Numbered from the stretch's first letter, positions 1 through 64,000 are shown. The stretch is DNA of 64,000 bases from Mizuhopecten yessoensis (GCF_002113885.1 NW_018408751.1:531312-595311), one strand, 5' to 3'. Translations and numbers: made by a program. The notes: generated by a model from the sequence alone, not told the origin.

Positions 1-3000
1 GTCTGTTCACTAGTGCATCCGCTATATTGTCCGATGTTGCCTTCCTTTTCTTAGCTGTTGAAATACATATACGTAATATATACACAGTGACATTATTCTA
101 GACATTAAGTATGCTTGCTCGGTTTAGTTAAACATAACTTGGATATTCTCAAAGTGTGTTCCTTGTCCTGCGTGTAGTTTACATAGCAAGATCTGTATTG
201 TGTTGATCTATATAAATTTAAGTATATCCAACATAACGAACTAAATAAAAATAAAAATTGGAAGCATTAACTCCATTAAAAGTGATTCTATGTGATAAGT
301 CATGTATTTTGAGAATAATTGAAATGTTCTTTGTTTTGGACATTTAGGATGCATCCTCGAGTTTTAAATGAAATTATTATTCAGTTACATTTCGTTCATG
401 TTGAACTCTTTTAGCCTGTATCCTTTAAAAGCAACATGCGAATTTAAAAGATTAAAATTACCGTGCGTTGTCTTTGTTGTCTTCATAGTTGTCGATGAAG
501 AAGCAACAATTGGTGTGGTTGACATAGTTGTCGTTGTGGTAGTTGGCATGGTTGTAGTAGTCGGCATTGTTGTTGTGGTAGTTGGCATAGTAGTTGTAGT
601 AGTCGGCATTGTTGTTGTTGTGCTCGGCATTGTTGTTGTGGTAGTTGGCATGGTTGTTGTTGTGGTCAGCATAGTTGTTGTTGTGGTAGTTGGAATGGTT
701 GTTGTTGTGGTAGTTGGCATGGTTGTTGTTGTGGTAGTTGGAATGGTTGTTGTTGTGGTAGTTGGCATGGTTGTTGTTGTGGTTGGCATGGTTGTTGTGG
801 TAGTTGGCAAGGTGGTTGTTGTGGTCGGCATAGTTGTTGTTGTGGTAGTTGGCATGGTTGTTGTTGTGGTAGTTGGCATGGTGGTTGTTGTGGTCGGCAT
901 GGTAGTTGTAGTCGGCATGGTTGTTGTGGTAGTTGGCATAGTTTTTGTTGTAGTTGGCATGGTTGCCATGGTTGTTGGCATAGTTGTTTTGGTGGTAGGT
1001 ATAGTCGTTCCTGTTGTAGGCATAGGTGCTGTTGTGGTCGCCAACTTTTCTGCAATAGAAATACAGATAATTATAGCAAACATTTCTTTCTTCGTGTAAC
1101 GTTCATATTCATAAAAGCCATTAAAACTTGCAAAAAACAAGGAGAATTTCTATTCAAATTATAAGGTTATTGTCAAATATCAAGTGCGTTACTGTAAGGA
1201 AATGTCATAATGCAGGGAGTCTAAAACCAGCACAGGGACATACTTCAAATCAAAATTAGAGTAGCTCTTTCAATATTAGAATGGCATGCAAGACTTTACC
1301 CAAAGTATCATTAACACACCAACGAAAACAGTAATAAGGCATTTTTTTACTACCAACACATGATACTTACGGTATTCGCAAATGGATGTGTGATGATACA
1401 GAGCAGTTCCACAATCATAGTCGTGCCATCTTCCATTGTCATTTAGTCGTAGTAGGGCGCAGTCCTCGTACACTGCCTTAGAGAAGAGGAATCCGTGAGT
1501 CGGTCCCTCACCTGGATGCCAGTGACCGTAGGACAGTTTGGTACCTGTATCAAATACAAGCCACCAGTGGAAGCAGTTAATGGAATGCAGAAACACAGAC
1601 AGCATTAGGTGGTTCATAAAGTGACGATCAACAATTTATTTAGGACAATTTGAATAGTGAACTACGTTAGTGGCACAAAAATGTCAATTAAGTCGACGGT
1701 ATTGACACGTCACTGACGTTGCCATGCAGACGAGGGAATTTGCTAAACAAACATTCAGTGTCTTTGCTAAAGTAAAAAGACATTTCATATAGCTACCAGG
1801 TGGGTATCTAAATATTTTTTATGTCATCACTTCCGTTTATAAATCTCGCCCTTTATTACTCTAAATGCAAAATCATCTAATGTATCTTCAGCTCTGTACC
1901 AACATATAATCATCAGAAGACTGATTGAATTATGAATAATGCTGATTTCACTTACCATCTGTCCACTTCCATGTTCCCTCACTGTCATGGTCAGTTGCCC
2001 CTATCCACACACCCCAGTCTCCCCAGTGCATGGACTTCAGTGTGTTGTAGAGGAAGTCCTGTTTGTCTTGGTCCTTAATCTGCACCAGATGACCTCCATG
2101 GCGGTGGCAGTTGGAGTTGGCACCGTTCCAGGAATATTTTCCCGTAATGAGGTAGAGGCACACGTCGCTGTACGACTTCACCAATTGTGTCCTCGGCAAG
2201 AAAGTAGGGCACTGTCTGAGGTCATCTACAAGGTTGCCGTTTACTGAAAGAGGTAGGAAATGAGATTTTAGTTATCAACTTAGTGATTATAAGACGATGT
2301 ATGCAACAATTATAAACGTGCATGGAAAATAGAGAAATAACCATATAAGATAAGAATTAAAATTCCTCGAATTCTTTAAATCTTTCGCGAGAAATATTTT
2401 ACGCATTTTCTCTCAAGATGATCAATCGCAAATTCAAACAAGTCGAAAGAAAGACATTCAAATTCATCTTACAATGAATACTTTGTACCTTTTGGCCAGT
2501 CAAATTTTCGCAATTAAACTGCTTAAATAACAGTAACTAAATTAAGCTTCCTCGAAAATAGAGTAATCCACTGTATGTTGTATATATCATACCTATATTA
2601 TCAGCAACACTTTTATCTAATTGATGAGGATTTCACCCATCCTTCACTGATTTATCTCACGTTTTGTCCTTGAGTGATCTTTTCACGCGATTGTGACGTC
2701 ACAATAAAAATAATTAGAGGCATCACGTTTTTTGACATCTGAAATGTGATATTACAGTTGAGCAGTTGTTGTAAGAAGTTTTCTTTTTTTCAGACGAACC
2801 AGCCTTTCTGGTTGTTGGGGAAAATTATATTTTCCTTAATCGTTACAAAAGAGGCACGATAATCGAATATTAAATTATTACCAAGCGTTGAGGAAAGACA
2901 TTTTGCGGGTTGTCGTACTAACAAAGTATTAGAAGGATCTTCTTTGCCTTTTACTCCCACAATAAGTATAATTGTTGATCACTTACCTGCTAAAACTCCT

Positions 3001-3056
3001 ACAATCACAAGAAGAATTTTCGAGACCACCGTTCTCAACATATCTGTTGCTTGCAT
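1..3056 (-). CDS. C-type lectin with mucin-like Thr-rich stalk (CTL-A), 3' end runs off the window
   Basis: Exons (minus strand): 3056-2987 (signal peptide MQATDMLRTVVSKILLVIVGVLA; the ATG at 3041 is the one shared with CTL-B), 2243-1956 (C..C..WNGANSNC..GGHLV..VWIGATD..EGTWKWTDG), 1544-1371 (W..GEGP..EDCA..GRWHDYDC..SICEY), 1049-462 (MPTTTTT stalk), 54 to <1 (AKKRKATSDNIADALVNR). All introns are GT-AG and phase 1. Canonical CTLD cysteines and a WIGA motif are present. Confidence 0.9.
462..1035 (-). repeat. Coding minisatellite encoding the (MP-Tn) mucin stalk of CTL-A
   Basis: Imperfect 18-24 bp units, GGCATGGTTGTTGTTGTGGTAGTT-like on the plus strand. Confidence 0.9.
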
Positions 3057-3092
3057 GTCCAGTTATTTATTTTGGATGAGGAGATGGCGAAG

Positions 3093-3101
3093 GTATATAT
3101 A
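3093..3101 (-). promoter_or_regulatory. TATA-like box of CTL-A
   Basis: TATATATA about 40-55 nt upstream of the candidate ATGs, within a promoter block (about 3040-3310) that is conserved upstream of CTL-B (about 11660-11870). Confidence 0.55.
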
Positions 3102-6100
3102 CCCATCTACCCAAAATAAAAAGTGGTGTGACAATATTATCCAATGGCCATCGACCTTACACCTAGGCCTGATGGCCGTGAATCTCACCTGCGTCACCCG
3201 GATAGGGTGACAACGACTGGTCAACACGTTGAAGATACCGTATGACCTATCGGTTAAATGCGTTGTGTGGATAACTATTGTTTATGTATCATTCACGAAT
3301 CGAGATTACAATTAAGGTCAAAGGATAGACAACCTATAGTTTATTAATTCATAAAGATAAATATGGACGTTTAAGATGATTACTAAATGATACAATCCCA
3401 TGCTTACGTAGACATCAGGTTCTTGTTGCATCCAGTCGTAAGTCGATAATTGTCCGGAATCTTTATCTTTTCTTTTATTCTTGTTTCTCCCCATTTTGTA
3501 GCCCTAAATGAAAAATGATTTGATTTTCAAAAACTTACTGTCTACTCTACTAGTCTCGAGGACATTTTGCTAATTACTCAATGGATATTCATCATCATTT
3601 TAAAAGTCACATTACCAACTGCATGCATTTGAAAGAAGTGTATTTATCTTTTTATCATATTTTAAAATTACAATTTTCATCGTATAAATCGATTACTTAG
3701 TAATAGTAGTATATGAGGTTTGACATAGAAAGTCACACCGAATATTCATGGAAAAATGCCAAATGCTAGTCCACAAAACAGTGGAATACACAGTATGATT
3801 AATCGTCGTTGCTTTAGCTAATCTGTGATTTTGCTTGTGGGAAAGTCACCCCGTGTATCGGCCGTAGTCTACTCTTGTTTTGACTTTCGTAGATATGTCT
3901 TTAACATGCAACTTGACATGGCACTATTAGCGCTTTTCGATATTCATATGGCAACATTTTCGAAAAACTATGTCCTGGGCAGGATATTTAGCAATTCACG
4001 TTCAAATGTGGGTGGCCTTTGTATAGGCATTTACAGATGGTCAGTTGGTTAACAAAAAAAATTGTAACATAGCTGTTGAAGGAAATATAGAACAAATCCC
4101 AAGAACGCTTTGGCAGACATATTGGTTTTCAAAACAAAAACAAAACAATGCTATAGGTTAAAAAAAGAAATTAATCGGCTTTCAAAATAACTTGACATTC
4201 CGCTTGTTATGAAGAATTTCGAAGCTGCATTTTACTACAAGCGTATCTCCACATAGTTTGAAAACTCAAGAATCAGATATCCAAATGATGAGAATTATAA
4301 GAGTTTATTATTTTTCTGAATAATTCTATATTCTAGAGACGGGAGCCAGTCTACCGACATACATAAGTTAACAGCGCTGTTCTGTAGTTGTAAGGCGACA
4401 GTCCCCATTAACTTGACTTCATCGTTCCTGAAGGGTACTGTGTTCTTGTCATGTGTGTTAATGAAAAATTAACGGAACAGTAATCGAAAGATTTAAATTA
4501 TTTCAAAGCGTTATATAAAACAAACTATCGGCAGGTATATAATAGCGTCATTATAACATTATACGAAATATGTTTGACCACATTAACACCTTATTTGAAA
4601 GCTACATTGAAAAAAAGAAGTAGAAATATAAATAATTCAGTTTCTCGATGCAAAAAAACCCAAACAAAGTGACCATTTTTCAGCACCATTTTCCATTAGC
4701 GGCTCATCATTGGTACAAAAGGTCAAAAGAAAGAAAAATAGATATCTAAGTGCTGTAAAAAACAGGCAGAAGGGAGCAAGGAGAGATAGATAGTTAAAAG
4801 GAAACGTATAACCGACTATGTTTTCATGCTTAATGTAATCGATATATAACATATATATATTGTTTCAAAAGAAGGAATGTTTTGTTCTTAGGGTGATTCC
4901 TAGCATTATGTCCTTTACAAATACATCTATGTTACAGATACAAAGCTAGTTAATATACTTTGAAGTGTTGTTTTGATTATATTTCAACTTCTGTCTGTCT
5001 GTCTATCTGTATGAACTATGGCCATGGTTAAGCAGAATGGTGAAGGTCAGTTACCAAGTTACTATACGTCCGACATCAAATATAGTTGCATGGTTTATTA
5101 ATCTAATAATACTTAGATGCAATGCTTCAGATACTGGGTGTGACTTTATTGTTTCTCTTGAATGCCAGGCCCCTCTTTAATGAACATTCCTCAACTGAGA
5201 AGAGAATTCATAAACTAAAAACAAATCCCAAGGAAAGTATCTCTTAAATTTTCACTTATTTAATTCGGGAATTTTATTATGTTAAGGAAAATTCGTGAAA
5301 TTGGATAAAAAAAAAGACCATCTGCAGAATACACTATGATGAAGGAAAAAATATATTGCTTATAGTTAACACATAGATAGAAAACAATACTACAAGTTCA
5401 AAACATTTTCCATATCTCTAGTATTGAATATCTTCGTTTCAATTAATATTCACTTTTTTTATTTCAAAGAAATTTCTTAAATCATTTTTTGTTCAAGAGA
5501 TGTTCAGATTTGTTAAATACTTTTTTTCAGATTAAGTCCTCAAATTTAAATTAAATTAATCGTAAATTCTTTACGTGAAAATAGGATTGACTTGACAGCA
5601 ATGGAAGTGTACAGTTGCGCTGTAGCTGCTTCGGAAACAGACTCAACCGACTATATATGTCTTTTAATATTTGAATTCTCCAATTTAGATGTTGTTTTCT
5701 TTATTTGGGTATTGAAATGTTTAAAAAAAATAAATTAGCGTTTGTTTATATATTTACAGGTGTATGCAATCATGTGAATGTCATCTAGGGAACGGCGAGA
5801 TATCTGATTTTATGAGTTAATGTAATAATAATAATAAGAAGAAATTTTCGAAATATTTCAAAACTTCATTGTCCAGTCTAAACGTTTTATTTAAGCAATA
5901 TAAGAATCAATGTGTTGATAAAACGAAATTGTGAAAACCTCACGTATGCTGTCATAATGATAAAATTATTTTTCATTTCATGAAATATCAATTTATCTTT
6001 CGTAACCACATATTTTTATTTGATTTTACTCATTTTTTTTCATGTACCTGTAGTTAACTAAATAGTTACACCTACTTATGTGTTGACAGTTATTGTTACA

Positions 6101-6949
6101 CATTTACATATATATTGAAGATGTACATACCACATTTTGGAATAAATTTATTATGCCGTTTTCACCTGTCAGTTGAACGCAACAAGCTTTTCTATAACGA
6201 TCATTTAAATCATTAAAAACAATAAACAATTTAGGTTTCACAAAAGCATTCCAAAACCTGTTACTGCACATTCACATTTTTGCTAAAATCAGTAAAAGCG
6301 ATTTCTTCTTGTGCCATGTTGCTGCATCCATCATGTCATTCAAAAAAAAAGGTATTTTGTTTTCTCTTAGTTCTACGTCAAAGTTCCAATTTCCCAGTAT
6401 GTATAAATACTTGCGTTAGCATAGAACTACAATGTTTAATCTTTCATATTTGCAGTGGTCATTTTTTTTTTTTTTTTTGCTGACGTAAATAAAAGCTGGC
6501 TGAATTCCTTTCGTTTGGTTTCTCATTTTGTTTTGATTCTCTTTCTTTTTTACGATGTGATTCAAATAAAAGAACCGGTTTATATTTCTAGATCCGATAT
6601 CAGTGTTTCTTTACAGTAAACGCATGGGAACATGCATTAAAAAGAATGAAACTCGTATTTCAGAATAAACAGATTATTTAGTGTTCTAAAATGTGTATGA
6701 TATCTAACGGGCAACATTAAATGTCCCAATAATATATAGGCTATATTCATATCATATAAATGCCATCTGAATTGTGTGGCGTGTATATAATGACAATGAT
6801 ATACGGTGTTAGATATAAATTCTACGATGGTAAATATAACTAAATCGCAAATATATCAAAATACATATTTATTTTCTGTTGAAAACGAGTAATACATGTG
6901 TCCAATTAAAAGTATGTACAGTATGCAACGAATATCACAGGAAACATTG

Positions 6950-7260
6950 TCTGAATAATAACGCATAATCAGCGGTGAAATATAATATAAATGTCTTGTA
7001 TATAACACACCCTTACACCCACCCATTCCCTCTTTGAATAAAAACGTTAAATAATTGGTGAAATATAATATAAATGTCTTGTATACTCTCTGAATAATAA
7101 CGTTAAATTAGTGGTGAAATATAATATAAAATGTCTTGTACATAACACACCCTTCCACTCGGCCATTCTCTCTCATTGAATAATAACGTAAAATCAGTGA
7201 TGAAATATAATATAACTGTTTTGTATATAACAATTAAATCCTTCCATTAGGTCGTTCTCT
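6950..7260. repeat. Degenerate tandem repeat (about 4 copies) downstream of CTL-B
   Basis: GAATAATAACG..GGTGAAATATAATATAAATGTCTTGTA recurs at about 6953, 7036, 7092 and 7178. Confidence 0.7.
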
Positions 7261-7577
7261 CTAACTCTCGTGTATTGATAGATGATACAGAAAACGATAT
7301 GACGATAAGATCATAACGTGTTTGTCAACAAGCTTAAAGTTTATGTGCTGTAAACCAGCTAGTACATTGATAACAATTGATGATAATATCGGAGATAAAG
7401 ATGGTACGATAGAAGACGTAGACATTTCATATGATTAACTTTATCGTTTAGTCCTCACCATATAACAATGGGCACACTATTTAATAGCATATAGATGCTG
7501 AGTTCGATTCTTTTGAATGTCACTTATTGCACATCACATCAGTCAATTGGAATATTCTAGTTCTGATTGCGCATCTC

Positions 7578-10500
7578 TTATGCGAAGCTATTTTCAGGGA
7601 CAAGTCCATTTCCATGCATTATGTCGTACAATGGATTGTCCTTGGTATTGGTTGTCTGGTCATAGGTTTCTGCAATCGACTGACGATTGCGTCGTCTAAA
7701 CAACAAATATATTTCGAGATTAGTTAATTAGTCAAGACAATTAGAAAGACAACCAAGTAAATTGTTTTAAAATTATATTACTTAGAAACGTATAATGACA
7801 CTGTTTATGACTCCTTTTTAATGCTCAGTAGGACAGGATTCCATTTAAAATGCAACATACCACCGTTTATATGATATGATTAGGCTACAGTTTTATGATT
7901 GAATGATTTTAAGTAATAGGGTACAAGGTATTGAAATATAATTTCAAATTAACATTGGTCTTGGTCGAAATGTATATGGTTACTATCAGCATTTCTTTTT
8001 GATATAAATATCTGGTAATGTATTTACCTCAGTACCAGTGCTAAGATGGCCGCCACTAGAATTACAACTCCACAGCTGCCGGCTCCGATGGCAATGTAGG
8101 TTCCTACACCAGAACCGATGAAAATAATACGATCATAAGAAACATTCCATAACTAACTTATTATGCAACCTATTATACAATGTACGTAAGTTTGACCTGT
8201 TCAAACTGACACATGTCATGACAATAAGTACAATACAGATACATAGCTCTGAGGCATTTATGTTAAGACCGATCTATGTTTTGGCAGTTTTGTTATACAG
8301 AACTTTGGTAATCACAAGATTTTGCTTGGATATTAAAAAAATAAAATGGCACCACAAGACGTTTTATAAACAAGAAATACAAAAATGCTAATGATTGTAA
8401 ATATTCTGTTTCCGTTAATGATATGCAATCAGTTCGTTATGCATTATGTAAGTAATTTTGAAGTGATTAGCCAAAAATATATCTTTAGGAACATCCTTTT
8501 CTGATCAAATAAAATTAAAAAAACAGTAAATTTCATAATTTTGACATAAATTGTCTACAGAGATCATGAAATGAAAATTATATACGTTGTGCACTATAGT
8601 CGTACCGCTTTACGTATACATTAACGTCTCTGTGCATCATTAGGTTAAATCTTACCTGTACTACCATCGCTACTATCGTCGTTTTGACTCATTAGCGCCT
8701 CGTCTATTATGTCTACTCCTGACGTCCTTTTCTTAGCTATGCAAATACGCAATAATATACATATTAAATATTTAATCTAAATAAACATTCATTCTTTTAA
8801 TTTTTAGTTATTTGTATTCAGAATATCATCAGTACATTCTTTACTTTGTATCTCTTACATGCGTAACCTATATATTAATCAATCACTGTTACCATTCCTT
8901 AATTAAATCTCTGTAAATAAAGTAAACCATTTTGCAAGAGAAGTTTATCAATTCAAAAGAATAATAAAAATATTTCAAAATAAATAAGCATAGCTGCATC
9001 GAAGTTTAGTACTTACCATGAGGCGTAGTGCCGAATTCTATTTTGATGCCACCAAATGTGGTTGTAACAGCAGGCGTTTCTGTTGTCTTCATTTGAGTTG
9101 TCGTCGTTGTCGGCATTGTTGTGGTAGGCACAGTTGTTGTTGTGGTCGGCATGGTTGTAGTAGTAGGCATGGTTGTTGTTGTGGTCGGCATGGTTGTAGT
9201 AGTAGGCATGGGTGTTGTTGTGGTAGGGATGGTTGTTGTCGTGGTAGGCATGGTTGTTGTTGTGGTAGGCATGGTTGTAGTAGTAGGCATGGTTGTTGTT
9301 GTGGTCGGCATGGTTGTAGTAGTAGGCATGGTTGTTGTTGTGGTAGGCATGGTTGTTGTCGTGGTAGGCATGGTTGTTGTTGTGGTAGGCATGGTTGTTG
9401 TTGTGGTTTCCATGGTTGTAGTAGTAGGCATAGTTGTTGTGGTTGGCATGGTTGTTGTTGTTGTTGTGGTAGGCATTTCTGTTGTAGGCATCGTTGTTGT
9501 TGTAGGCGCATTTATTGTCGTCGTCGTTGTTGAAGGCATAGGTGTTCTTGGAGGCTCAATGGTTGATGTCTTTGTGGGCATTGTTGTTGTAGTCGACATA
9601 CTTGTGGTTGTAGTGGTAGGTATTGTGGGACGATACACTTTTTCTGTAATACAATTAACATCATATAAGGTCATCGAGAACATTATCCCTCGTTGAACCT
9701 TCATGATTATAATTACACTAGAAACATTAAAAAAAATGAAATAAGCATATGAACTTATGTGTAATATTATAGACAAGTTGAAATTTGTCTGATAGAATTT
9801 TACTATTAGAGATCCCAATATAATGCTGAAAAAAGAAAAAAGAACATTCAACTTTTCATCTTTAAAGAACGATCCTGGACACGGCACCGCGGTAACAGTA
9901 GAGGAAAATGCACAGCCAGATGAGATTTTAACCCGGAACCTCCTAATACTAGATGGTTGTTATAAGCAATTAACCTAGCTGGCTGCTGATGATCGACCTA
10001 GTCTAATTCCGTTACACATTCAAAGTGAAAAACTACACAAGGAAGCGCCATAAAGACATGAAATCCAAAACCGACACGGTGTCGTATCGCTTAACCGTTC
10101 TCAGTTAAGAATAGAGTAGCTCTTCAATCCAATAAAATATTGAATTTTACCAAAGATATGATTAAAAAGCATTAAAACATAAAACTAGGTGGTTATAATT
10201 AGGAAACTTACGATATTCACATATAGATGTGTGATGATACAGAATAGTCCCACAATCATAGTCGTGCCATCTGCCATTGTCATTTAGTCGTAGTAAGGCA
10301 CAGTCCTCGTACCCTGCCTTAGAGAAGAGGAAGCCGTGAGTCGGTCCCTCACCTGGATGCCAGTTACCGTAGGACAGTTTGGTACCTGTATCAGATATTC
10401 AAGTTTCCAATCGCAGTTAGTTCATAGAATCCAAAATACAAACAGACAGCATCAAATAATTTTATAAACACATGACCAATGATGCATGTAAGACGATTTA

Positions 10501-11664
10501 AAATAATACAAAGTCAACGGTACAACAATACCAATAATGTCGAATGCATTGTTGTGTCATTAACGTTGACATGCGCACAAGGAATGTGTTAATACATTCT
10601 CGCAACAATAAATGGTAATTAGTTGTACTACATACACGTTAGAATTTAGTTTAAATATGAATGATATAATGTTTAGTTACCATCTGTCCACTTCCATCTA
10701 CCCTCACTGTCATGGTCAGTTGCCCCTATCCACACACCCCAGTCTCCCCAGTGCATGGACTTCAGTGTGTTGTAGAGGAAGTCCTGTTTGTCTTGGTCCT
10801 TAATCTGCACCAGACGACCTCCATTGCGGTGGCAGTTGGAGTTGGCACCGTTCCAGGAATATTTTCCAGTGATGAGGTAGAGACAAACATCATTATACGA
10901 CTTCACGTATTGTGTCCGCGGCAAAGGGGGCGGGCAATCTCCCAGGTCGTCAACAAGGCTACCATTTACTAGACAACGTGATAGATATCAATGTAAAAGA
11001 ACGCTAGGTACTTGACAAATGGAGTCATCAAGATAATACAAGAAATATTCATAATAAATTAAAACATCTAGACCTCGATTATAAGTTGTTTGAAACAAAC
11101 CTGAAAATGAACATTCGCGAAAAAAATGGTTTTACAGTATGCAGTGACCTGTAAATATATAATATCTTTTATATAAGTAATAATATCTTAAAATTTCTCC
11201 GATTCTTTACCGATAATTTTTCAGTTTTAGACGCGAGAAGTTCTTCTGACAACCCATATCATATAGGCAAGCTACACGCGCCTGTGGAGTAACAACGCCA
11301 ATAGTTGAAAGACGTCATCATTTTTTTCAATCAAATGACTTATTACAGCTAGGCGGAAGTCGTTAAACGAACTCTTTTTCCCCCGGAGTTGTTTCACTGG
11401 CGGAGAAAATGGTATCACGTGGGGAAAATTATATCTTTACCTAGGAATAATAGACGATTATGTGAGATTCTGTTATGTGATCATTTGTAAGCGTTGTTCT
11501 CAGACAAAACATACTTACCCAAGGGATTCATTTTGACATTAACTCAATTAGGAAAAGATTTCACTAGACTTGCCTCCCAAAATATAATTTAATTAATATA
11601 ACTTACCTGCTGCCCAAGCTCCTACGATAAGCAGTAAAAGTTTCGAGGATATCATTCTTAACAT
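7578..11664 (-). CDS. Type I transmembrane C-type lectin with mucin stalk and NPxY tail (CTL-B), about 473 aa
   Basis: Seven exons: 11664-11607 (MLRMISSKLLLLIVGAWAA), 10968-10681 and 10385-10212 (CTLD), 9643-9017 (stalk), 8736-8656 (AKKRTSGVDIIDEALMSQNDDSSDGST), 8103-8028 (TM: TYIAIGAGSCGVVILVAAILALVL), 7695-7578 (RRRNRQSIAETYDQTTNTKDNPLYDIMHGNGLVPENSFA*). Total 1422 nt, open, all GT-AG with matching phases. Confidence 0.9.
9090..9625 (-). repeat. Coding minisatellite encoding the (MP-Tn) mucin stalk of CTL-B
   Basis: 18/21 bp units GGCATGGTTGTTGTTGTGGTA and GGCATGGTTGTAGTAGTA. Confidence 0.9.
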
Positions 11665-11714
11665 ATCTGTTGGTTTATGTCCAGCTACACATATCTGTGA
11701 GGTGAGTGGCAGAG

Positions 11715-11723
11715 GTATATATA
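11715..11723 (-). promoter_or_regulatory. TATA-like box of CTL-B
   Basis: TATATATA about 50 nt upstream of the ATG at 11664, in the same position and context as in CTL-A. Confidence 0.55.
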
Positions 11724-14700
11724 CTGATCTACCCAAAGTCTAAAGTGGTGTGATAACACTAGCCAATGACCATCGACCTTATACCGTCTGACCCTAATGT
11801 GGTATGACTTATAGGTAAATGCATTGTAGTGATAACTATTGTTTATGTATCATCCATGAACCAAGATTATATTTAAAGACATATAGTACGTCTGGTCCAT
11901 GAATGCGTTTGTATGGCCGTCTAAAATGAGCATGTGATCACTGAATGTTACTTTTAAATTTACGGAGGTTGCCCTCTCCTCTCTTAGCTTCTGGTCGCAT
12001 TGAACTGCATGTCCTATAAGCCGATACTAATCAGATTTTTTTAAATTTTCTATCCCCGTCAAGTGATTTAATCATCACCGGCTATTCCCGTCTTGTGGAG
12101 TTGCCTTTGGTAATTTCCCAATTTTTCATAAATCGAAACAGAATTTCCAAAAACAATTTAAACGACTTTATTTTTATCTATTTACTTGTGCGGGTTTTTT
12201 CTTTGGGGGGGGGGTTACGAAATTATTGTATGCGAAAATAATGACTTACTAAAATCTGTTGAATAATCATTGAGTTGTCGTTCATTACATAGTCGAATAT
12301 AGAATAACTGTCTTTTGTAATGTCTCTTAATCTTTTTAGTCGCTGGTAAGGAAAGTGTCCCCAATTCTGGCCTTTACTTAGAATTGGACAGAGATGACTT
12401 CTACGGTTTGAAATCTTTACCGATGTTCTTTTAGCAGGCGTCTGAAAAAAATGTTTTGCAGGTAAGTGAATTGGCAATTCCATGTTAAAATCCGGGTTTT
12501 GTACACATAATCAAACGCTGACGATTCAAACGTATCAAACAACAGAGAAAGAAAATTAATATAAAGCACAATGATACCCCGATTAAATCGCAATCCATGG
12601 CGTGCATAATATACCAGTACTTGATCCTGCATTTCCGAGTTTGAAAGCAAACTGACAACAATATAACTCGTATGGCCGTTTAATGTTGATTTAGAAGGAC
12701 GCATCATATCTACATATTTTTAACAATTGATATATGAGAGTTCTGTAGGTCCAATAGAAGAACAAAGGTTATGAACACCGTGTGATCTTAGACTAACTAC
12801 CTTGGTCAAACATGGAAACCATTGAGTTCCCGGTTCAGAATACAGTTGTTGAGCATGAAAAGATGTTTTGATAATGTTTTGTCTCGAACTACATGCCAAA
12901 ATCAATGACACCTTAACTTTTCACCTTAAGCAGAATTCACATTTGTTCTTTATGTCTAGTACGTAAACAACTGTAGCATGTTTGATGATGTTCTTATTAT
13001 ATAAAACGAGGTAATGAAGTTTTATCCGTTATTGAAGTAAAGTTCAAACTCAGAATGGCACCTCCGTGGGTGTTTTTTTTTAAGTTCAAAATTAACCCCA
13101 ATGTTTTCAGGAAGAATAATTTAAAACACACGAAGAAGACAAATAAAAGACATATTTTATTCTTTAACTTTTAAAAAACAAACATATTTGAACAAGAAAC
13201 GATTTGTTTTAGTGTATGGCTACTTAATAAAAACAATAACATCAGGTAACAATTCTACAACATTATGTATATATATTATATATCACTGTATCTAAATGTC
13301 ACAGCGTACTGTTCCACCCGACACTCCGTGTAATATCTCGTCCTATGAAAATATATTTACAGTAGTTTTAATACCAACGTTGATCATCAAAACATTTAGA
13401 CAGAAACCACTCCTTTTCAAGCCTTAAAATTATAAACAACCATATTTTAACGAACATGATCTTTGGAAGTTTACTTTCAAGTGGTGACTGTAATCATTAT
13501 AGGAGATTTTAGCGATGACATTTGGAGATTTAACAAAATAAAACATTTAATTTAACGTGATTAGATATATACAACTTGCAAACAATATCAGCCAGGTTTA
13601 CAATAAATTATCAATAACAATAACAAAATATACACGTTACACCTTTGCAGTAATTACAAAACTTAATGAAAAATAAGTTAATGTATCATGTCTACCTTAG
13701 CAGGCCATACTTTGTTTACTTAAATATAATTTAACAACTTGAAATGCAATAAATAAAGCGTTTTATGTTTCAACAAAAAGGGTGTAATCTTAACAACAAC
13801 AGCATATTTCATTTAAACAAATAAGCAAATACCTCTTTACAATATTAAATATATCATCAACAGTTAAGACCAAGAGCAAATATGCAGTCATTCACTGCAG
13901 CGAACATTTCCCGGTATACATTATTTACTCTTCAATTTCGGGAAATAACTGTAGATAAGTTAAAATTATCAAAGGATGTATTTTTGCTAATGTTAAACTC
14001 CCACAAACTATTTGTCGTTGACTAAACAAAATTTACACCAGGAAAGTCTTCAGATAACTATTACTATCACGCCTCGTTTTTGTCAATGACTTCAGTTGAC
14101 CATATCAATATTCTTGCAAAGAATGTTGCACTTCAATGATGGCTACAATATTTCACATCATCGTTTCAAAGTATGCTACCTGTCCATGTCTGCAAGAATG
14201 GTACATGCAATTTTCTGTTAAAAATGTATGTTACACGTAAATGTCCCCTTCAAAGAATGTTACAGAAATAGGAAATGACAATATTTCCCTAGAACAATAT
14301 TATATGTTTATTGTCTGCTATAAATAATATTACTTGTTAATTTCTGCTGCAAACAATTTTTATCAATAATGCACATCAAGTGAACCAATTTTGTACTGTT
14401 TTTTCACACAATGCTACTGGTCAACTGAAATATATGAAATGAAACGTACACATGGAGAAATTGCTTAACTGATTTACTCGAATTAGGTTGGCACAATAGT
14501 GTATCAATTCATGCATAATCCAAAATTGATGGTATGATCGACGATTGGAAAATATCTTGTTTATCTTTAATGGAAACATATGCAAATGATCTGGTGTTGT
14601 AATAGATTAATTCCCATTTTACCGAATTTAAACCTTTGGTTTACTTCTAGCCTACAGTGAGTTATCGCATCAATTCAACATATATGCTCTGCAGTATAAG

Positions 14701-16148
14701 TATTGATAATGGCTACATGTGAAAAAACAAAAATCAAATTATTACTGGTTGAGGCCTATTTCTTATACCAATTAAATGATTTTAGATTTTGAACAATTTT
14801 CAGAGCTGTATGGATGACATACAGCTAAGAGAGTACTTCTGAAACTACTTTTTTTTTAGTTGTTAAATATGAAGAAAAATGTATACCTTTAGATTGGGTT
14901 AACAGTTTATAAATAAAAATTAACATCAACAGGTCAATAAAAATAGTTTCAACACATGCCCAGTAGAGTTCAACTAGGAACAGGGCTACAACACAGAGAG
15001 GTTATATGTATATTCAACAAACACAAAAATAAAATGATCAACGAGGTGTACGTTGACTGTAAATCATTTTAACCTTAATTTTATCGCAACAAATAAAGTG
15101 CAATGAACTTGTTATTTAATTGATTTATTAATTAACTGATGGGCTCTACATACTCGTTACAGATATAACCAAGCCTAGGACAAAACAGAATTTGTGTGAA
15201 CCTACAAAATATACCAAAATGATATTGAATCACTTCTGATATTTGCTGAGTGGTGGGGTCTCTGAATAAGTGCCTCCCACCCCTCCCGTATGGTTATTTC
15301 CGGAAAGTCCTAAAGTAAATTTAACTGTGTCAATTCTAACCACAATATTTTTGTTTTGGTTTTGCTTTTAAAATCATATTTGCCAATGACTTTGTATCTA
15401 TCGATTGGATTGACAACTGACAAATAACTGGCAATATTTTTCTCTTTAACCAAAGGTTTCTTGGAACATGCATGCACAGTTTCTTGTGGTATTCATAGGC
15501 AATACCATGTTGCATTAAACCTATCAAGAAGATCAAATGATTCTTTTACAATAACGTGCTTTTTGCAACTTACCAACCATTCTTTTTCCCTTGGAGGTGA
15601 AATGTTGTGGCAAAATCTACCAATGTCCCCTATTTCATATTTTAAAAGCATATATAAATAGTGTTTCTTGTCTATTAAGAGGACAGTAAAATGTAAAAAA
15701 ATAATCCAAGTTGTAAAGATTAAGTTGTTTTTAGTATGTTTCTCTGGCTACACATTTCATCACAACAAAATGATTCTTTAAATATCTGAATCTGGATAAC
15801 AATAAATAAAATTATCAACAAAACAAATAAATATCTCGCTCTTTTCCAACATTTCCCCCAACAATTTTTAATAAAGAAAAACTACTTTCTGAATATCAGA
15901 ATAACGTTAATGATTTCAAATTGATATCAACATACTGCATCAATTTTCTTTTCCCAACATATATATTGAAATGAATCATGAAGCAGGTGTTTTTTTTCTC
16001 CTTAACCACACAATTTATTTACAAGGTTATTGTGTCTATAAGCCCATTACTAACAAAATTTTAAATCTTCTCTGAACTTCAATATGTATATTGACAGTCT
16101 CTAAAAAACAAAATTTCAATGTTCAATTCCAGTGACATGTGATATCAG

Positions 16149-19100
16149 TCATTCCTCCATCAAATCAAAGGGATCCGAGTCGTACGCATCTTCAGTGTCG
16201 ACTGCAGCAGGCAAGGTAGATACAGATGTTATTCTTACTTCTTGTATTTCAGGCTTTTGATCACTCACAAGAAGATCCAATGAGAATCCATCATCTTCAT
16301 CAGATTCTTGTGTGTGCATCTCTGGCACTGTCTGTTCATCATTACAGGGTACAAGATGAATTTCACTGTTCACAGGTGCCACCGTCACTTTTGATTCCAT
16401 GGTCACTGTAGCAGGTGCTGAAAATGAAACTTTTTTCGGACATGTTTTTTTTCTTGGTGACGTGTGCAGATTTTTGGGTACAACTTTAGTATCACAAACG
16501 GTGCACTCTTCAACATTTTTCAGCGGTGTTGTTTCTGATGCTCTGATCAAGTTCCTCTCCTGAACTGGGGAAGAGACATTCTGTGCCATGGATTTCTTGG
16601 GAGGAACATTTTTGTCGGAACTGTTTTGTGAGTGGTCATCTGATGCTTTCTCATTAGAAGATGTCTCTGGAACTGCAAACAGATTTTTTTTCGATTTCTT
16701 CTTTTCTGGTTTTGTTATTGGATTCGTTTTCCTTTTTCTCTCTGGCGTGATAGGGGGACTGCTTGCCTCACATTTTTTGTTTTTCTTTCCTTGCTTAGGA
16801 TGATTTTCACATTCTTCATCGCCTAGTTCCATAGTAAAAATATCACTGTCAAACTTCATTGTTGTAGTTGTGGATGTAGCAAATTTTTCTTCAGTTGAAA
16901 CTTCTTTTTTGACACAAGTGTCACTTTTTGAAACGTTGCAAACTTTATTTTCTGCTAATTCTACCAATGTTCCCACAGAAAAAGTAGTTTTGTAAGCTTT
17001 TTGCACTGCTTGTTCCTTGATTTTCTTCACTCTTTTCTTCTTGTTATTCTCTGATGCTTTTCCAGGCACACCCTCAAGTTTCTGTTGTTTAGATTTCTTT
17101 GAGACAGTTTTTTCTCCTTCCTTGCTCATGTTTTTCCTTTTTGTACCTGTTAATGTATGTGTTAACATAAAACAATTATATCTGAATGATGAACAATAAA
17201 ATTTTAATTGGGCTACTCTCTCAAACTATAGCTGTGAAGCAATTCAAATGCAGAATGAAACCTTCAACTTTGTTTTGAACTAAATATTCAATAATCCTGT
17301 ATACTGCAAAAAACAAATATTTAAAGTGTGGAAATCACATTTTTACTCTTTAAATTACAATTGTGATGTAAAAAAAATTTGATAACAATCAAATGGAATG
17401 GAATTGATAGTATGTCTAAATGTATTTACATGCTTATTTTAACACTGGTTTGGTGAACCTAAAGTGATTAAAAAGTTCTACAATGCAAAAGTTTACACTT
17501 TGCAGCAATTTGTTCGTGATATTAATTCACTAATTTGACATTTATAGGTTTGATGTTATCTTTATTTTCTTCTTCATTTAAATTCTAATCCTTGGCGCTG
17601 AACTACAGATCTGAAGCTAAATTGCACCTTCTTGTATTTAAGTGAAAGAGTACTTCACTCAGGTCTGAAAAATATATAAATCATTTTTGATCTACCCACC
17701 AAACCTATCGTGTGAACAATATTTTAGAGTGTGGAAAATGGACAAAGTTCATCAATTTCAAATATCCTACATGATATCATGTAATATACCTTTAGGTTTT
17801 TTTATTGGAGAAACATCCTTCCTGCTTTCTGTGGGTCCTGTGAACATCTCACATTCAGTATTTGTAGGAAGGTAGTCTTCATCTGAAAACAGCCCCCAAG
17901 TAATAGGGTAACAAAAATACATTTAGTTGACGGTTTAAGAAACAATTCATCATGACATATAGGTTCACCTGCCTTTTGGAAGCAACCTTAAAAACTTTAA
18001 GCCACCTTTTCCAAAAAGCATTTGCAATTTCTCTCATAATTTGAAGCCATATAATCATATGAATTTACCATTGTCATCACTCAAAATCTGGCTTCCAAGA
18101 GAATCCAAGACATCTTCTATTCCCTTCAGGATCGAGTCTGGTTGGTCAGAAAGCATCTCATCGACAGTGGCCGAGTCCAACATATACATGGTCAGGTCCT
18201 GGTGCTCGGCATTGTTTTCGCTGGTGTGGTCCTTTGGTTTCTTCACCTTCTTCTTGCTTTTCTTTGGTGTCAACTTCACTCTACAATGCTTCTTTACTGT
18301 CAAAGTAAAACGGCAATGCCATCTCATTTAATTTAAGTATTTAAAAAAAAAAAAAAAAAAAAAAAAATTACTTGCAATCATCAGCTGTTTAATTTATCTA
18401 GTGACATGTTAAATAATGAAAATTGAAACAACAATAACAGCTAAAGATAATCACTTTTAGTTAAATGTCAATCAATTTCTTGTATGTCTCTTGTATGTCT
18501 TAAATTAAACATGAGTCTATCCTTTAAATATTCAACTAAAGGAAATAAACGCGGTTATATAGTTATAACTGCATAGTAAATGTTTTTATATTTCTTATCC
18601 AGCTATCATTTCCATCAGCTGTCAGTGCTGGCTTCATGTTTCATCATTTATCAACAGTGTAAAGGGAGGTAAGCAGATAATAAAATTAACAGTTCCCAAT
18701 TTCAAATAAACAATCTATCTATACTTTCACATAATGAATATATGTCTGTCAAGTAACATTTCTATCTTATTTGAATTATTTAATCTTCAGCAATAAACCG
18801 CTTTTGTAAACTGCCCCCCCCCCCCCCCCCAAGTTTATTTTTGTGCTCTTACTTTTCCTAGATTTTGTTTCATCCTCAGCCCATTTGCCTTTAAATTGAG
18901 CACTGAAGCTAAACTGTTTCAGTCTCTCCTGAAAAAAAATGTAAATATTTATCAAAAAATTGTGCATAGGAAAATTTTTTCAAGTACCACCTGGTAAAAG
19001 CCTTTGACAAAATAAATCACTTCAAATTCCCGTACAATGATAGCACAAAATTCCTTAAAATATTCATGTTTTATTGCAGTTGAGAACATTCAAGTTTTGT

Positions 19101-22100
19101 TTAGCAGTATTAGTTTAGTTCCTTTCACGCTATTTGTATCTCTGCTGCAATAACTAGTCATTGTCATACATAGTGAAATAGAAAGTAATGTGGGTTTTTT
19201 TTATAACATTTCCTCAAAAGCTAAGTCAGTACATTAATTTATAATTGGGCTATTAGATCAGATAACTTAGATCAAAATTAAGGTTGTACTTAATATACAA
19301 GTACATCCACGGTTTATTCAAAAATGCTGAAAGGAAAACTTTAGATATTTGCCTGACCTTTGTAGGTAGTTCAAGGGCAGCTAATGCATTTTGTGTTGCA
19401 GCTTCAACTTCTTTCTTAAAATTTGGTCCTTTGGATTTCTGAAAAATTATAAATTTACATACATAACGAAAAAAACATATATGTATATATATATATATAT
19501 CAATCATTATGTTTCTTATATAACTTAAGTCAGCGTTTTTTTCTTGGGCAATCAAACTGTTACCAACAATTTGTCAAGTAAACTGTACATAGGGGAAATA
19601 CAAGGGTTCATATCTATTTGTTATCAACTATACTGGACAAAAAGATACCAGCAATGCAAAACATGTTCACTATATTGAACATGCAGGAAATAGTGTTAAA
19701 ATTGTGAAATGAAATAAAGAAACACATGGTGTTAAATTGTCCACAATAACATGTACTAGACAATGGGGAACTACACATTGCTACAACTGTTCATTACACA
19801 GCATTAGAGAAATAAAATAAATAGAGTTCAATCTACCCACTATAAAGTGCAATGAGAAACAAAATAAATGGTGTTCAATCTACCTACTATAAAGTGCAAT
19901 GAGAAACAGAATAAAGGGCCATGAGAAACAAAATAGAGTTCAATCTACCCATTATAAAGTGCAATGAGAAACAGAATAGATGGTGTTCAATCTACCCACT
20001 ATAAATTGCCATGAGAAACAAAATAAATGGTGTTCAATCTACCCACTATAAAGTGCAATGAGAAACAGAATAAATGGTGTTCAATCTATCCCAATATAAA
20101 ATGCAATGAGAAACAGAATAAATGGTGTTCAATCTACCCACTATTAAGTGCAATGAGAAACAGCATAAATAGAGTTCAATCTACCCACTATAAAGTGCAA
20201 TGAGAAACAAAATAAATGGTGTTCAATCTACCTACTATAAAGTGCAATGAGAAACAGAATAAAGGGCCATGAGAAACAAAATAGAGTTCAATCTACCCAT
20301 TATAAAGTGCAATGAGAAACAGAATAGATGGTGTTCAATCTACCCACTATAAATTGCCATGAGAAACAAAATAAATGGTGTTCAATCTACCCACTATAAA
20401 GTGCAATGAGAAACAGAATAAATAGATTTCAATCTACCCACTATAAAGTGCAATGAGAAACAGCATAAATAGAGTTCAATCTACCCACTATAAAGTGCAA
20501 TGAGAAACAATAGATGGTGTTCAATCTACCTGCTATAAAGTGCAATGAGAAACAGATTAAATAGAGTTCAATCTACCCACTATAAAGTACAATGAGAAAC
20601 AGTGTTATAAAGTTGAAACTAGAAAATGCCTGAAAGACATGAATGCCCCTGGCAGGGTCATAAAAAATGGTATATTTGCTGGACAAGGAAATTATAGTAA
20701 AAAGGTCCAACTATACTAGACAGTTGTAAAGAGGTAAATTTGCCCACTACATGTATATACTTTGACAATGAGTGTTGGTGTTAATATTGTTCAATATAAT
20801 GACCAACACAGAAACACATTGTGTTCAACTTAAAATTGTCCAATTTACTGAAAAATGGTAGAAATAATTGAAGCATAGAAGATATAATTAATTTATGATA
20901 AACCTACCTTTGTCAAATAGAGGCCTTTGTTCAAGTCCTCACCTCCGTGGTGGAAAGGCAGCATTGCCGAGGCCTTCACCCAAGCTCGGGATACTTTGTT
21001 GTCCAAGTATACTACATGGTAGTGACTCTGGGGACAACACATAATACAGTGTACATATATTACAATTTCTGTTTAGAAAATTTATTTTAAATAACATCAT
21101 CATGGTTCCTAGAAATTAGAAATAAGATAAAGTTTTATTTGTTAGATCAACTGAAATAAATACCTTTGATATTACTACACATCAGTACTGTATCATCAAA
21201 CCTTTTAGTTTTTGTTACATCATTTCCCAGGGTTCTTAATTAATGTTTTAGCGAAAGGCTCTCACGTGACATGCTTGTTACTAACTGTTTAAATATTTTA
21301 TCAGAAATAAAAGTAGGATTCATGAAACACAAAACTGACTATATATATTTTGATGTGAAAACTTTGTCATTTTTTAGTGCACATGGACTTCCTTGTGTTT
21401 CAGAATTGCAACGTATCAGGGATCATCCTGGAGGAGGCCATGGGGCCATTGACCCCTCAAAACTGAAATTGACCACTACATGTACCAACTTTCTTTTAAT
21501 TTTACATAAGACGGCCCTTCTTAATTTTGATATTGACTAGAAATTGCTGTAAATGACCCACTGCTCTCAAATTCCAGGATTTTCCCTGCGTATGAGTTGA
21601 GAAAATTGAAATCTCAGTTAGAAATACACAGAGGCATATCTAAAAATAATTTATGTAAAACTAAGAGTTATAGGGAGAAAATGTCATGGTGCCAGTGTAG
21701 ATGATTATATTTAATAACACTTACTGGAAACATGCTGTTTTCTGATACAAGTTCAAAGAAGGTTTCTGTGTCAGGATCAATCTCAACCATAGCTGGCCAC
21801 CTGTCCAATAATTCATAAAAAAATAAATTGGAAAGAGCATAAAGAATAAAGAGTATTATATGCTGTGTGTAATTTAATTTTCATACCTTATAGAATTTCA
21901 AAAGATGATCTGTGCATTAATATGTCTCAGTGATTTTGTTACAAATGTATACACTTATGACAAATGTCCTTATAAGGCAACACAATCTATGGACATTGAC
22001 AGTTAATTAAGGCTGCAATCTGCCAATGGCACCTGTGATGTATGATTGAGAATGTTTCCAGTACACAATTCCTGTGAAAGAGTTGTTTAGAGCCAATCTG

Positions 22101-25100
22101 GCCAAATTTCTTCAGTTTAGCCACTCAGAAAAAGATGTCATTTGAAGAACTTGTTCTGGACAGACAGATAAATGCCAATTAAAATATGCTATGAGCTCGT
22201 CGAAGTTCAAACCAGGTGGGCTGAAAATTAAAAATGGAAATGTGTAAACTGTACCATGGATAACCGACCATCCTGGCCCACACAATGCTGCCCTCGGAAT
22301 ATCTGGTGAAGATATGATCAGATTCATCATAATCCTGCTCTCTCTTCTCACAGCTGTCATAGGATGTGTCTAAAAAGAAAAATATAAATGAGCAAGCTAT
22401 GTACTTTGGCTGGGAAAGTTTGAAAGTTTTGCTTCTGACCAAGTCTGACATTTGGTTGCTTCCTTGTCAGGCATGCCAGTTGATTATCACACCTCTGCCC
22501 TTCCCAACACAATATGTATAGATGTAACCTAAAGAATTACCTGTTAATAGCAAAATTTGTTTTCTGTGTCTTTGAATATCTCATTAATCTGGGCAGTACT
22601 AAGGTTCCCATAAAAAATCTGGATTAATCAATTTCAAGGACATATGGATGTATCATCCGTGACCTGATTTCCATCTCTAGTAAAACTATCCCAGTTCTGT
22701 AACACAAGTTTCTGGATTTACAAGTAAAATTGCCAATGTTGTAATTCATAACCAGGGGCCGGTGACTGAACTGCAACTTTTTCAGACTAATGGAGCCAAG
22801 ATCAAGGCGTAACATGTATGAAATCATTAATCAATATGTATAACACTCTACATGTATAATACATGAACATATTGTTATTTAGAAATTCGGTATTTATAAA
22901 TTATAATGCTAGACGAATAGATCTTGTTGACAAGTTACAGATAAAGGAGGCTCACAAATGGGGCAAGTGTCTGGGTAAAATAACATTTATTTGTGGGGAA
23001 GCTAGCTAGGGCACTTATGCTGGGATATGAATAAAGAAGCTATAGGTACATACCTTTGTTCATTTCACAAATCCATTTATCATCAATTTCAGTAGGATCA
23101 TTGATGTCTTGTAGAAATCTCCACTTTTGACAGGCTGTATTGGAGCATTGTACCCAGGTTCCTGAAGACAATTATAATCCATTACCTTACAGCACTTCAG
23201 ATATCACGAGTGTACAAATCTCTTGATTGTTTCTGCTAACCCTGCTTACCCTAGATTTGTGTGCCTACCCTAAATTTTTCATTGGCATTTGGTGATATGC
23301 ACTTTTAAAGTCAGAACTCCTGCTTTATATATGCAATGCAAAAATATTTTCCAAATAAAAAATAAATGCCTACTTATCTACCCTATTTTTTTGAAGACGA
23401 TAGTGGAAACACAAGTGATTTTGTTTTTTGTCCTAATAAAATGTTGCATTGAAACACTGAATAAAAAGAAGATACAGTATATTGTCCTGAACTTATGCAC
23501 AAGTATTTAATACTGTAACATTTTTGTACCATTACCTTAGGCAATTTCAACTGATTGAATTGTGGTATTCCTACAGCATCTTAACTATGGTTTTAATAAT
23601 TCACTTTTCCATATTTGGTAACTGAGTATATGACAATATGCCCTGATATTTACGGAGGGTTATTCCATAATCAATTGTACGGGGGAGGTGGGAGGCACCT
23701 GTATTAATATATTATGGGTGGTGCGGTTAAAACCAGGTCTGCCTACCTTTTCTTATATTAAATCACATTTTAGATTTCATAGGTGGTGGGGTCTTTAACC
23801 ACACTGATTAATACTCATTACAGAGTCTTTTATCATTTGAGTTGTTAAGTGTTTTGAGTTACCTGTTTCTTGAATTTCTCTCTCCATCATCAACTGCTTT
23901 TTACTTATTCCAGGCTGATCTTTGACAATGTCATTTACATTTTCTGCAAATTCTGTTCTCTTTCCTTTCTTCTTCTTCACCACATCCATCATTTTCTTTT
24001 TTCCCTTTTTGATTTCTTGATAGTCATTAATAAAAATGTTTGATCACTATTGCACATTAAATATGTATAACTACTTAATATCATAAACCATCCATAAAAA
24101 AAAATATGAAATAAAAGCATTTATCCTGCAAGTAAACAATTTCTTTATGGATTATTTTTCTTTTCTTTTTTATCTAATTTTTAGATTGGGGTCAAATTCA
24201 GAAAAAATATGCTCATAAGATCTCATCTAAAAGGAAACAGGTTTATTTTTTATATTTTTTTACAAACTTTAAAATGAAAATATTCTGTGAAAAATTAGGT
24301 ACATTGTTTGGCGGGATCATAAAAGATGCAATTGTATAATACACAAGTTTTTCTTTAACTTTTATGATTCATTTGACAAATTCAAAATATTTAAAGATCT
24401 ATTAGAAGGTATAGGACATTTATGAATTGTCAAAGATCCCATGACCAACCATCAAATAACAAAAATTACAATGAACTGACGTAATAAAACAAAAAGTTGA
24501 TAGAAACTGGATTTCTCAAGCAGCCATGCCTGACTATTAACTTCCTTCCTGACCTTCTAGTAAAATTATTTTGAAAAAAGTATTCTAGTAAACCTGTTCA
24601 AGAAAATGAAACCAAAAGAAACTACTTAAAGGGAAAATTGAAATTTACATAGCGCTTTTGTAATTGTGTTCTTACCGATGGGTTTTGGAAAGTGTAATTG
24701 TCTGGGTGCAAGCACTTTGGCAGCACTGTTTCTATCAGCTTTCTTCATAGCCTTCTTCACAAGGACAACCGGTGTGTGTTGTTGTTTTTTGTCCTCTTCG
24801 CCATTGAATTCCAATTCACTTCCCTCGGGTGTGTTCTCGTTTAGTTCCTGCACTTGTGCACACTCAACCATTCTACAATATAGTGAATCCCACTAAATGT
24901 CATGTTGCTTTAATGTCATATTAATGTTACTACATTAGATTTCGCTTATTATCACTTCTGATTTGTTAGATGAAAATATGATATTAACCGGAACATGACA
25001 TAAAGAAAATACGTGTTTTTTTTACCTTTTCAGGTGTCAAAACCCAGAAATTACCGTATTTTAATGTCCAAGTGATATGGTAGTACAAAGAAGATAGTTT

Positions 25101-28100
25101 AATAAAATAAAATGTAACTAACGCGACTTTCTTTTAGTGGACCAATCACTTTTTATTTATTTATTTCATTTAAGCATGCAGCCAAAATCCTTGCTGAATT
25201 CCGGCGGTGCTCTTCGATCGTACGTGACGAAATGTTTTTACTGAACCTTAGGGGTCACCTTAAAATTTTCTTACTCTTAATTATCAGAATATTGCAGAGC
25301 TTTTCCTATAACGAGATGAAATGGTGTCAAATATTAATACTAGTCATATAGAGGTTGAACACAAAGCTAAAAGTTCATCTAAAACTGCTTTCTTTTAAGT
25401 TCAAGATCTCTCAAATGTTGAAAAAGAATGAAACTGTTTAATGTTACTTGTTGTCAGTACTTTTTTATGTCAATAAAATGGACTGGAAAATGTTATATGC
25501 ACATTACTTAAACAGGTATATTACAGTCATTTTTTGGAAATGATATACAAAAAAGATTGTATTAGCTGAAAAGCTATTTTTTGTCAAAATTAACAATAGT
25601 TAAAAGAATTTAAATCTGAAGACTATAGATAATATCTATCCAACATCACTTTGTACATGAAACTATTAGTAAAACTTGATCTGATGGGACTGAGAATTGG
25701 ACAAAAATGTCCTGGCTGATCAAAAGACAGAGTAAATATAAAAAAATTACAGCTTCTTGAGACTGGTTCTATTGCAATCAAAGGTGGTACACACCCCACA
25801 AAAATTGGGTATCAAACTTTCTTACTGTATGTGTTCATTCTCTAAAGGGAAATCGTGATTCCTGGAATTCTCCTGAATCTGTTCAGGGACTTCAATCTCC
25901 AGTTTGTCATTTGGTATATCAACTGTCAAACCACTGGCATTCTGAGAACTATCTTCCAAAATGACATCTTTATTTTCATCCTCATCCTCATTCTGTGTGG
26001 TTGTATTTTGCACCAACTCTTCATCTGTTGAAAGTACTGTAGGAGAAACATAAAATAAACATGCATCTAAGAAATAGCAAAGAATGCCAAAGATTTTTCT
26101 GTTTTCAAGAATTTGAGAATTTTTGTACTGTGAAGAGGAACAAAAAAGGCAAATCAAAAAATACACAAAATATTTTTTTTTGTTGATTGCTTAATCAAAA
26201 ATTACTCAGAACTACAGTTTCCCAAAATGAAGAGAATGTTTCCTTTTCTTCAAGTCAAATAATTAAGAAGGGCAATGAGTAAATAACCGAAAAGGGCAGG
26301 TTTATATTAATGACAGAGTAAAACAGCCTGGGGGAAAAGTTACTGAATCCTTGACACACTATGGACACAGTATTACATGATCTTAGCTACATTTAAGATT
26401 TATCCAAAGCGAGGGCTTGGTGTATACTGAAGCACACCATTTTTTTATGAAACAATATTGACCAGAGGTGAATTCAGTTGGTATGTGACACACAGGTTGA
26501 CCATGATATACATACATATCGTGGTCTCTCTGCATGAACTTTTGGGTGTGATATTTGACCCAGAAACATGTATTTTGGTATTTTGATGTCAAAAGGTCCA
26601 ATAGAGGTTGTAACGTTACCATATTGGTATGCGACAGAACCTTCCCAAGATGAACCAATGTGATGTCAATATCATGAAACAGAGGCAGAGATATATGCTC
26701 TGGAAACCTATAATTCCACATCAGAGATAAAAGGTCGAAAGGTCGGAAGAGGTTTTATGACCTTATTTTTGTAATATGCATCACAGCATATTCTTATTAT
26801 GTACTTGCATACCAAGTCTGAAGTTCTTATGCATGCTACCATCCAGGCCATGCAGCAGTAGCTCAAGTGATCAATATAAGTTTTAAAAACTTACTATATA
26901 ATTGTAAAATAAGTGTCATAATTATTGTAAAATAACTCAAGTTTACCAGTGATCATAAAACAGTGGCCAAGACTTGCTTGAGAAATCAATCCAATAAATA
27001 TATGTACAATAGATATATTTCCAGATCCGAGACCAAAGGTGGTCACAATAACCTTTTTTAGTAGGCTACACAACCAAAATCCCAAGTTTGATGTCCATAC
27101 AAATGTCAAGCTACCCTCACTACATCCAAGTGGGGTATTAAATCCTTGAAAATGTTTAAATCAAGTTTTATAAAGAATTTACATAACAGAAGACATGACT
27201 CAAGATCAGTAAATAAATATATCAGTGTTGTTGAACTTGAATTTCTATTCAAGTTTTCTAATTTTCAAAAACTTACATTAATAAACTCTTTAATAAATGT
27301 ATTGCATGCCTGAATATGCATTTATGCCATCCCTTTATCATTTTGAAGCATAACATTTTGAAATGACCTCACTAGTTTTAAACTGTTCTGTCTGCAAAAG
27401 GACCCATTTGATCTCTTCTTCCCAGAATGTATGGCAAAAAGCAGATAATCATTGGTAATAAGTTCTGAAACCACACTTGTGGAAATTCATCAAACTGAAC
27501 AGAAATAGATCAGTGCCATTTCAAAAGCAATTTGTCCTTTAAGGCAGATAACATATAAAATAAAATGAGCATTGGACTATATGTCAAATATTTTGTGTTC
27601 CCTGCAACGTTTGCTTCGGTTTGATATGAGGATGCATGGTGTCAATGCAAATGCAGGCAGATTTAAAGTTACATTGGTCTAATGGTGTGTTCATGACTCT
27701 GTCGATAGCGGACTGGAACACCTGCTCCCACTCTTCAGCAGACAAGGTTTTGACTGGTTCACTAGCTTTTTCTTTTTTCTAAAAAGAATTAAAAAAATCT
27801 GAAAACGAGACAATGCAAGTTCCGAAAACAGATGTTCTGCATTTAACGTATTTGACAGAAAATAAGCCCCCTCCCATTTTGGCAAATGGCCTGGAACCTG
27901 GTATTAATCTCACAATTGTAACCTTAAGAGTGGACTAAAATAAAGCTAAAAGCAAAACATCAGTGTCTTGACTTAAGTCATTCAAAAGCAAAGCACCTGT
28001 TAAATGATTAAAACTGACCCCTGTGACCTTGAAAGTCAAACATGGACTTTAATTTGAACAAAATCTATAGCCTTCCTCACAGTATGCAACTTGTCAAACA

Positions 28101-31100
28101 TCACCCTAATGGCCCTATACCTTTTGTTTATTGAGGTGACTTTTAAAGATTTATGTACTGTGGACCAGATGTGACCTTGAAAATATGTCAAGGTCATTCA
28201 CATGAACAATTGATCACCCTGGAACCTTAAGTTATTCAGAAGTTTTTAAGACAAATACCCCCCTCCCCCTCCCCCTTTGACCTTGAATATGGGTGAAGGT
28301 CATTCATTTGAACAAACTTTGTAGCACTTTATCCCAGCATGCTAATGGCCAAATATCATCATCCTGGGCCTCTTGGTTATTTAGAGGAAGTTGTTTAATA
28401 GTTTAAACATATTTGACCCCTGTGACCTTGAAAATGGACAAAGGTCATTCATTTGAAGAAACTTGATAGCTCTTTATTCCAGCATGCTACAGTCCAAATA
28501 TTATCAGCCTGGGTATCTTGGTTATTCAGAAGAAGTTGTTTAAAGTGTTCAACATATTTGACCCCTGTGACCTTGAATATAGGCAAAGGTCATTTCTTTT
28601 CACTTATTTTGTCAGGCTTTATCCTAGGAATCTACCGACCAAATATCACGCTTCTTGGCCTTTTGTTTATTCAGAAGACGTTTAAAGGTTTTAACAAATT
28701 TGACCCCTGTGACCTTGAATATGGGTCAGGGTCATTTCTTTTCGCAAACCTTGTCAGGCGTCATTCTAAAAACTTATTAGCCAGATATCATGCTTCTGGG
28801 CCTTTTGGTTAATCAGAAGAAGTCGTTTAAAAGGTTTTAACAAATTTGACCCCTGTGACCTTGAATATGACAAAATATTTCCTAGTGCTATTACTAAAAT
28901 ATCAAAATTAATTAGTGTTTCTATTTGATTTGGTTTTCCTTGTTCTCATTTTCCTTACTTTCCAGTTTTTTTTCAGTTGGATATTTGACTATCCAACAAT
29001 AATATTGTTGGATAGTCAAATATCCAACTGGACTTCATTAAGTGTTCACAATGAATGACGTCACAGGGATTTTTTAACATCAGTTCTTATTAAACAGTCA
29101 ATATCAATCAGTATCTATGATAACAAATGATCAATTTGGTTTAATGGTGAATTCTACATCTATTCAAAAATCTTCTTCGACTTCAATACCTACTTAGGAC
29201 TGGGGGCCAGAAGGCTCCTAAAATTCAGGAGGGACCAACTGATCCCCTGAATTTCTGTTCATAGTGACCCACCTGACCCCAGCTATGCTATTTATGCCTG
29301 ATTTTTGGAAACTAAGAGGTTTCAGCTACAATTTCTGGCACTGCAGGTTTTTCTTTTTTCAGAAAGGTTGCCCGAGGAATATTCAATAAAATGTTGGTTT
29401 TTTATTATTATTAAAACTTTGCTACATGGACTTTCACTTGCTTGTGAGGCTTTGACTGCTCATCAGGTCGTCAAGGTTTTAAGGAGGACTCCCAAATTTC
29501 TTTGTAATACATTTTTGTGCAATAATTCATAGTATCTTACTGTCTTAAAGACGAACTTTGAAGAGTTGCTTCAACCTTGAAATATATAATATTACTACTG
29601 CAGTGAACTAGAGACACTTGGTAAGGTTCTGACAATTCTGAACATAACAGGAATGATATATAATGAAAGGTACGAAAGTGTCAGTCAGGATAAGAAGATT
29701 TTTTGTTTAATATATAATATGTGTTTTTACCTCAGTTTCCTTCAGTTTTGCCTTTTTACTTTTTGTCGTATTTTCCTCTTTATTGCATTCAGATGAGATG
29801 GGTGTCTGAACTGAATCATCCTAAATAAAATGAAAATAACATTGCAATTAAGTCACAAAGTGTTTTGAAACAGAAAATTAACAGATGTACAAGCATCATG
29901 ATCTATCAGAAGGGACAATGAAAATCAGTTATTTTTCTATGACTTACGGCAGGAAGAACCTCAGCCCCACCAGTCATACTTGATTTCTTGGTATTTTTTG
30001 GTTTCACAGAATCTTTTTCTTTATCCACATCATTACTTTGTTTTTTAATTGATTTCTTGGTCTCTTTTGGCTTCACTTCCTTTGATCCAACGCTTTCCTG
30101 TGAAATAAGATACAAAGATACATAAAGTACTACAGGGGCAGAACAATATATGCCTGTCATATATGCCATGCATCCCATAACAAAGTGACATATATAATGT
30201 AATGGTGAAATAAAACAAGAAGAACCTTCATTTGTACTCCATTACAGAAGAAAATTAAATCATTTCTTGTATGTGGTTAAAGGGGAAAACACTTTGTACT
30301 TTACTAGCCGGTGAAAGAGTAAATAAGCCTCAAGAATCATAAAAAAATCTTTAACTGTATTAGAATAGCCTCCCTTTGCCCACATTTCAATTCATCTTTT
30401 AAAATGTACTTAATTACAACCAGATTTTGCTCAAATTATAACTTAGTTTTTGTCATTGTATATAGTTCCATCAGAACCAGAATCCATTTATATTTGTTTT
30501 TCCCCGTTATTACGCTTAAGCCTAAGCTTTTGTATAATGTATATGCTTAACCAAAGTTTCATCAACACATAATAATCTTAAAGCAATTATCTTATTTTGT
30601 AGAAATCAAAGTGTGGACATACGCTCCCCATACCAGATCTTGTCTAAATTTCATTTTTTACATCTACAAAGAAGTATAACAATGTCATCTATTTTGAAAA
30701 AAACTTGACAGTCCTTCATCCCAGTAAACTTTATATCATTACCCTAGGCATTATGGTTCTTTATATGTTTATTTATTTGAATAAATAATAGAAATGGCTT
30801 TAAAACCTTTGTATCTTTGGATTTTTTTGGCTTCTTTTTCTTCTCTGATTTTTCATTCTTGTTTTTCTTCATGTCATCATTCAATCCCTATTAATACAAG
30901 AATAAATTCACAATCAAAATTAACATGTTGCATTTTGCATAATTCATATTAAATTTTTCAATTTCAAATATTCCTGCATTAATTTCACAATCCAAAATTA
31001 ATTGCTAAATCAAAAAAATTGTTGTGAATATTATTATCTGAACCTCTGAAATAATTTCTCCCTGACTACATATTTATCAAGTCAATTTTCAACTCCACTG

Positions 31101-33199
31101 CCAATTGAATTTTTTGGAGTTTTTCTTTTTTTTATTGTACTCAGTTCAGAGTTGTATTTCATTATTATAATCATACTAAGCATATTTCAGAAAAAACATT
31201 GATGTACACACAATTGCAGATGCTGTCAAATTTTCGCAGTCATTGAGTGTTAACATTATTTAAATTCAAAAGAAAAACATGTATTTAATTTGCAATATTT
31301 AGCTATATGGGCTGGATTCCAAGGTTTCTTTATTATATTCATCTTTTTAATTTTTATTTTAGAAAATTAGATAGAAAATTACTCTATCATAAAGCAATAA
31401 ATTTAAAGTGATGATCGATCATGAATTTTAATATCTTTCTCATATTCTTTCAAATCTATGTTTACCTGTTCAACTGGATCTATGCTCTTCTTTGGTTCCG
31501 TTTCTTTTGTTTTCTGGGGTTTTACTTTTCCAACTGTATCACCATTGCTCTAATGGGTAGGGATGAAAAAAATTATATACTAGGGGTGTCACAATACGCC
31601 AAGAGTGTATCCCGATATATTGTCATAGGACAGATGTGCTAAATTTTATAATAAGTTGTTGTCAGACTGTTATCAAACTGAATCATATATGATATGGATT
31701 ACATAGATTTAAGATTTTTGTCAAACCGACCATCGATTACAAATGTTTCCACATAAATTTCGAAAATTTCCATAAAGAAGAAGTTGTTTGAAGTAATTGA
31801 TCACAAACAGACCTCCAGGGAGAACAATGGAAGCCATGCTTTAGGCTCAGTTTGATCCCTTGGATCAAGTCAAGTTAAGAAAAGTGGAGGGGTTCTAAAT
31901 TTAAAAATTGTAATTGCTACATAATAAATACCATTGATGGTGCCTTCGTAGGAGCCTGAAATCCAGAAGCCTTTTTCTTCTTCATTACTTTGATACTCGT
32001 TGAACTTTTAGATGTTTCTGAATCTTGAACAGATGATGTTGCTTCGGTTTTTTCTTCAGAATCTTTAACAGATGACGTTGCTTCGGTTTTTTCTTCAGAA
32101 TCTTTAACAGACGACGTTGTTTCAGTTTTTTCTTCAAAATCTTTAACAGGTGACGTTGTTTCAGTTTTTCCTTCAGAATCTTTAACAGATGACGTTGCTT
32201 CGGTTTTTTCTTCAGAATCTTTAACAGATGACGTTGCTTCGGTTTTTTCTTCAGAATCTTTAACAGGTGACGTTGTTTCGGTTTTTTCTTCAGAATCTTT
32301 AACAGACGACGTTGTTTCAGTTTTTTCTTCAGAATCTTTAACAGGTGACGTTGTTTCAGTTTTTTCTTCAGAATCTTTAACAGATGACGTTGTTTCAATT
32401 TTTTCTTCAGAATCTTTAACAGGTGACGTTGTTTCAGTTTTTTCTTCAGAATCTTTAACAGGTGACGTTGTTTCAGTTTTTTCTTCTGAGTTCTCTTTAG
32501 CGTCTCCCATGTTATGAATTACTTCCTTGAATTATAAAAGAAAAAAACAAAGAACATAAAAGTATGTACACTTTTGATATATATATAATTAATTGAAGTC
32601 AATTGTTTTTAAACCATTCATGTTGAATGGCAAAACCATTTTGTATGACAATAGGAAAATATGAAGAAGATTTTGATTACAATGAACCAGTTGACTCAAG
32701 ATTTCAAAGGTTGGCCACAGTAACACTAACAACAAGAGTACCGCGGTGGTGGAACAATATACACCCGTTGAATGCCATAAAGTGTTATATACTTTCTTAC
32801 ATTGAAATAAGATCTGCATCATTCTAAGAGTGGTTAGCTGACATGCTATAAAAAATGTAGGAGGAGATTGCCGGACAAGAATCAAATACTGAAATGAACA
32901 AAGGGCAATAACTTTTGCAAAAATCGCTGAATCAAAATTCTTTTAAGGGAGACATAATTTCATATCATGGTTATAATGTATACCAAGTTTCAAAGAGATC
33001 GGTCGAAAAATGTAGGAGGAGATGGCCGGACAAACAAAAGTTTAGGTCGGACGGCCCCATACCATAATACTCTCGTTAAATTTGACGGGCGTATCAAAAC
33101 ACGAACCACTTTATCGACACCGGGTTGGCAGATGACTGGAAGCTCTGCAGATACTTCTGGTAAATCACTTAATTCTGGATCATTTTCCGAAGTCTCCAT
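16149..33199 (-). CDS. ZCWPW1: Zinc finger CW-type and PWWP domain protein (ZCWPW1-like), about 1220-1240 aa
   Basis: Phase-consistent exons: 33199-33107, 32525-31932, 31549-31466, 30887-30807, 30097-29948, 29820-29731, 27778-27673 (TLSAEEWEQVFQSAIDRVM), 26036-25826, 24872-24676, 24015-23800 (alternative donor 23863), 23161-23054 (zf-CW: TWVQCSNTACQKWRFL..KWICEMN), 22369-22255 (SCEKREQDY..GSIVWARMVGYP), 21800-21725 (WWPAMVEIDPD), 21027-20908 (YHVVYLDNKVSRAWV), 19438-19358, 18928-18853, 18296-18069, 17882-17790, 17146-16149. The zf-CW followed by PWWP order defines ZCWPW1/2. The long N-terminus and MEPCE adjacency favour ZCWPW1. Low-complexity exons are less certain than the domain exons. Confidence 0.85.
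19812..20602. repeat. 47-bp intronic minisatellite with a 348-bp higher-order duplication
   Basis: Unit AATAAATGGTGTTCAATCTACCCACTATAAAGTGCAATGAGAAACAG, about 17 copies. The variant AAAGGGCCATGAG occurs at 19913 and 20261. Confidence 0.95.
28010..28870. mobile_element. Degenerate HINE/pearl-like tandem array remnant (about 145-bp units)
   Basis: TTTGACCCCTGTGACCTTGAA..AAGGTCATT recurs at about 28017, 28412, 28557, 28699 and 28846. Termini were not recognised. Confidence 0.65.
28974..29030. repeat. Perfect 57-bp palindrome (28-bp arms, 1-nt spacer)
   Basis: CAGTTGGATATTTGACTATCCAACAATA-A-TATTGTTGGATAGTCAAATATCCAACTG. Confidence 0.95.
32020..32490 (-). repeat. 39-bp coding tandem repeat (12 x KDSEEKTETTS[P/S]V) in a ZCWPW1 exon
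   Basis: Plus-strand unit TTCTTCAGAATCTTTAACAGGTGACGTTGTTTCAGTTTT, in frame within exon 32525-31932. Confidence 0.95.
32731..33099 (-). mobile_element. Short non-autonomous Helentron/HINE-like element in the first coding intron of ZCWPW1
   Basis: Begins AACAAGAGTACCGCGGT, has subterminal inverted motif TACACCCGT/ACGGGCGTA, and is colinear (reverse complement) with 42461-42718 plus 44788-44891. Confidence 0.75.
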
Positions 33200-33319
33200 T
33201 CTTTCAAGTTCTAAACAAAAAAGTAAAAATGTTATATATTATAGACAGGGTAGGTTAGCAATGCTGGCTCTCTGTACTCTGTAGGCTTATACTGTAGTAC
33301 CAAGAAAGATAGTGGTGTG

Positions 33320-33435
33320 CTTCCACCAGGGATCAAACCCGCAACCCCAAGCTTCCCAGTCCAACCTTCTTCTCAAGTACTGATTTAGCTAAAAGGAAAT
33401 TCCCCCTAACTCGAAGCTAGAAGGTGACAGTAATC
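33320..33435 (-). mobile_element. Degenerate tRNA-derived SINE head fragment
   Basis: Minus-strand A-box-like TAGCTAAATCAG and B-box-like GGGTTTGATCCC. No intact cloverleaf. Confidence 0.35.
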
Positions 33436-34039
33436 TTTTGTACAATAAAAATATGACAAAATCATTGAAAGCTAAATTACTAGCAATTCCAACTATATGT
33501 TTAAATTTACCTTATAATGTAGAAAATTTCAACACTAGATATCTGTTCAGTTGTTGTGTCAATAAGAAATCTCAGGTACTGTTATTTATTATAGGCAGGC
33601 TAGTATTAAATGTAACTTGGCTCTCTGTACTCTATATACTGTATATTTATGCAGTTTTAACACAGCTTTCACAGTAATGGATGGTAAATTTGATAGAGAT
33701 CAGAGCCGCCGACTTATAGGTTTAACGACTAGATTCTGGAACCTTAATTAATGTTGAGCTGTTTTCAAATTGTCACTATGTTGGTCACTTGATGAACTTT
33801 ATTACTACTGTTCTCGATTTAATGTGGGTGATTATTGTAAGAATAACCTCTATTCCATGGACTAGAGAATTAGGCAGAATAAATTTATGAACCAGGCATA
33901 CCAAAATCGAATTTCCCGCCTTTCTTACTGTTCAAGATTTTTAAATCTGGTTTAGGCCTATATCAAATTTGTAAATTTTTTGATCGAATTAAAGTGGTTC
34001 AATACACGACAATCTCTGTCTTTTTTCTTACCAATTACA

Positions 34040-34565
34040 CGTATTATTTAAAAAATATTTTCAGTCTTCTTATGTTTACCGCTGGTCCTTTTTGAACAGC
34101 AAACGTTATGTGTTTACATTCAACAGACGACAGCTGCCTACACCACTCGGTCGTGAAATAATGACTCGTGGTTTTATATCAATCGCAAGTGTTACGTCCG
34201 ATGATGTTCCGAATGTTATTTCCCATACCTCATTGCGGTGTTCATGCGCACATCGAGCACTTGCTGAGCAGGAGCACGGAACAAGCTGGGGAACCGAGGT
34301 GGTATTTCTCTCTCAAAGCGGTATTTAAGATATTTGCTGATACATTTATGGAACATTTCATGTTAATTTAACTTCTTTAACTGCATAATTTGAGCGTGCT
34401 CATTGCTGGTAGGCTATATAAAGAGGTTTATATGTAGGTCAATTGACTGTTTTGATGTCCGACTTTGTTAGTGTAGTCATTGCCCGCTAGATGGCGGAAC
34501 TGAGTCGTATTTATGTTGTACACGTGCTGATGTCAACATAAATATTCGTCGCCCCAACGTTCAGA
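34040..34565. promoter_or_regulatory. Candidate bidirectional promoter / 5' UTR region shared by ZCWPW1 and MEPCE
   Basis: The divergent start codons are 1367 bp apart. The region is locally richer in GC and CpG. NRF1-like CATGCGCA at about 34242 and YY1-like AGATGGCGG at about 34489. Possible non-coding-exon donors at about 34031/34079 (minus) and about 34302 (plus). TSSs cannot be determined. Confidence 0.55.
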
Positions 34566-37500
34566 ATGAGTGTCGAGGTAAAGACTCCGACACGGACTCA
34601 GTTCGAGCACACTGAGTTCCACTGTGGTGAGAAACAGTTAAGAAGTGGAAATTCTCCGCCTCTCAGAAAGTTTTCATTCGGTGACAATAAGAACCAGAAT
34701 GAAGGAAAACAGGTCAGGAAACGTCGCTTCAGCCAGTTTCGTGCCGAGACAAACCAGCAACACCAGTCTTTTGGCTTCAGGAGAAAGAGGCTGAAGTCCA
34801 TGCCATCAGAAACAATAGTGCTTCCTACTAAATTTCTTCTTGGTGGAAATATCAACGATCCATTAAACCTAAATAGTATGAATGACAAGGAGATTGACAA
34901 AGTGTTAAACGAGAAAACTCCAGTATCTTCGCCCTTACCTACTCCTCTTCATCGACAGAAGGTTGAAGTTCATATTCCAACAAACATCACTGACCCTTTG
35001 AATCTGAATTTAGACGAGGACTGGAATTTGACAAAAGGTGCAAATCGCAATAAGAAAAAGCACAAACATAAAAATAAGAAGAAAGGAGATTCAAGCCAAA
35101 ATACATCCACTTCTTCAGTCATGTCAACATCTTTGTCAAAAGAACCATGCTCTGAAAAACGAAAGGGTCTTCTGGAAGCATTAAGGATTGAAATTGATGA
35201 CGATGACATTGCCGTCCCAAATGCTCCAGAAACTAAAAAGACATCTACAACATCTACTGAGACATCAGAAAGTGCTAAGACAGTGACTGTTAATGTTCCT
35301 AATGCAGATAAAATTGTTTCTCCTGTCATTTCGCAGATTTCACCAAGTAACCCTTTTTACCGACGCCGACGGCGGACTCTAAGCATGAGCGATGCCAGGC
35401 CAGAACCATCTTCATTAGTGTCACGATCCATTTTGAGAACCTCATTAAGTCCACCGAGATATTCATTAGATCAGGACAAAGTCACACCACCAAAAAAGTT
35501 CAAAAGACAGTTCAGTCAAAAACCTGCAGAAAAGACAGCTTCAAGTTCAACTTCACACAAACAATTTTCAAAAAAAGGAAAATTCATCTATGGCAACTAC
35601 AACAGGTATTATGGATATAGAAATCCTGACACTGCAGATGATCACAGACTGATTTCCTTCAAGAAAGAGTGGTTTGAGGGAAAGGATGCAATTGACATTG
35701 GATGCAATGTTGGACATGTGACATTAGCGATAGCAAAAGAAATGCATCCTCGTAAAGTTATAGGAATCGACATTGATTCTAGTTTGATTGCTGCTGCTAG
35801 AAAAAATGTGAGACATTATATCTCAAAAGAGAACACGGGAAGTTTTCCCATTTCAAATACTCTGAGTTACGGTCCGATTGCTGCCCCACCAGTGAATGAA
35901 GCCAACAGCCACCCAAAGTTTCCACACAATGTTGTGTTTGTACAGGTAATTATCAACCTTAAATGTATAATTAGTAATTGCTTAAACAGACACTTTTCAT
36001 GCATATCGTAACCGTATTAATGTAGTGAGCTTAATTACATAAAGATATTACCCATTTCTTGCTTGGCTCCTTCAATACTTATTGTAAGTGTTTCTAAGGT
36101 GCTTTGAAAAACAATGAACCAGGGCTGATCCAGTGCAGGAGGGTTCAATATGGAGTTAGGGACAAGGAGCCGGGGGAAGTAGTTCAACCCCGGGATAACT
36201 CCGGCCAACATTGTGAAGATCAATCCANGGGGAATTTGCTCATTTTACTTTTGTATCATTATATTTGTGCTCATGCAGCTTACTTTTTTGGAGTTAATTT
36301 TTGATGGGGCCTTTTTGCCTCATTCTGGTAAGAAAATGTACCAATTAGGAAAGAAATTTTCAGGAGTAAACTGCAAGTTTTGGGAATTAGGCAAAAATAT
36401 GAAATAGTTGAAATTAGGATGGTACACATTATTGGCTCCAAAAAGTCCCCAAAAATAAACACTAACTGTATTAGTGTATACTTCATGTACAGTTGTATAT
36501 ATATGGCTGTTATTGTACATTAGATATCATGTATTTACAGGGAAATTATGTACCCGAGAGAGAAGAACTTCTAGAACTGGAAAAAGAAGATTATGACGTC
36601 ATCTTAGCTTTAAGTCTGACCAAATGGGTTCATCTCAACTTTGGTGATGATGGCCTTAAGCGGATGTTCAAGAGAATCTACCGACAGCTGCGACCTGGTG
36701 GGAGACTGATTTTGGAGCCTCAGCCCTGGTCCTCATACAAGAAAAAGAAGAAATTGACGGTAAGTGTTTCTAACCGAGTCGAGCATTGGTTCACATATGA
36801 CGTTCCAGACAACTTTTGTGCTGTCACCATATATGTTCAGCAAAATAGTTGCCAATACAAATGGGTTAAGCGATATCTTGATTTAGGAATGTGCACAAAC
36901 AGAAAGAGACATGGGACATGGAAAAATGTTTTGCAAGATGGCGGCGTATTAAATGATGGACATGGGTAAACTAATGTAGTACAGAACATTTACTTAAATG
37001 ATCGATGGACATTGTTATTGAATTTTATTGCACTTCCCGATGTAAAAAAAAGTTTTGAAAACTGAATTTCTCTAAATACCTATGCTCAGGAAACACTGAT
37101 AAAATGTACCCAGGCATAAACCAGTAGAAAGGCTAAATGTACGTGAGCATTTAATAACTGCTGATTCAGAATTGTAAATATTTTCACTTTGGTATTCAGT
37201 CAAGTAAGATTAGTATATTTATTTTATCTTTATAAATTAAATGTAGTCATCACTTCGTTCCTTGTGTAAAAATACTGAAAATCTTATAATTTCAGCCTGA
37301 GATTTTTGAAACCTTCAAAAGCATCTCCTTGAAACCAGAGCAGTTCTCTGACTACCTTCTGTCAAAAGAGGTCGGATTCTCAACGTGTGAGGTTGTAGAC
37401 ACTCCATTCAACAAGTCTAAAGGTAGGTATAGTTGGAAAGTGGTACCTGAAACAAAACCAGTGATTGTAATACTTACTTTCCATAGGGACCTGTGTTTTG

Positions 37501-37975
37501 TGACTTTTGGAAAATATTTGCATTGGTTTGGGAAAATACAGCAAAAATATTTTAGGGGAAGGGACCCTTGTATATCCTAAAAAATCTCTGAAAAGAGAAT
37601 TTTCTGTTAAAAAAGATTTATTTATATTTATCAAAATTAGACAACATATCATAAAGTATGTTCAATAGTAGGGATTGGTAAAATAAGAATATCAACTAAT
37701 TCACAGATGATAATAAAAAAAAAATGTATATTCAGCTCTTGATATTGAATTACAAAATAAAAATATGAATTAATTTTACTTACGTTTCAGGTTTCCGTAG
37801 GACTATCCAGCTCTTCACAAAAGCAGAAACGGCAGCCAACAGCCCAAAACAGGACGACTCTGCAACTATTACTGAAACAGCAGCTAGTGCCCCAACTCCG
37901 ATAAGTCCAGAGCAAAATATGGAAGCATCGGAAACATGTGCTGGACTGGAGAATACAAAACCAAATGAGAGCTGA
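34566..37975 (+). CDS. MEPCE: 7SK snRNA methylphosphate capping enzyme (Bin3 family SAM-dependent methyltransferase), about 636 aa
   Basis: Exons 34566-35945, 36541-36759, 37296-37422, 37791-37975 (1911 nt, open). Family motifs: [31 protein letters not shown] motif [20 protein letters not shown]|[69 protein letters not shown]. Confidence 0.97.
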
Positions 37976-40885
37976 ATCAAGCTGATCTGCGGATACACTG
38001 GATTTAACTTAACCAGACAGTGTGTGTTGGAACTGATAACTGTGGTTACATTGAAAATTAGATACAATAGTCTTTGAAAAATTGTATGTGTTGACATGTT
38101 ACTGCCATACTTGTGCATTTTGGTGTTGATAAATGTCTTATTCTTACTATAAAACTGACCAGAAACTGAAACCAGAAGATGAATATATATAATATGTAGT
38201 AATCTTAGATCTAATAGCTACTGCAGTTTACAAGTCTTTCAGAAGTTCATTTTATCCTATTTTCTCAAAACATTCTCAATTAACTCTTTTACAAATAAAT
38301 GATTATGCAATGTTTGAATGATTCTTGATCGAAAAACTGAAGATGTATACTTTACTAGGTAACTGCTGTGATCTATATACTAGGTACCTTAATTGTGTAT
38401 CTGCAGTGTAAAGACAAGAAAAACATAACTTGATGTTACTTACTTAATACTGATACTTCTTGCCAGTAACTTTAAAAAAAAATGAAAATAAATCGTTATA
38501 ATCTACGATTTCAATCTCATGATATTGAATGATTTGACAAAAAGTAAAAAGAAAAAATCAGCAATTTTGTGTCTGCTATTATAATATTATTTTAATGAAA
38601 GGTCAAGGGAGCATTTAACTTTGTAATGATAAATAAGCAGAGTAGACCTGTAAAAGACGTATTTAGGTATGAACATTCTCAATGATGACAAGTGCTGATG
38701 TAAGTGAAACAACCAATAAGAGTTCACTGTAAAGACCTAGTTTTGTCTGATTAGAAACATAACTGTAAAAATGTTGAATTAAACCAATTGTGTAAACACA
38801 GTCAGAATCATGAAGTTTCTTTATTGTTTCTTAGAGGGAATGATATTGTTTGGACTTCTCATGCATCGGTTACAACAGTGCAAAGTCTGTTTTAAAACTT
38901 GAGGTAGGCTTTGGATCATCATAAAAGTCCTCTGGATATTTTCTGATAACTTTCGGAATTTTTTTTTGATGCATATATTTTTCTGAAACTGAATGACGTT
39001 CATAAGTTCCTGCTTGATAAATAACTATCTCCCTTAGATAAAGTCTGCACCTGTTTAGCGAAGTAACCATTAGTTAACTTTTATGTTTGATTTTCTTATA
39101 CAATACAAGGCAAAGACTGAATATGCGAATCAAGGGGGTGTACTAGAATAGGGGCATCTGTTAGATTGTCTGGACTAAATTTATTTGTTTTGATTAAACA
39201 CTACTTTTTGACATGGTGACACATTTTTGCAGAGTTGTGTCCCTTTTCTCAAGAATGTCTGATACATGCACTTCTGATAAATGTGCATATATGTTTTATC
39301 TTGACATTTTTTTTTAGAGTTGAAATTAAAAATGACAAAACAAGCAGTCTACTCTTAAAATACTCCATAGAAATTAAGGAAGCTTAAACAAGTGAAATTT
39401 CTCAGAATACATGTATATGTGTACTTTGTACAATTAATCACTTTGCAATTGAATTTTTATTTCTTTATTTTGCTTTATACCCCACTCAATGCTGAAACAA
39501 GTAAGCTCCTTTTCAGTTTTCTGGCTACATGATATGTATGTACAGTATCCCAATGGGAAAATATTTTTCCAAATAAATAGAACGGAAAGAATATATTTTT
39601 CTTTCAAAATCTTTTCATGGATATCAAAGTTTTTTTTAATTCCGGATAATATTTCCCCGATTTTGCAATTGTGTCCAAAATTTTCCTAATTTTAATTCAG
39701 AGATCTTAACCCAAATACATTCTATAACAAAACAAAAAAACCTGTTTGACATTAAAATGTTTTGTTCAATGTCAACCATGCATCTTATTTGTTTTAGTCC
39801 ATGTTTGTGAGATATTGTTAAATTGTCCTAAAACTTGGATATGTCCATTCTTATCTATGATGTATCTTGGCCAGTTGTGGTATTTGTAATACAGCATTCT
39901 CATTCTCATTTCGTTATTTAGTTTCATTTACAAATGCATTTTTGTAGAAATAAAATCATTCATTGATTGTTTAACCAATTTCTGAAATCAATATTGAACA
40001 CTAGTTTGCAATTATTTTAACATTTTCAGTTGTTTTCCGAAACTCAACCTTCAATGTTTTTCAAACTTGTAAAAAGTGGATTTAAAGGAATATTGAATTT
40101 CAACCCCTTAGATAAGATTGCTATCATTTCCTCCGACAATTTTCCCTCTGTTTATGAGATTAATAGAGTCTTTCACACTCTGGAAAAAATACAGAAAAGA
40201 TCTTGACCCTATGGGTCTGGCCCTTGTTTTTCCTCACACCAGACATTTAATATTGCAAATCTTGCCATGCTTGATGATTGAGAAATGTTTCTGTCCTACT
40301 CCAAATTGGGGAAAGATATATTTCTCCCACCTCAAATATGAGTGTTGATGGCATGAAATACAAACATAGTTTAACAGTAGGGCCAATAGAGATCCTTCCA
40401 TAATCTACTTTTCTTGACGAGACACCATATTGATTATTTTTCTGACGTCACATCATTGTTTATAGCAGCTTGTGTGGCTTGTCTGTACCCTAACATGTGT
40501 CTGTCCAAGATGTCTAATCCTTTTGTAAATACAATGAATTTTGTTGAAACCAAAAAATCCAAGATGGGTGAATTCCATGTCTGCTTCATACAGAAATTAT
40601 ATATCTGAGAATAACTATGCTAGTTTAAAAAGGTATATATTTTCCTTGATCATTGAACAAAATGCTTCATGATTTGAGGTACAATGTATGCTATGTTTTT
40701 TTCCACTTTTCTCATGGGGTGATTTTTTGGCAAATACTCAAATATTTATCATTATATCGACGAAAAACTTGAAAAATTTAATTACATACATGAGATGTCT
40801 CTGTTCAAGGTAAGTAGGGAAATCTGTCCATTTTCAAAATGATTGTACGTTATGTTGGTGGAGCACAAATCCCATCCTCAATTTC

Positions 40886-40944
40886 CAGGGGTTACGATCA
40901 CCTACACTCTCTACAGTAGAGGGTGTAGGTGATTGTAACCCCTG
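40886..40944 (+). repeat. 59-bp fold-back hairpin (29-bp arms, 1-nt spacer)
   Basis: CAGGGGTTACGATCACCTACACTCTCTAC-A-GTAGAGGGTGTAGGTGATTGTAACCCCTG. Two mismatches, both G-U pairs on the plus strand. Confidence 0.9.
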
Positions 40945-41860
40945 AAAAAATCGAGGATGCACAAATCCTGACTGTACCCGGTCTTGTTCAAATTCGAAGT
41001 TTAGGGTAAATATAGCATGATTGTAAACAGACATTTCATTGTTTGACCTTAATACCACATGACAATTGGTTGTTGGTTGGTAATGAAGCAGAACAGGTAG
41101 ACATTGCCTGCTTATCAAGTCCTGTATCCACTGGTTGGTGCAAATGTAGACAGAAAACACGGCAACATTAGCAGCGTCTAATGTGCCATTGCAATAATAT
41201 TTGTTGTTTGACAGGGTTTTTGCCAGGTGTTTATAGGGTCCGGTACAGAAACCATTCCCAATTGAAAAATTACCCTGCATTTTCCCAATTTCAGTCTTTA
41301 TTTTCCAAATTTGATTAAAAAGCATGTTTATATAAGTTTCCAGTTGTAATTTGTGCAACGTTCAAAGTGCAGGTGTATTATCGTCCATGGAAGAGCATTC
41401 AAAATACATAAATATTTGAAATTGGAAAAGCAAAACACAAAAAAAAAAAATGTTTGTTTATAGCTATACATTTTACTGAAACAAACAGGTGGAGAAAAAC
41501 ATTTTGCTAATCAAATTGCGGGTTGAATTAATCTATGATATTTTCCCAAACCTGTACATGTGGGAACACTGATGAAATTTCCCAACTTTTGCCAAATGCC
41601 GATGATATTTTCCCAATTCCTGCTAAGGGATCCTTTCCCAAATTAGCTGGCAAAAACTCCGGTTTGCAACATAATGAATCATAACACAAGTTTTCAAAAT
41701 GCATTTTTTTTAAACTTCTAAAAAATTTGAAATGTTTTTGTATTTCTTATCTTTGGACATTGTAAATCCCTATACTTTTTGTTTATAGTTTCAATGTTTT
41801 TGAAAGTTCATCAGATGAAATATTTTTCGTAAACTTCTCAATAAGCTAACTCGGCTTTAA

Positions 41861-41943
41861 CCCTTTCACCACTGTAGAACATTATTGACTCTTCCAAGTT
41901 AATGCATAGTCGAATTCGCTCAAGATACATAGGGGTGAAAGGG
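41861..41943. mobile_element. 83-bp piggyBac-like MITE (diverged copy)
   Basis: TTAA|CCCTTTCACCACT...AGGGGTGAAAGGG. Terminal inverted repeats related to the copies at 59140-62733. Confidence 0.6.
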
Positions 41944-42460
41944 TGGAACAATGTGGCTTAACATTGATTGTATTGTTGCCTCTGACAACAAAATGATCCA
42001 TTTTTGGTCAGTTAGTCAGTAAGCAATTTGAGGTGGTAACAAATAATTTCTTTGTTAAGGTGCTTACTTTAGCATTATTAAATCATGTGTTAGCATTTTC
42101 ATGCAGATTTGAAAGCGCTAAATAATAGCTGCTTAGTATAAGATAATTATTCTTCAATGTTATATGTTATTGGCAGCTTTAATGCAAAATAATTATGTGC
42201 GTAATCATTTGTGAGTGGCATTATTACAGTGAAATGTATAAAATTGTAGTAATGAGAATTACTATGATTTCAATGATATACATGTAATTTCTCCTGTGTA
42301 TAATGGGGCAGAAAATGTAGTTTACAAATATTGCCAGTATGCAGTACAAGTATCAGTGATGTATATCTACTCTTCTAGAAGGAATATAATGATCTTAAGC
42401 TTTATAAATGTTAAAAATAACACTGAATAAAATTCAGTCAAGTCATTGTTGTTCTGTCTA

Positions 42461-44891
42461 TTTTTATACGAACGTCAAATTTGACGGTACCTAGTATTAT
42501 GGTATGGCGTTGTCCGAACGGCGTAAACTTTGTTTGTCCGGCAATCTCCTTCTACAATTTTCGACCGATCAATTTGAAACTTGGTATACATTATAATCAT
42601 GATATGAAGTTGTGTCTCCCTTAAAAGAATTATGATTCGACAATTTTTCCAAAAGTAATTGCCCTTTGTTCATTTCAGTATTTAATTTTTTTGGCCGAAA
42701 ATTTTCTCCTACATTTTTAGCTCACCTGGTCCGAAGGACCTTGGTGAGCTTATGCCATACCGCAGCGTCCATCGTCAGTCGTCCGTCCGTCCGTCTGTCC
42801 GTCAACTTTTCGTTTAAACGCTACTAGTCATGAACGAATGAGCAGATTTTGACCAAATTTGCCCAAAAGCATCCTTGGGGGAAGGGGAACAAATGTTGTA
42901 TAAATGGTGGGTCTGGCCCCCCTGGGGGCTGAGGGGCGGGGCCCAATAGGGGAAATATAGCAAATTCTTTAAAATCCTTCTTCTTCTGTAAGAACGAAAG
43001 AATTTGTTCCATATTTGGTCTGAAGCATTCTTGGGTGAAGGGAAACCAATTTTGTATAAACCGTAGCTCTGGCCCCCCTGGGGGCTGAGGGGCGGGGCCA
43101 AACAGGGGAAATTTAACAAATTCTTTAAAATCCTTCTTCTTCTGTAGGAATGAAAGGATTTGTTCCATACTTGGTCTAAAGCATCCTTGGGAGAAGGGGA
43201 ACTAATCTTGTATAAACCATTGGTGTGGCCCCCCAGGGGCCTGAGGGGTGGGGCCAAATAGGGGAAACATAGCAAATTATTCTTTAAAATCCTTCTTCTT
43301 CGGTAGGAATAAAAGGAATTGGTCCATATTAAGTGTGAAGCATCCTTGGGTAAAGGGGAACCAATTTTGTATAAACTGTGGGTGTGGCCCCCCTGGGGGC
43401 TGAGGGGCGGGGCCCAATAGGGGAAATATAGCAAATTCTTTAAAATCCTTCTTCTGTATGAATGAAAGGATTCGTTCCATATTTGGTCTGAAGCATCCTT
43501 GGGTAAAGCAAAACCAATTTTGTATAAACTGTGGGTCTGGTCCCCGCAGGGGCCTGAGGGGCGGGGTCCAATAGGGGAAACATAGCAAATTATTCTTTAA
43601 AATCCTTCTTCTTTTGTAGGAACGAAAGGATTCGTTCCATATTTGGTCAGAAGCATCCTTGGGTGAAGGGGAACCAATTTTGTAAAAATCGTGGGTGTGA
43701 CCCCCCTGGGGGCTGAGGGGCGGGGTCCAATAGGGGAAATATAGCAAATTATTCTTTAAAATCCTTCTTCTTCTGTAGGAATGAAAGGATTTGGTCCATA
43801 TTTGGTGTGGAGCATCCATGGATAAAGGGGAACCAATTTTGTATAAACGATGGGTCGGGCCCCCCTGGGGGCTGAGGGGCGGGGCCCAATAGGGGAAATA
43901 TAGCAAATTCTTTTAAATCCTTCTTCTTCTGTAGGAATAAAAGGATTTGTTCTGAAGCATCCTTGGGTGAAGGGGAACCAATTTTGTAAAAATCGTGGGT
44001 GTGACCCCCCTGGGGGCTGAGGGGCGGGGTCCAATAGGGGAAATATAGCAAATTATTCTTTAAAATCCTTCTTCTTCTGTAGGAATGAAAGGATTTGGTC
44101 CATATTTGGTGTGGAGCATCCATGGGTAAAGAGGAACCAATTTTGTATAAACCGTAGATTTTGCCCCCCTGGGGGCTGAGGGGCGGGGTCCCATACTAGA
44201 AGTATAGCAAATTCTTTAAAATTCTTCGTCTGTAGGAATGAAAGGATTTGGTCCATATTTGGTGTGGAGCATCCATGGGTAAAGAGGAACCAATTTTGTA
44301 TAAACCGTAGATTTTGCCCCCCTGGGGGCTGAGGGGCGGGGCCCAATAGGGGAAATAGAGGTAAAAACTTTAAAATCCTTCTTCTACCATAAAGATTAAG
44401 GGATTTCATCCAAATTTAGTCTGGAGCATCAATGGGCCAAGGGGACTCAATTTTGTATAAGCAGTGGGTGTGGTCTCCCAAGGGGCAGAAGGGCGGGGCC
44501 CAATAGGAGACATAGAGGTTAAACCTTTAAAATCCTTCTTCGACCATCGGGATTATGGGATTTTATCCTTATTTAGTCTGGAGCATCATTGGGTCAAGGA
44601 TACTCAATTTTGTATAATTGGTGGGTATGACCCCCCTAGGGGTGGGGCTCTGTTTGAAGTTTGTTCTCACTATATCTCAAGTACTGTATGGATCTTTCTG
44701 GAATTTCATATGTACTTACAGCACCTACTTCTTACCAATTATTTTAAACATATTCAGGTGAGCGATACAGGCCCTCTGGGCCTCTTGTTTATAGCATATC
44801 AGCTAACCACTCTTATTTCAATGTAAGAAAGTATATAACACTTTATGGCATTTGACGGGCGTATTTTGTTCCGCCCCGCGGTACTCCTGTT
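42461..44891 (+). mobile_element. Short HINE-like element split by a nested insertion (host parts 42461-42718 and 44788-44891)
   Basis: Both parts match the uninterrupted copy at 32731-33099 in reverse complement. Ends CCGCGGTACTCCTGTT. Confidence 0.8.
42716..44789 (+). mobile_element. Non-autonomous Helentron-associated (HINE / DINE-1 / pearl-like) element with about 11-12 central ~157-bp satellite units
   Basis: 5' hairpin AGCTCACC..GGTGAGCT, (GTCC)n microsatellite at about 42775-42803, tandem ~157-bp units, subterminal IR CAGGTGAGC, 3' hairpin AGGCCC-TCT-GGGCCT, ends CTTGTT, inserted in a T run. Confidence 0.88.
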
Positions 44892-45886
44892 AACCCTGTA
44901 CTAATTTAGTGATATTCAGATGAATCAATGTCTCGGCATGAACAAGTCATTTACTATTGGTCTTGGTTGCAATTGTTTATAATCATTTAAAGTACGTAGG
45001 AAGTGTTTATTGACTATTTGATGTAAAAAAAAATACTGACCCGCATCAATAAGTCATAATTACTTGGCTAAATTCAGATGTAATTTAGATGCATAATACA
45101 TGTATATATATATATATATAGGATGTTACATAAGTTTCCATTTCATATGAGATTAATGAAACAAGTCTTAAGAATTTTTCGACTTAGCGAGCATAAATGA
45201 AAAACTTGTGACGAGTTTCATAAATTTCATATGAAATGAAAACTAGCGTAAGATCCTTTTAATCACATAATCAAGATTTATAGCATTTATTCGTGTAAAA
45301 TGACATGTTCATGCAACATTGAAATGTAAAACGCCGCAATTTTGACTCCAGTGCGTAAGTCTGTGACGTCGTGTACAAAAAATATGACAACGGTATTTTC
45401 ACTGGATAACACAGTACATTATGTGATAAAACTTTTTTAACCCACAGGGCAAAGTTAGCTTGTTCCTTGGGCCGGCATCCATCCGACGTCAACAGTTTTC
45501 TTTAAACGGCTTCTTTTTGATAACCAAAATAACTAGGGTGATGATATTTGACCAGAAGAATACTGGGAAGAAGAGCTACCACGTTTGTTCAAAACAATAA
45601 CTTAAAAACCATGTCATAAACACTGAGGAAAACAGTGTACACATGTCTGATGTCAAAACGATTAGGAACAACATGTTTAATGCCATAACTAATGGGTAAA
45701 AATATATCAAATAGGAATAGATGTACACGTCTGATGTCATTGACAATGCATCAAAATAATATTTGTTTTAAATAGGCGCTTTCTTCTTAATATTTTCAGT
45801 GATTTTCTTAAATACCTTGATATATAGACCAATGGGAAACGCATGTATATGATGCAAGAATCAATGGGAAATTACATGTCTGATTT

Positions 45887-46232
45887 CAACCAATGAGAAA
45901 GAGTGTACGCTGTACACCTCCAACGTCTTAACCAATGAGAAAGAGTGTTTGCTGTGCACCTCCAACGTCTTAACCAATGAGAAACAGTGTACGCTGTGCA
46001 CCTCCAACGTCTTAACCAATGAGAAACAGTGTACACTGTGCACCTCCAACCTCTTAACCAATGAGAAACAGGTTACGCTGTGCACCTCCAACGTCTTAAC
46101 CAATGAGAAACAGTGTACGCTGTGCACCTCCAATGTCTTAACCAATGAGAAACAGTGTACGCTGTGTACCTCCAATGTCCTAACCAATGAGAAACAGTGT
46201 ACGCTGTGCACCTCCAATGTCCTAACCAATGG
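45887..46232. repeat. 42-bp minisatellite (about 8 copies) within older degenerate related repeats (about 45600-46600)
   Basis: Unit ACCAATGAGAAACAGTGTACGCTGTGCACCTCCAACGTCTTA. Confidence 0.95.
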
Positions 46233-46774
46233 TGAAACTGCGATCATAACGAGTAATAGCTTGTGTGCGTCATTTCATAACCAGTAGAACAGTTTATACG
46301 TACATAATATCAATTCGTAGCCGCCAATGGAATACTAGGTACTCGTGCTGCTATCATAGCCTTTATGTAATATGATACATATGTTTTACCTTATAACAAG
46401 CTCAGTGGGCGTCATAAACGAGATTAAAACAGTACTGGCCTCTGATGCCAAATTTAATTGTTAGATACGTGTCTGATGCCATACCCACTACAAAAATATT
46501 CGGTCTGATAAAGCCGTTCAATATGGCGGTATAATTTGTCTTGATGCCATAGACAATCAGAAATTGGGTGTTTCTCATGCAACAGACAATAGGAAAGGTG
46601 AATTTGTATGGATGGTTTTCGGGGGAATAGCGAAAAGAAGGCCAGGTATAATTATGAAATATTCATCATCCTTAAATTGGTCCATTAAAAAGCCATAAGA
46701 GTCAACTTAATTTGGAATCTTATATTTTCTCTTCTTTCTAAACAACTTTCTTCTTCCTAATGTCTCCCTTGACA

Positions 46775-47169
46775 ATGCCTCACTTTTGGCCTTTAGTTGA
46801 GCGTTCGCCCCTGTGAGGAAGGCTTTGGGTTCTGTCCCCTGGCCGAGACATACCAGAGTCTCTAAAAATGGTGGTTTCCACTCCTGCTTAACGCTCAGCA
46901 ATTTAGGAGTGGGACGACTGGTTAGCCCGTTGCCAGCATACTGTTACCGGTTGGGGTGTCCTGCTGGAAGTTTTCGGAATTATGTTTCAGTGAGGTAGCA
47001 CTATAAAGTCGGCATCAGTCCGCGCTATCAAAAGGAGACAAACACGAACATATTGCAGCATACCAAAACACACACGCATACACTACACGCATGCATATTG
47101 CACACAGGGGAGGCCGTCCTTAAATGACCATAGCTGTTGATAGGACGTTAAACAATACTAAACCAAACC
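46775..47169 (+). mobile_element. tRNA-derived SINE with a Meta-like central domain
   Basis: Degenerate A/B boxes (TGGCCTTTAGTTGAGCG..GGGTTCTGTCCC). Central ACGCTCAGCAATTTAGGAG..GACTGGTT..TTTCAGTGAGGTAGCACTATAAA resembles the bivalve MetaSINE domain (from memory). Tail CGTCCTTAAATGACCATAGCTGTTGATAGGACGTTAAAC followed by AAACC repeats. Confidence 0.75.
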
Positions 47170-47538
47170 TTACCAGGAATGGAAGATGGACGTAATACAC
47201 ACATAGGTGTATGCATCTACTGTCCTATAATATTTGGTAATTATGCCAAAATGAACTACAGTAACACTGCATCATTCTTCTAAGGCTAGAGGCCAAAATG
47301 TTCGCCATCCAAATTGGTCTGAACGTCTGTTGAAACAGGGAGGGAGGTGCGTGAGACCCCATATTTTATGAATTTCAAAATATAGATGGGAGTACTAGTT
47401 AATTTCAAGTTAAAAAATAAGTCAGTTAAGTATTATATTATGAACCATGCAACTACTCTCAAAACACAACAGAATTCATTGTAAAATATACAAGCCTTTA
47501 TTATTTGTTTATTTGACATTTTGCTGCGAAAGAAAGTT

Positions 47539-50500
47539 TTAATCATCTGCCTTTTCATCATTTTGGAGCCGCTTTGACCCTAAGGTGATACCTTGAAGAA
47601 CAGACATAGCCAGATGTTCGGTAGAAAACTTAACACTTTCAGACGTCACAGGTCTGCTTGTTTGAACAATTTGCTGGTTCGTTGTCATATCGATGCCTGA
47701 AGTTGGTATATGAGGCGGGTATGTTGCAGATCCCGTGGTCTGGCCATTTCCTATAGGCGCTGTTGCCTGTCCTGTCGAGACTGGCTTGACTGAAATAAGC
47801 ACAAAGCATTGAGGAAATATCCCACACCATTTATCGAAAGACTACAAACGTAGAGCGACACAACATTCGCCGACAACCAAAGGTAGGGAAACATTGGAGG
47901 GTCGGGTTTGACGGAATCAACTTTTCATTCGGTAACACCAAACAAGTGCAAATTCAAAGATGATTAGAGAACATGATTGTGGGACAGGTAACACAGCTTA
48001 CAATTTTTAAGGAAGTATTCATTGAAAAACAACGGATATTGGGGGGAATTTGCTTCCAAACACAACTAATGTGTAAGCGAAACTGGAGGCCGTTGACAAA
48101 GTTCACGGATATTCCCATGAAAATGCCGGCATTTTTAAGAAAAATCTCAGGATCTTTTGCATGTTCATTCGGCTAAAACAATACTCTTACTTTTTTAAAG
48201 TTTCAACAATACCGTAATTTGAACTCAAAATCGATAATATTAGGGCAAAATATGAATTAAAGAAAGATTTATCATGGAGACCAATAAAGTACAAGGATAG
48301 TTATACAGGGTTTTCAAGAAAGTTCAACTTCAAAAGTTAGATTCAAGAATGGTATAAGAAGGCCTTTGTTTTCAGCTGGTCTCAGGGGAGTACATAGTTT
48401 TCCTCGTTATTTTTTAGCAAATAATTCTCCACAACTGAAGGCTCAAACACCCCCATACTTACAGTACTGACATATGTAGGAGTAGTGGACCCCGACGCCA
48501 CTACAGCGATAGTCATGCCACCTCCCAAGGGTGTCATCCAGTCGGATCTGGGCACAGTCCTCGGATTCGTGACTTGGAGCGAATAGGAAACCCCCAGTGT
48601 GCTGTGGTCCCTCCCCCGGCATCCAATTCGTCCAGTTCAACACCTGACCTAAAACAGCATTCGAGGTTTGGGTTAATCAATCCTTATGATGACCGTACCC
48701 GTATAGCATTTAAAGTAGTAAGATGTAGCCCTCAAACGAACACCTTCACCTCTGACTCACTCGGAATACACTGTTACACTTCTGATACTGCTAGCAACAC
48801 AGGTACTAGCCTCGTTATGCAACTATATTAATTGGTGTATTGCCAGACGAGTCTAGTACCTGTGCTAGTAATAAACAGAAGTGCTACTGTTACGTCTCTG
48901 ACGTGTGTGCATAATACTTGTGTCTTTTAAATAAGTTATACTTTGTAAGTTCGTCAGCAATAGCAACTCGTACCTGTTATGAAGGACCATTTGCTAAACC
49001 ATTCGGTACCTATACTTACATTTTAATGCAGTAATTATTTATTTATTTCACATCTCTAACGTTTTTCGTGAGGTTTTAGAACAGCAAAGTCTGTGTTGTC
49101 ACAATCAAATCGATGACGTCATAGGAATTGCCACCTGGGTCTCACTCACAACACATATTGCATTTTTGTGCATTACAATGGGAGTTTGTAGATCAAAATC
49201 AAAACTTACAGCTGTCAAATCGAAACATTACCTATATTTTGATATTTCCTGGTACTTGACGCGTTTATAACGTTACCTGTGACCCACATCCACTTCTGTT
49301 CCACATCATGGTCTGTAGCTCCGATCCAGACCCCGTGTCTGTCCCAGTGAAGAACCTCCCTCAATGTGTTAAGGATGAATTTCTGGAAATCCAGGTCGAC
49401 AACCTGCACAAGGTCCCCTCCTCGATGGTTACAGTCCTTCCTGGCATCGACCCATGTCTTCTCCACATGTATAAACTGGAAACAATAGTCGCCGAATTCC
49501 TGTAGGAACTGGTTTCTGGTTAGGGAGGCCGGACACGAGTCAATGCTACTCTCAGTCCCTCCTGAAGTAGAGCATTCACAGTTTGTATTAAGGTTCATCA
49601 ATTCTCTTAAAATATGGCATAATTACTTAATCTTTCAACCCCCTTGTCGGCATCGGTATGTTAGTCTCTATTGTGACCCAATCGAATGTTAAGAAATGAC
49701 CTAATATCTAAAGATTGTCTCTATTCCTTAGCTTTGTTTCTCTTTAAGTAGCAGTGGAGCGGCTTAATGGCTTCAGACCATGGAGGTTGTGACACGGATA
49801 TCACGGTTACACTTCTGACATGAGTGGATAATGCTAGTTACACAGGCACTATAGCCTCGTCTGTCAACTTTATTAATTGGTGAATTGGCGTATTGACGGA
49901 TACATTGTTTGTTATAAATTATATTACACTTTTCATTTACAACGTGTTTATAACATGTCTATCTCATTTATAATACAACAAAATGTTTTTGAAATGATAT
50001 GTCGTGTGAAGTTCTTTTATCAATCTAGGTCACTTGGCTCTCGTTTGTTTTGTTCATAATCTGCTGTTATATACATCTGGGGAATTCAACTGTGTTTTTA
50101 AGGTTTCGCATTGCCACATCCATCTTGATCCGAGGCTGAATATGCCTCTCCATAACTAGAAGAAGAGAAATGAAGCTCTCTACATGACCTAGGTATATAA
50201 ATGAGCGTTTAACACACACAAAAAAACATTTTGTAGCATTCTGTTGTTTTGCAAATGAGTGTGACATGTTATAATGCCGATGAGCTTCTTTTTTTCGATA
50301 TCTGCAAGAATGCCTCCTTATTGACTAAGTTTTAGGTCATCCTTCAGGAGCTTATATGTTTATCTGCAACCTACCATTACGTGCAGTTCACATGTTATAT
50401 ATCTTTTAGTTTTCCCAAAAAGACACAAGAAATAAATCCAAAATTGAGAAGAAGAAAAAATGAAAAATCATCAAATAATATTCCAAAATGGACCATTGAA

Positions 50501-51695
50501 AATAATCTTCATAATTAAATGTGATTTGTCATTAAACATTTCTTTGATTGCAAAGTGTTTGAATATGCATGTATATGCAATTCAATTTTCAGAAAATTAA
50601 TCATTTGGCATGTTTTCATAATTAGTTTTAAGGTACCCTACTTAGATAAACAAATATTTCTATTGTACTGAAATCGACAATTATGTCAAAAATAAAGAAA
50701 TTCTTAACTTGTAATAAACATGATATTTGAATTTAAGTTAAACAGAATCTCTGCTAGGCTAGCATGGCATATATCTCGCATCAAAAGTTCAAAAGCCTTA
50801 TGGTTAACGAAAAAATATAGTTATCAGTGTTCAAGTTAATAAATCCTAGCAAAATAAATGAAATAAATTCAAAATCGTGAGGAAAAGTGTGTTTTACCTT
50901 GTAATTATGGATAGAATGATTCATTACATTGATTGAAAGGCAAACATTCTAGTGAAAATAAAATTGTATTTTATCTTCAACATTGATATGTATTAACCGT
51001 GTCTTAGAAATTAGATTGTATTTTACCGTGTCTTCAAAATTTGATTATATTTCACCTTATACTACACATTTGATAGTATTTTACAGTGTATTACAAATAA
51101 GATTATATTCTGTTGTATAACGCAAATTTGATTGTATTTTACGTAGACCACAAATAATAATGCATTTTACCGTATACTCCAAATGCTATTATATCTTACC
51201 ATATACTGTACTACAAATTTGATTGTAATTTATCGCATACTATAAATTTCATTATATTTAACCGTATACTACAAATGTTATTATATTTTACCGTATACTA
51301 CAAATGTTATTATGTTTTACCGTATACTAGAAATGTTATTATGTTTTACCATATACTACAAAGTTGATTGTATTTTACATATAATACAAATTTGATTGCA
51401 GTTTACCGTATACTACAAATGTTATTATATTTAACCGTAAACTACAAATGTTATTATATTTTACTGTATACTACAAATGTTATGTTTTACCATATACTAC
51501 AAATTTTATTATATTTTACCATATACTACAAATTTGATAGTATTTTACCGTAGACTACACATTGTTTTGTATTTTTACCGTAGACTACAAATCTTTTTTT
51601 GATTGCATTAGTGAGAGCCGTGGCTACCGGAACGACTTACCTGTGAAGAGGAGCAGGACAAAAAGAGTGATCGCAGCTTCAGATAAGACCGACAT
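47539..51695 (-). CDS. Secreted C-type lectin (perlucin-like) with a short S/T/P-rich tail (CTL-C), about 258 aa
   Basis: Exons 51695-51641 (MSVLSEAAITLFVLLLFT), 49561-49277 (CP..YCFQF..TWVDARKDC..GGDLV..VWIGATD..WMWVTG), 48648-48463 (NWMPGEGP..EDCA..GRWHDYRC..YICQY), 47789-47539. Total 777 nt, all phase-1 GT-AG introns in the same positions as CTL-A/B. AATAAA on the minus strand at about 47497-47513. Confidence 0.88.
50960..51595. repeat. Degenerate 29-30 bp minisatellite in CTL-C intron 1
   Basis: Unit approximately TATTTTACCGTATACTACAAATGTTATTA, about 20 copies. Confidence 0.9.
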
Positions 51696-52629
51696 CTCGC
51701 GTGATTTACCAACAGTATGACAACTGTACAAGTGCAGGTTTAAGATAAAGACTGTTCTACGGAGATCCAACACGGAAGATCAATCATTTTTATGACGTCA
51801 TCAATTATTAAGACAAAGAATCTCGTTATAAAGATTTTGTAAAATTTCATATGCATTTGAAACTCGTTTTTAAACAAAAAGAGTTTATGATAAATGATTA
51901 CCGAATTAATCGGAATTATATATAACCTTTTTTCATGCATTATCATAATGTTAATTCAGGCAATTAATAGACAATATCTACAAGAGCTCCTGCTTTTGTA
52001 TGGCTACTTAAAGTATTACGAATATGCCGTCCAACCCATATTCACAATTGAGCCAAACGTAAGCTATGAGTCTATAGTTAATCGTTTGTTATAAGAATAT
52101 CAATCATGATGCAAGGATTGTATTTCAGGTGTTCCATACAATAAACATTTTTGAATTGTCAGGCTCGATTTCGAGCGGAGGCAAATACTTGTGCAGACTA
52201 AATGCCCTCTAAGCTAAAAAAATTCATTAATCAAATTTCGGTTACAAACTACCAGTGCAAAAAACAAATATATCTATTGCCTTAAAAGCCATTAACTATA
52301 CAAATACAGTAAATGAAAAAGTAAAAATTGTATCGAAATAAGATTTTTTTCAGCCCATTTGCAGTGTGAATACATTATTCTAATACTGGTAATTTAAAGT
52401 TAGTAGAATACGACTTACAAATATAAGACTCAATATGCATATTAGACCAGCTTTGATGTACATAAATTATTATACAATGGGATGTGGGATTTGAATATTT
52501 TGAAATCAATCTTAAACATCATATCCTTAAAATATCCTTTCTTTTCTTTCAGAACATTAGCCTTTGGTACTTTTACACTACTATCTCTTGCACTAATCTA
52601 AAAATAACTGTCTCCATTCTCATTTCGTG

Positions 52630-53135
52630 TGAGATGTTTTCCAAGAAATGGGTGTAAAGCACTTAAGAGCACATTTTGTGACAATATATACTTAGAATAA
52701 GCGCGTTCCTGGTGCTTCCAATCCTTGCCGATCATTTTTCTTTGTGTCTGAGGGAGCTCAAAAAGACAGGTAACAGAACCTTATCGAATTCTTTTATTTC
52801 GCTTCGATATTTCAGCGAAACGTTGCCTTTCAACAAGAAGAAATTAATTGACCAATATCCTCCCGAACTTGAATTCAAAGACACTACAGATTCTTCTTCA
52901 TCAGCCGCTTCACCCGATATTTTCCTATCAACAAGACCAACATACTGCCTTCTACAAAGCTGTATGATAACCGTGATGATTCTGATAGTTTCCTATCGTG
53001 ACAGACCTCTGTATTGCTAGTAATATACATGATTCCCCTCCGACTGTTTTCAGGGCTTGCTCCGGTATCACGATTTCCGTGATAGATGTTGGCTGCTGTC
53101 GGACAGATTTACAACAAAAGGTTCCGAGAAATACT
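52630..53135 (+). mobile_element. Penelope-like retroelement reverse transcriptase fossil
   Basis: Disrupted translations PILADHF, FRY, YPPELEFKDTTDSSSSAASPDI and LYDNRDD match the Penelope RT pattern (PLLADLFL / YPxELEIKxTT / LYDKRDDF). Frameshifts are present. Confidence 0.7.
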
Positions 53136-54539
53136 GGTTAATGTAGAATACGGGCAAGTGTTTTAATCCCCATTCTGATTTCAATGATAAAAATATGAAG
53201 GTCAATGCTATTTTACAATGTTCATTGGCCTCCCTTACGTTTTTATTGTCACTTCCCTGGTTCCCCATTTGAGTACGTGACATTACTATAAGATTCGACC
53301 AATGTAACAATCTAGATTCGAAGATATGGCGGATGTCGTTAATGAACCAGAAGACGTTTTCTATTCGGCATCCTTTTTTGTACTTGTTAATTATGAAAAT
53401 TGTTTGTGTGGGTTTTGAAGGTTTCATGTAAGAAACAAATTCGTTTGTATCAAACTGTATATTTGTTGTATATTATCTTCAAGGGAAATAATACAGGTAT
53501 ACAATTATTAATAAAACAAACAAAGTACTAAATACCTATTTAAAAGCAAGGGATTTATCAGTAGAACTTGGATGATAAGAATGAAATTTATGTTTCAAGA
53601 GTTTCGAAACATGTAAAAGTATAGCAAAATGGGAAAGGTCCTAAAGCTATACAAACCGTCACAAATTAGCAAATGTTTATTACAACAGATAATTTGTTTT
53701 AAAAATAGTATTTTGTGTAAACGTGCGAGAGTAAAGTCCAACGACAAAGTACCGACCGACTTTGTAGTTTTACTGTTTACATTGACTCATCAATTTGCAT
53801 CAGGTTCGAATAAAATAGTTACATTACTGGGTTACCACAGTCAATATCAAGCTAAGAGTATGATTAAAAGATGTTAAGATAACACACAAAGTGATAACAG
53901 GACATGCTATGATGCATATGTTGAATGCTAAACCTACAATGTGCGCCAACTATTTGTAGGATGCAATCGTGCAAAGCATTGTTAGCTTTACGAGTCAATT
54001 ATGCAAATTTTCCAAGTGTGTCTTTGAAAAATATGAAAATTCACAAATGGTTATTCTGTAGTTTGTCTTAAGACGATAATGTTAAATTCTGTTTAGTAAT
54101 CTAACTTATTTATCTCGACAATATTTCGAAATATTAACCCAGATTAAAGTTTTTTTTCATTCGTTATTTAAAGCTTATTCAGCTTTGAACTGACGAGCCC
54201 AGATACAGGACGGCACGCGGAACTCACGCGTTTCTGCTCTATAGCGACACAACATTCTGTTCCGTCTATCACAGTTTTAAAATTCAGAGTACAGAGTCCA
54301 TGGTCATCATGAATTTCGAATGAAACCGAAAATGAGAACACATGATTAGCCCATAGCTAGTTGTAAGCAGTTTGTTTAGAATGGACCTGATCGATCATGC
54401 ATTTGACATGTACATGACCCTTAAACTTCAAATGTGACCATGGAATTTGAATGGTGGTGGTTGAGGAGTATCTTGCATTCATACAAAATCACATCAACAG
54501 AATAACAAAGTGTCAAGAAAACAGTATTTTCAACTCAAA

Positions 54540-56790
54540 TCAACAAAACTAGGGCAAAATGTGATCAAAACAAAGATTTACATGGAATCCCTTTGAGAAA
54601 TGCGGGGATAATAAGACCATGTGCTCCAGTAGGGTAAGCGTAATTGTTTATTTGACGGCACTCGCCTCGTAAATCTGGGTCAAATCAAAGTAATGTCACG
54701 TCCTTAAAGCAGGAACTGGGTTGCTGAAAACGAAACAAGAGACACCAATAAGCTTAATTAAAAAAAATAACTCTCATATCACACCAAGAATTAGTTTATT
54801 TCCAAACGAGATCAAACTTGTCAACAGTCTTCATAAACCTGCATCATTTGAAACGCTGTGTTGTAAGTTTTCCCCTCAACAGTCGACAATTATTACGGCA
54901 ACCATGAATCAAGCTTTTGAATGCCAAAACTACTGCGATATTCAAACACAGTAGGTTGGGGAAGCAGCAATATAACTATTAAAAAAGGGAAAGTTCAAGA
55001 TCAGAAAACGAATGAATTCCCTGTTGGTCATGTTATAAACAATGATAGTGGGAGGAGGCTTATGTAGAAGAGTCTGTAGTGTATTTGTGTTCAGGAGGGT
55101 ACCTCAACGTAGCCATTCATTTTCGTGTTATTTAAAGATAGTAAACTGTCTATCCTCAAAAATTTAAAAGTGAATAGAACTACTTGCCAAGAATGTTCCT
55201 AGTAGTTCTGATAAGCACTTAAATAAACTAAGCCTCATAAGAAATACAAAAAACCGTGTCGGCCAAAAGAAGAGCACAGTTTAAATTCGTCCCGATAGGA
55301 ATGCCTACAGTCTGCTGGAAAATCTTGCCTCCAAAATCAACTGTTTATTGTTGACCAGATATACAACCATACTCACGATTGTTTCCTCTGTAATTTTCAT
55401 TTTTGCGTTTGTCGAATTTTCACAAAATATGTTCGAAAAGTTTAAAACCATAACTATATCAGCGTTTCTTTTCATGGGACAAGTTTCTCATTATAAGAGA
55501 AAGGAAACGTTCCTGTTAAAGGTGTAAGGCAAATGTTCTCGTAGAGGCTACATCTTTGAGGAGAGCATGCCAAACATTCCCATTTCATTAATTTTACTTC
55601 TGGAGGGGCCGCGTTGACCGGGTGGTTATGGCGTCTGACAGTCTACATGACCACCACTAGCCCTCCACCACTTGGTCGCGGCCGGGTTCGAGGCCTACTT
55701 CGAGGAGCAGTCGCAAGGTACTTGGCGAATGTTGGTGGTTTATCTATGGGCACACCGGTTTTCTGACTGCCATAAAAACATAGCACGTCCTTAAATGACC
55801 ATAGCTTTTGTTAGGACGTGAAACATCAAACCAAAGCAAATTTACTTCTGGGGTATACAGTGGCACAATACGACTGCAGCCCTAACGTTGAATTTCTTTT
55901 CCCCGATGATGCTCAAGTCTAACTATGGTCAGGTTAGCTTCACCCATAACCAAGTACAAATAAATCTATTAAAGATAAACACATGTTTCCCCTTTAATTT
56001 GCCACCCAACACTGAATTCCTTTAGTCTAGGGATGTTCCACTCCTACATGTATTCAGGTCAGAATTCTTCCCTCGTACTTGGGGAGTAGTCTTTAACACA
56101 CATTTCTCATTTTTGGTCCCGCTCCACTGTCCTTTACGATGTGACACCATTCAATTATGCAGTGTTTTAGAATGTTTCATATATATTGAAATCTATTCCC
56201 CTTCAAATAAGGACTACTATTTCAAAAATTGACTCACATGATCCTTTCTGGACCCTATCCCTACGAGGCCACATCTTCGTTCATATAACATTAAATTCCC
56301 TTCACACAAGAATGCTTTATGTCAAATAAACTGGTCACAATAGTTTCCCTTCAGCAAAACTTTAGGAGAAGTATTTAAAAAAAAAACTTTGGGTTACTGC
56401 ACTTCCACCGACCGTAAGTTAACACTCTTCATTAATAATTTTTTTAATTTCCTTGATCCAGGGACGTGTTATGCATTTTGGACTTTGCCTTCTGCCATAA
56501 GGTGGACCACATCTTTCAGCATTAAGGATGAAGTTCTTTAAAGAGAAAGTAGTACAATGTACTTCCCTTGCTAGATATTTCATATATGCTCTTAAGATGG
56601 CCACCGAGACAGGACAAAGCCTTCATTCATACAATAATATTGAAATAAGCTATGTCAATGTCAATACAGTCAAAATCCTTTTAAGTGTATTTAAGGGAAA
56701 GTCTTTAACAAGCCATTTGGATTGATACGTCTCGCCTATGCCACGCTTTGACCATCAATGCACATATTGGTGAAATAAATTCAATGTAGT
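54540..56790 (-). mobile_element. Penelope-like retroelement fossil (degenerate RT), interrupted by a SINE
   Basis: Minus-strand translation near 55345-55260, VDFGGKIFQQTVGIPIGTN..CALLLAD, plus LSLNN and YPP..TTDSS remnants near 55150-55060. Boundaries are approximate. Confidence 0.7.
55604..55840 (+). mobile_element. tRNA-derived SINE with a V-domain-like core and an 11-bp target-site duplication
   Basis: A box TGACCGGGTGG, B box GGTTCGAGGCC, V-like GGTGGTTTATCTATGGGCACACCGGTTTTC, tail CGTCCTTAAATGACCATAGC..TAGGACGTGAAAC. TSD TTTACTTCTGG at 55593-55603 and 55841-55851. Confidence 0.85.
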
Positions 56791-57624
56791 AGACTACATT
56801 TGAAATGAAACTAACTTAAACGCAAAATCTTAATGTTAAAGGAGATACTGACATAGTCAAGAGACCATGAAAAGCAAGCCGCATCCAGCATTTGATGCAT
56901 GGGTTGAGATGTACTACCATCTATGGTTGTGAGTGATTGTATTGTTTATCCTTGTATATATGTTTATTTTGAACTGATGAGCCGTAAGGTTCAAGGTAAT
57001 AAGAACTGAACTGAACTGATGGTTCGTTTGTTTGGTCTAGCACTTATACTTTCAGTGAATCTAACTTAAACGAAAACAATGTTAATGTTGACACAGACGA
57101 TGTCGCCGGAAAAAAGCAACAGCTTAGTCTCGCTTCCACTACTTCGTGGCGACGAGCCAAAATCAATCCTCAGTTTTTTCTCTTTTTAGTTTTAGCAATT
57201 TTGAGGTCGAATTACCGTTTTATTTATTCTTTGGTAATCTCTTATTATTAAGTCATTCACTTTTCTGTTTGCAAGCCTTTTTAAATATATGTCATGTTTG
57301 TATGAAAGCAACTTGACAACATAAAACAAAACAGGTGAATTCCAAACTGCAGTTTATTCCTGCTGGTACACTTAACGATGTAACATGCTCATTGTTAAAG
57401 CTGTACATACATCATCATACAGATCACATGATTAGGTTGCCATGGCAACAGCCGAACATGAAAGAATATAATATCGTCAACAAATAGGAACTATCTAATA
57501 ATAGTTATGATGACAGCAATAGTAAATATCACAATCATATACTATACGTAAATATAAACATCACCATAACATATATAACATCTTTATTGAACAGGGATAC
57601 ATATTGCACATAGCCTCAACTTAG

Positions 57625-58020
57625 TCACTCTCAAAGAAACACTTGTGTTTTACCTGGCAGTCATTGTCACTAAAACGCGTGTGATTCAGCTGATAATTAC
57701 TTTCATGGGACCACTTGTTTTTTTTAACTGACAGTCACTGTCACGGAAACACTTGTGTTTTACCTGGCAGTCACTGTCACCAAAACGCTTGTGATGATCA
57801 GCTGATAATCACTTTCATGGAACCACTTGCTTTTTATCTGACAGTCACTGTCACGGAAACACTTGTTTTTATCCGACATTCACTGTCACGGAAACACTTG
57901 TGTTTTACCTGGCAGTCACAGTCACCAAAACACTTGTGATTCAGCTAAAAGTCTCTTTCACAGAACCACTTGCTTTTTATCTGACAGTCACTGTCTTGAA
58001 AACACTTCTGATTAACCTGG
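57625..58020. repeat. Degenerate 32-35 bp tandem repeat
   Basis: Recurrent AAACACTTGTGTTTTACCTGGCAGTCACTGTCAC and variants. Confidence 0.85.
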
Positions 58021-59139
58021 AATTCTTTTTTTTATGCTAGTATTTTCTAAAACACATGTATTACGATTGAAAACATCTGGGTTGAACATTACTTTTTTAA
58101 CTTTTATGAAAATTATTCTTTTATTCATTTCAACATGTAAACAGCTCCATTTGAAATTTTATTTTCTTCATTTAGAAAATGAATTATCATACCAACGTAA
58201 TTATATATATTAAAATACTCCCTAACATGATTAAAACATGCAATTTCAGTTACAGTTGTTTTAAATCGCATGCAATTACAAAACCAATTATTATTTTTTT
58301 TATTTTTTTTTGGAAACAACTGATGACTTATAGGGTCACATGCTTACCTTATAAAGCCTGGGACCTTTGAACTGAACTAAATCCCCTATGAAATTGTGTC
58401 ATTTGACAGTATTGAATAAAAGCTATTAAAGACATTTTGGAATTGCATTATTCTACAGATGTGAACATCTTGATATGCTGTTCATGGAATGATTGACTAC
58501 AGTACACGGCGTGAGATGTGGGGGTCAAAGGTCAAAGATGCAGAACACATTTTGTGAAACAGATCAACAACCACACAGTGATTAATGAGTTTGATATCGG
58601 AACATTTCAACATTAATACAAGTACATAATCTTCAAAATCAGATATGCCACTGAAATGCTTCATTCCATTATACAGACACAATGACAGTATGAGCTATAT
58701 ATTGTAATTGATTTCACAAGCAACCTTAATTGATTATTCAACAATGTTATACTGTATAGTGCTATAACACCCAGGGGTCAAAACACTTTAAAGTTCATGC
58801 TTGAGTTAGAATCCCAGGCAATCTTACTTCCCAGGAATTTAGAATTTGCATGAAGTTATATAATTTCAGGGAGTTTTAGAATTTCCAGAAGGTTGTAGGA
58901 GTTCATGTGAGCTGTAGTTTATGCACTGCAAAAGTAAAACCCTTGTGAAAAATAACCACTATACAGTACTACAGAGTAAATTCATATGATGTGAGAGGAC
59001 AAATACAATATCACGAGTTCACCAATGGATATAAGCTAGCAGATAATTGTGCCCCCACCCTTCCCATCCCTCCATCCGTTCTCCCAAGAAACTGTAACAT
59101 TAATATAAATGGAGCATTTGTCCTATATATATCAGTTAA

Positions 59140-59222
59140 CCCATTCACCCCTGAAGAAACATTTAAACTCTTCCAATTCAAAAGTTGGAATAGTTCATTA
59201 TGAAATTTCAGGGGTGAATGAG
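59140..59222. mobile_element. 83-bp piggyBac-like MITE
   Basis: TTAA|CCCATTCACCCCTGAA...TTCAGGGGTGAATGAG|TTAA. Confidence 0.75.
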
Positions 59223-59355
59223 TTAAACATCCTGGGAGCAATTTTTGTATCATGGATTCAGATCACACGGGACGTAAAAACATTTAACTAAGCATGGAAC
59301 CTGACTGACAGCTTACATAGACTTCTGGATTGCTTGGGTTTCCACCAGACTTTCA

Positions 59356-59438
59356 CTCATTCACCCCTGAAGACACATTTAATCTCTTCCCATTCAAAAG
59401 TTTGAATAGTTCATAATGAAATTTCAGGGGTGAATAAG
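59356..59438. mobile_element. 83-bp piggyBac-like MITE
   Basis: TTCA|CTCATTCACCCCTGAA...TTCAGGGGTGAATAAG|TTAA. Confidence 0.75.
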
Positions 59439-59633
59439 TTAAAACAATTTGTCCTATTATACAACCATAAGCACATCCTTTTACAGATTAAATTTAATGG
59501 ACCTACATGTGCCAATACCTCACTAAATATAACTAGAGGTATCTGTGACAGTCAAGCCAGTAATATTCTTCACAAATTTGTTCCAATCATGGTGTCTGAT
59601 TTAATGGTTTAAAAGGTTTCCAAATTAACAAAA

Positions 59634-60467
59634 AACAAGAGGCCCATGGGCCTTAACGGTCACCTGAGTCTACAGTATTTATTTTTGTTGTTGAAATATG
59701 TACCAATTTGAGTAAAAAATAGTGTAATGTTAACTTAACTTTGTCAGGACCATGAGCTGATCATTCCTATACCAATTTTAAGTGAGATCGGCCTATTAGA
59801 ACTTAGTAGCAAAATAGCGGCCATGGCAGCCAAATTGTATTTCTGATTGACCCGAAAAATAACAACACTTTGTCAGGACCATGTTCGATCATTCCTACAA
59901 AGTTTCAGTTCAATCGGCCAAGTAGAACTTAACTTTAAGTTTGAAATAGTTTTTCAAAATGGCAGCCGTGGTGGCCATATTGGATTTCTGATCGACCCGA
60001 AAAATAACAAGACTTTGTCAGGACCATGAGTCGATCATTCCTACAAACTTTAAGTTCAATCGGTCCAGCAGAACTTGACTTTAAGCTTGAAATAGGTTTT
60101 CAAAATGGCGGCCGTGGCGGCCATATTGGATTTCTGATTGACCTGAAAAATAACAACACTTTGTCAGGACCATGAGCTGATCATTCCTACAAACTTTCAG
60201 TTCAATCGGCCTAGCAGAACTTGACTTTAAGTTTAAAATAGGTTTTCAAAATGGCGGCCGTGGCGGCCATATTGGATTTCTGATCGACCCGAAAAATAAC
60301 AACACTTTGTCAGGACCATGAGGCGATCATTCCTACCAACTTTTAGTTCAATCGGCCCAGCAGAACTTGACTTTAAGTTTGAAATGTAAAATGTTAACGG
60401 ACGACGGACGACGACGGACGAAAACGGATAGCAATAGGTCACTTGAGCTAAAGCTCAGGTGACCTAA
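59634..60467 (-). mobile_element. HINE/pearl-like non-autonomous Helentron with about 5 central ~146-bp units
   Basis: AACAAGAGGCCCATGGGCCT hairpin plus GGTCACCTGAG at one end. (GGAC/GAC)n microsatellite and AGGTCACTTGAGCT..AGCTCAGGTGACCT hairpin at the other. TTGTCAGGACCATG recurs at 59741, 59870, 60015, 60161 and 60307. Confidence 0.88.
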
Positions 60468-61168
60468 AAAAACCAAAAAAAAACCCAACAGAACTAGAAC
60501 TTTTTTGCAAAAAAACAAGAACATTAAATTTAGAAACATCTTTGTTCTCACTGTGCTGTTCTTCTTTGTTGCTGGAATTACGAACTCAATTCTCGCCTTG
60601 TACACAACCACACTATAACTTCATAATAGTAAATTGTCTGAGAATTTCACAGGTTTTCTAACTGTTAAACTTAAACTATTAAGCTTGCTTTATCTAAATC
60701 TACACAAGTTTGGTGGAAAATATTGGGATAATGGCTATATTGATGTTAAATGCTAAACTGCTCTTTCACTCTCCCGAGTTCTCCCTTTTTAGTACGGGAA
60801 ATGCATGTGCAGTTAAGACCAGACCGATGATTTAAAAGGAGATCTCCGAACTTGAGATAAACTATCGACCAATTTATCTGGCCCAGACATGATGTTCCAA
60901 AACACAAAACTCAGAATGAATATAAGCAACAATTTGGTCATGGCCAATCGTAAAAAAAAAAATGTAAATAAGTAAGTCATCTAAATGATAACTAAATGGC
61001 AAGGAAAGCATAAACTGCAACTGATAATATTAAAATCAAATGATAATATGTCAAGTCTGCAAATGAATTTCATATTTTTTCTGCTGAAAAGTGTTTTTTT
61101 CTTTCAATCTTCTATATATTTATATATATATATTGAATTAACTGCACAAAAATAAATACAAACTGTTT

Positions 61169-61664
61169 ACCTGTATAAAAGGTGACACATTGACTGTTTT
61201 TACCTGACAGGTACACCTGTATAAAAGGTGACACATTGACTGTTTTTACCTGACAGGTACACCTGTATAAAAGGTGACACATTGACTGTTTTTACCTGAC
61301 AGGTACACCTGTATAAAAGGTGACACATTGACTGTTTTTACCTGACAGGTACACCTGTATAAAAGGTGACACATTGACTGTTTTTACCTGACAGGTACAC
61401 CTGTATAAAAGGTGACACATTGACTGTTTTTACCTGACAGGTACACCTGTATAAAAGGTGACACATTGACTGTTTTTACCTGACAGGTACACCTGTATAA
61501 AAGGTGACACATTGACTGTTTTTACCTGACAGGTACACCTGTATAAAAGGTGACACATTGACTGTTTTTACCTGACAGGTACACCTGTATAAAAGGTGAC
61601 ACAGTGACTGTTTTTACCTGACAGGTACACCTGTATAAAAGGTGACACAGTGACTGTTTTTACC
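61169..61664. repeat. Near-perfect 46-bp minisatellite (about 11 copies)
   Basis: Unit ACCTGTATAAAAGGTGACACATTGACTGTTTTTACCTGACAGGTAC. Confidence 0.97.
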
Positions 61665-61805
61665 AGTATTAGGTCGTCAGTCACATGGTTCTGTAAATAA
61701 ACTTATATGAGCAAAAGCATTTTCAAATCAATACTAAAAAAAAATTAAAAAATACCATGTAAGACTAAAAAAAAAAGTGTTCAAAATATTTCATTTTCTT
61801 ATGAA

Positions 61806-61888
61806 CAAATTCATCCCTGAAGTCACATTTGAACATTACCAAATCAAAGACTGGGTAAGTCCAGTTTAGAATCGTAGGGGTGAATGAG
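61806..61888. mobile_element. 83-bp piggyBac-like MITE (second subfamily)
   Basis: CAAATTCATCCCTGAAG...TAGGGGTGAATGAG|TTAA. Confidence 0.65.
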
Positions 61889-62650
61889 TTAATCAACCCT
61901 AGCATATGGTGCTAAACTTTGATAGTGAGCACTATATCACCATATGTACAGTGTGTAAGGACATCTCTCAAAATCAACAAAACGAAGACTAGGAGTTGTG
62001 TATGCTAGTATATCAAGAATGATATTGAGGTATCATACCATATACACATACAATAACAGTGGAAAGCAACTAAAATGTAATAAAAATAGATAATAAAATG
62101 TTCTACCATGCAGCATCAGTCATATATCATAACTAGCTATCTTCAGCCTCACCCTATCTTGTTCTGAATTTAGAAAGACTTTAAGAAATTATGTATTTTT
62201 TTCCACCTGATGCATACAACACCATGATTCTACGGTATTATAGATAAGTTAAAATAAAAAAGACATTATTCTAAATTGATCGACATGGTTAAACTATTAT
62301 CACGATGTTTTTCATACCTTTGTTTTTCAAATTCGGTGTTCAGCATTGTTAACTTTTATCTCTACGCGTAAAGTACGACCCTCACAAACTTAAGGATCAA
62401 AGCATGATGAATTATTTCTTGGCACAATCGAAATTCACAATCTGAGAAACATGTCATACAAGACAAACCAGCTTTCAAGGCAGATTCAAGTAAAAACGGC
62501 ATAAATAAACTATAGGATCTAATAACGAACATATAAATAATGATAAATGATAATGTAACGTAAGCAAATCCACTTCCCTTTTCTATGAAAGACTCAACTT
62601 AATAGTATAAAATTGCTGTGAAACCTTCAACTACAACTTAATTTTCTTGA

Positions 62651-62733
62651 CACATTCACCCCTAAAGTCACATTTGAACCTTACCAAATCAAAGACTGGG
62701 CAAGTCCAGGTTAGAAGTGTAGGGGTGAATGTG
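62651..62733. mobile_element. 83-bp piggyBac-like MITE (second subfamily)
   Basis: TTGA|CACATTCACCCCTA...TAGGGGTGAATGTG|TTAA. Interior nearly identical to 61806-61888. Confidence 0.7.
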
Positions 62734-62905
62734 TTAAAGAGTCATGTTACTTAAAAAACATGGAGGATACAGCAGAATCAATATGGTAAGTTTTTTGGGG
62801 AGATCAGGGTACGGTGAATAATGTACCACAAATTTGAGACATTTTCTGTACCTACTTCAGTTCAGAGTAATACAACGTAAAATATTTGAGAGTAAATTCT
62901 GCCAT

Positions 62906-63100
62906 TTAAGGATCCCTGTCCCACTGCACTGTAGTTTTTCCCTATATACAGTAACCTCCCCTTAACTTCCTTAAGGATCCCTGTCCCACTGCACTGTAGT
63001 TTTTACCTATATACAGTCACCTCCCCTTAACTTCCTTAAGGATCCCTGTCCCACTGCACTGTAGTTTTTCCCTATATACAGTAACCTCCCCTTAACTTCC
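62906..63100. repeat. Three 65-bp tandem copies
   Basis: GATCCCTGTCCCACTGCACTGTAG at 62911, 62976 and 63041. Confidence 0.95.
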
Positions 63101-63144
63101 ATTTGGATATAACTGTAGAGCAAATTGGGCCAGGACACTTCCGT

Positions 63145-63250
63145 CGACCAGGTAGCTCAATGTGTTAGGGTAGGGACATTATACGTCCCTGGTTAGGGGG
63201 ATAGTTTAGCAGCCTTAGGTTCAGGGTTCAAATCTGGGTCTAGCTCCATG
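63145..63250 (+). mobile_element. Degenerate tRNA-derived SINE head
   Basis: A-box-like GGTAGCTCAATG and B-box-like GGGTTCAAATC. Does not fold as a tRNA. Confidence 0.4.
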
Positions 63251-63251
63251 G

Positions 63252-63380
63252 TGTCTTTTTATCACTCAGACACTTTTGTTTATAATCTTTAATTCATTTC
63301 ATCTTCATCATTTCTTTGTCTTTTTATCACTCAGACACTTTTGTTTATAATCTTTAATTCAGTTCATCTTCATTATTTCC
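63252..63380. repeat. Two-copy tandem duplication (about 65 bp)
   Basis: TGTCTTTTTATCACTCAGACACTTTTGTTTATAATCTTTAATTCA occurs twice. Confidence 0.9.
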
Positions 63381-64000
63381 TATCAAAGTCCGATGCACAG
63401 TATGGTTTTCTTTTCAGAAATGATTGATCAAATCTATAGTCGTGCCAATAAAAACGGTTTCCAATACATAAATAGTTAACATTTTTGGGCAGTGATACGG
63501 GGATCCTTAAATGACAAGTAAATTGTACAGACATTTACTATGTTCTAATGTTCCGATTTTCTTTTCAACCACGAAAACTGGGAAGGTAAATTCCCACGAA
63601 TGCTTGTATCACACTTTGCATTCATTTCATGATGGAAAATATTTCTATGAACAGTATTTTGCATTCAATGTAAATCTTCTATCAAGCTTTTGCAATCTAT
63701 GATTATGGTGGGGAAAATAGTTTAAATAGTTTATATAATGTTTTAAAAGGACTGGCATTAACAATACATGAAATCACTAAGGCATAATAAATATTAAATA
63801 TCTCACAACGCGTTATAAAAAAAAGGAACTGGAAAATATCCAAAAATAAGATTTCTGCAAAAGATCACTGAGTATTCAGTAACAACATATATTAATAAAT
63901 ACAAAAGGAAACACCCTTTTATCACGGTGTTAAGATGTAAAACATTAACAGTTGCTCACAAACACGGAACTCTGTAGCTAAACATGAATTGTTGATCGCA

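What the first reader, a model, noticed from the sequence alone, without database searches (positions are those of the whole stretch)
16149..37975. ZCWPW1-MEPCE head-to-head pair apparently conserved between an invertebrate and human
Seen: a zf-CW/PWWP gene (minus strand) and MEPCE (plus strand) diverge from a shared region, with start codons only 1367 bp apart. Established (recalled): human ZCWPW1 and MEPCE are also adjacent and divergent at 7q22.1. Inference: the bidirectional unit predates the protostome-deuterostome split. Its retention would imply a constraint that couples a meiotic H3K4me3/H3K36me3 reader to the 7SK/P-TEFb capping enzyme through one promoter. The MEPCE intron positions (after NVVFxx, after ..KLT, within SKG) also appear to match the human gene.
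Basis: partly seen in the sequence, partly recalled or inferred. Interest (0 to 1): 0.8.

Follow-up and report, generated by a model that had tools for sequence, protein, structure and literature searches.

The report
Ancient ZCWPW1–MEPCE back-to-back gene pair
In this scallop sequence a histone-mark reader gene (ZCWPW1-like) and the 7SK RNA capping-enzyme gene (MEPCE) sit back to back, and I found the same arrangement in oyster, abalone, an annelid, a tick, amphioxus and a frog, so it is a real gene pair dating to early bilaterian animals, one more example of a known kind of conserved gene neighbourhood.

Summary
The window is Mizuhopecten yessoensis (Yesso scallop). A zf-CW/PWWP gene lies on the minus strand (CDS 33199 down to 16149). 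MEPCE lies on the plus strand (CDS 34566-37975, four coding exons). Their annotated start codons are 1367 bp apart.

The same divergent pair is present in oyster, abalone, the annelid Owenia, a tick, amphioxus and Xenopus. It is listed for human and mouse in a 2010 survey. It was not found within 10 kb in a sea star, Nematostella or a sponge. The outer neighbours differ in every lineage. The pair is therefore an island of conserved gene order that most likely dates to the bilaterian ancestor.

The MEPCE exon plan is identical from cnidarian to frog: exons of 219 nt and 127 nt, intron phases 0, 0, 1.

Not shown:
- One promoter or a functional coupling of the two proteins. No TSS or expression data were available, and spacers range from 0.7 to 8.7 kb.
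- ZCWPW1 versus ZCWPW2 orthology by tree. No ZCWPW2 sequence could be obtained.

Verdict: real, ancient, and a new member of a known class (conserved 5'-5' microsyntenic pairs). Moderate interest.

The parts
16149..33199 (-). ZCWPW1-like gene (zf-CW + PWWP), CDS span of the long isoform. The 865-aa isoform ends at 17767.
   Evidence: Annotation of the same contig gives zf-CW and PWWP, with the CDS start at 33199. P0121 maps exactly on 17 exons. The last exon is homologous to the Pecten C-terminus.
33107..33199 (-). First coding exon of the ZCWPW gene (METSENDPELS...). The ATG is supported by the annotation only.
   Evidence: Not conserved with the Pecten protein.
31932..32525 (-). Coding exon 2, with a 39-nt x 12 tandem repeat (32016-32486) that encodes KDSEEKTETTSPV-type units.
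23054..23161 (-). zf-CW exon (GTWVQCSNTACQKWRF...WICEMNK), intron phase 1 on both sides.
22255..22369 (-). 115-nt exon holding the end of the CW finger and the start of the PWWP domain (..GSIVWARMVGYPW). The same 115-nt exon with phases 1 to 2 occurs in tick, amphioxus and sea star.
19358..21800 (-). Rest of the PWWP domain in three exons: 21725-21800 (WPAMVEIDPD..), 20908-21027 (SHYHVVYLDNKVSRAW..) and 19358-19438.
16149..17147 (-). Last exon of the long isoform, ending in the conserved acidic tail ..YDSDPFDLMEE (16152-16181) plus the stop codon. The 5' border is approximate.
   Evidence: ORF; tblastn of the Pecten ortholog; C-termini of the orthologs.
33200..34565 (.). Spacer between the two start codons (1366 bp, GC 0.37, CpG o/e 0.79). 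It must hold both promoters. The TSSs are not mapped.
34487..34526 (+). Conserved promoter-like block upstream of MEPCE: YY1-like CTAGATGGCGG (34487-34497) and E-box CACGTG (34521-34526).
   Evidence: The same two motifs, in the same order and spacing, occur in oyster and Owenia. The tick also has the E-box.
34566..35945 (+). MEPCE coding exon 1: a long disordered N-terminus plus the SAM-binding motif region. It ends ..NVVFVQ, followed by a phase 0 intron.
36541..36759 (+). MEPCE coding exon 2 (219 nt, Bin3 domain), followed by a phase 0 intron.
37296..37422 (+). MEPCE coding exon 3 (127 nt), followed by a phase 1 intron.
37791..37975 (+). MEPCE coding exon 4, with the stop codon.

Best explanation
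This is a conserved ancestral microsyntenic pair. One zf-CW/PWWP gene of the ZCWPW1 lineage and MEPCE have stood 5'-to-5' on opposite strands since at least the last common ancestor of protostomes and deuterostomes.

Shown:
- The two genes and their layout.
- Their presence in the same orientation in seven sampled animals from five phylum-level lineages.
- The unrelated outer neighbours in each lineage.
- The deeply conserved exon plans of both genes.

Inferred:
- The pair persists because the short 5' spacer carries the regulatory sequences of both genes, so a breakpoint there would damage at least one of them. MEPCE is probably the essential, broadly expressed partner.
- In the scallop the likely layout is a core promoter close to the MEPCE ATG (YY1-like motif plus E-box at 34487-34526). 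ZCWPW transcription may start nearby on the other strand and be spliced across a 5'UTR intron to the ATG exon, which is preceded by a strong 3' splice-site-like tract.
- No functional link between the two proteins is needed for this.
For: Identity of the genes.

Divergent ZCWPW(-)/MEPCE(+) pair, with the gap between CDS starts:
- scallop, 1367 bp
- Saccostrea, 683 bp
- tick Ornithodoros, 1113 bp
- Branchiostoma lanceolatum, 2421 bp
- Owenia, 3911 bp
- Xenopus tropicalis, 4103 bp
- Haliotis, 8703 bp
All except the short Haliotis piece were confirmed by tblastn.

Further adjacency evidence:
- Consecutive locus tags in Potamilus (CHS0354_012347/_012348) and Xenopus (XENTR_v10010454/_10010455).
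- Human and mouse pair, 952 bp apart, in PMC2871058 Table S5.

Outer neighbours differ: C-type lectins in the bivalves, PPP1R35 in Xenopus, OST48 and Got1 in the tick, SCO1 in amphioxus.

Conserved gene structure:
- MEPCE exon plan in six species.
- ZCWPW 115-nt exon and intron phases.
- ZCWPW C-terminal motif.

Gene trees follow the species groups, with vertebrate ZCWPW1 next to amphioxus and the scallop inside Lophotrochozoa.

A conserved promoter block lies upstream of MEPCE.

Background: about 600 such pairs are known, and they are enriched for the 5'-5' orientation (PMC3514665).
Against: - The pair is absent within 10 kb in the sea star Patiria, in Nematostella and in the sponge Oscarella. 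It is therefore neither universal nor shown to be older than Bilateria.
- Spacer length varies 13-fold. Part of the scallop spacer looks like repeat or mobile-element relic by eye, although the only repeat the tool found there is a 19-nt direct repeat. A compact shared promoter is therefore not demonstrated.
- No motif common to all spacers was found.
- No TSS, RNA-seq or co-expression data were available.
- ZCWPW2 was never placed in the tree.
Confidence: 0.7

Rival explanations
1. Functional coupling. The two genes are kept together because one bidirectional promoter must co-regulate a germline H3K4me3/H3K36me3 reader and the 7SK capping enzyme, so the proteins' functions are linked.
For: - The 5'-5' orientation is conserved in all seven species.
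- Spacers are short in oyster, tick and scallop.
- Conserved divergent pairs are often co-expressed or functionally related (PMC3514665, PMC2871058).
Against: - There is no expression or TSS evidence here.
- From the literature, ZCWPW1 is a meiosis and testis factor (PMC7494361), and an oyster CW-PWWP gene is male-gonad biased (PMC12111275). MEPCE is, to my knowledge, broadly expressed. Those patterns would not be simple co-expression.
- Spacers reach 8.7 kb.
- The sea star has separated the genes and kept the ZCWPW gene.
Confidence: 0.12
2. Neutral persistence. The pair survives simply because a spacer of about 1-4 kb is a small target for rearrangement breakpoints, with no selection on the linkage.
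For: - Spacers are short.
- The pair has been lost in at least one bilaterian lineage, Patiria.
- It is absent in the sampled cnidarian and sponge.
Against: - Breakpoints have hit both outer sides of the pair in every lineage sampled, since the outer neighbours are all different. None has hit between the genes over several independent lineages, each hundreds of millions of years long.
- In Haliotis, Xenopus and Owenia the spacer is not especially small (3.9-8.7 kb), yet the pair is intact.
Confidence: 0.15
3. The naming is off. The invertebrate gene is a pro-ortholog of both vertebrate ZCWPW1 and ZCWPW2 (duplication in vertebrates) rather than a strict ZCWPW1 ortholog. The pair is still ancient, but it is 'ZCWPW-MEPCE'.
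For: - The scallop and tick CW domains are equally similar to human ZCWPW1 and ZCWPW2 in the PDB (35.3 vs 36.6 bits and 38.1 vs 36.8 bits).
- Only one CW-PWWP gene per invertebrate species turned up in my searches.
Against: - The amphioxus and sea-star CW domains lean to ZCWPW1 (51.5 vs 36.3 bits and 51.5 vs 46.2 bits).
- A Hydra CW-PWWP protein leans to ZCWPW2 (36.5 vs 21.9 bits).
- A 2026 preprint reports both paralogs in 26 of 28 cnidarians (10.64898/2026.09.07.749791). That would make the split pre-bilaterian and the MEPCE-linked gene the ZCWPW1 ortholog.
- The C-terminal acidic tail is shared with vertebrate ZCWPW1.
Confidence: 0.3
4. Independent (convergent) juxtaposition of the two genes in protostomes and chordates.
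For: None beyond the patchy distribution: absent in the sea star, Nematostella and the sponge.
Against: The same two genes, in the same orientation and as nearest neighbours, occur in five phylum-level lineages. The chance per genome is of the order of 1 in 40,000.
Confidence: 0.01

Closest known systems
Conserved ancestral microsyntenic pairs (CAMPs) of Irimia et al. 2012 (PMC3514665), for example HSPE1-HSPD1
   Same: Two unrelated genes are kept adjacent across phyla. The orientation is 5'-5' and conserved. The intergenic distance is short. The surrounding gene order is scrambled.
   Different: I could not check whether this pair is among their roughly 600, because the supplement is not held. 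Co-expression and a shared promoter, which were shown for HSPE1-HSPD1, are not shown here. The pair was not found in the cnidarian or the sponge I sampled, whereas about half of the CAMPs predate Bilateria.
Human and mouse ZCWPW1-MEPCE divergent pair (PMC2871058, Table S5, row 923)
   Same: The same two gene families, divergent transcription, and a spacer of similar size (952 bp in human against 1367 bp between CDS starts in the scallop).
   Different: That survey of 64 species found the pair only in human and mouse and ranked it 923rd of 924 for conservation. Here it is traced to molluscs, an annelid, a tick, amphioxus and a frog.
Genomic regulatory blocks (a trans-dev gene plus a bystander gene)
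   Same: Linkage is kept by cis-regulatory entanglement rather than by a relation between the proteins.
   Different: Neither gene is a developmental transcription factor. The genes are close and head-to-head rather than one holding distant enhancers in long introns. No conserved non-coding elements were sought in the introns.

Membership tests
MEPCE / Bin3 (7SK snRNA methylphosphate capping enzyme) | C-terminal Bin3 domain (PF06859) after a SAM-dependent methyltransferase fold | tested here: met
   Bin3 at E = 1e-28 in exon 2. Methyltransf_31, _25 and _12 hits at the end of exon 1, around ..[12 protein letters not shown]...
MEPCE / Bin3 (7SK snRNA methylphosphate capping enzyme) | Orthology to animal MEPCE rather than to the short paralog BCDIN3D | tested here: inconclusive
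   All named best hits are MEPCE or '7SK snRNA methylphosphate capping enzyme', from molluscs to vertebrates. The protein is long (636 aa) with the typical large first exon. The exon plan is identical to Xenopus MEPCE. No tree including BCDIN3D was built.
MEPCE / Bin3 (7SK snRNA methylphosphate capping enzyme) | Gamma-methylphosphate capping of 7SK RNA | not testable with these tools
   This is a biochemical activity. It is inferred by homology only.
ZCWPW1 | zf-CW followed directly by PWWP, with the KWR and PWWP signatures used by Wells et al. 2020 (PMC7494361) to define clear orthologs | tested here: met
   Pfam zf-CW + PWWP on the annotated product and on P0121. The sequence shows ..CQKWRF.. 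and ..GYPWWPAM... W, C, KWR and PWWP are invariant in alignment A1.
ZCWPW1 | Groups with vertebrate ZCWPW1 and not with ZCWPW2 in a tree | not tested
Trees without ZCWPW2 are species-tree-like. The CW-domain similarity to the PDB chains of ZCWPW1 and ZCWPW2 is a tie for the scallop.
ZCWPW1 | Same genomic position as vertebrate ZCWPW1 (head-to-head with MEPCE) | tested here: met
   Xenopus ZCWPW1 and the amphioxus gene are head-to-head with MEPCE, as in the scallop. Human.
ZCWPW1 | Binding of H3K4me3 and H3K36me3; role in meiotic DSB repair | not testable with these tools
   Inferred from domain homology. The only mollusc expression hint is the male-gonad bias of an oyster CW-PWWP gene, which that paper calls Zcwpw2 (PMC12111275). 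I did not establish that it is the same gene.
Conserved ancestral microsyntenic pair (CAMP), 5'-5' class | Non-paralogous genes adjacent in several deeply diverged metazoan lineages | tested here: met
   Mollusca (three species), Annelida, Arthropoda, Cephalochordata and Vertebrata.
Conserved ancestral microsyntenic pair (CAMP), 5'-5' class | Orientation conserved | tested here: met
   Divergent in all seven species (same calls).
Bidirectional-promoter pair (TSSs less than 1 kb apart, shared promoter) | TSS-to-TSS distance under 1 kb and a shared regulatory region | not testable with these tools
   Only CDS-to-CDS gaps are known (0.68-8.7 kb). The TSSs are unmapped. A 3' splice-site-like tract 11 nt upstream of the ZCWPW ATG hints at an upstream non-coding exon.
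Bidirectional-promoter pair (TSSs less than 1 kb apart, shared promoter) | Correlated expression of the two genes | not tested
   No expression data are available in the tools.

The most novel reading that the evidence does not exclude
The ZCWPW1-MEPCE divergent unit is a regulatory module more than 550 million years old. In it, one nucleosome-free promoter region (YY1-like motif plus E-box) drives both genes, so that expression of the germline H3K4me3/H3K36me3 reader is mechanistically tied to the 7SK/P-TEFb pause-release machinery. The linkage would then also serve as the positional marker that separates true ZCWPW1 orthologs from ZCWPW2 across animals.
Probability: 0.1. Interest if true: 0.7.

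Novelty: new member of a known kind. Interest (0 to 1): 0.4.

Why it matters
1. It gives a positional anchor for ZCWPW1 orthology outside vertebrates. That orthology is currently muddled: NCBI names for these invertebrate genes range from 'myb-like protein X' to 'HDGF-related protein 2', an oyster paper calls its CW-PWWP gene Zcwpw2, and a Hydra 'ZCWPW1' looks ZCWPW2-like. This bears on the open question of whether the PRDM9/ZCWPW reader-writer system works in invertebrates.

2. It adds a well-documented, easily tested case to the catalogue of deeply conserved head-to-head pairs. The spacer is small (0.7-1.4 kb in oyster, tick and scallop) and a candidate conserved core element is in hand.

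3. It corrects the published picture, in which the human pair was scored as conserved only to mouse.

It does not by itself show any functional link between meiotic chromatin reading and 7SK capping.

Tried and rejected
- Searching the spliced proteins as joined models. Exons were searched by reference, and the database proteins P0001 and P0121, which are exact matches to the window's exons, served as stand-ins.
- Getting ZCWPW2 for a tree. The big CW-exon search, a word search with P0121 and a profile search with short pieces, meant to let in proteins of about 350 aa, returned none.
- The PDB CW-domain comparison as a substitute. It is too short to decide.
- Look-ups that found nothing on record: Lingula MEPCE and B. 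floridae ZCWPW.
- Rebuilding the exon chain of the 1217-aa isoform by counting codons inside a script. No solution was found, nothing was saved or searched, and I dropped it.
- Looking for a motif shared by all seven spacers (NRF1, ETS, ZBTB33, CRE, ZNF143, Sp1, E2F, DRE and others). None was found. Only the E-box and YY1-like pair near MEPCE in protostomes turned up.
- Calling the scallop spacer element a tRNA-derived SINE. ARAGORN, Rfam and a self-BLAST gave nothing, and only a 19-nt direct repeat was found. It stays an impression by eye.
- Irimia et al.'s supplementary list of pairs. It is not held.
- Deep branches of the CW-PWWP tree are poorly resolved. Hydra, the sponge and the insects are long branches, so I draw no conclusion from their placement.
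- No human contig was fetched, compared or searched. A human ZCWPW1 isoform (P0325) appeared in the list and was not used.

Full report
**What the window is.** The ORF at 34566-36008 (+) is 100% identical, over the region searched, to the NCBI protein '7SK snRNA methylphosphate capping enzyme-like [Mizuhopecten yessoensis]' (P0001, 636 aa). Looking that protein up returned contig NEDP02005424.1 of GCA_002113885.2, whose bases 555877-579286 are window 24566-47975. The window is therefore Yesso scallop DNA. It has a single N at 36228, inside MEPCE intron 1, which I left as it is.

**The observation.**
- MEPCE: Pfam finds Bin3 (E = 1e-28) in the second coding exon and SAM-methyltransferase models at the end of the first. 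An exact spliced alignment of P0001 on the locus gives four coding exons at window 34566-35945, 36541-36759, 37296-37422 and 37791-37975. The intron phases are 0, 0, 1.
- The minus-strand gene: the public annotation has a gene with zf-CW and PWWP whose CDS starts at window 33199. The distance to the MEPCE ATG is 1367 bp, as stated.
- Reading the minus strand shows the CW finger exon (23054-23161) and a PWWP domain split over several exons.
Its last exon is homologous to the C-terminus of the Pecten ortholog and ends in ..SDPFDLMEE.
- One caveat: the ATG at 33199 is supported by the annotation only, because exon 1 has no detectable match in the Pecten protein. If the ATG at 32510 were used, the gap would be 2056 bp.

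Exons were searched by reference. P0001 and P0121, database proteins that match the window's exons exactly, stood in for the spliced products in alignments and trees. In one search a script only counted codons for candidate splice combinations of the long isoform. It found none, and nothing was kept.

**Is the pairing conserved?** I looked up the genomic places of MEPCE or ZCWPW orthologs found, with 10 kb of flank. The same divergent arrangement, a zf-CW/PWWP gene on one strand and Bin3/MEPCE on the other with their 5' ends facing, is present in these species (gap between CDS starts in brackets):
- oyster Saccostrea echinata (683 bp)
- abalone Haliotis rubra (8703 bp)
- annelid Owenia fusiformis (3911 bp)
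- soft tick Ornithodoros turicata (1113 bp)
- amphioxus Branchiostoma lanceolatum (2421 bp)
- frog Xenopus tropicalis (4103 bp, with PPP1R35 downstream of MEPCE)

A tblastn check with MEPCE and ZCWPW proteins against all the loci confirmed both genes and their strands. The exception is Haliotis, where only the unconserved 5' end of the ZCWPW gene lies in the locus. Consecutive locus tags in Potamilus and Xenopus agree.

For human I fetched no genomic sequence. The arrangement is documented in Davila Lopez et al. 2010, Table S5, row 923: ZCPW1_HUMAN/MEPCE_HUMAN, divergent, 952 bp apart, and scored there as shared only by human and mouse.

The pair was not found within 10 kb in three species:
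- Sea star Patiria miniata: the ZCWPW gene has a different head-to-head neighbour and there is no MEPCE match.
- Nematostella: the neighbour of MEPCE is an ABCF3-like gene and there is no ZCWPW match.
- Sponge Oscarella lobularis.

**An island of conserved order.** The genes on the outer sides of the pair are different in every lineage:
- bivalves: C-type lectins
- frog: PPP1R35
- tick: OST48 and Got1
- amphioxus: SCO1

Rearrangements have therefore repeatedly come right up to the pair without separating it. Convergence is not credible. A named gene as nearest neighbour in a named orientation has a chance of about 1 in 40,000 per genome, and it recurs in five phylum-level lineages. The simplest history is a pair already present in the bilaterian ancestor and lost in at least one echinoderm. 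My sample gives no evidence that it is older than Bilateria.

**Are the genes orthologous across these animals?**
- MEPCE: the exon plan is identical in scallop, oyster, Owenia, tick, Xenopus and even Nematostella. It has one long first coding exon, then exons of exactly 219 and 127 nt, with phases 0, 0, 1.
- ZCWPW, gene structure: the CW-PWWP core keeps the same intron positions and phases, including a 115-nt exon, in scallop, tick, amphioxus and sea star. The sponge is near-identical.
- ZCWPW, C-terminus: the proteins share an acidic C-terminal tail, SDPF[DE]..EE in scallop, oyster, chiton, Priapulus and amphioxus. Vertebrate ZCWPW1 ends ..LVLFEE.
- ZCWPW, trees: trees of the CW-PWWP region group the sequences by phylum. 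The scallop sits inside Lophotrochozoa, and vertebrate ZCWPW1 groups with lamprey and lies beside amphioxus. Deep branches are weak and the Hydra, sponge and insect rows are long branches. Each named invertebrate species contributed one gene.
- ZCWPW, pairwise scores: bilaterian sequences are closer to each other (121-184 bits, apart from two comparisons with fast-evolving vertebrate sequences at 97 and 119) than to the Hydra or sponge proteins (85-128 bits).

**The ZCWPW2 question stays open.**

As a weak substitute I compared CW domains with the human ZCWPW1 and ZCWPW2 chains in the PDB:

| Species | ZCWPW1 (bits) | ZCWPW2 (bits) |
|---|---|---|
| scallop | 35.3 | 36.6 |
| tick | 38.1 | 36.8 |
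| amphioxus | 51.5 | 36.3 |
| sea star | 51.5 | 46.2 |
| Hydra protein named ZCWPW1 | 21.9 | 36.5 |

A 2026 preprint reports both paralogs in nearly all cnidarians. Taken together, this leans towards an old ZCWPW1/ZCWPW2 split, with the MEPCE-linked gene being the ZCWPW1 lineage. A vertebrate-only duplication, which would make the scallop gene a pro-ortholog of both, is not excluded. Either way the pair is ancient and only the name changes.

**How it probably works.**
- What is shown is conservation of position and orientation.
- What is inferred is why. Irimia et al. 2012 described about 600 such pairs. They are enriched for the 5'-5' orientation with short spacers, and the explanation given is shared or interleaved regulation. 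I place this pair in that class.
- In the scallop spacer (33200-34565) the GC-richest part is 34100-34300.
- The only element I found conserved across species lies within 80 bp of the MEPCE ATG. It is a YY1-like CTAGATGGCGG (34487-34497) followed 31 nt later, start of the GATGGCGG core to start, by an E-box CACGTG (34521-34526). The same order and spacing occur in oyster and Owenia, and the E-box also occurs in the tick.
- CACGTG occurs only 0.047 times per kb in the window. Four of eight species carrying it in the last 100 bp has a probability of about 1e-5 before correction for the 16 motifs tried.
- On the other strand, the ZCWPW ATG is preceded at 11 nt by a polypyrimidine tract and an AG (33211-33228). 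The ATG exon may therefore be a second exon, with transcription starting nearer to MEPCE.
- This would fit a compact divergent promoter, but it is untested. The spacer tolerates large size changes between species (0.7-8.7 kb) and, in the scallop, what looks like repeat-derived sequence.
It is not needed to explain the linkage.

**Novelty and interest.** Full-text searches found no paper that links ZCWPW1, MEPCE and synteny or microsynteny. The one survey that lists the human pair scored it as conserved only to mouse. I could not check the supplementary list of Irimia et al.. The finding is real and older than previously recorded, but it is one more member of a well-described class. Its main practical value is as a positional marker for ZCWPW1 orthology in invertebrates, which is useful for work on the evolution of the PRDM9 system. 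It is also a compact, testable example of a deeply conserved head-to-head pair.

Noticed in passing
window 34487-34526; L002 about 9885-9925; L004 about 9875-9915; L006 about 9960-9970: A YY1-like CTAGATGGCGG and an E-box CACGTG about 31 nt apart lie just upstream of the MEPCE ATG in scallop, oyster and the annelid Owenia. The tick also has the E-box. This is a candidate conserved MEPCE core promoter in protostomes. It is absent from the amphioxus, Xenopus, Haliotis and Nematostella proximal regions.
   Followed up: partly
L005 1-6044 (Nematostella) and L006 1-158 (tick): An ABCF3-like ABC gene is the head-to-head neighbour of MEPCE in Nematostella. In the tick it lies two genes from MEPCE, in the order ABCF3, OST48, ZCWPW, MEPCE. 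This may be a trace of an older ABCF3-MEPCE linkage.
   Followed up: no
window 32016-32486 (-): Coding exon 2 of the ZCWPW gene is a 39-nt tandem repeat with 12 copies at 93% identity. It encodes KDSEEKTETTSPV-like units. The Pecten ortholog matches it only weakly.
   Followed up: no
window 16152-16181 (-): The ZCWPW protein ends in ..DSDPFDLMEE. The same acidic tail, SDPF[DE]..EE-COOH, ends the orthologs of oyster, chiton, Priapulus and amphioxus. Vertebrate ZCWPW1 ends ..LVLFEE. I know of no described function for this conserved C-terminal motif.
   Followed up: partly
protein P0350 (Hydra vulgaris, named ZCWPW1 isoform X4): Its CW domain is clearly nearer to human ZCWPW2 (36.5 bits) than to ZCWPW1 (21.9 bits) in the PDB search, and it is short (333 aa) like ZCWPW2. 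The NCBI name may be wrong, and ZCWPW2 may predate Bilateria.
   Followed up: partly
window 33211-33228 (-): A polypyrimidine tract plus AG lies 11 nt upstream of the annotated ZCWPW start codon. It looks like a 3' splice site and suggests an unannotated non-coding first exon closer to MEPCE.
   Followed up: no
window 33240-33640: A direct repeat of 19 nt (33265 and 33618) with longer imperfect similarity around it, and a stretch resembling a tRNA T-arm (about 33320-33345). This may be a mobile-element relic inside the spacer. ARAGORN, Rfam and a self-BLAST found nothing.
   Followed up: yes
window 368-2271, 9009-10987, 47542-49622 (all -): C-type lectin genes with Thr/Pro-rich mucin-like repeats flank the pair on both sides. 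The oyster also has a Lectin_C gene downstream of MEPCE (L002 19419-22990).
   Followed up: no
window 42867-44642; 19816-20602; 28272-28869; 61169-61664: Satellite-like tandem arrays: 159 nt x 11; 47 nt in a ZCWPW intron; 145 nt in a ZCWPW intron; 46 nt x 11 at 99% identity.
   Followed up: no
window 36228: A single N in MEPCE intron 1. I left it as it is.
   Followed up: no
L007 1-9029 (Patiria) and L010 1816-9873 (Oscarella): The head-to-head neighbours of the ZCWPW gene in the sea star (644 aa) and in the sponge (992 aa, then 642 aa) have no Pfam hit on record and no MEPCE similarity. Their identity is unknown.
   Followed up: partly
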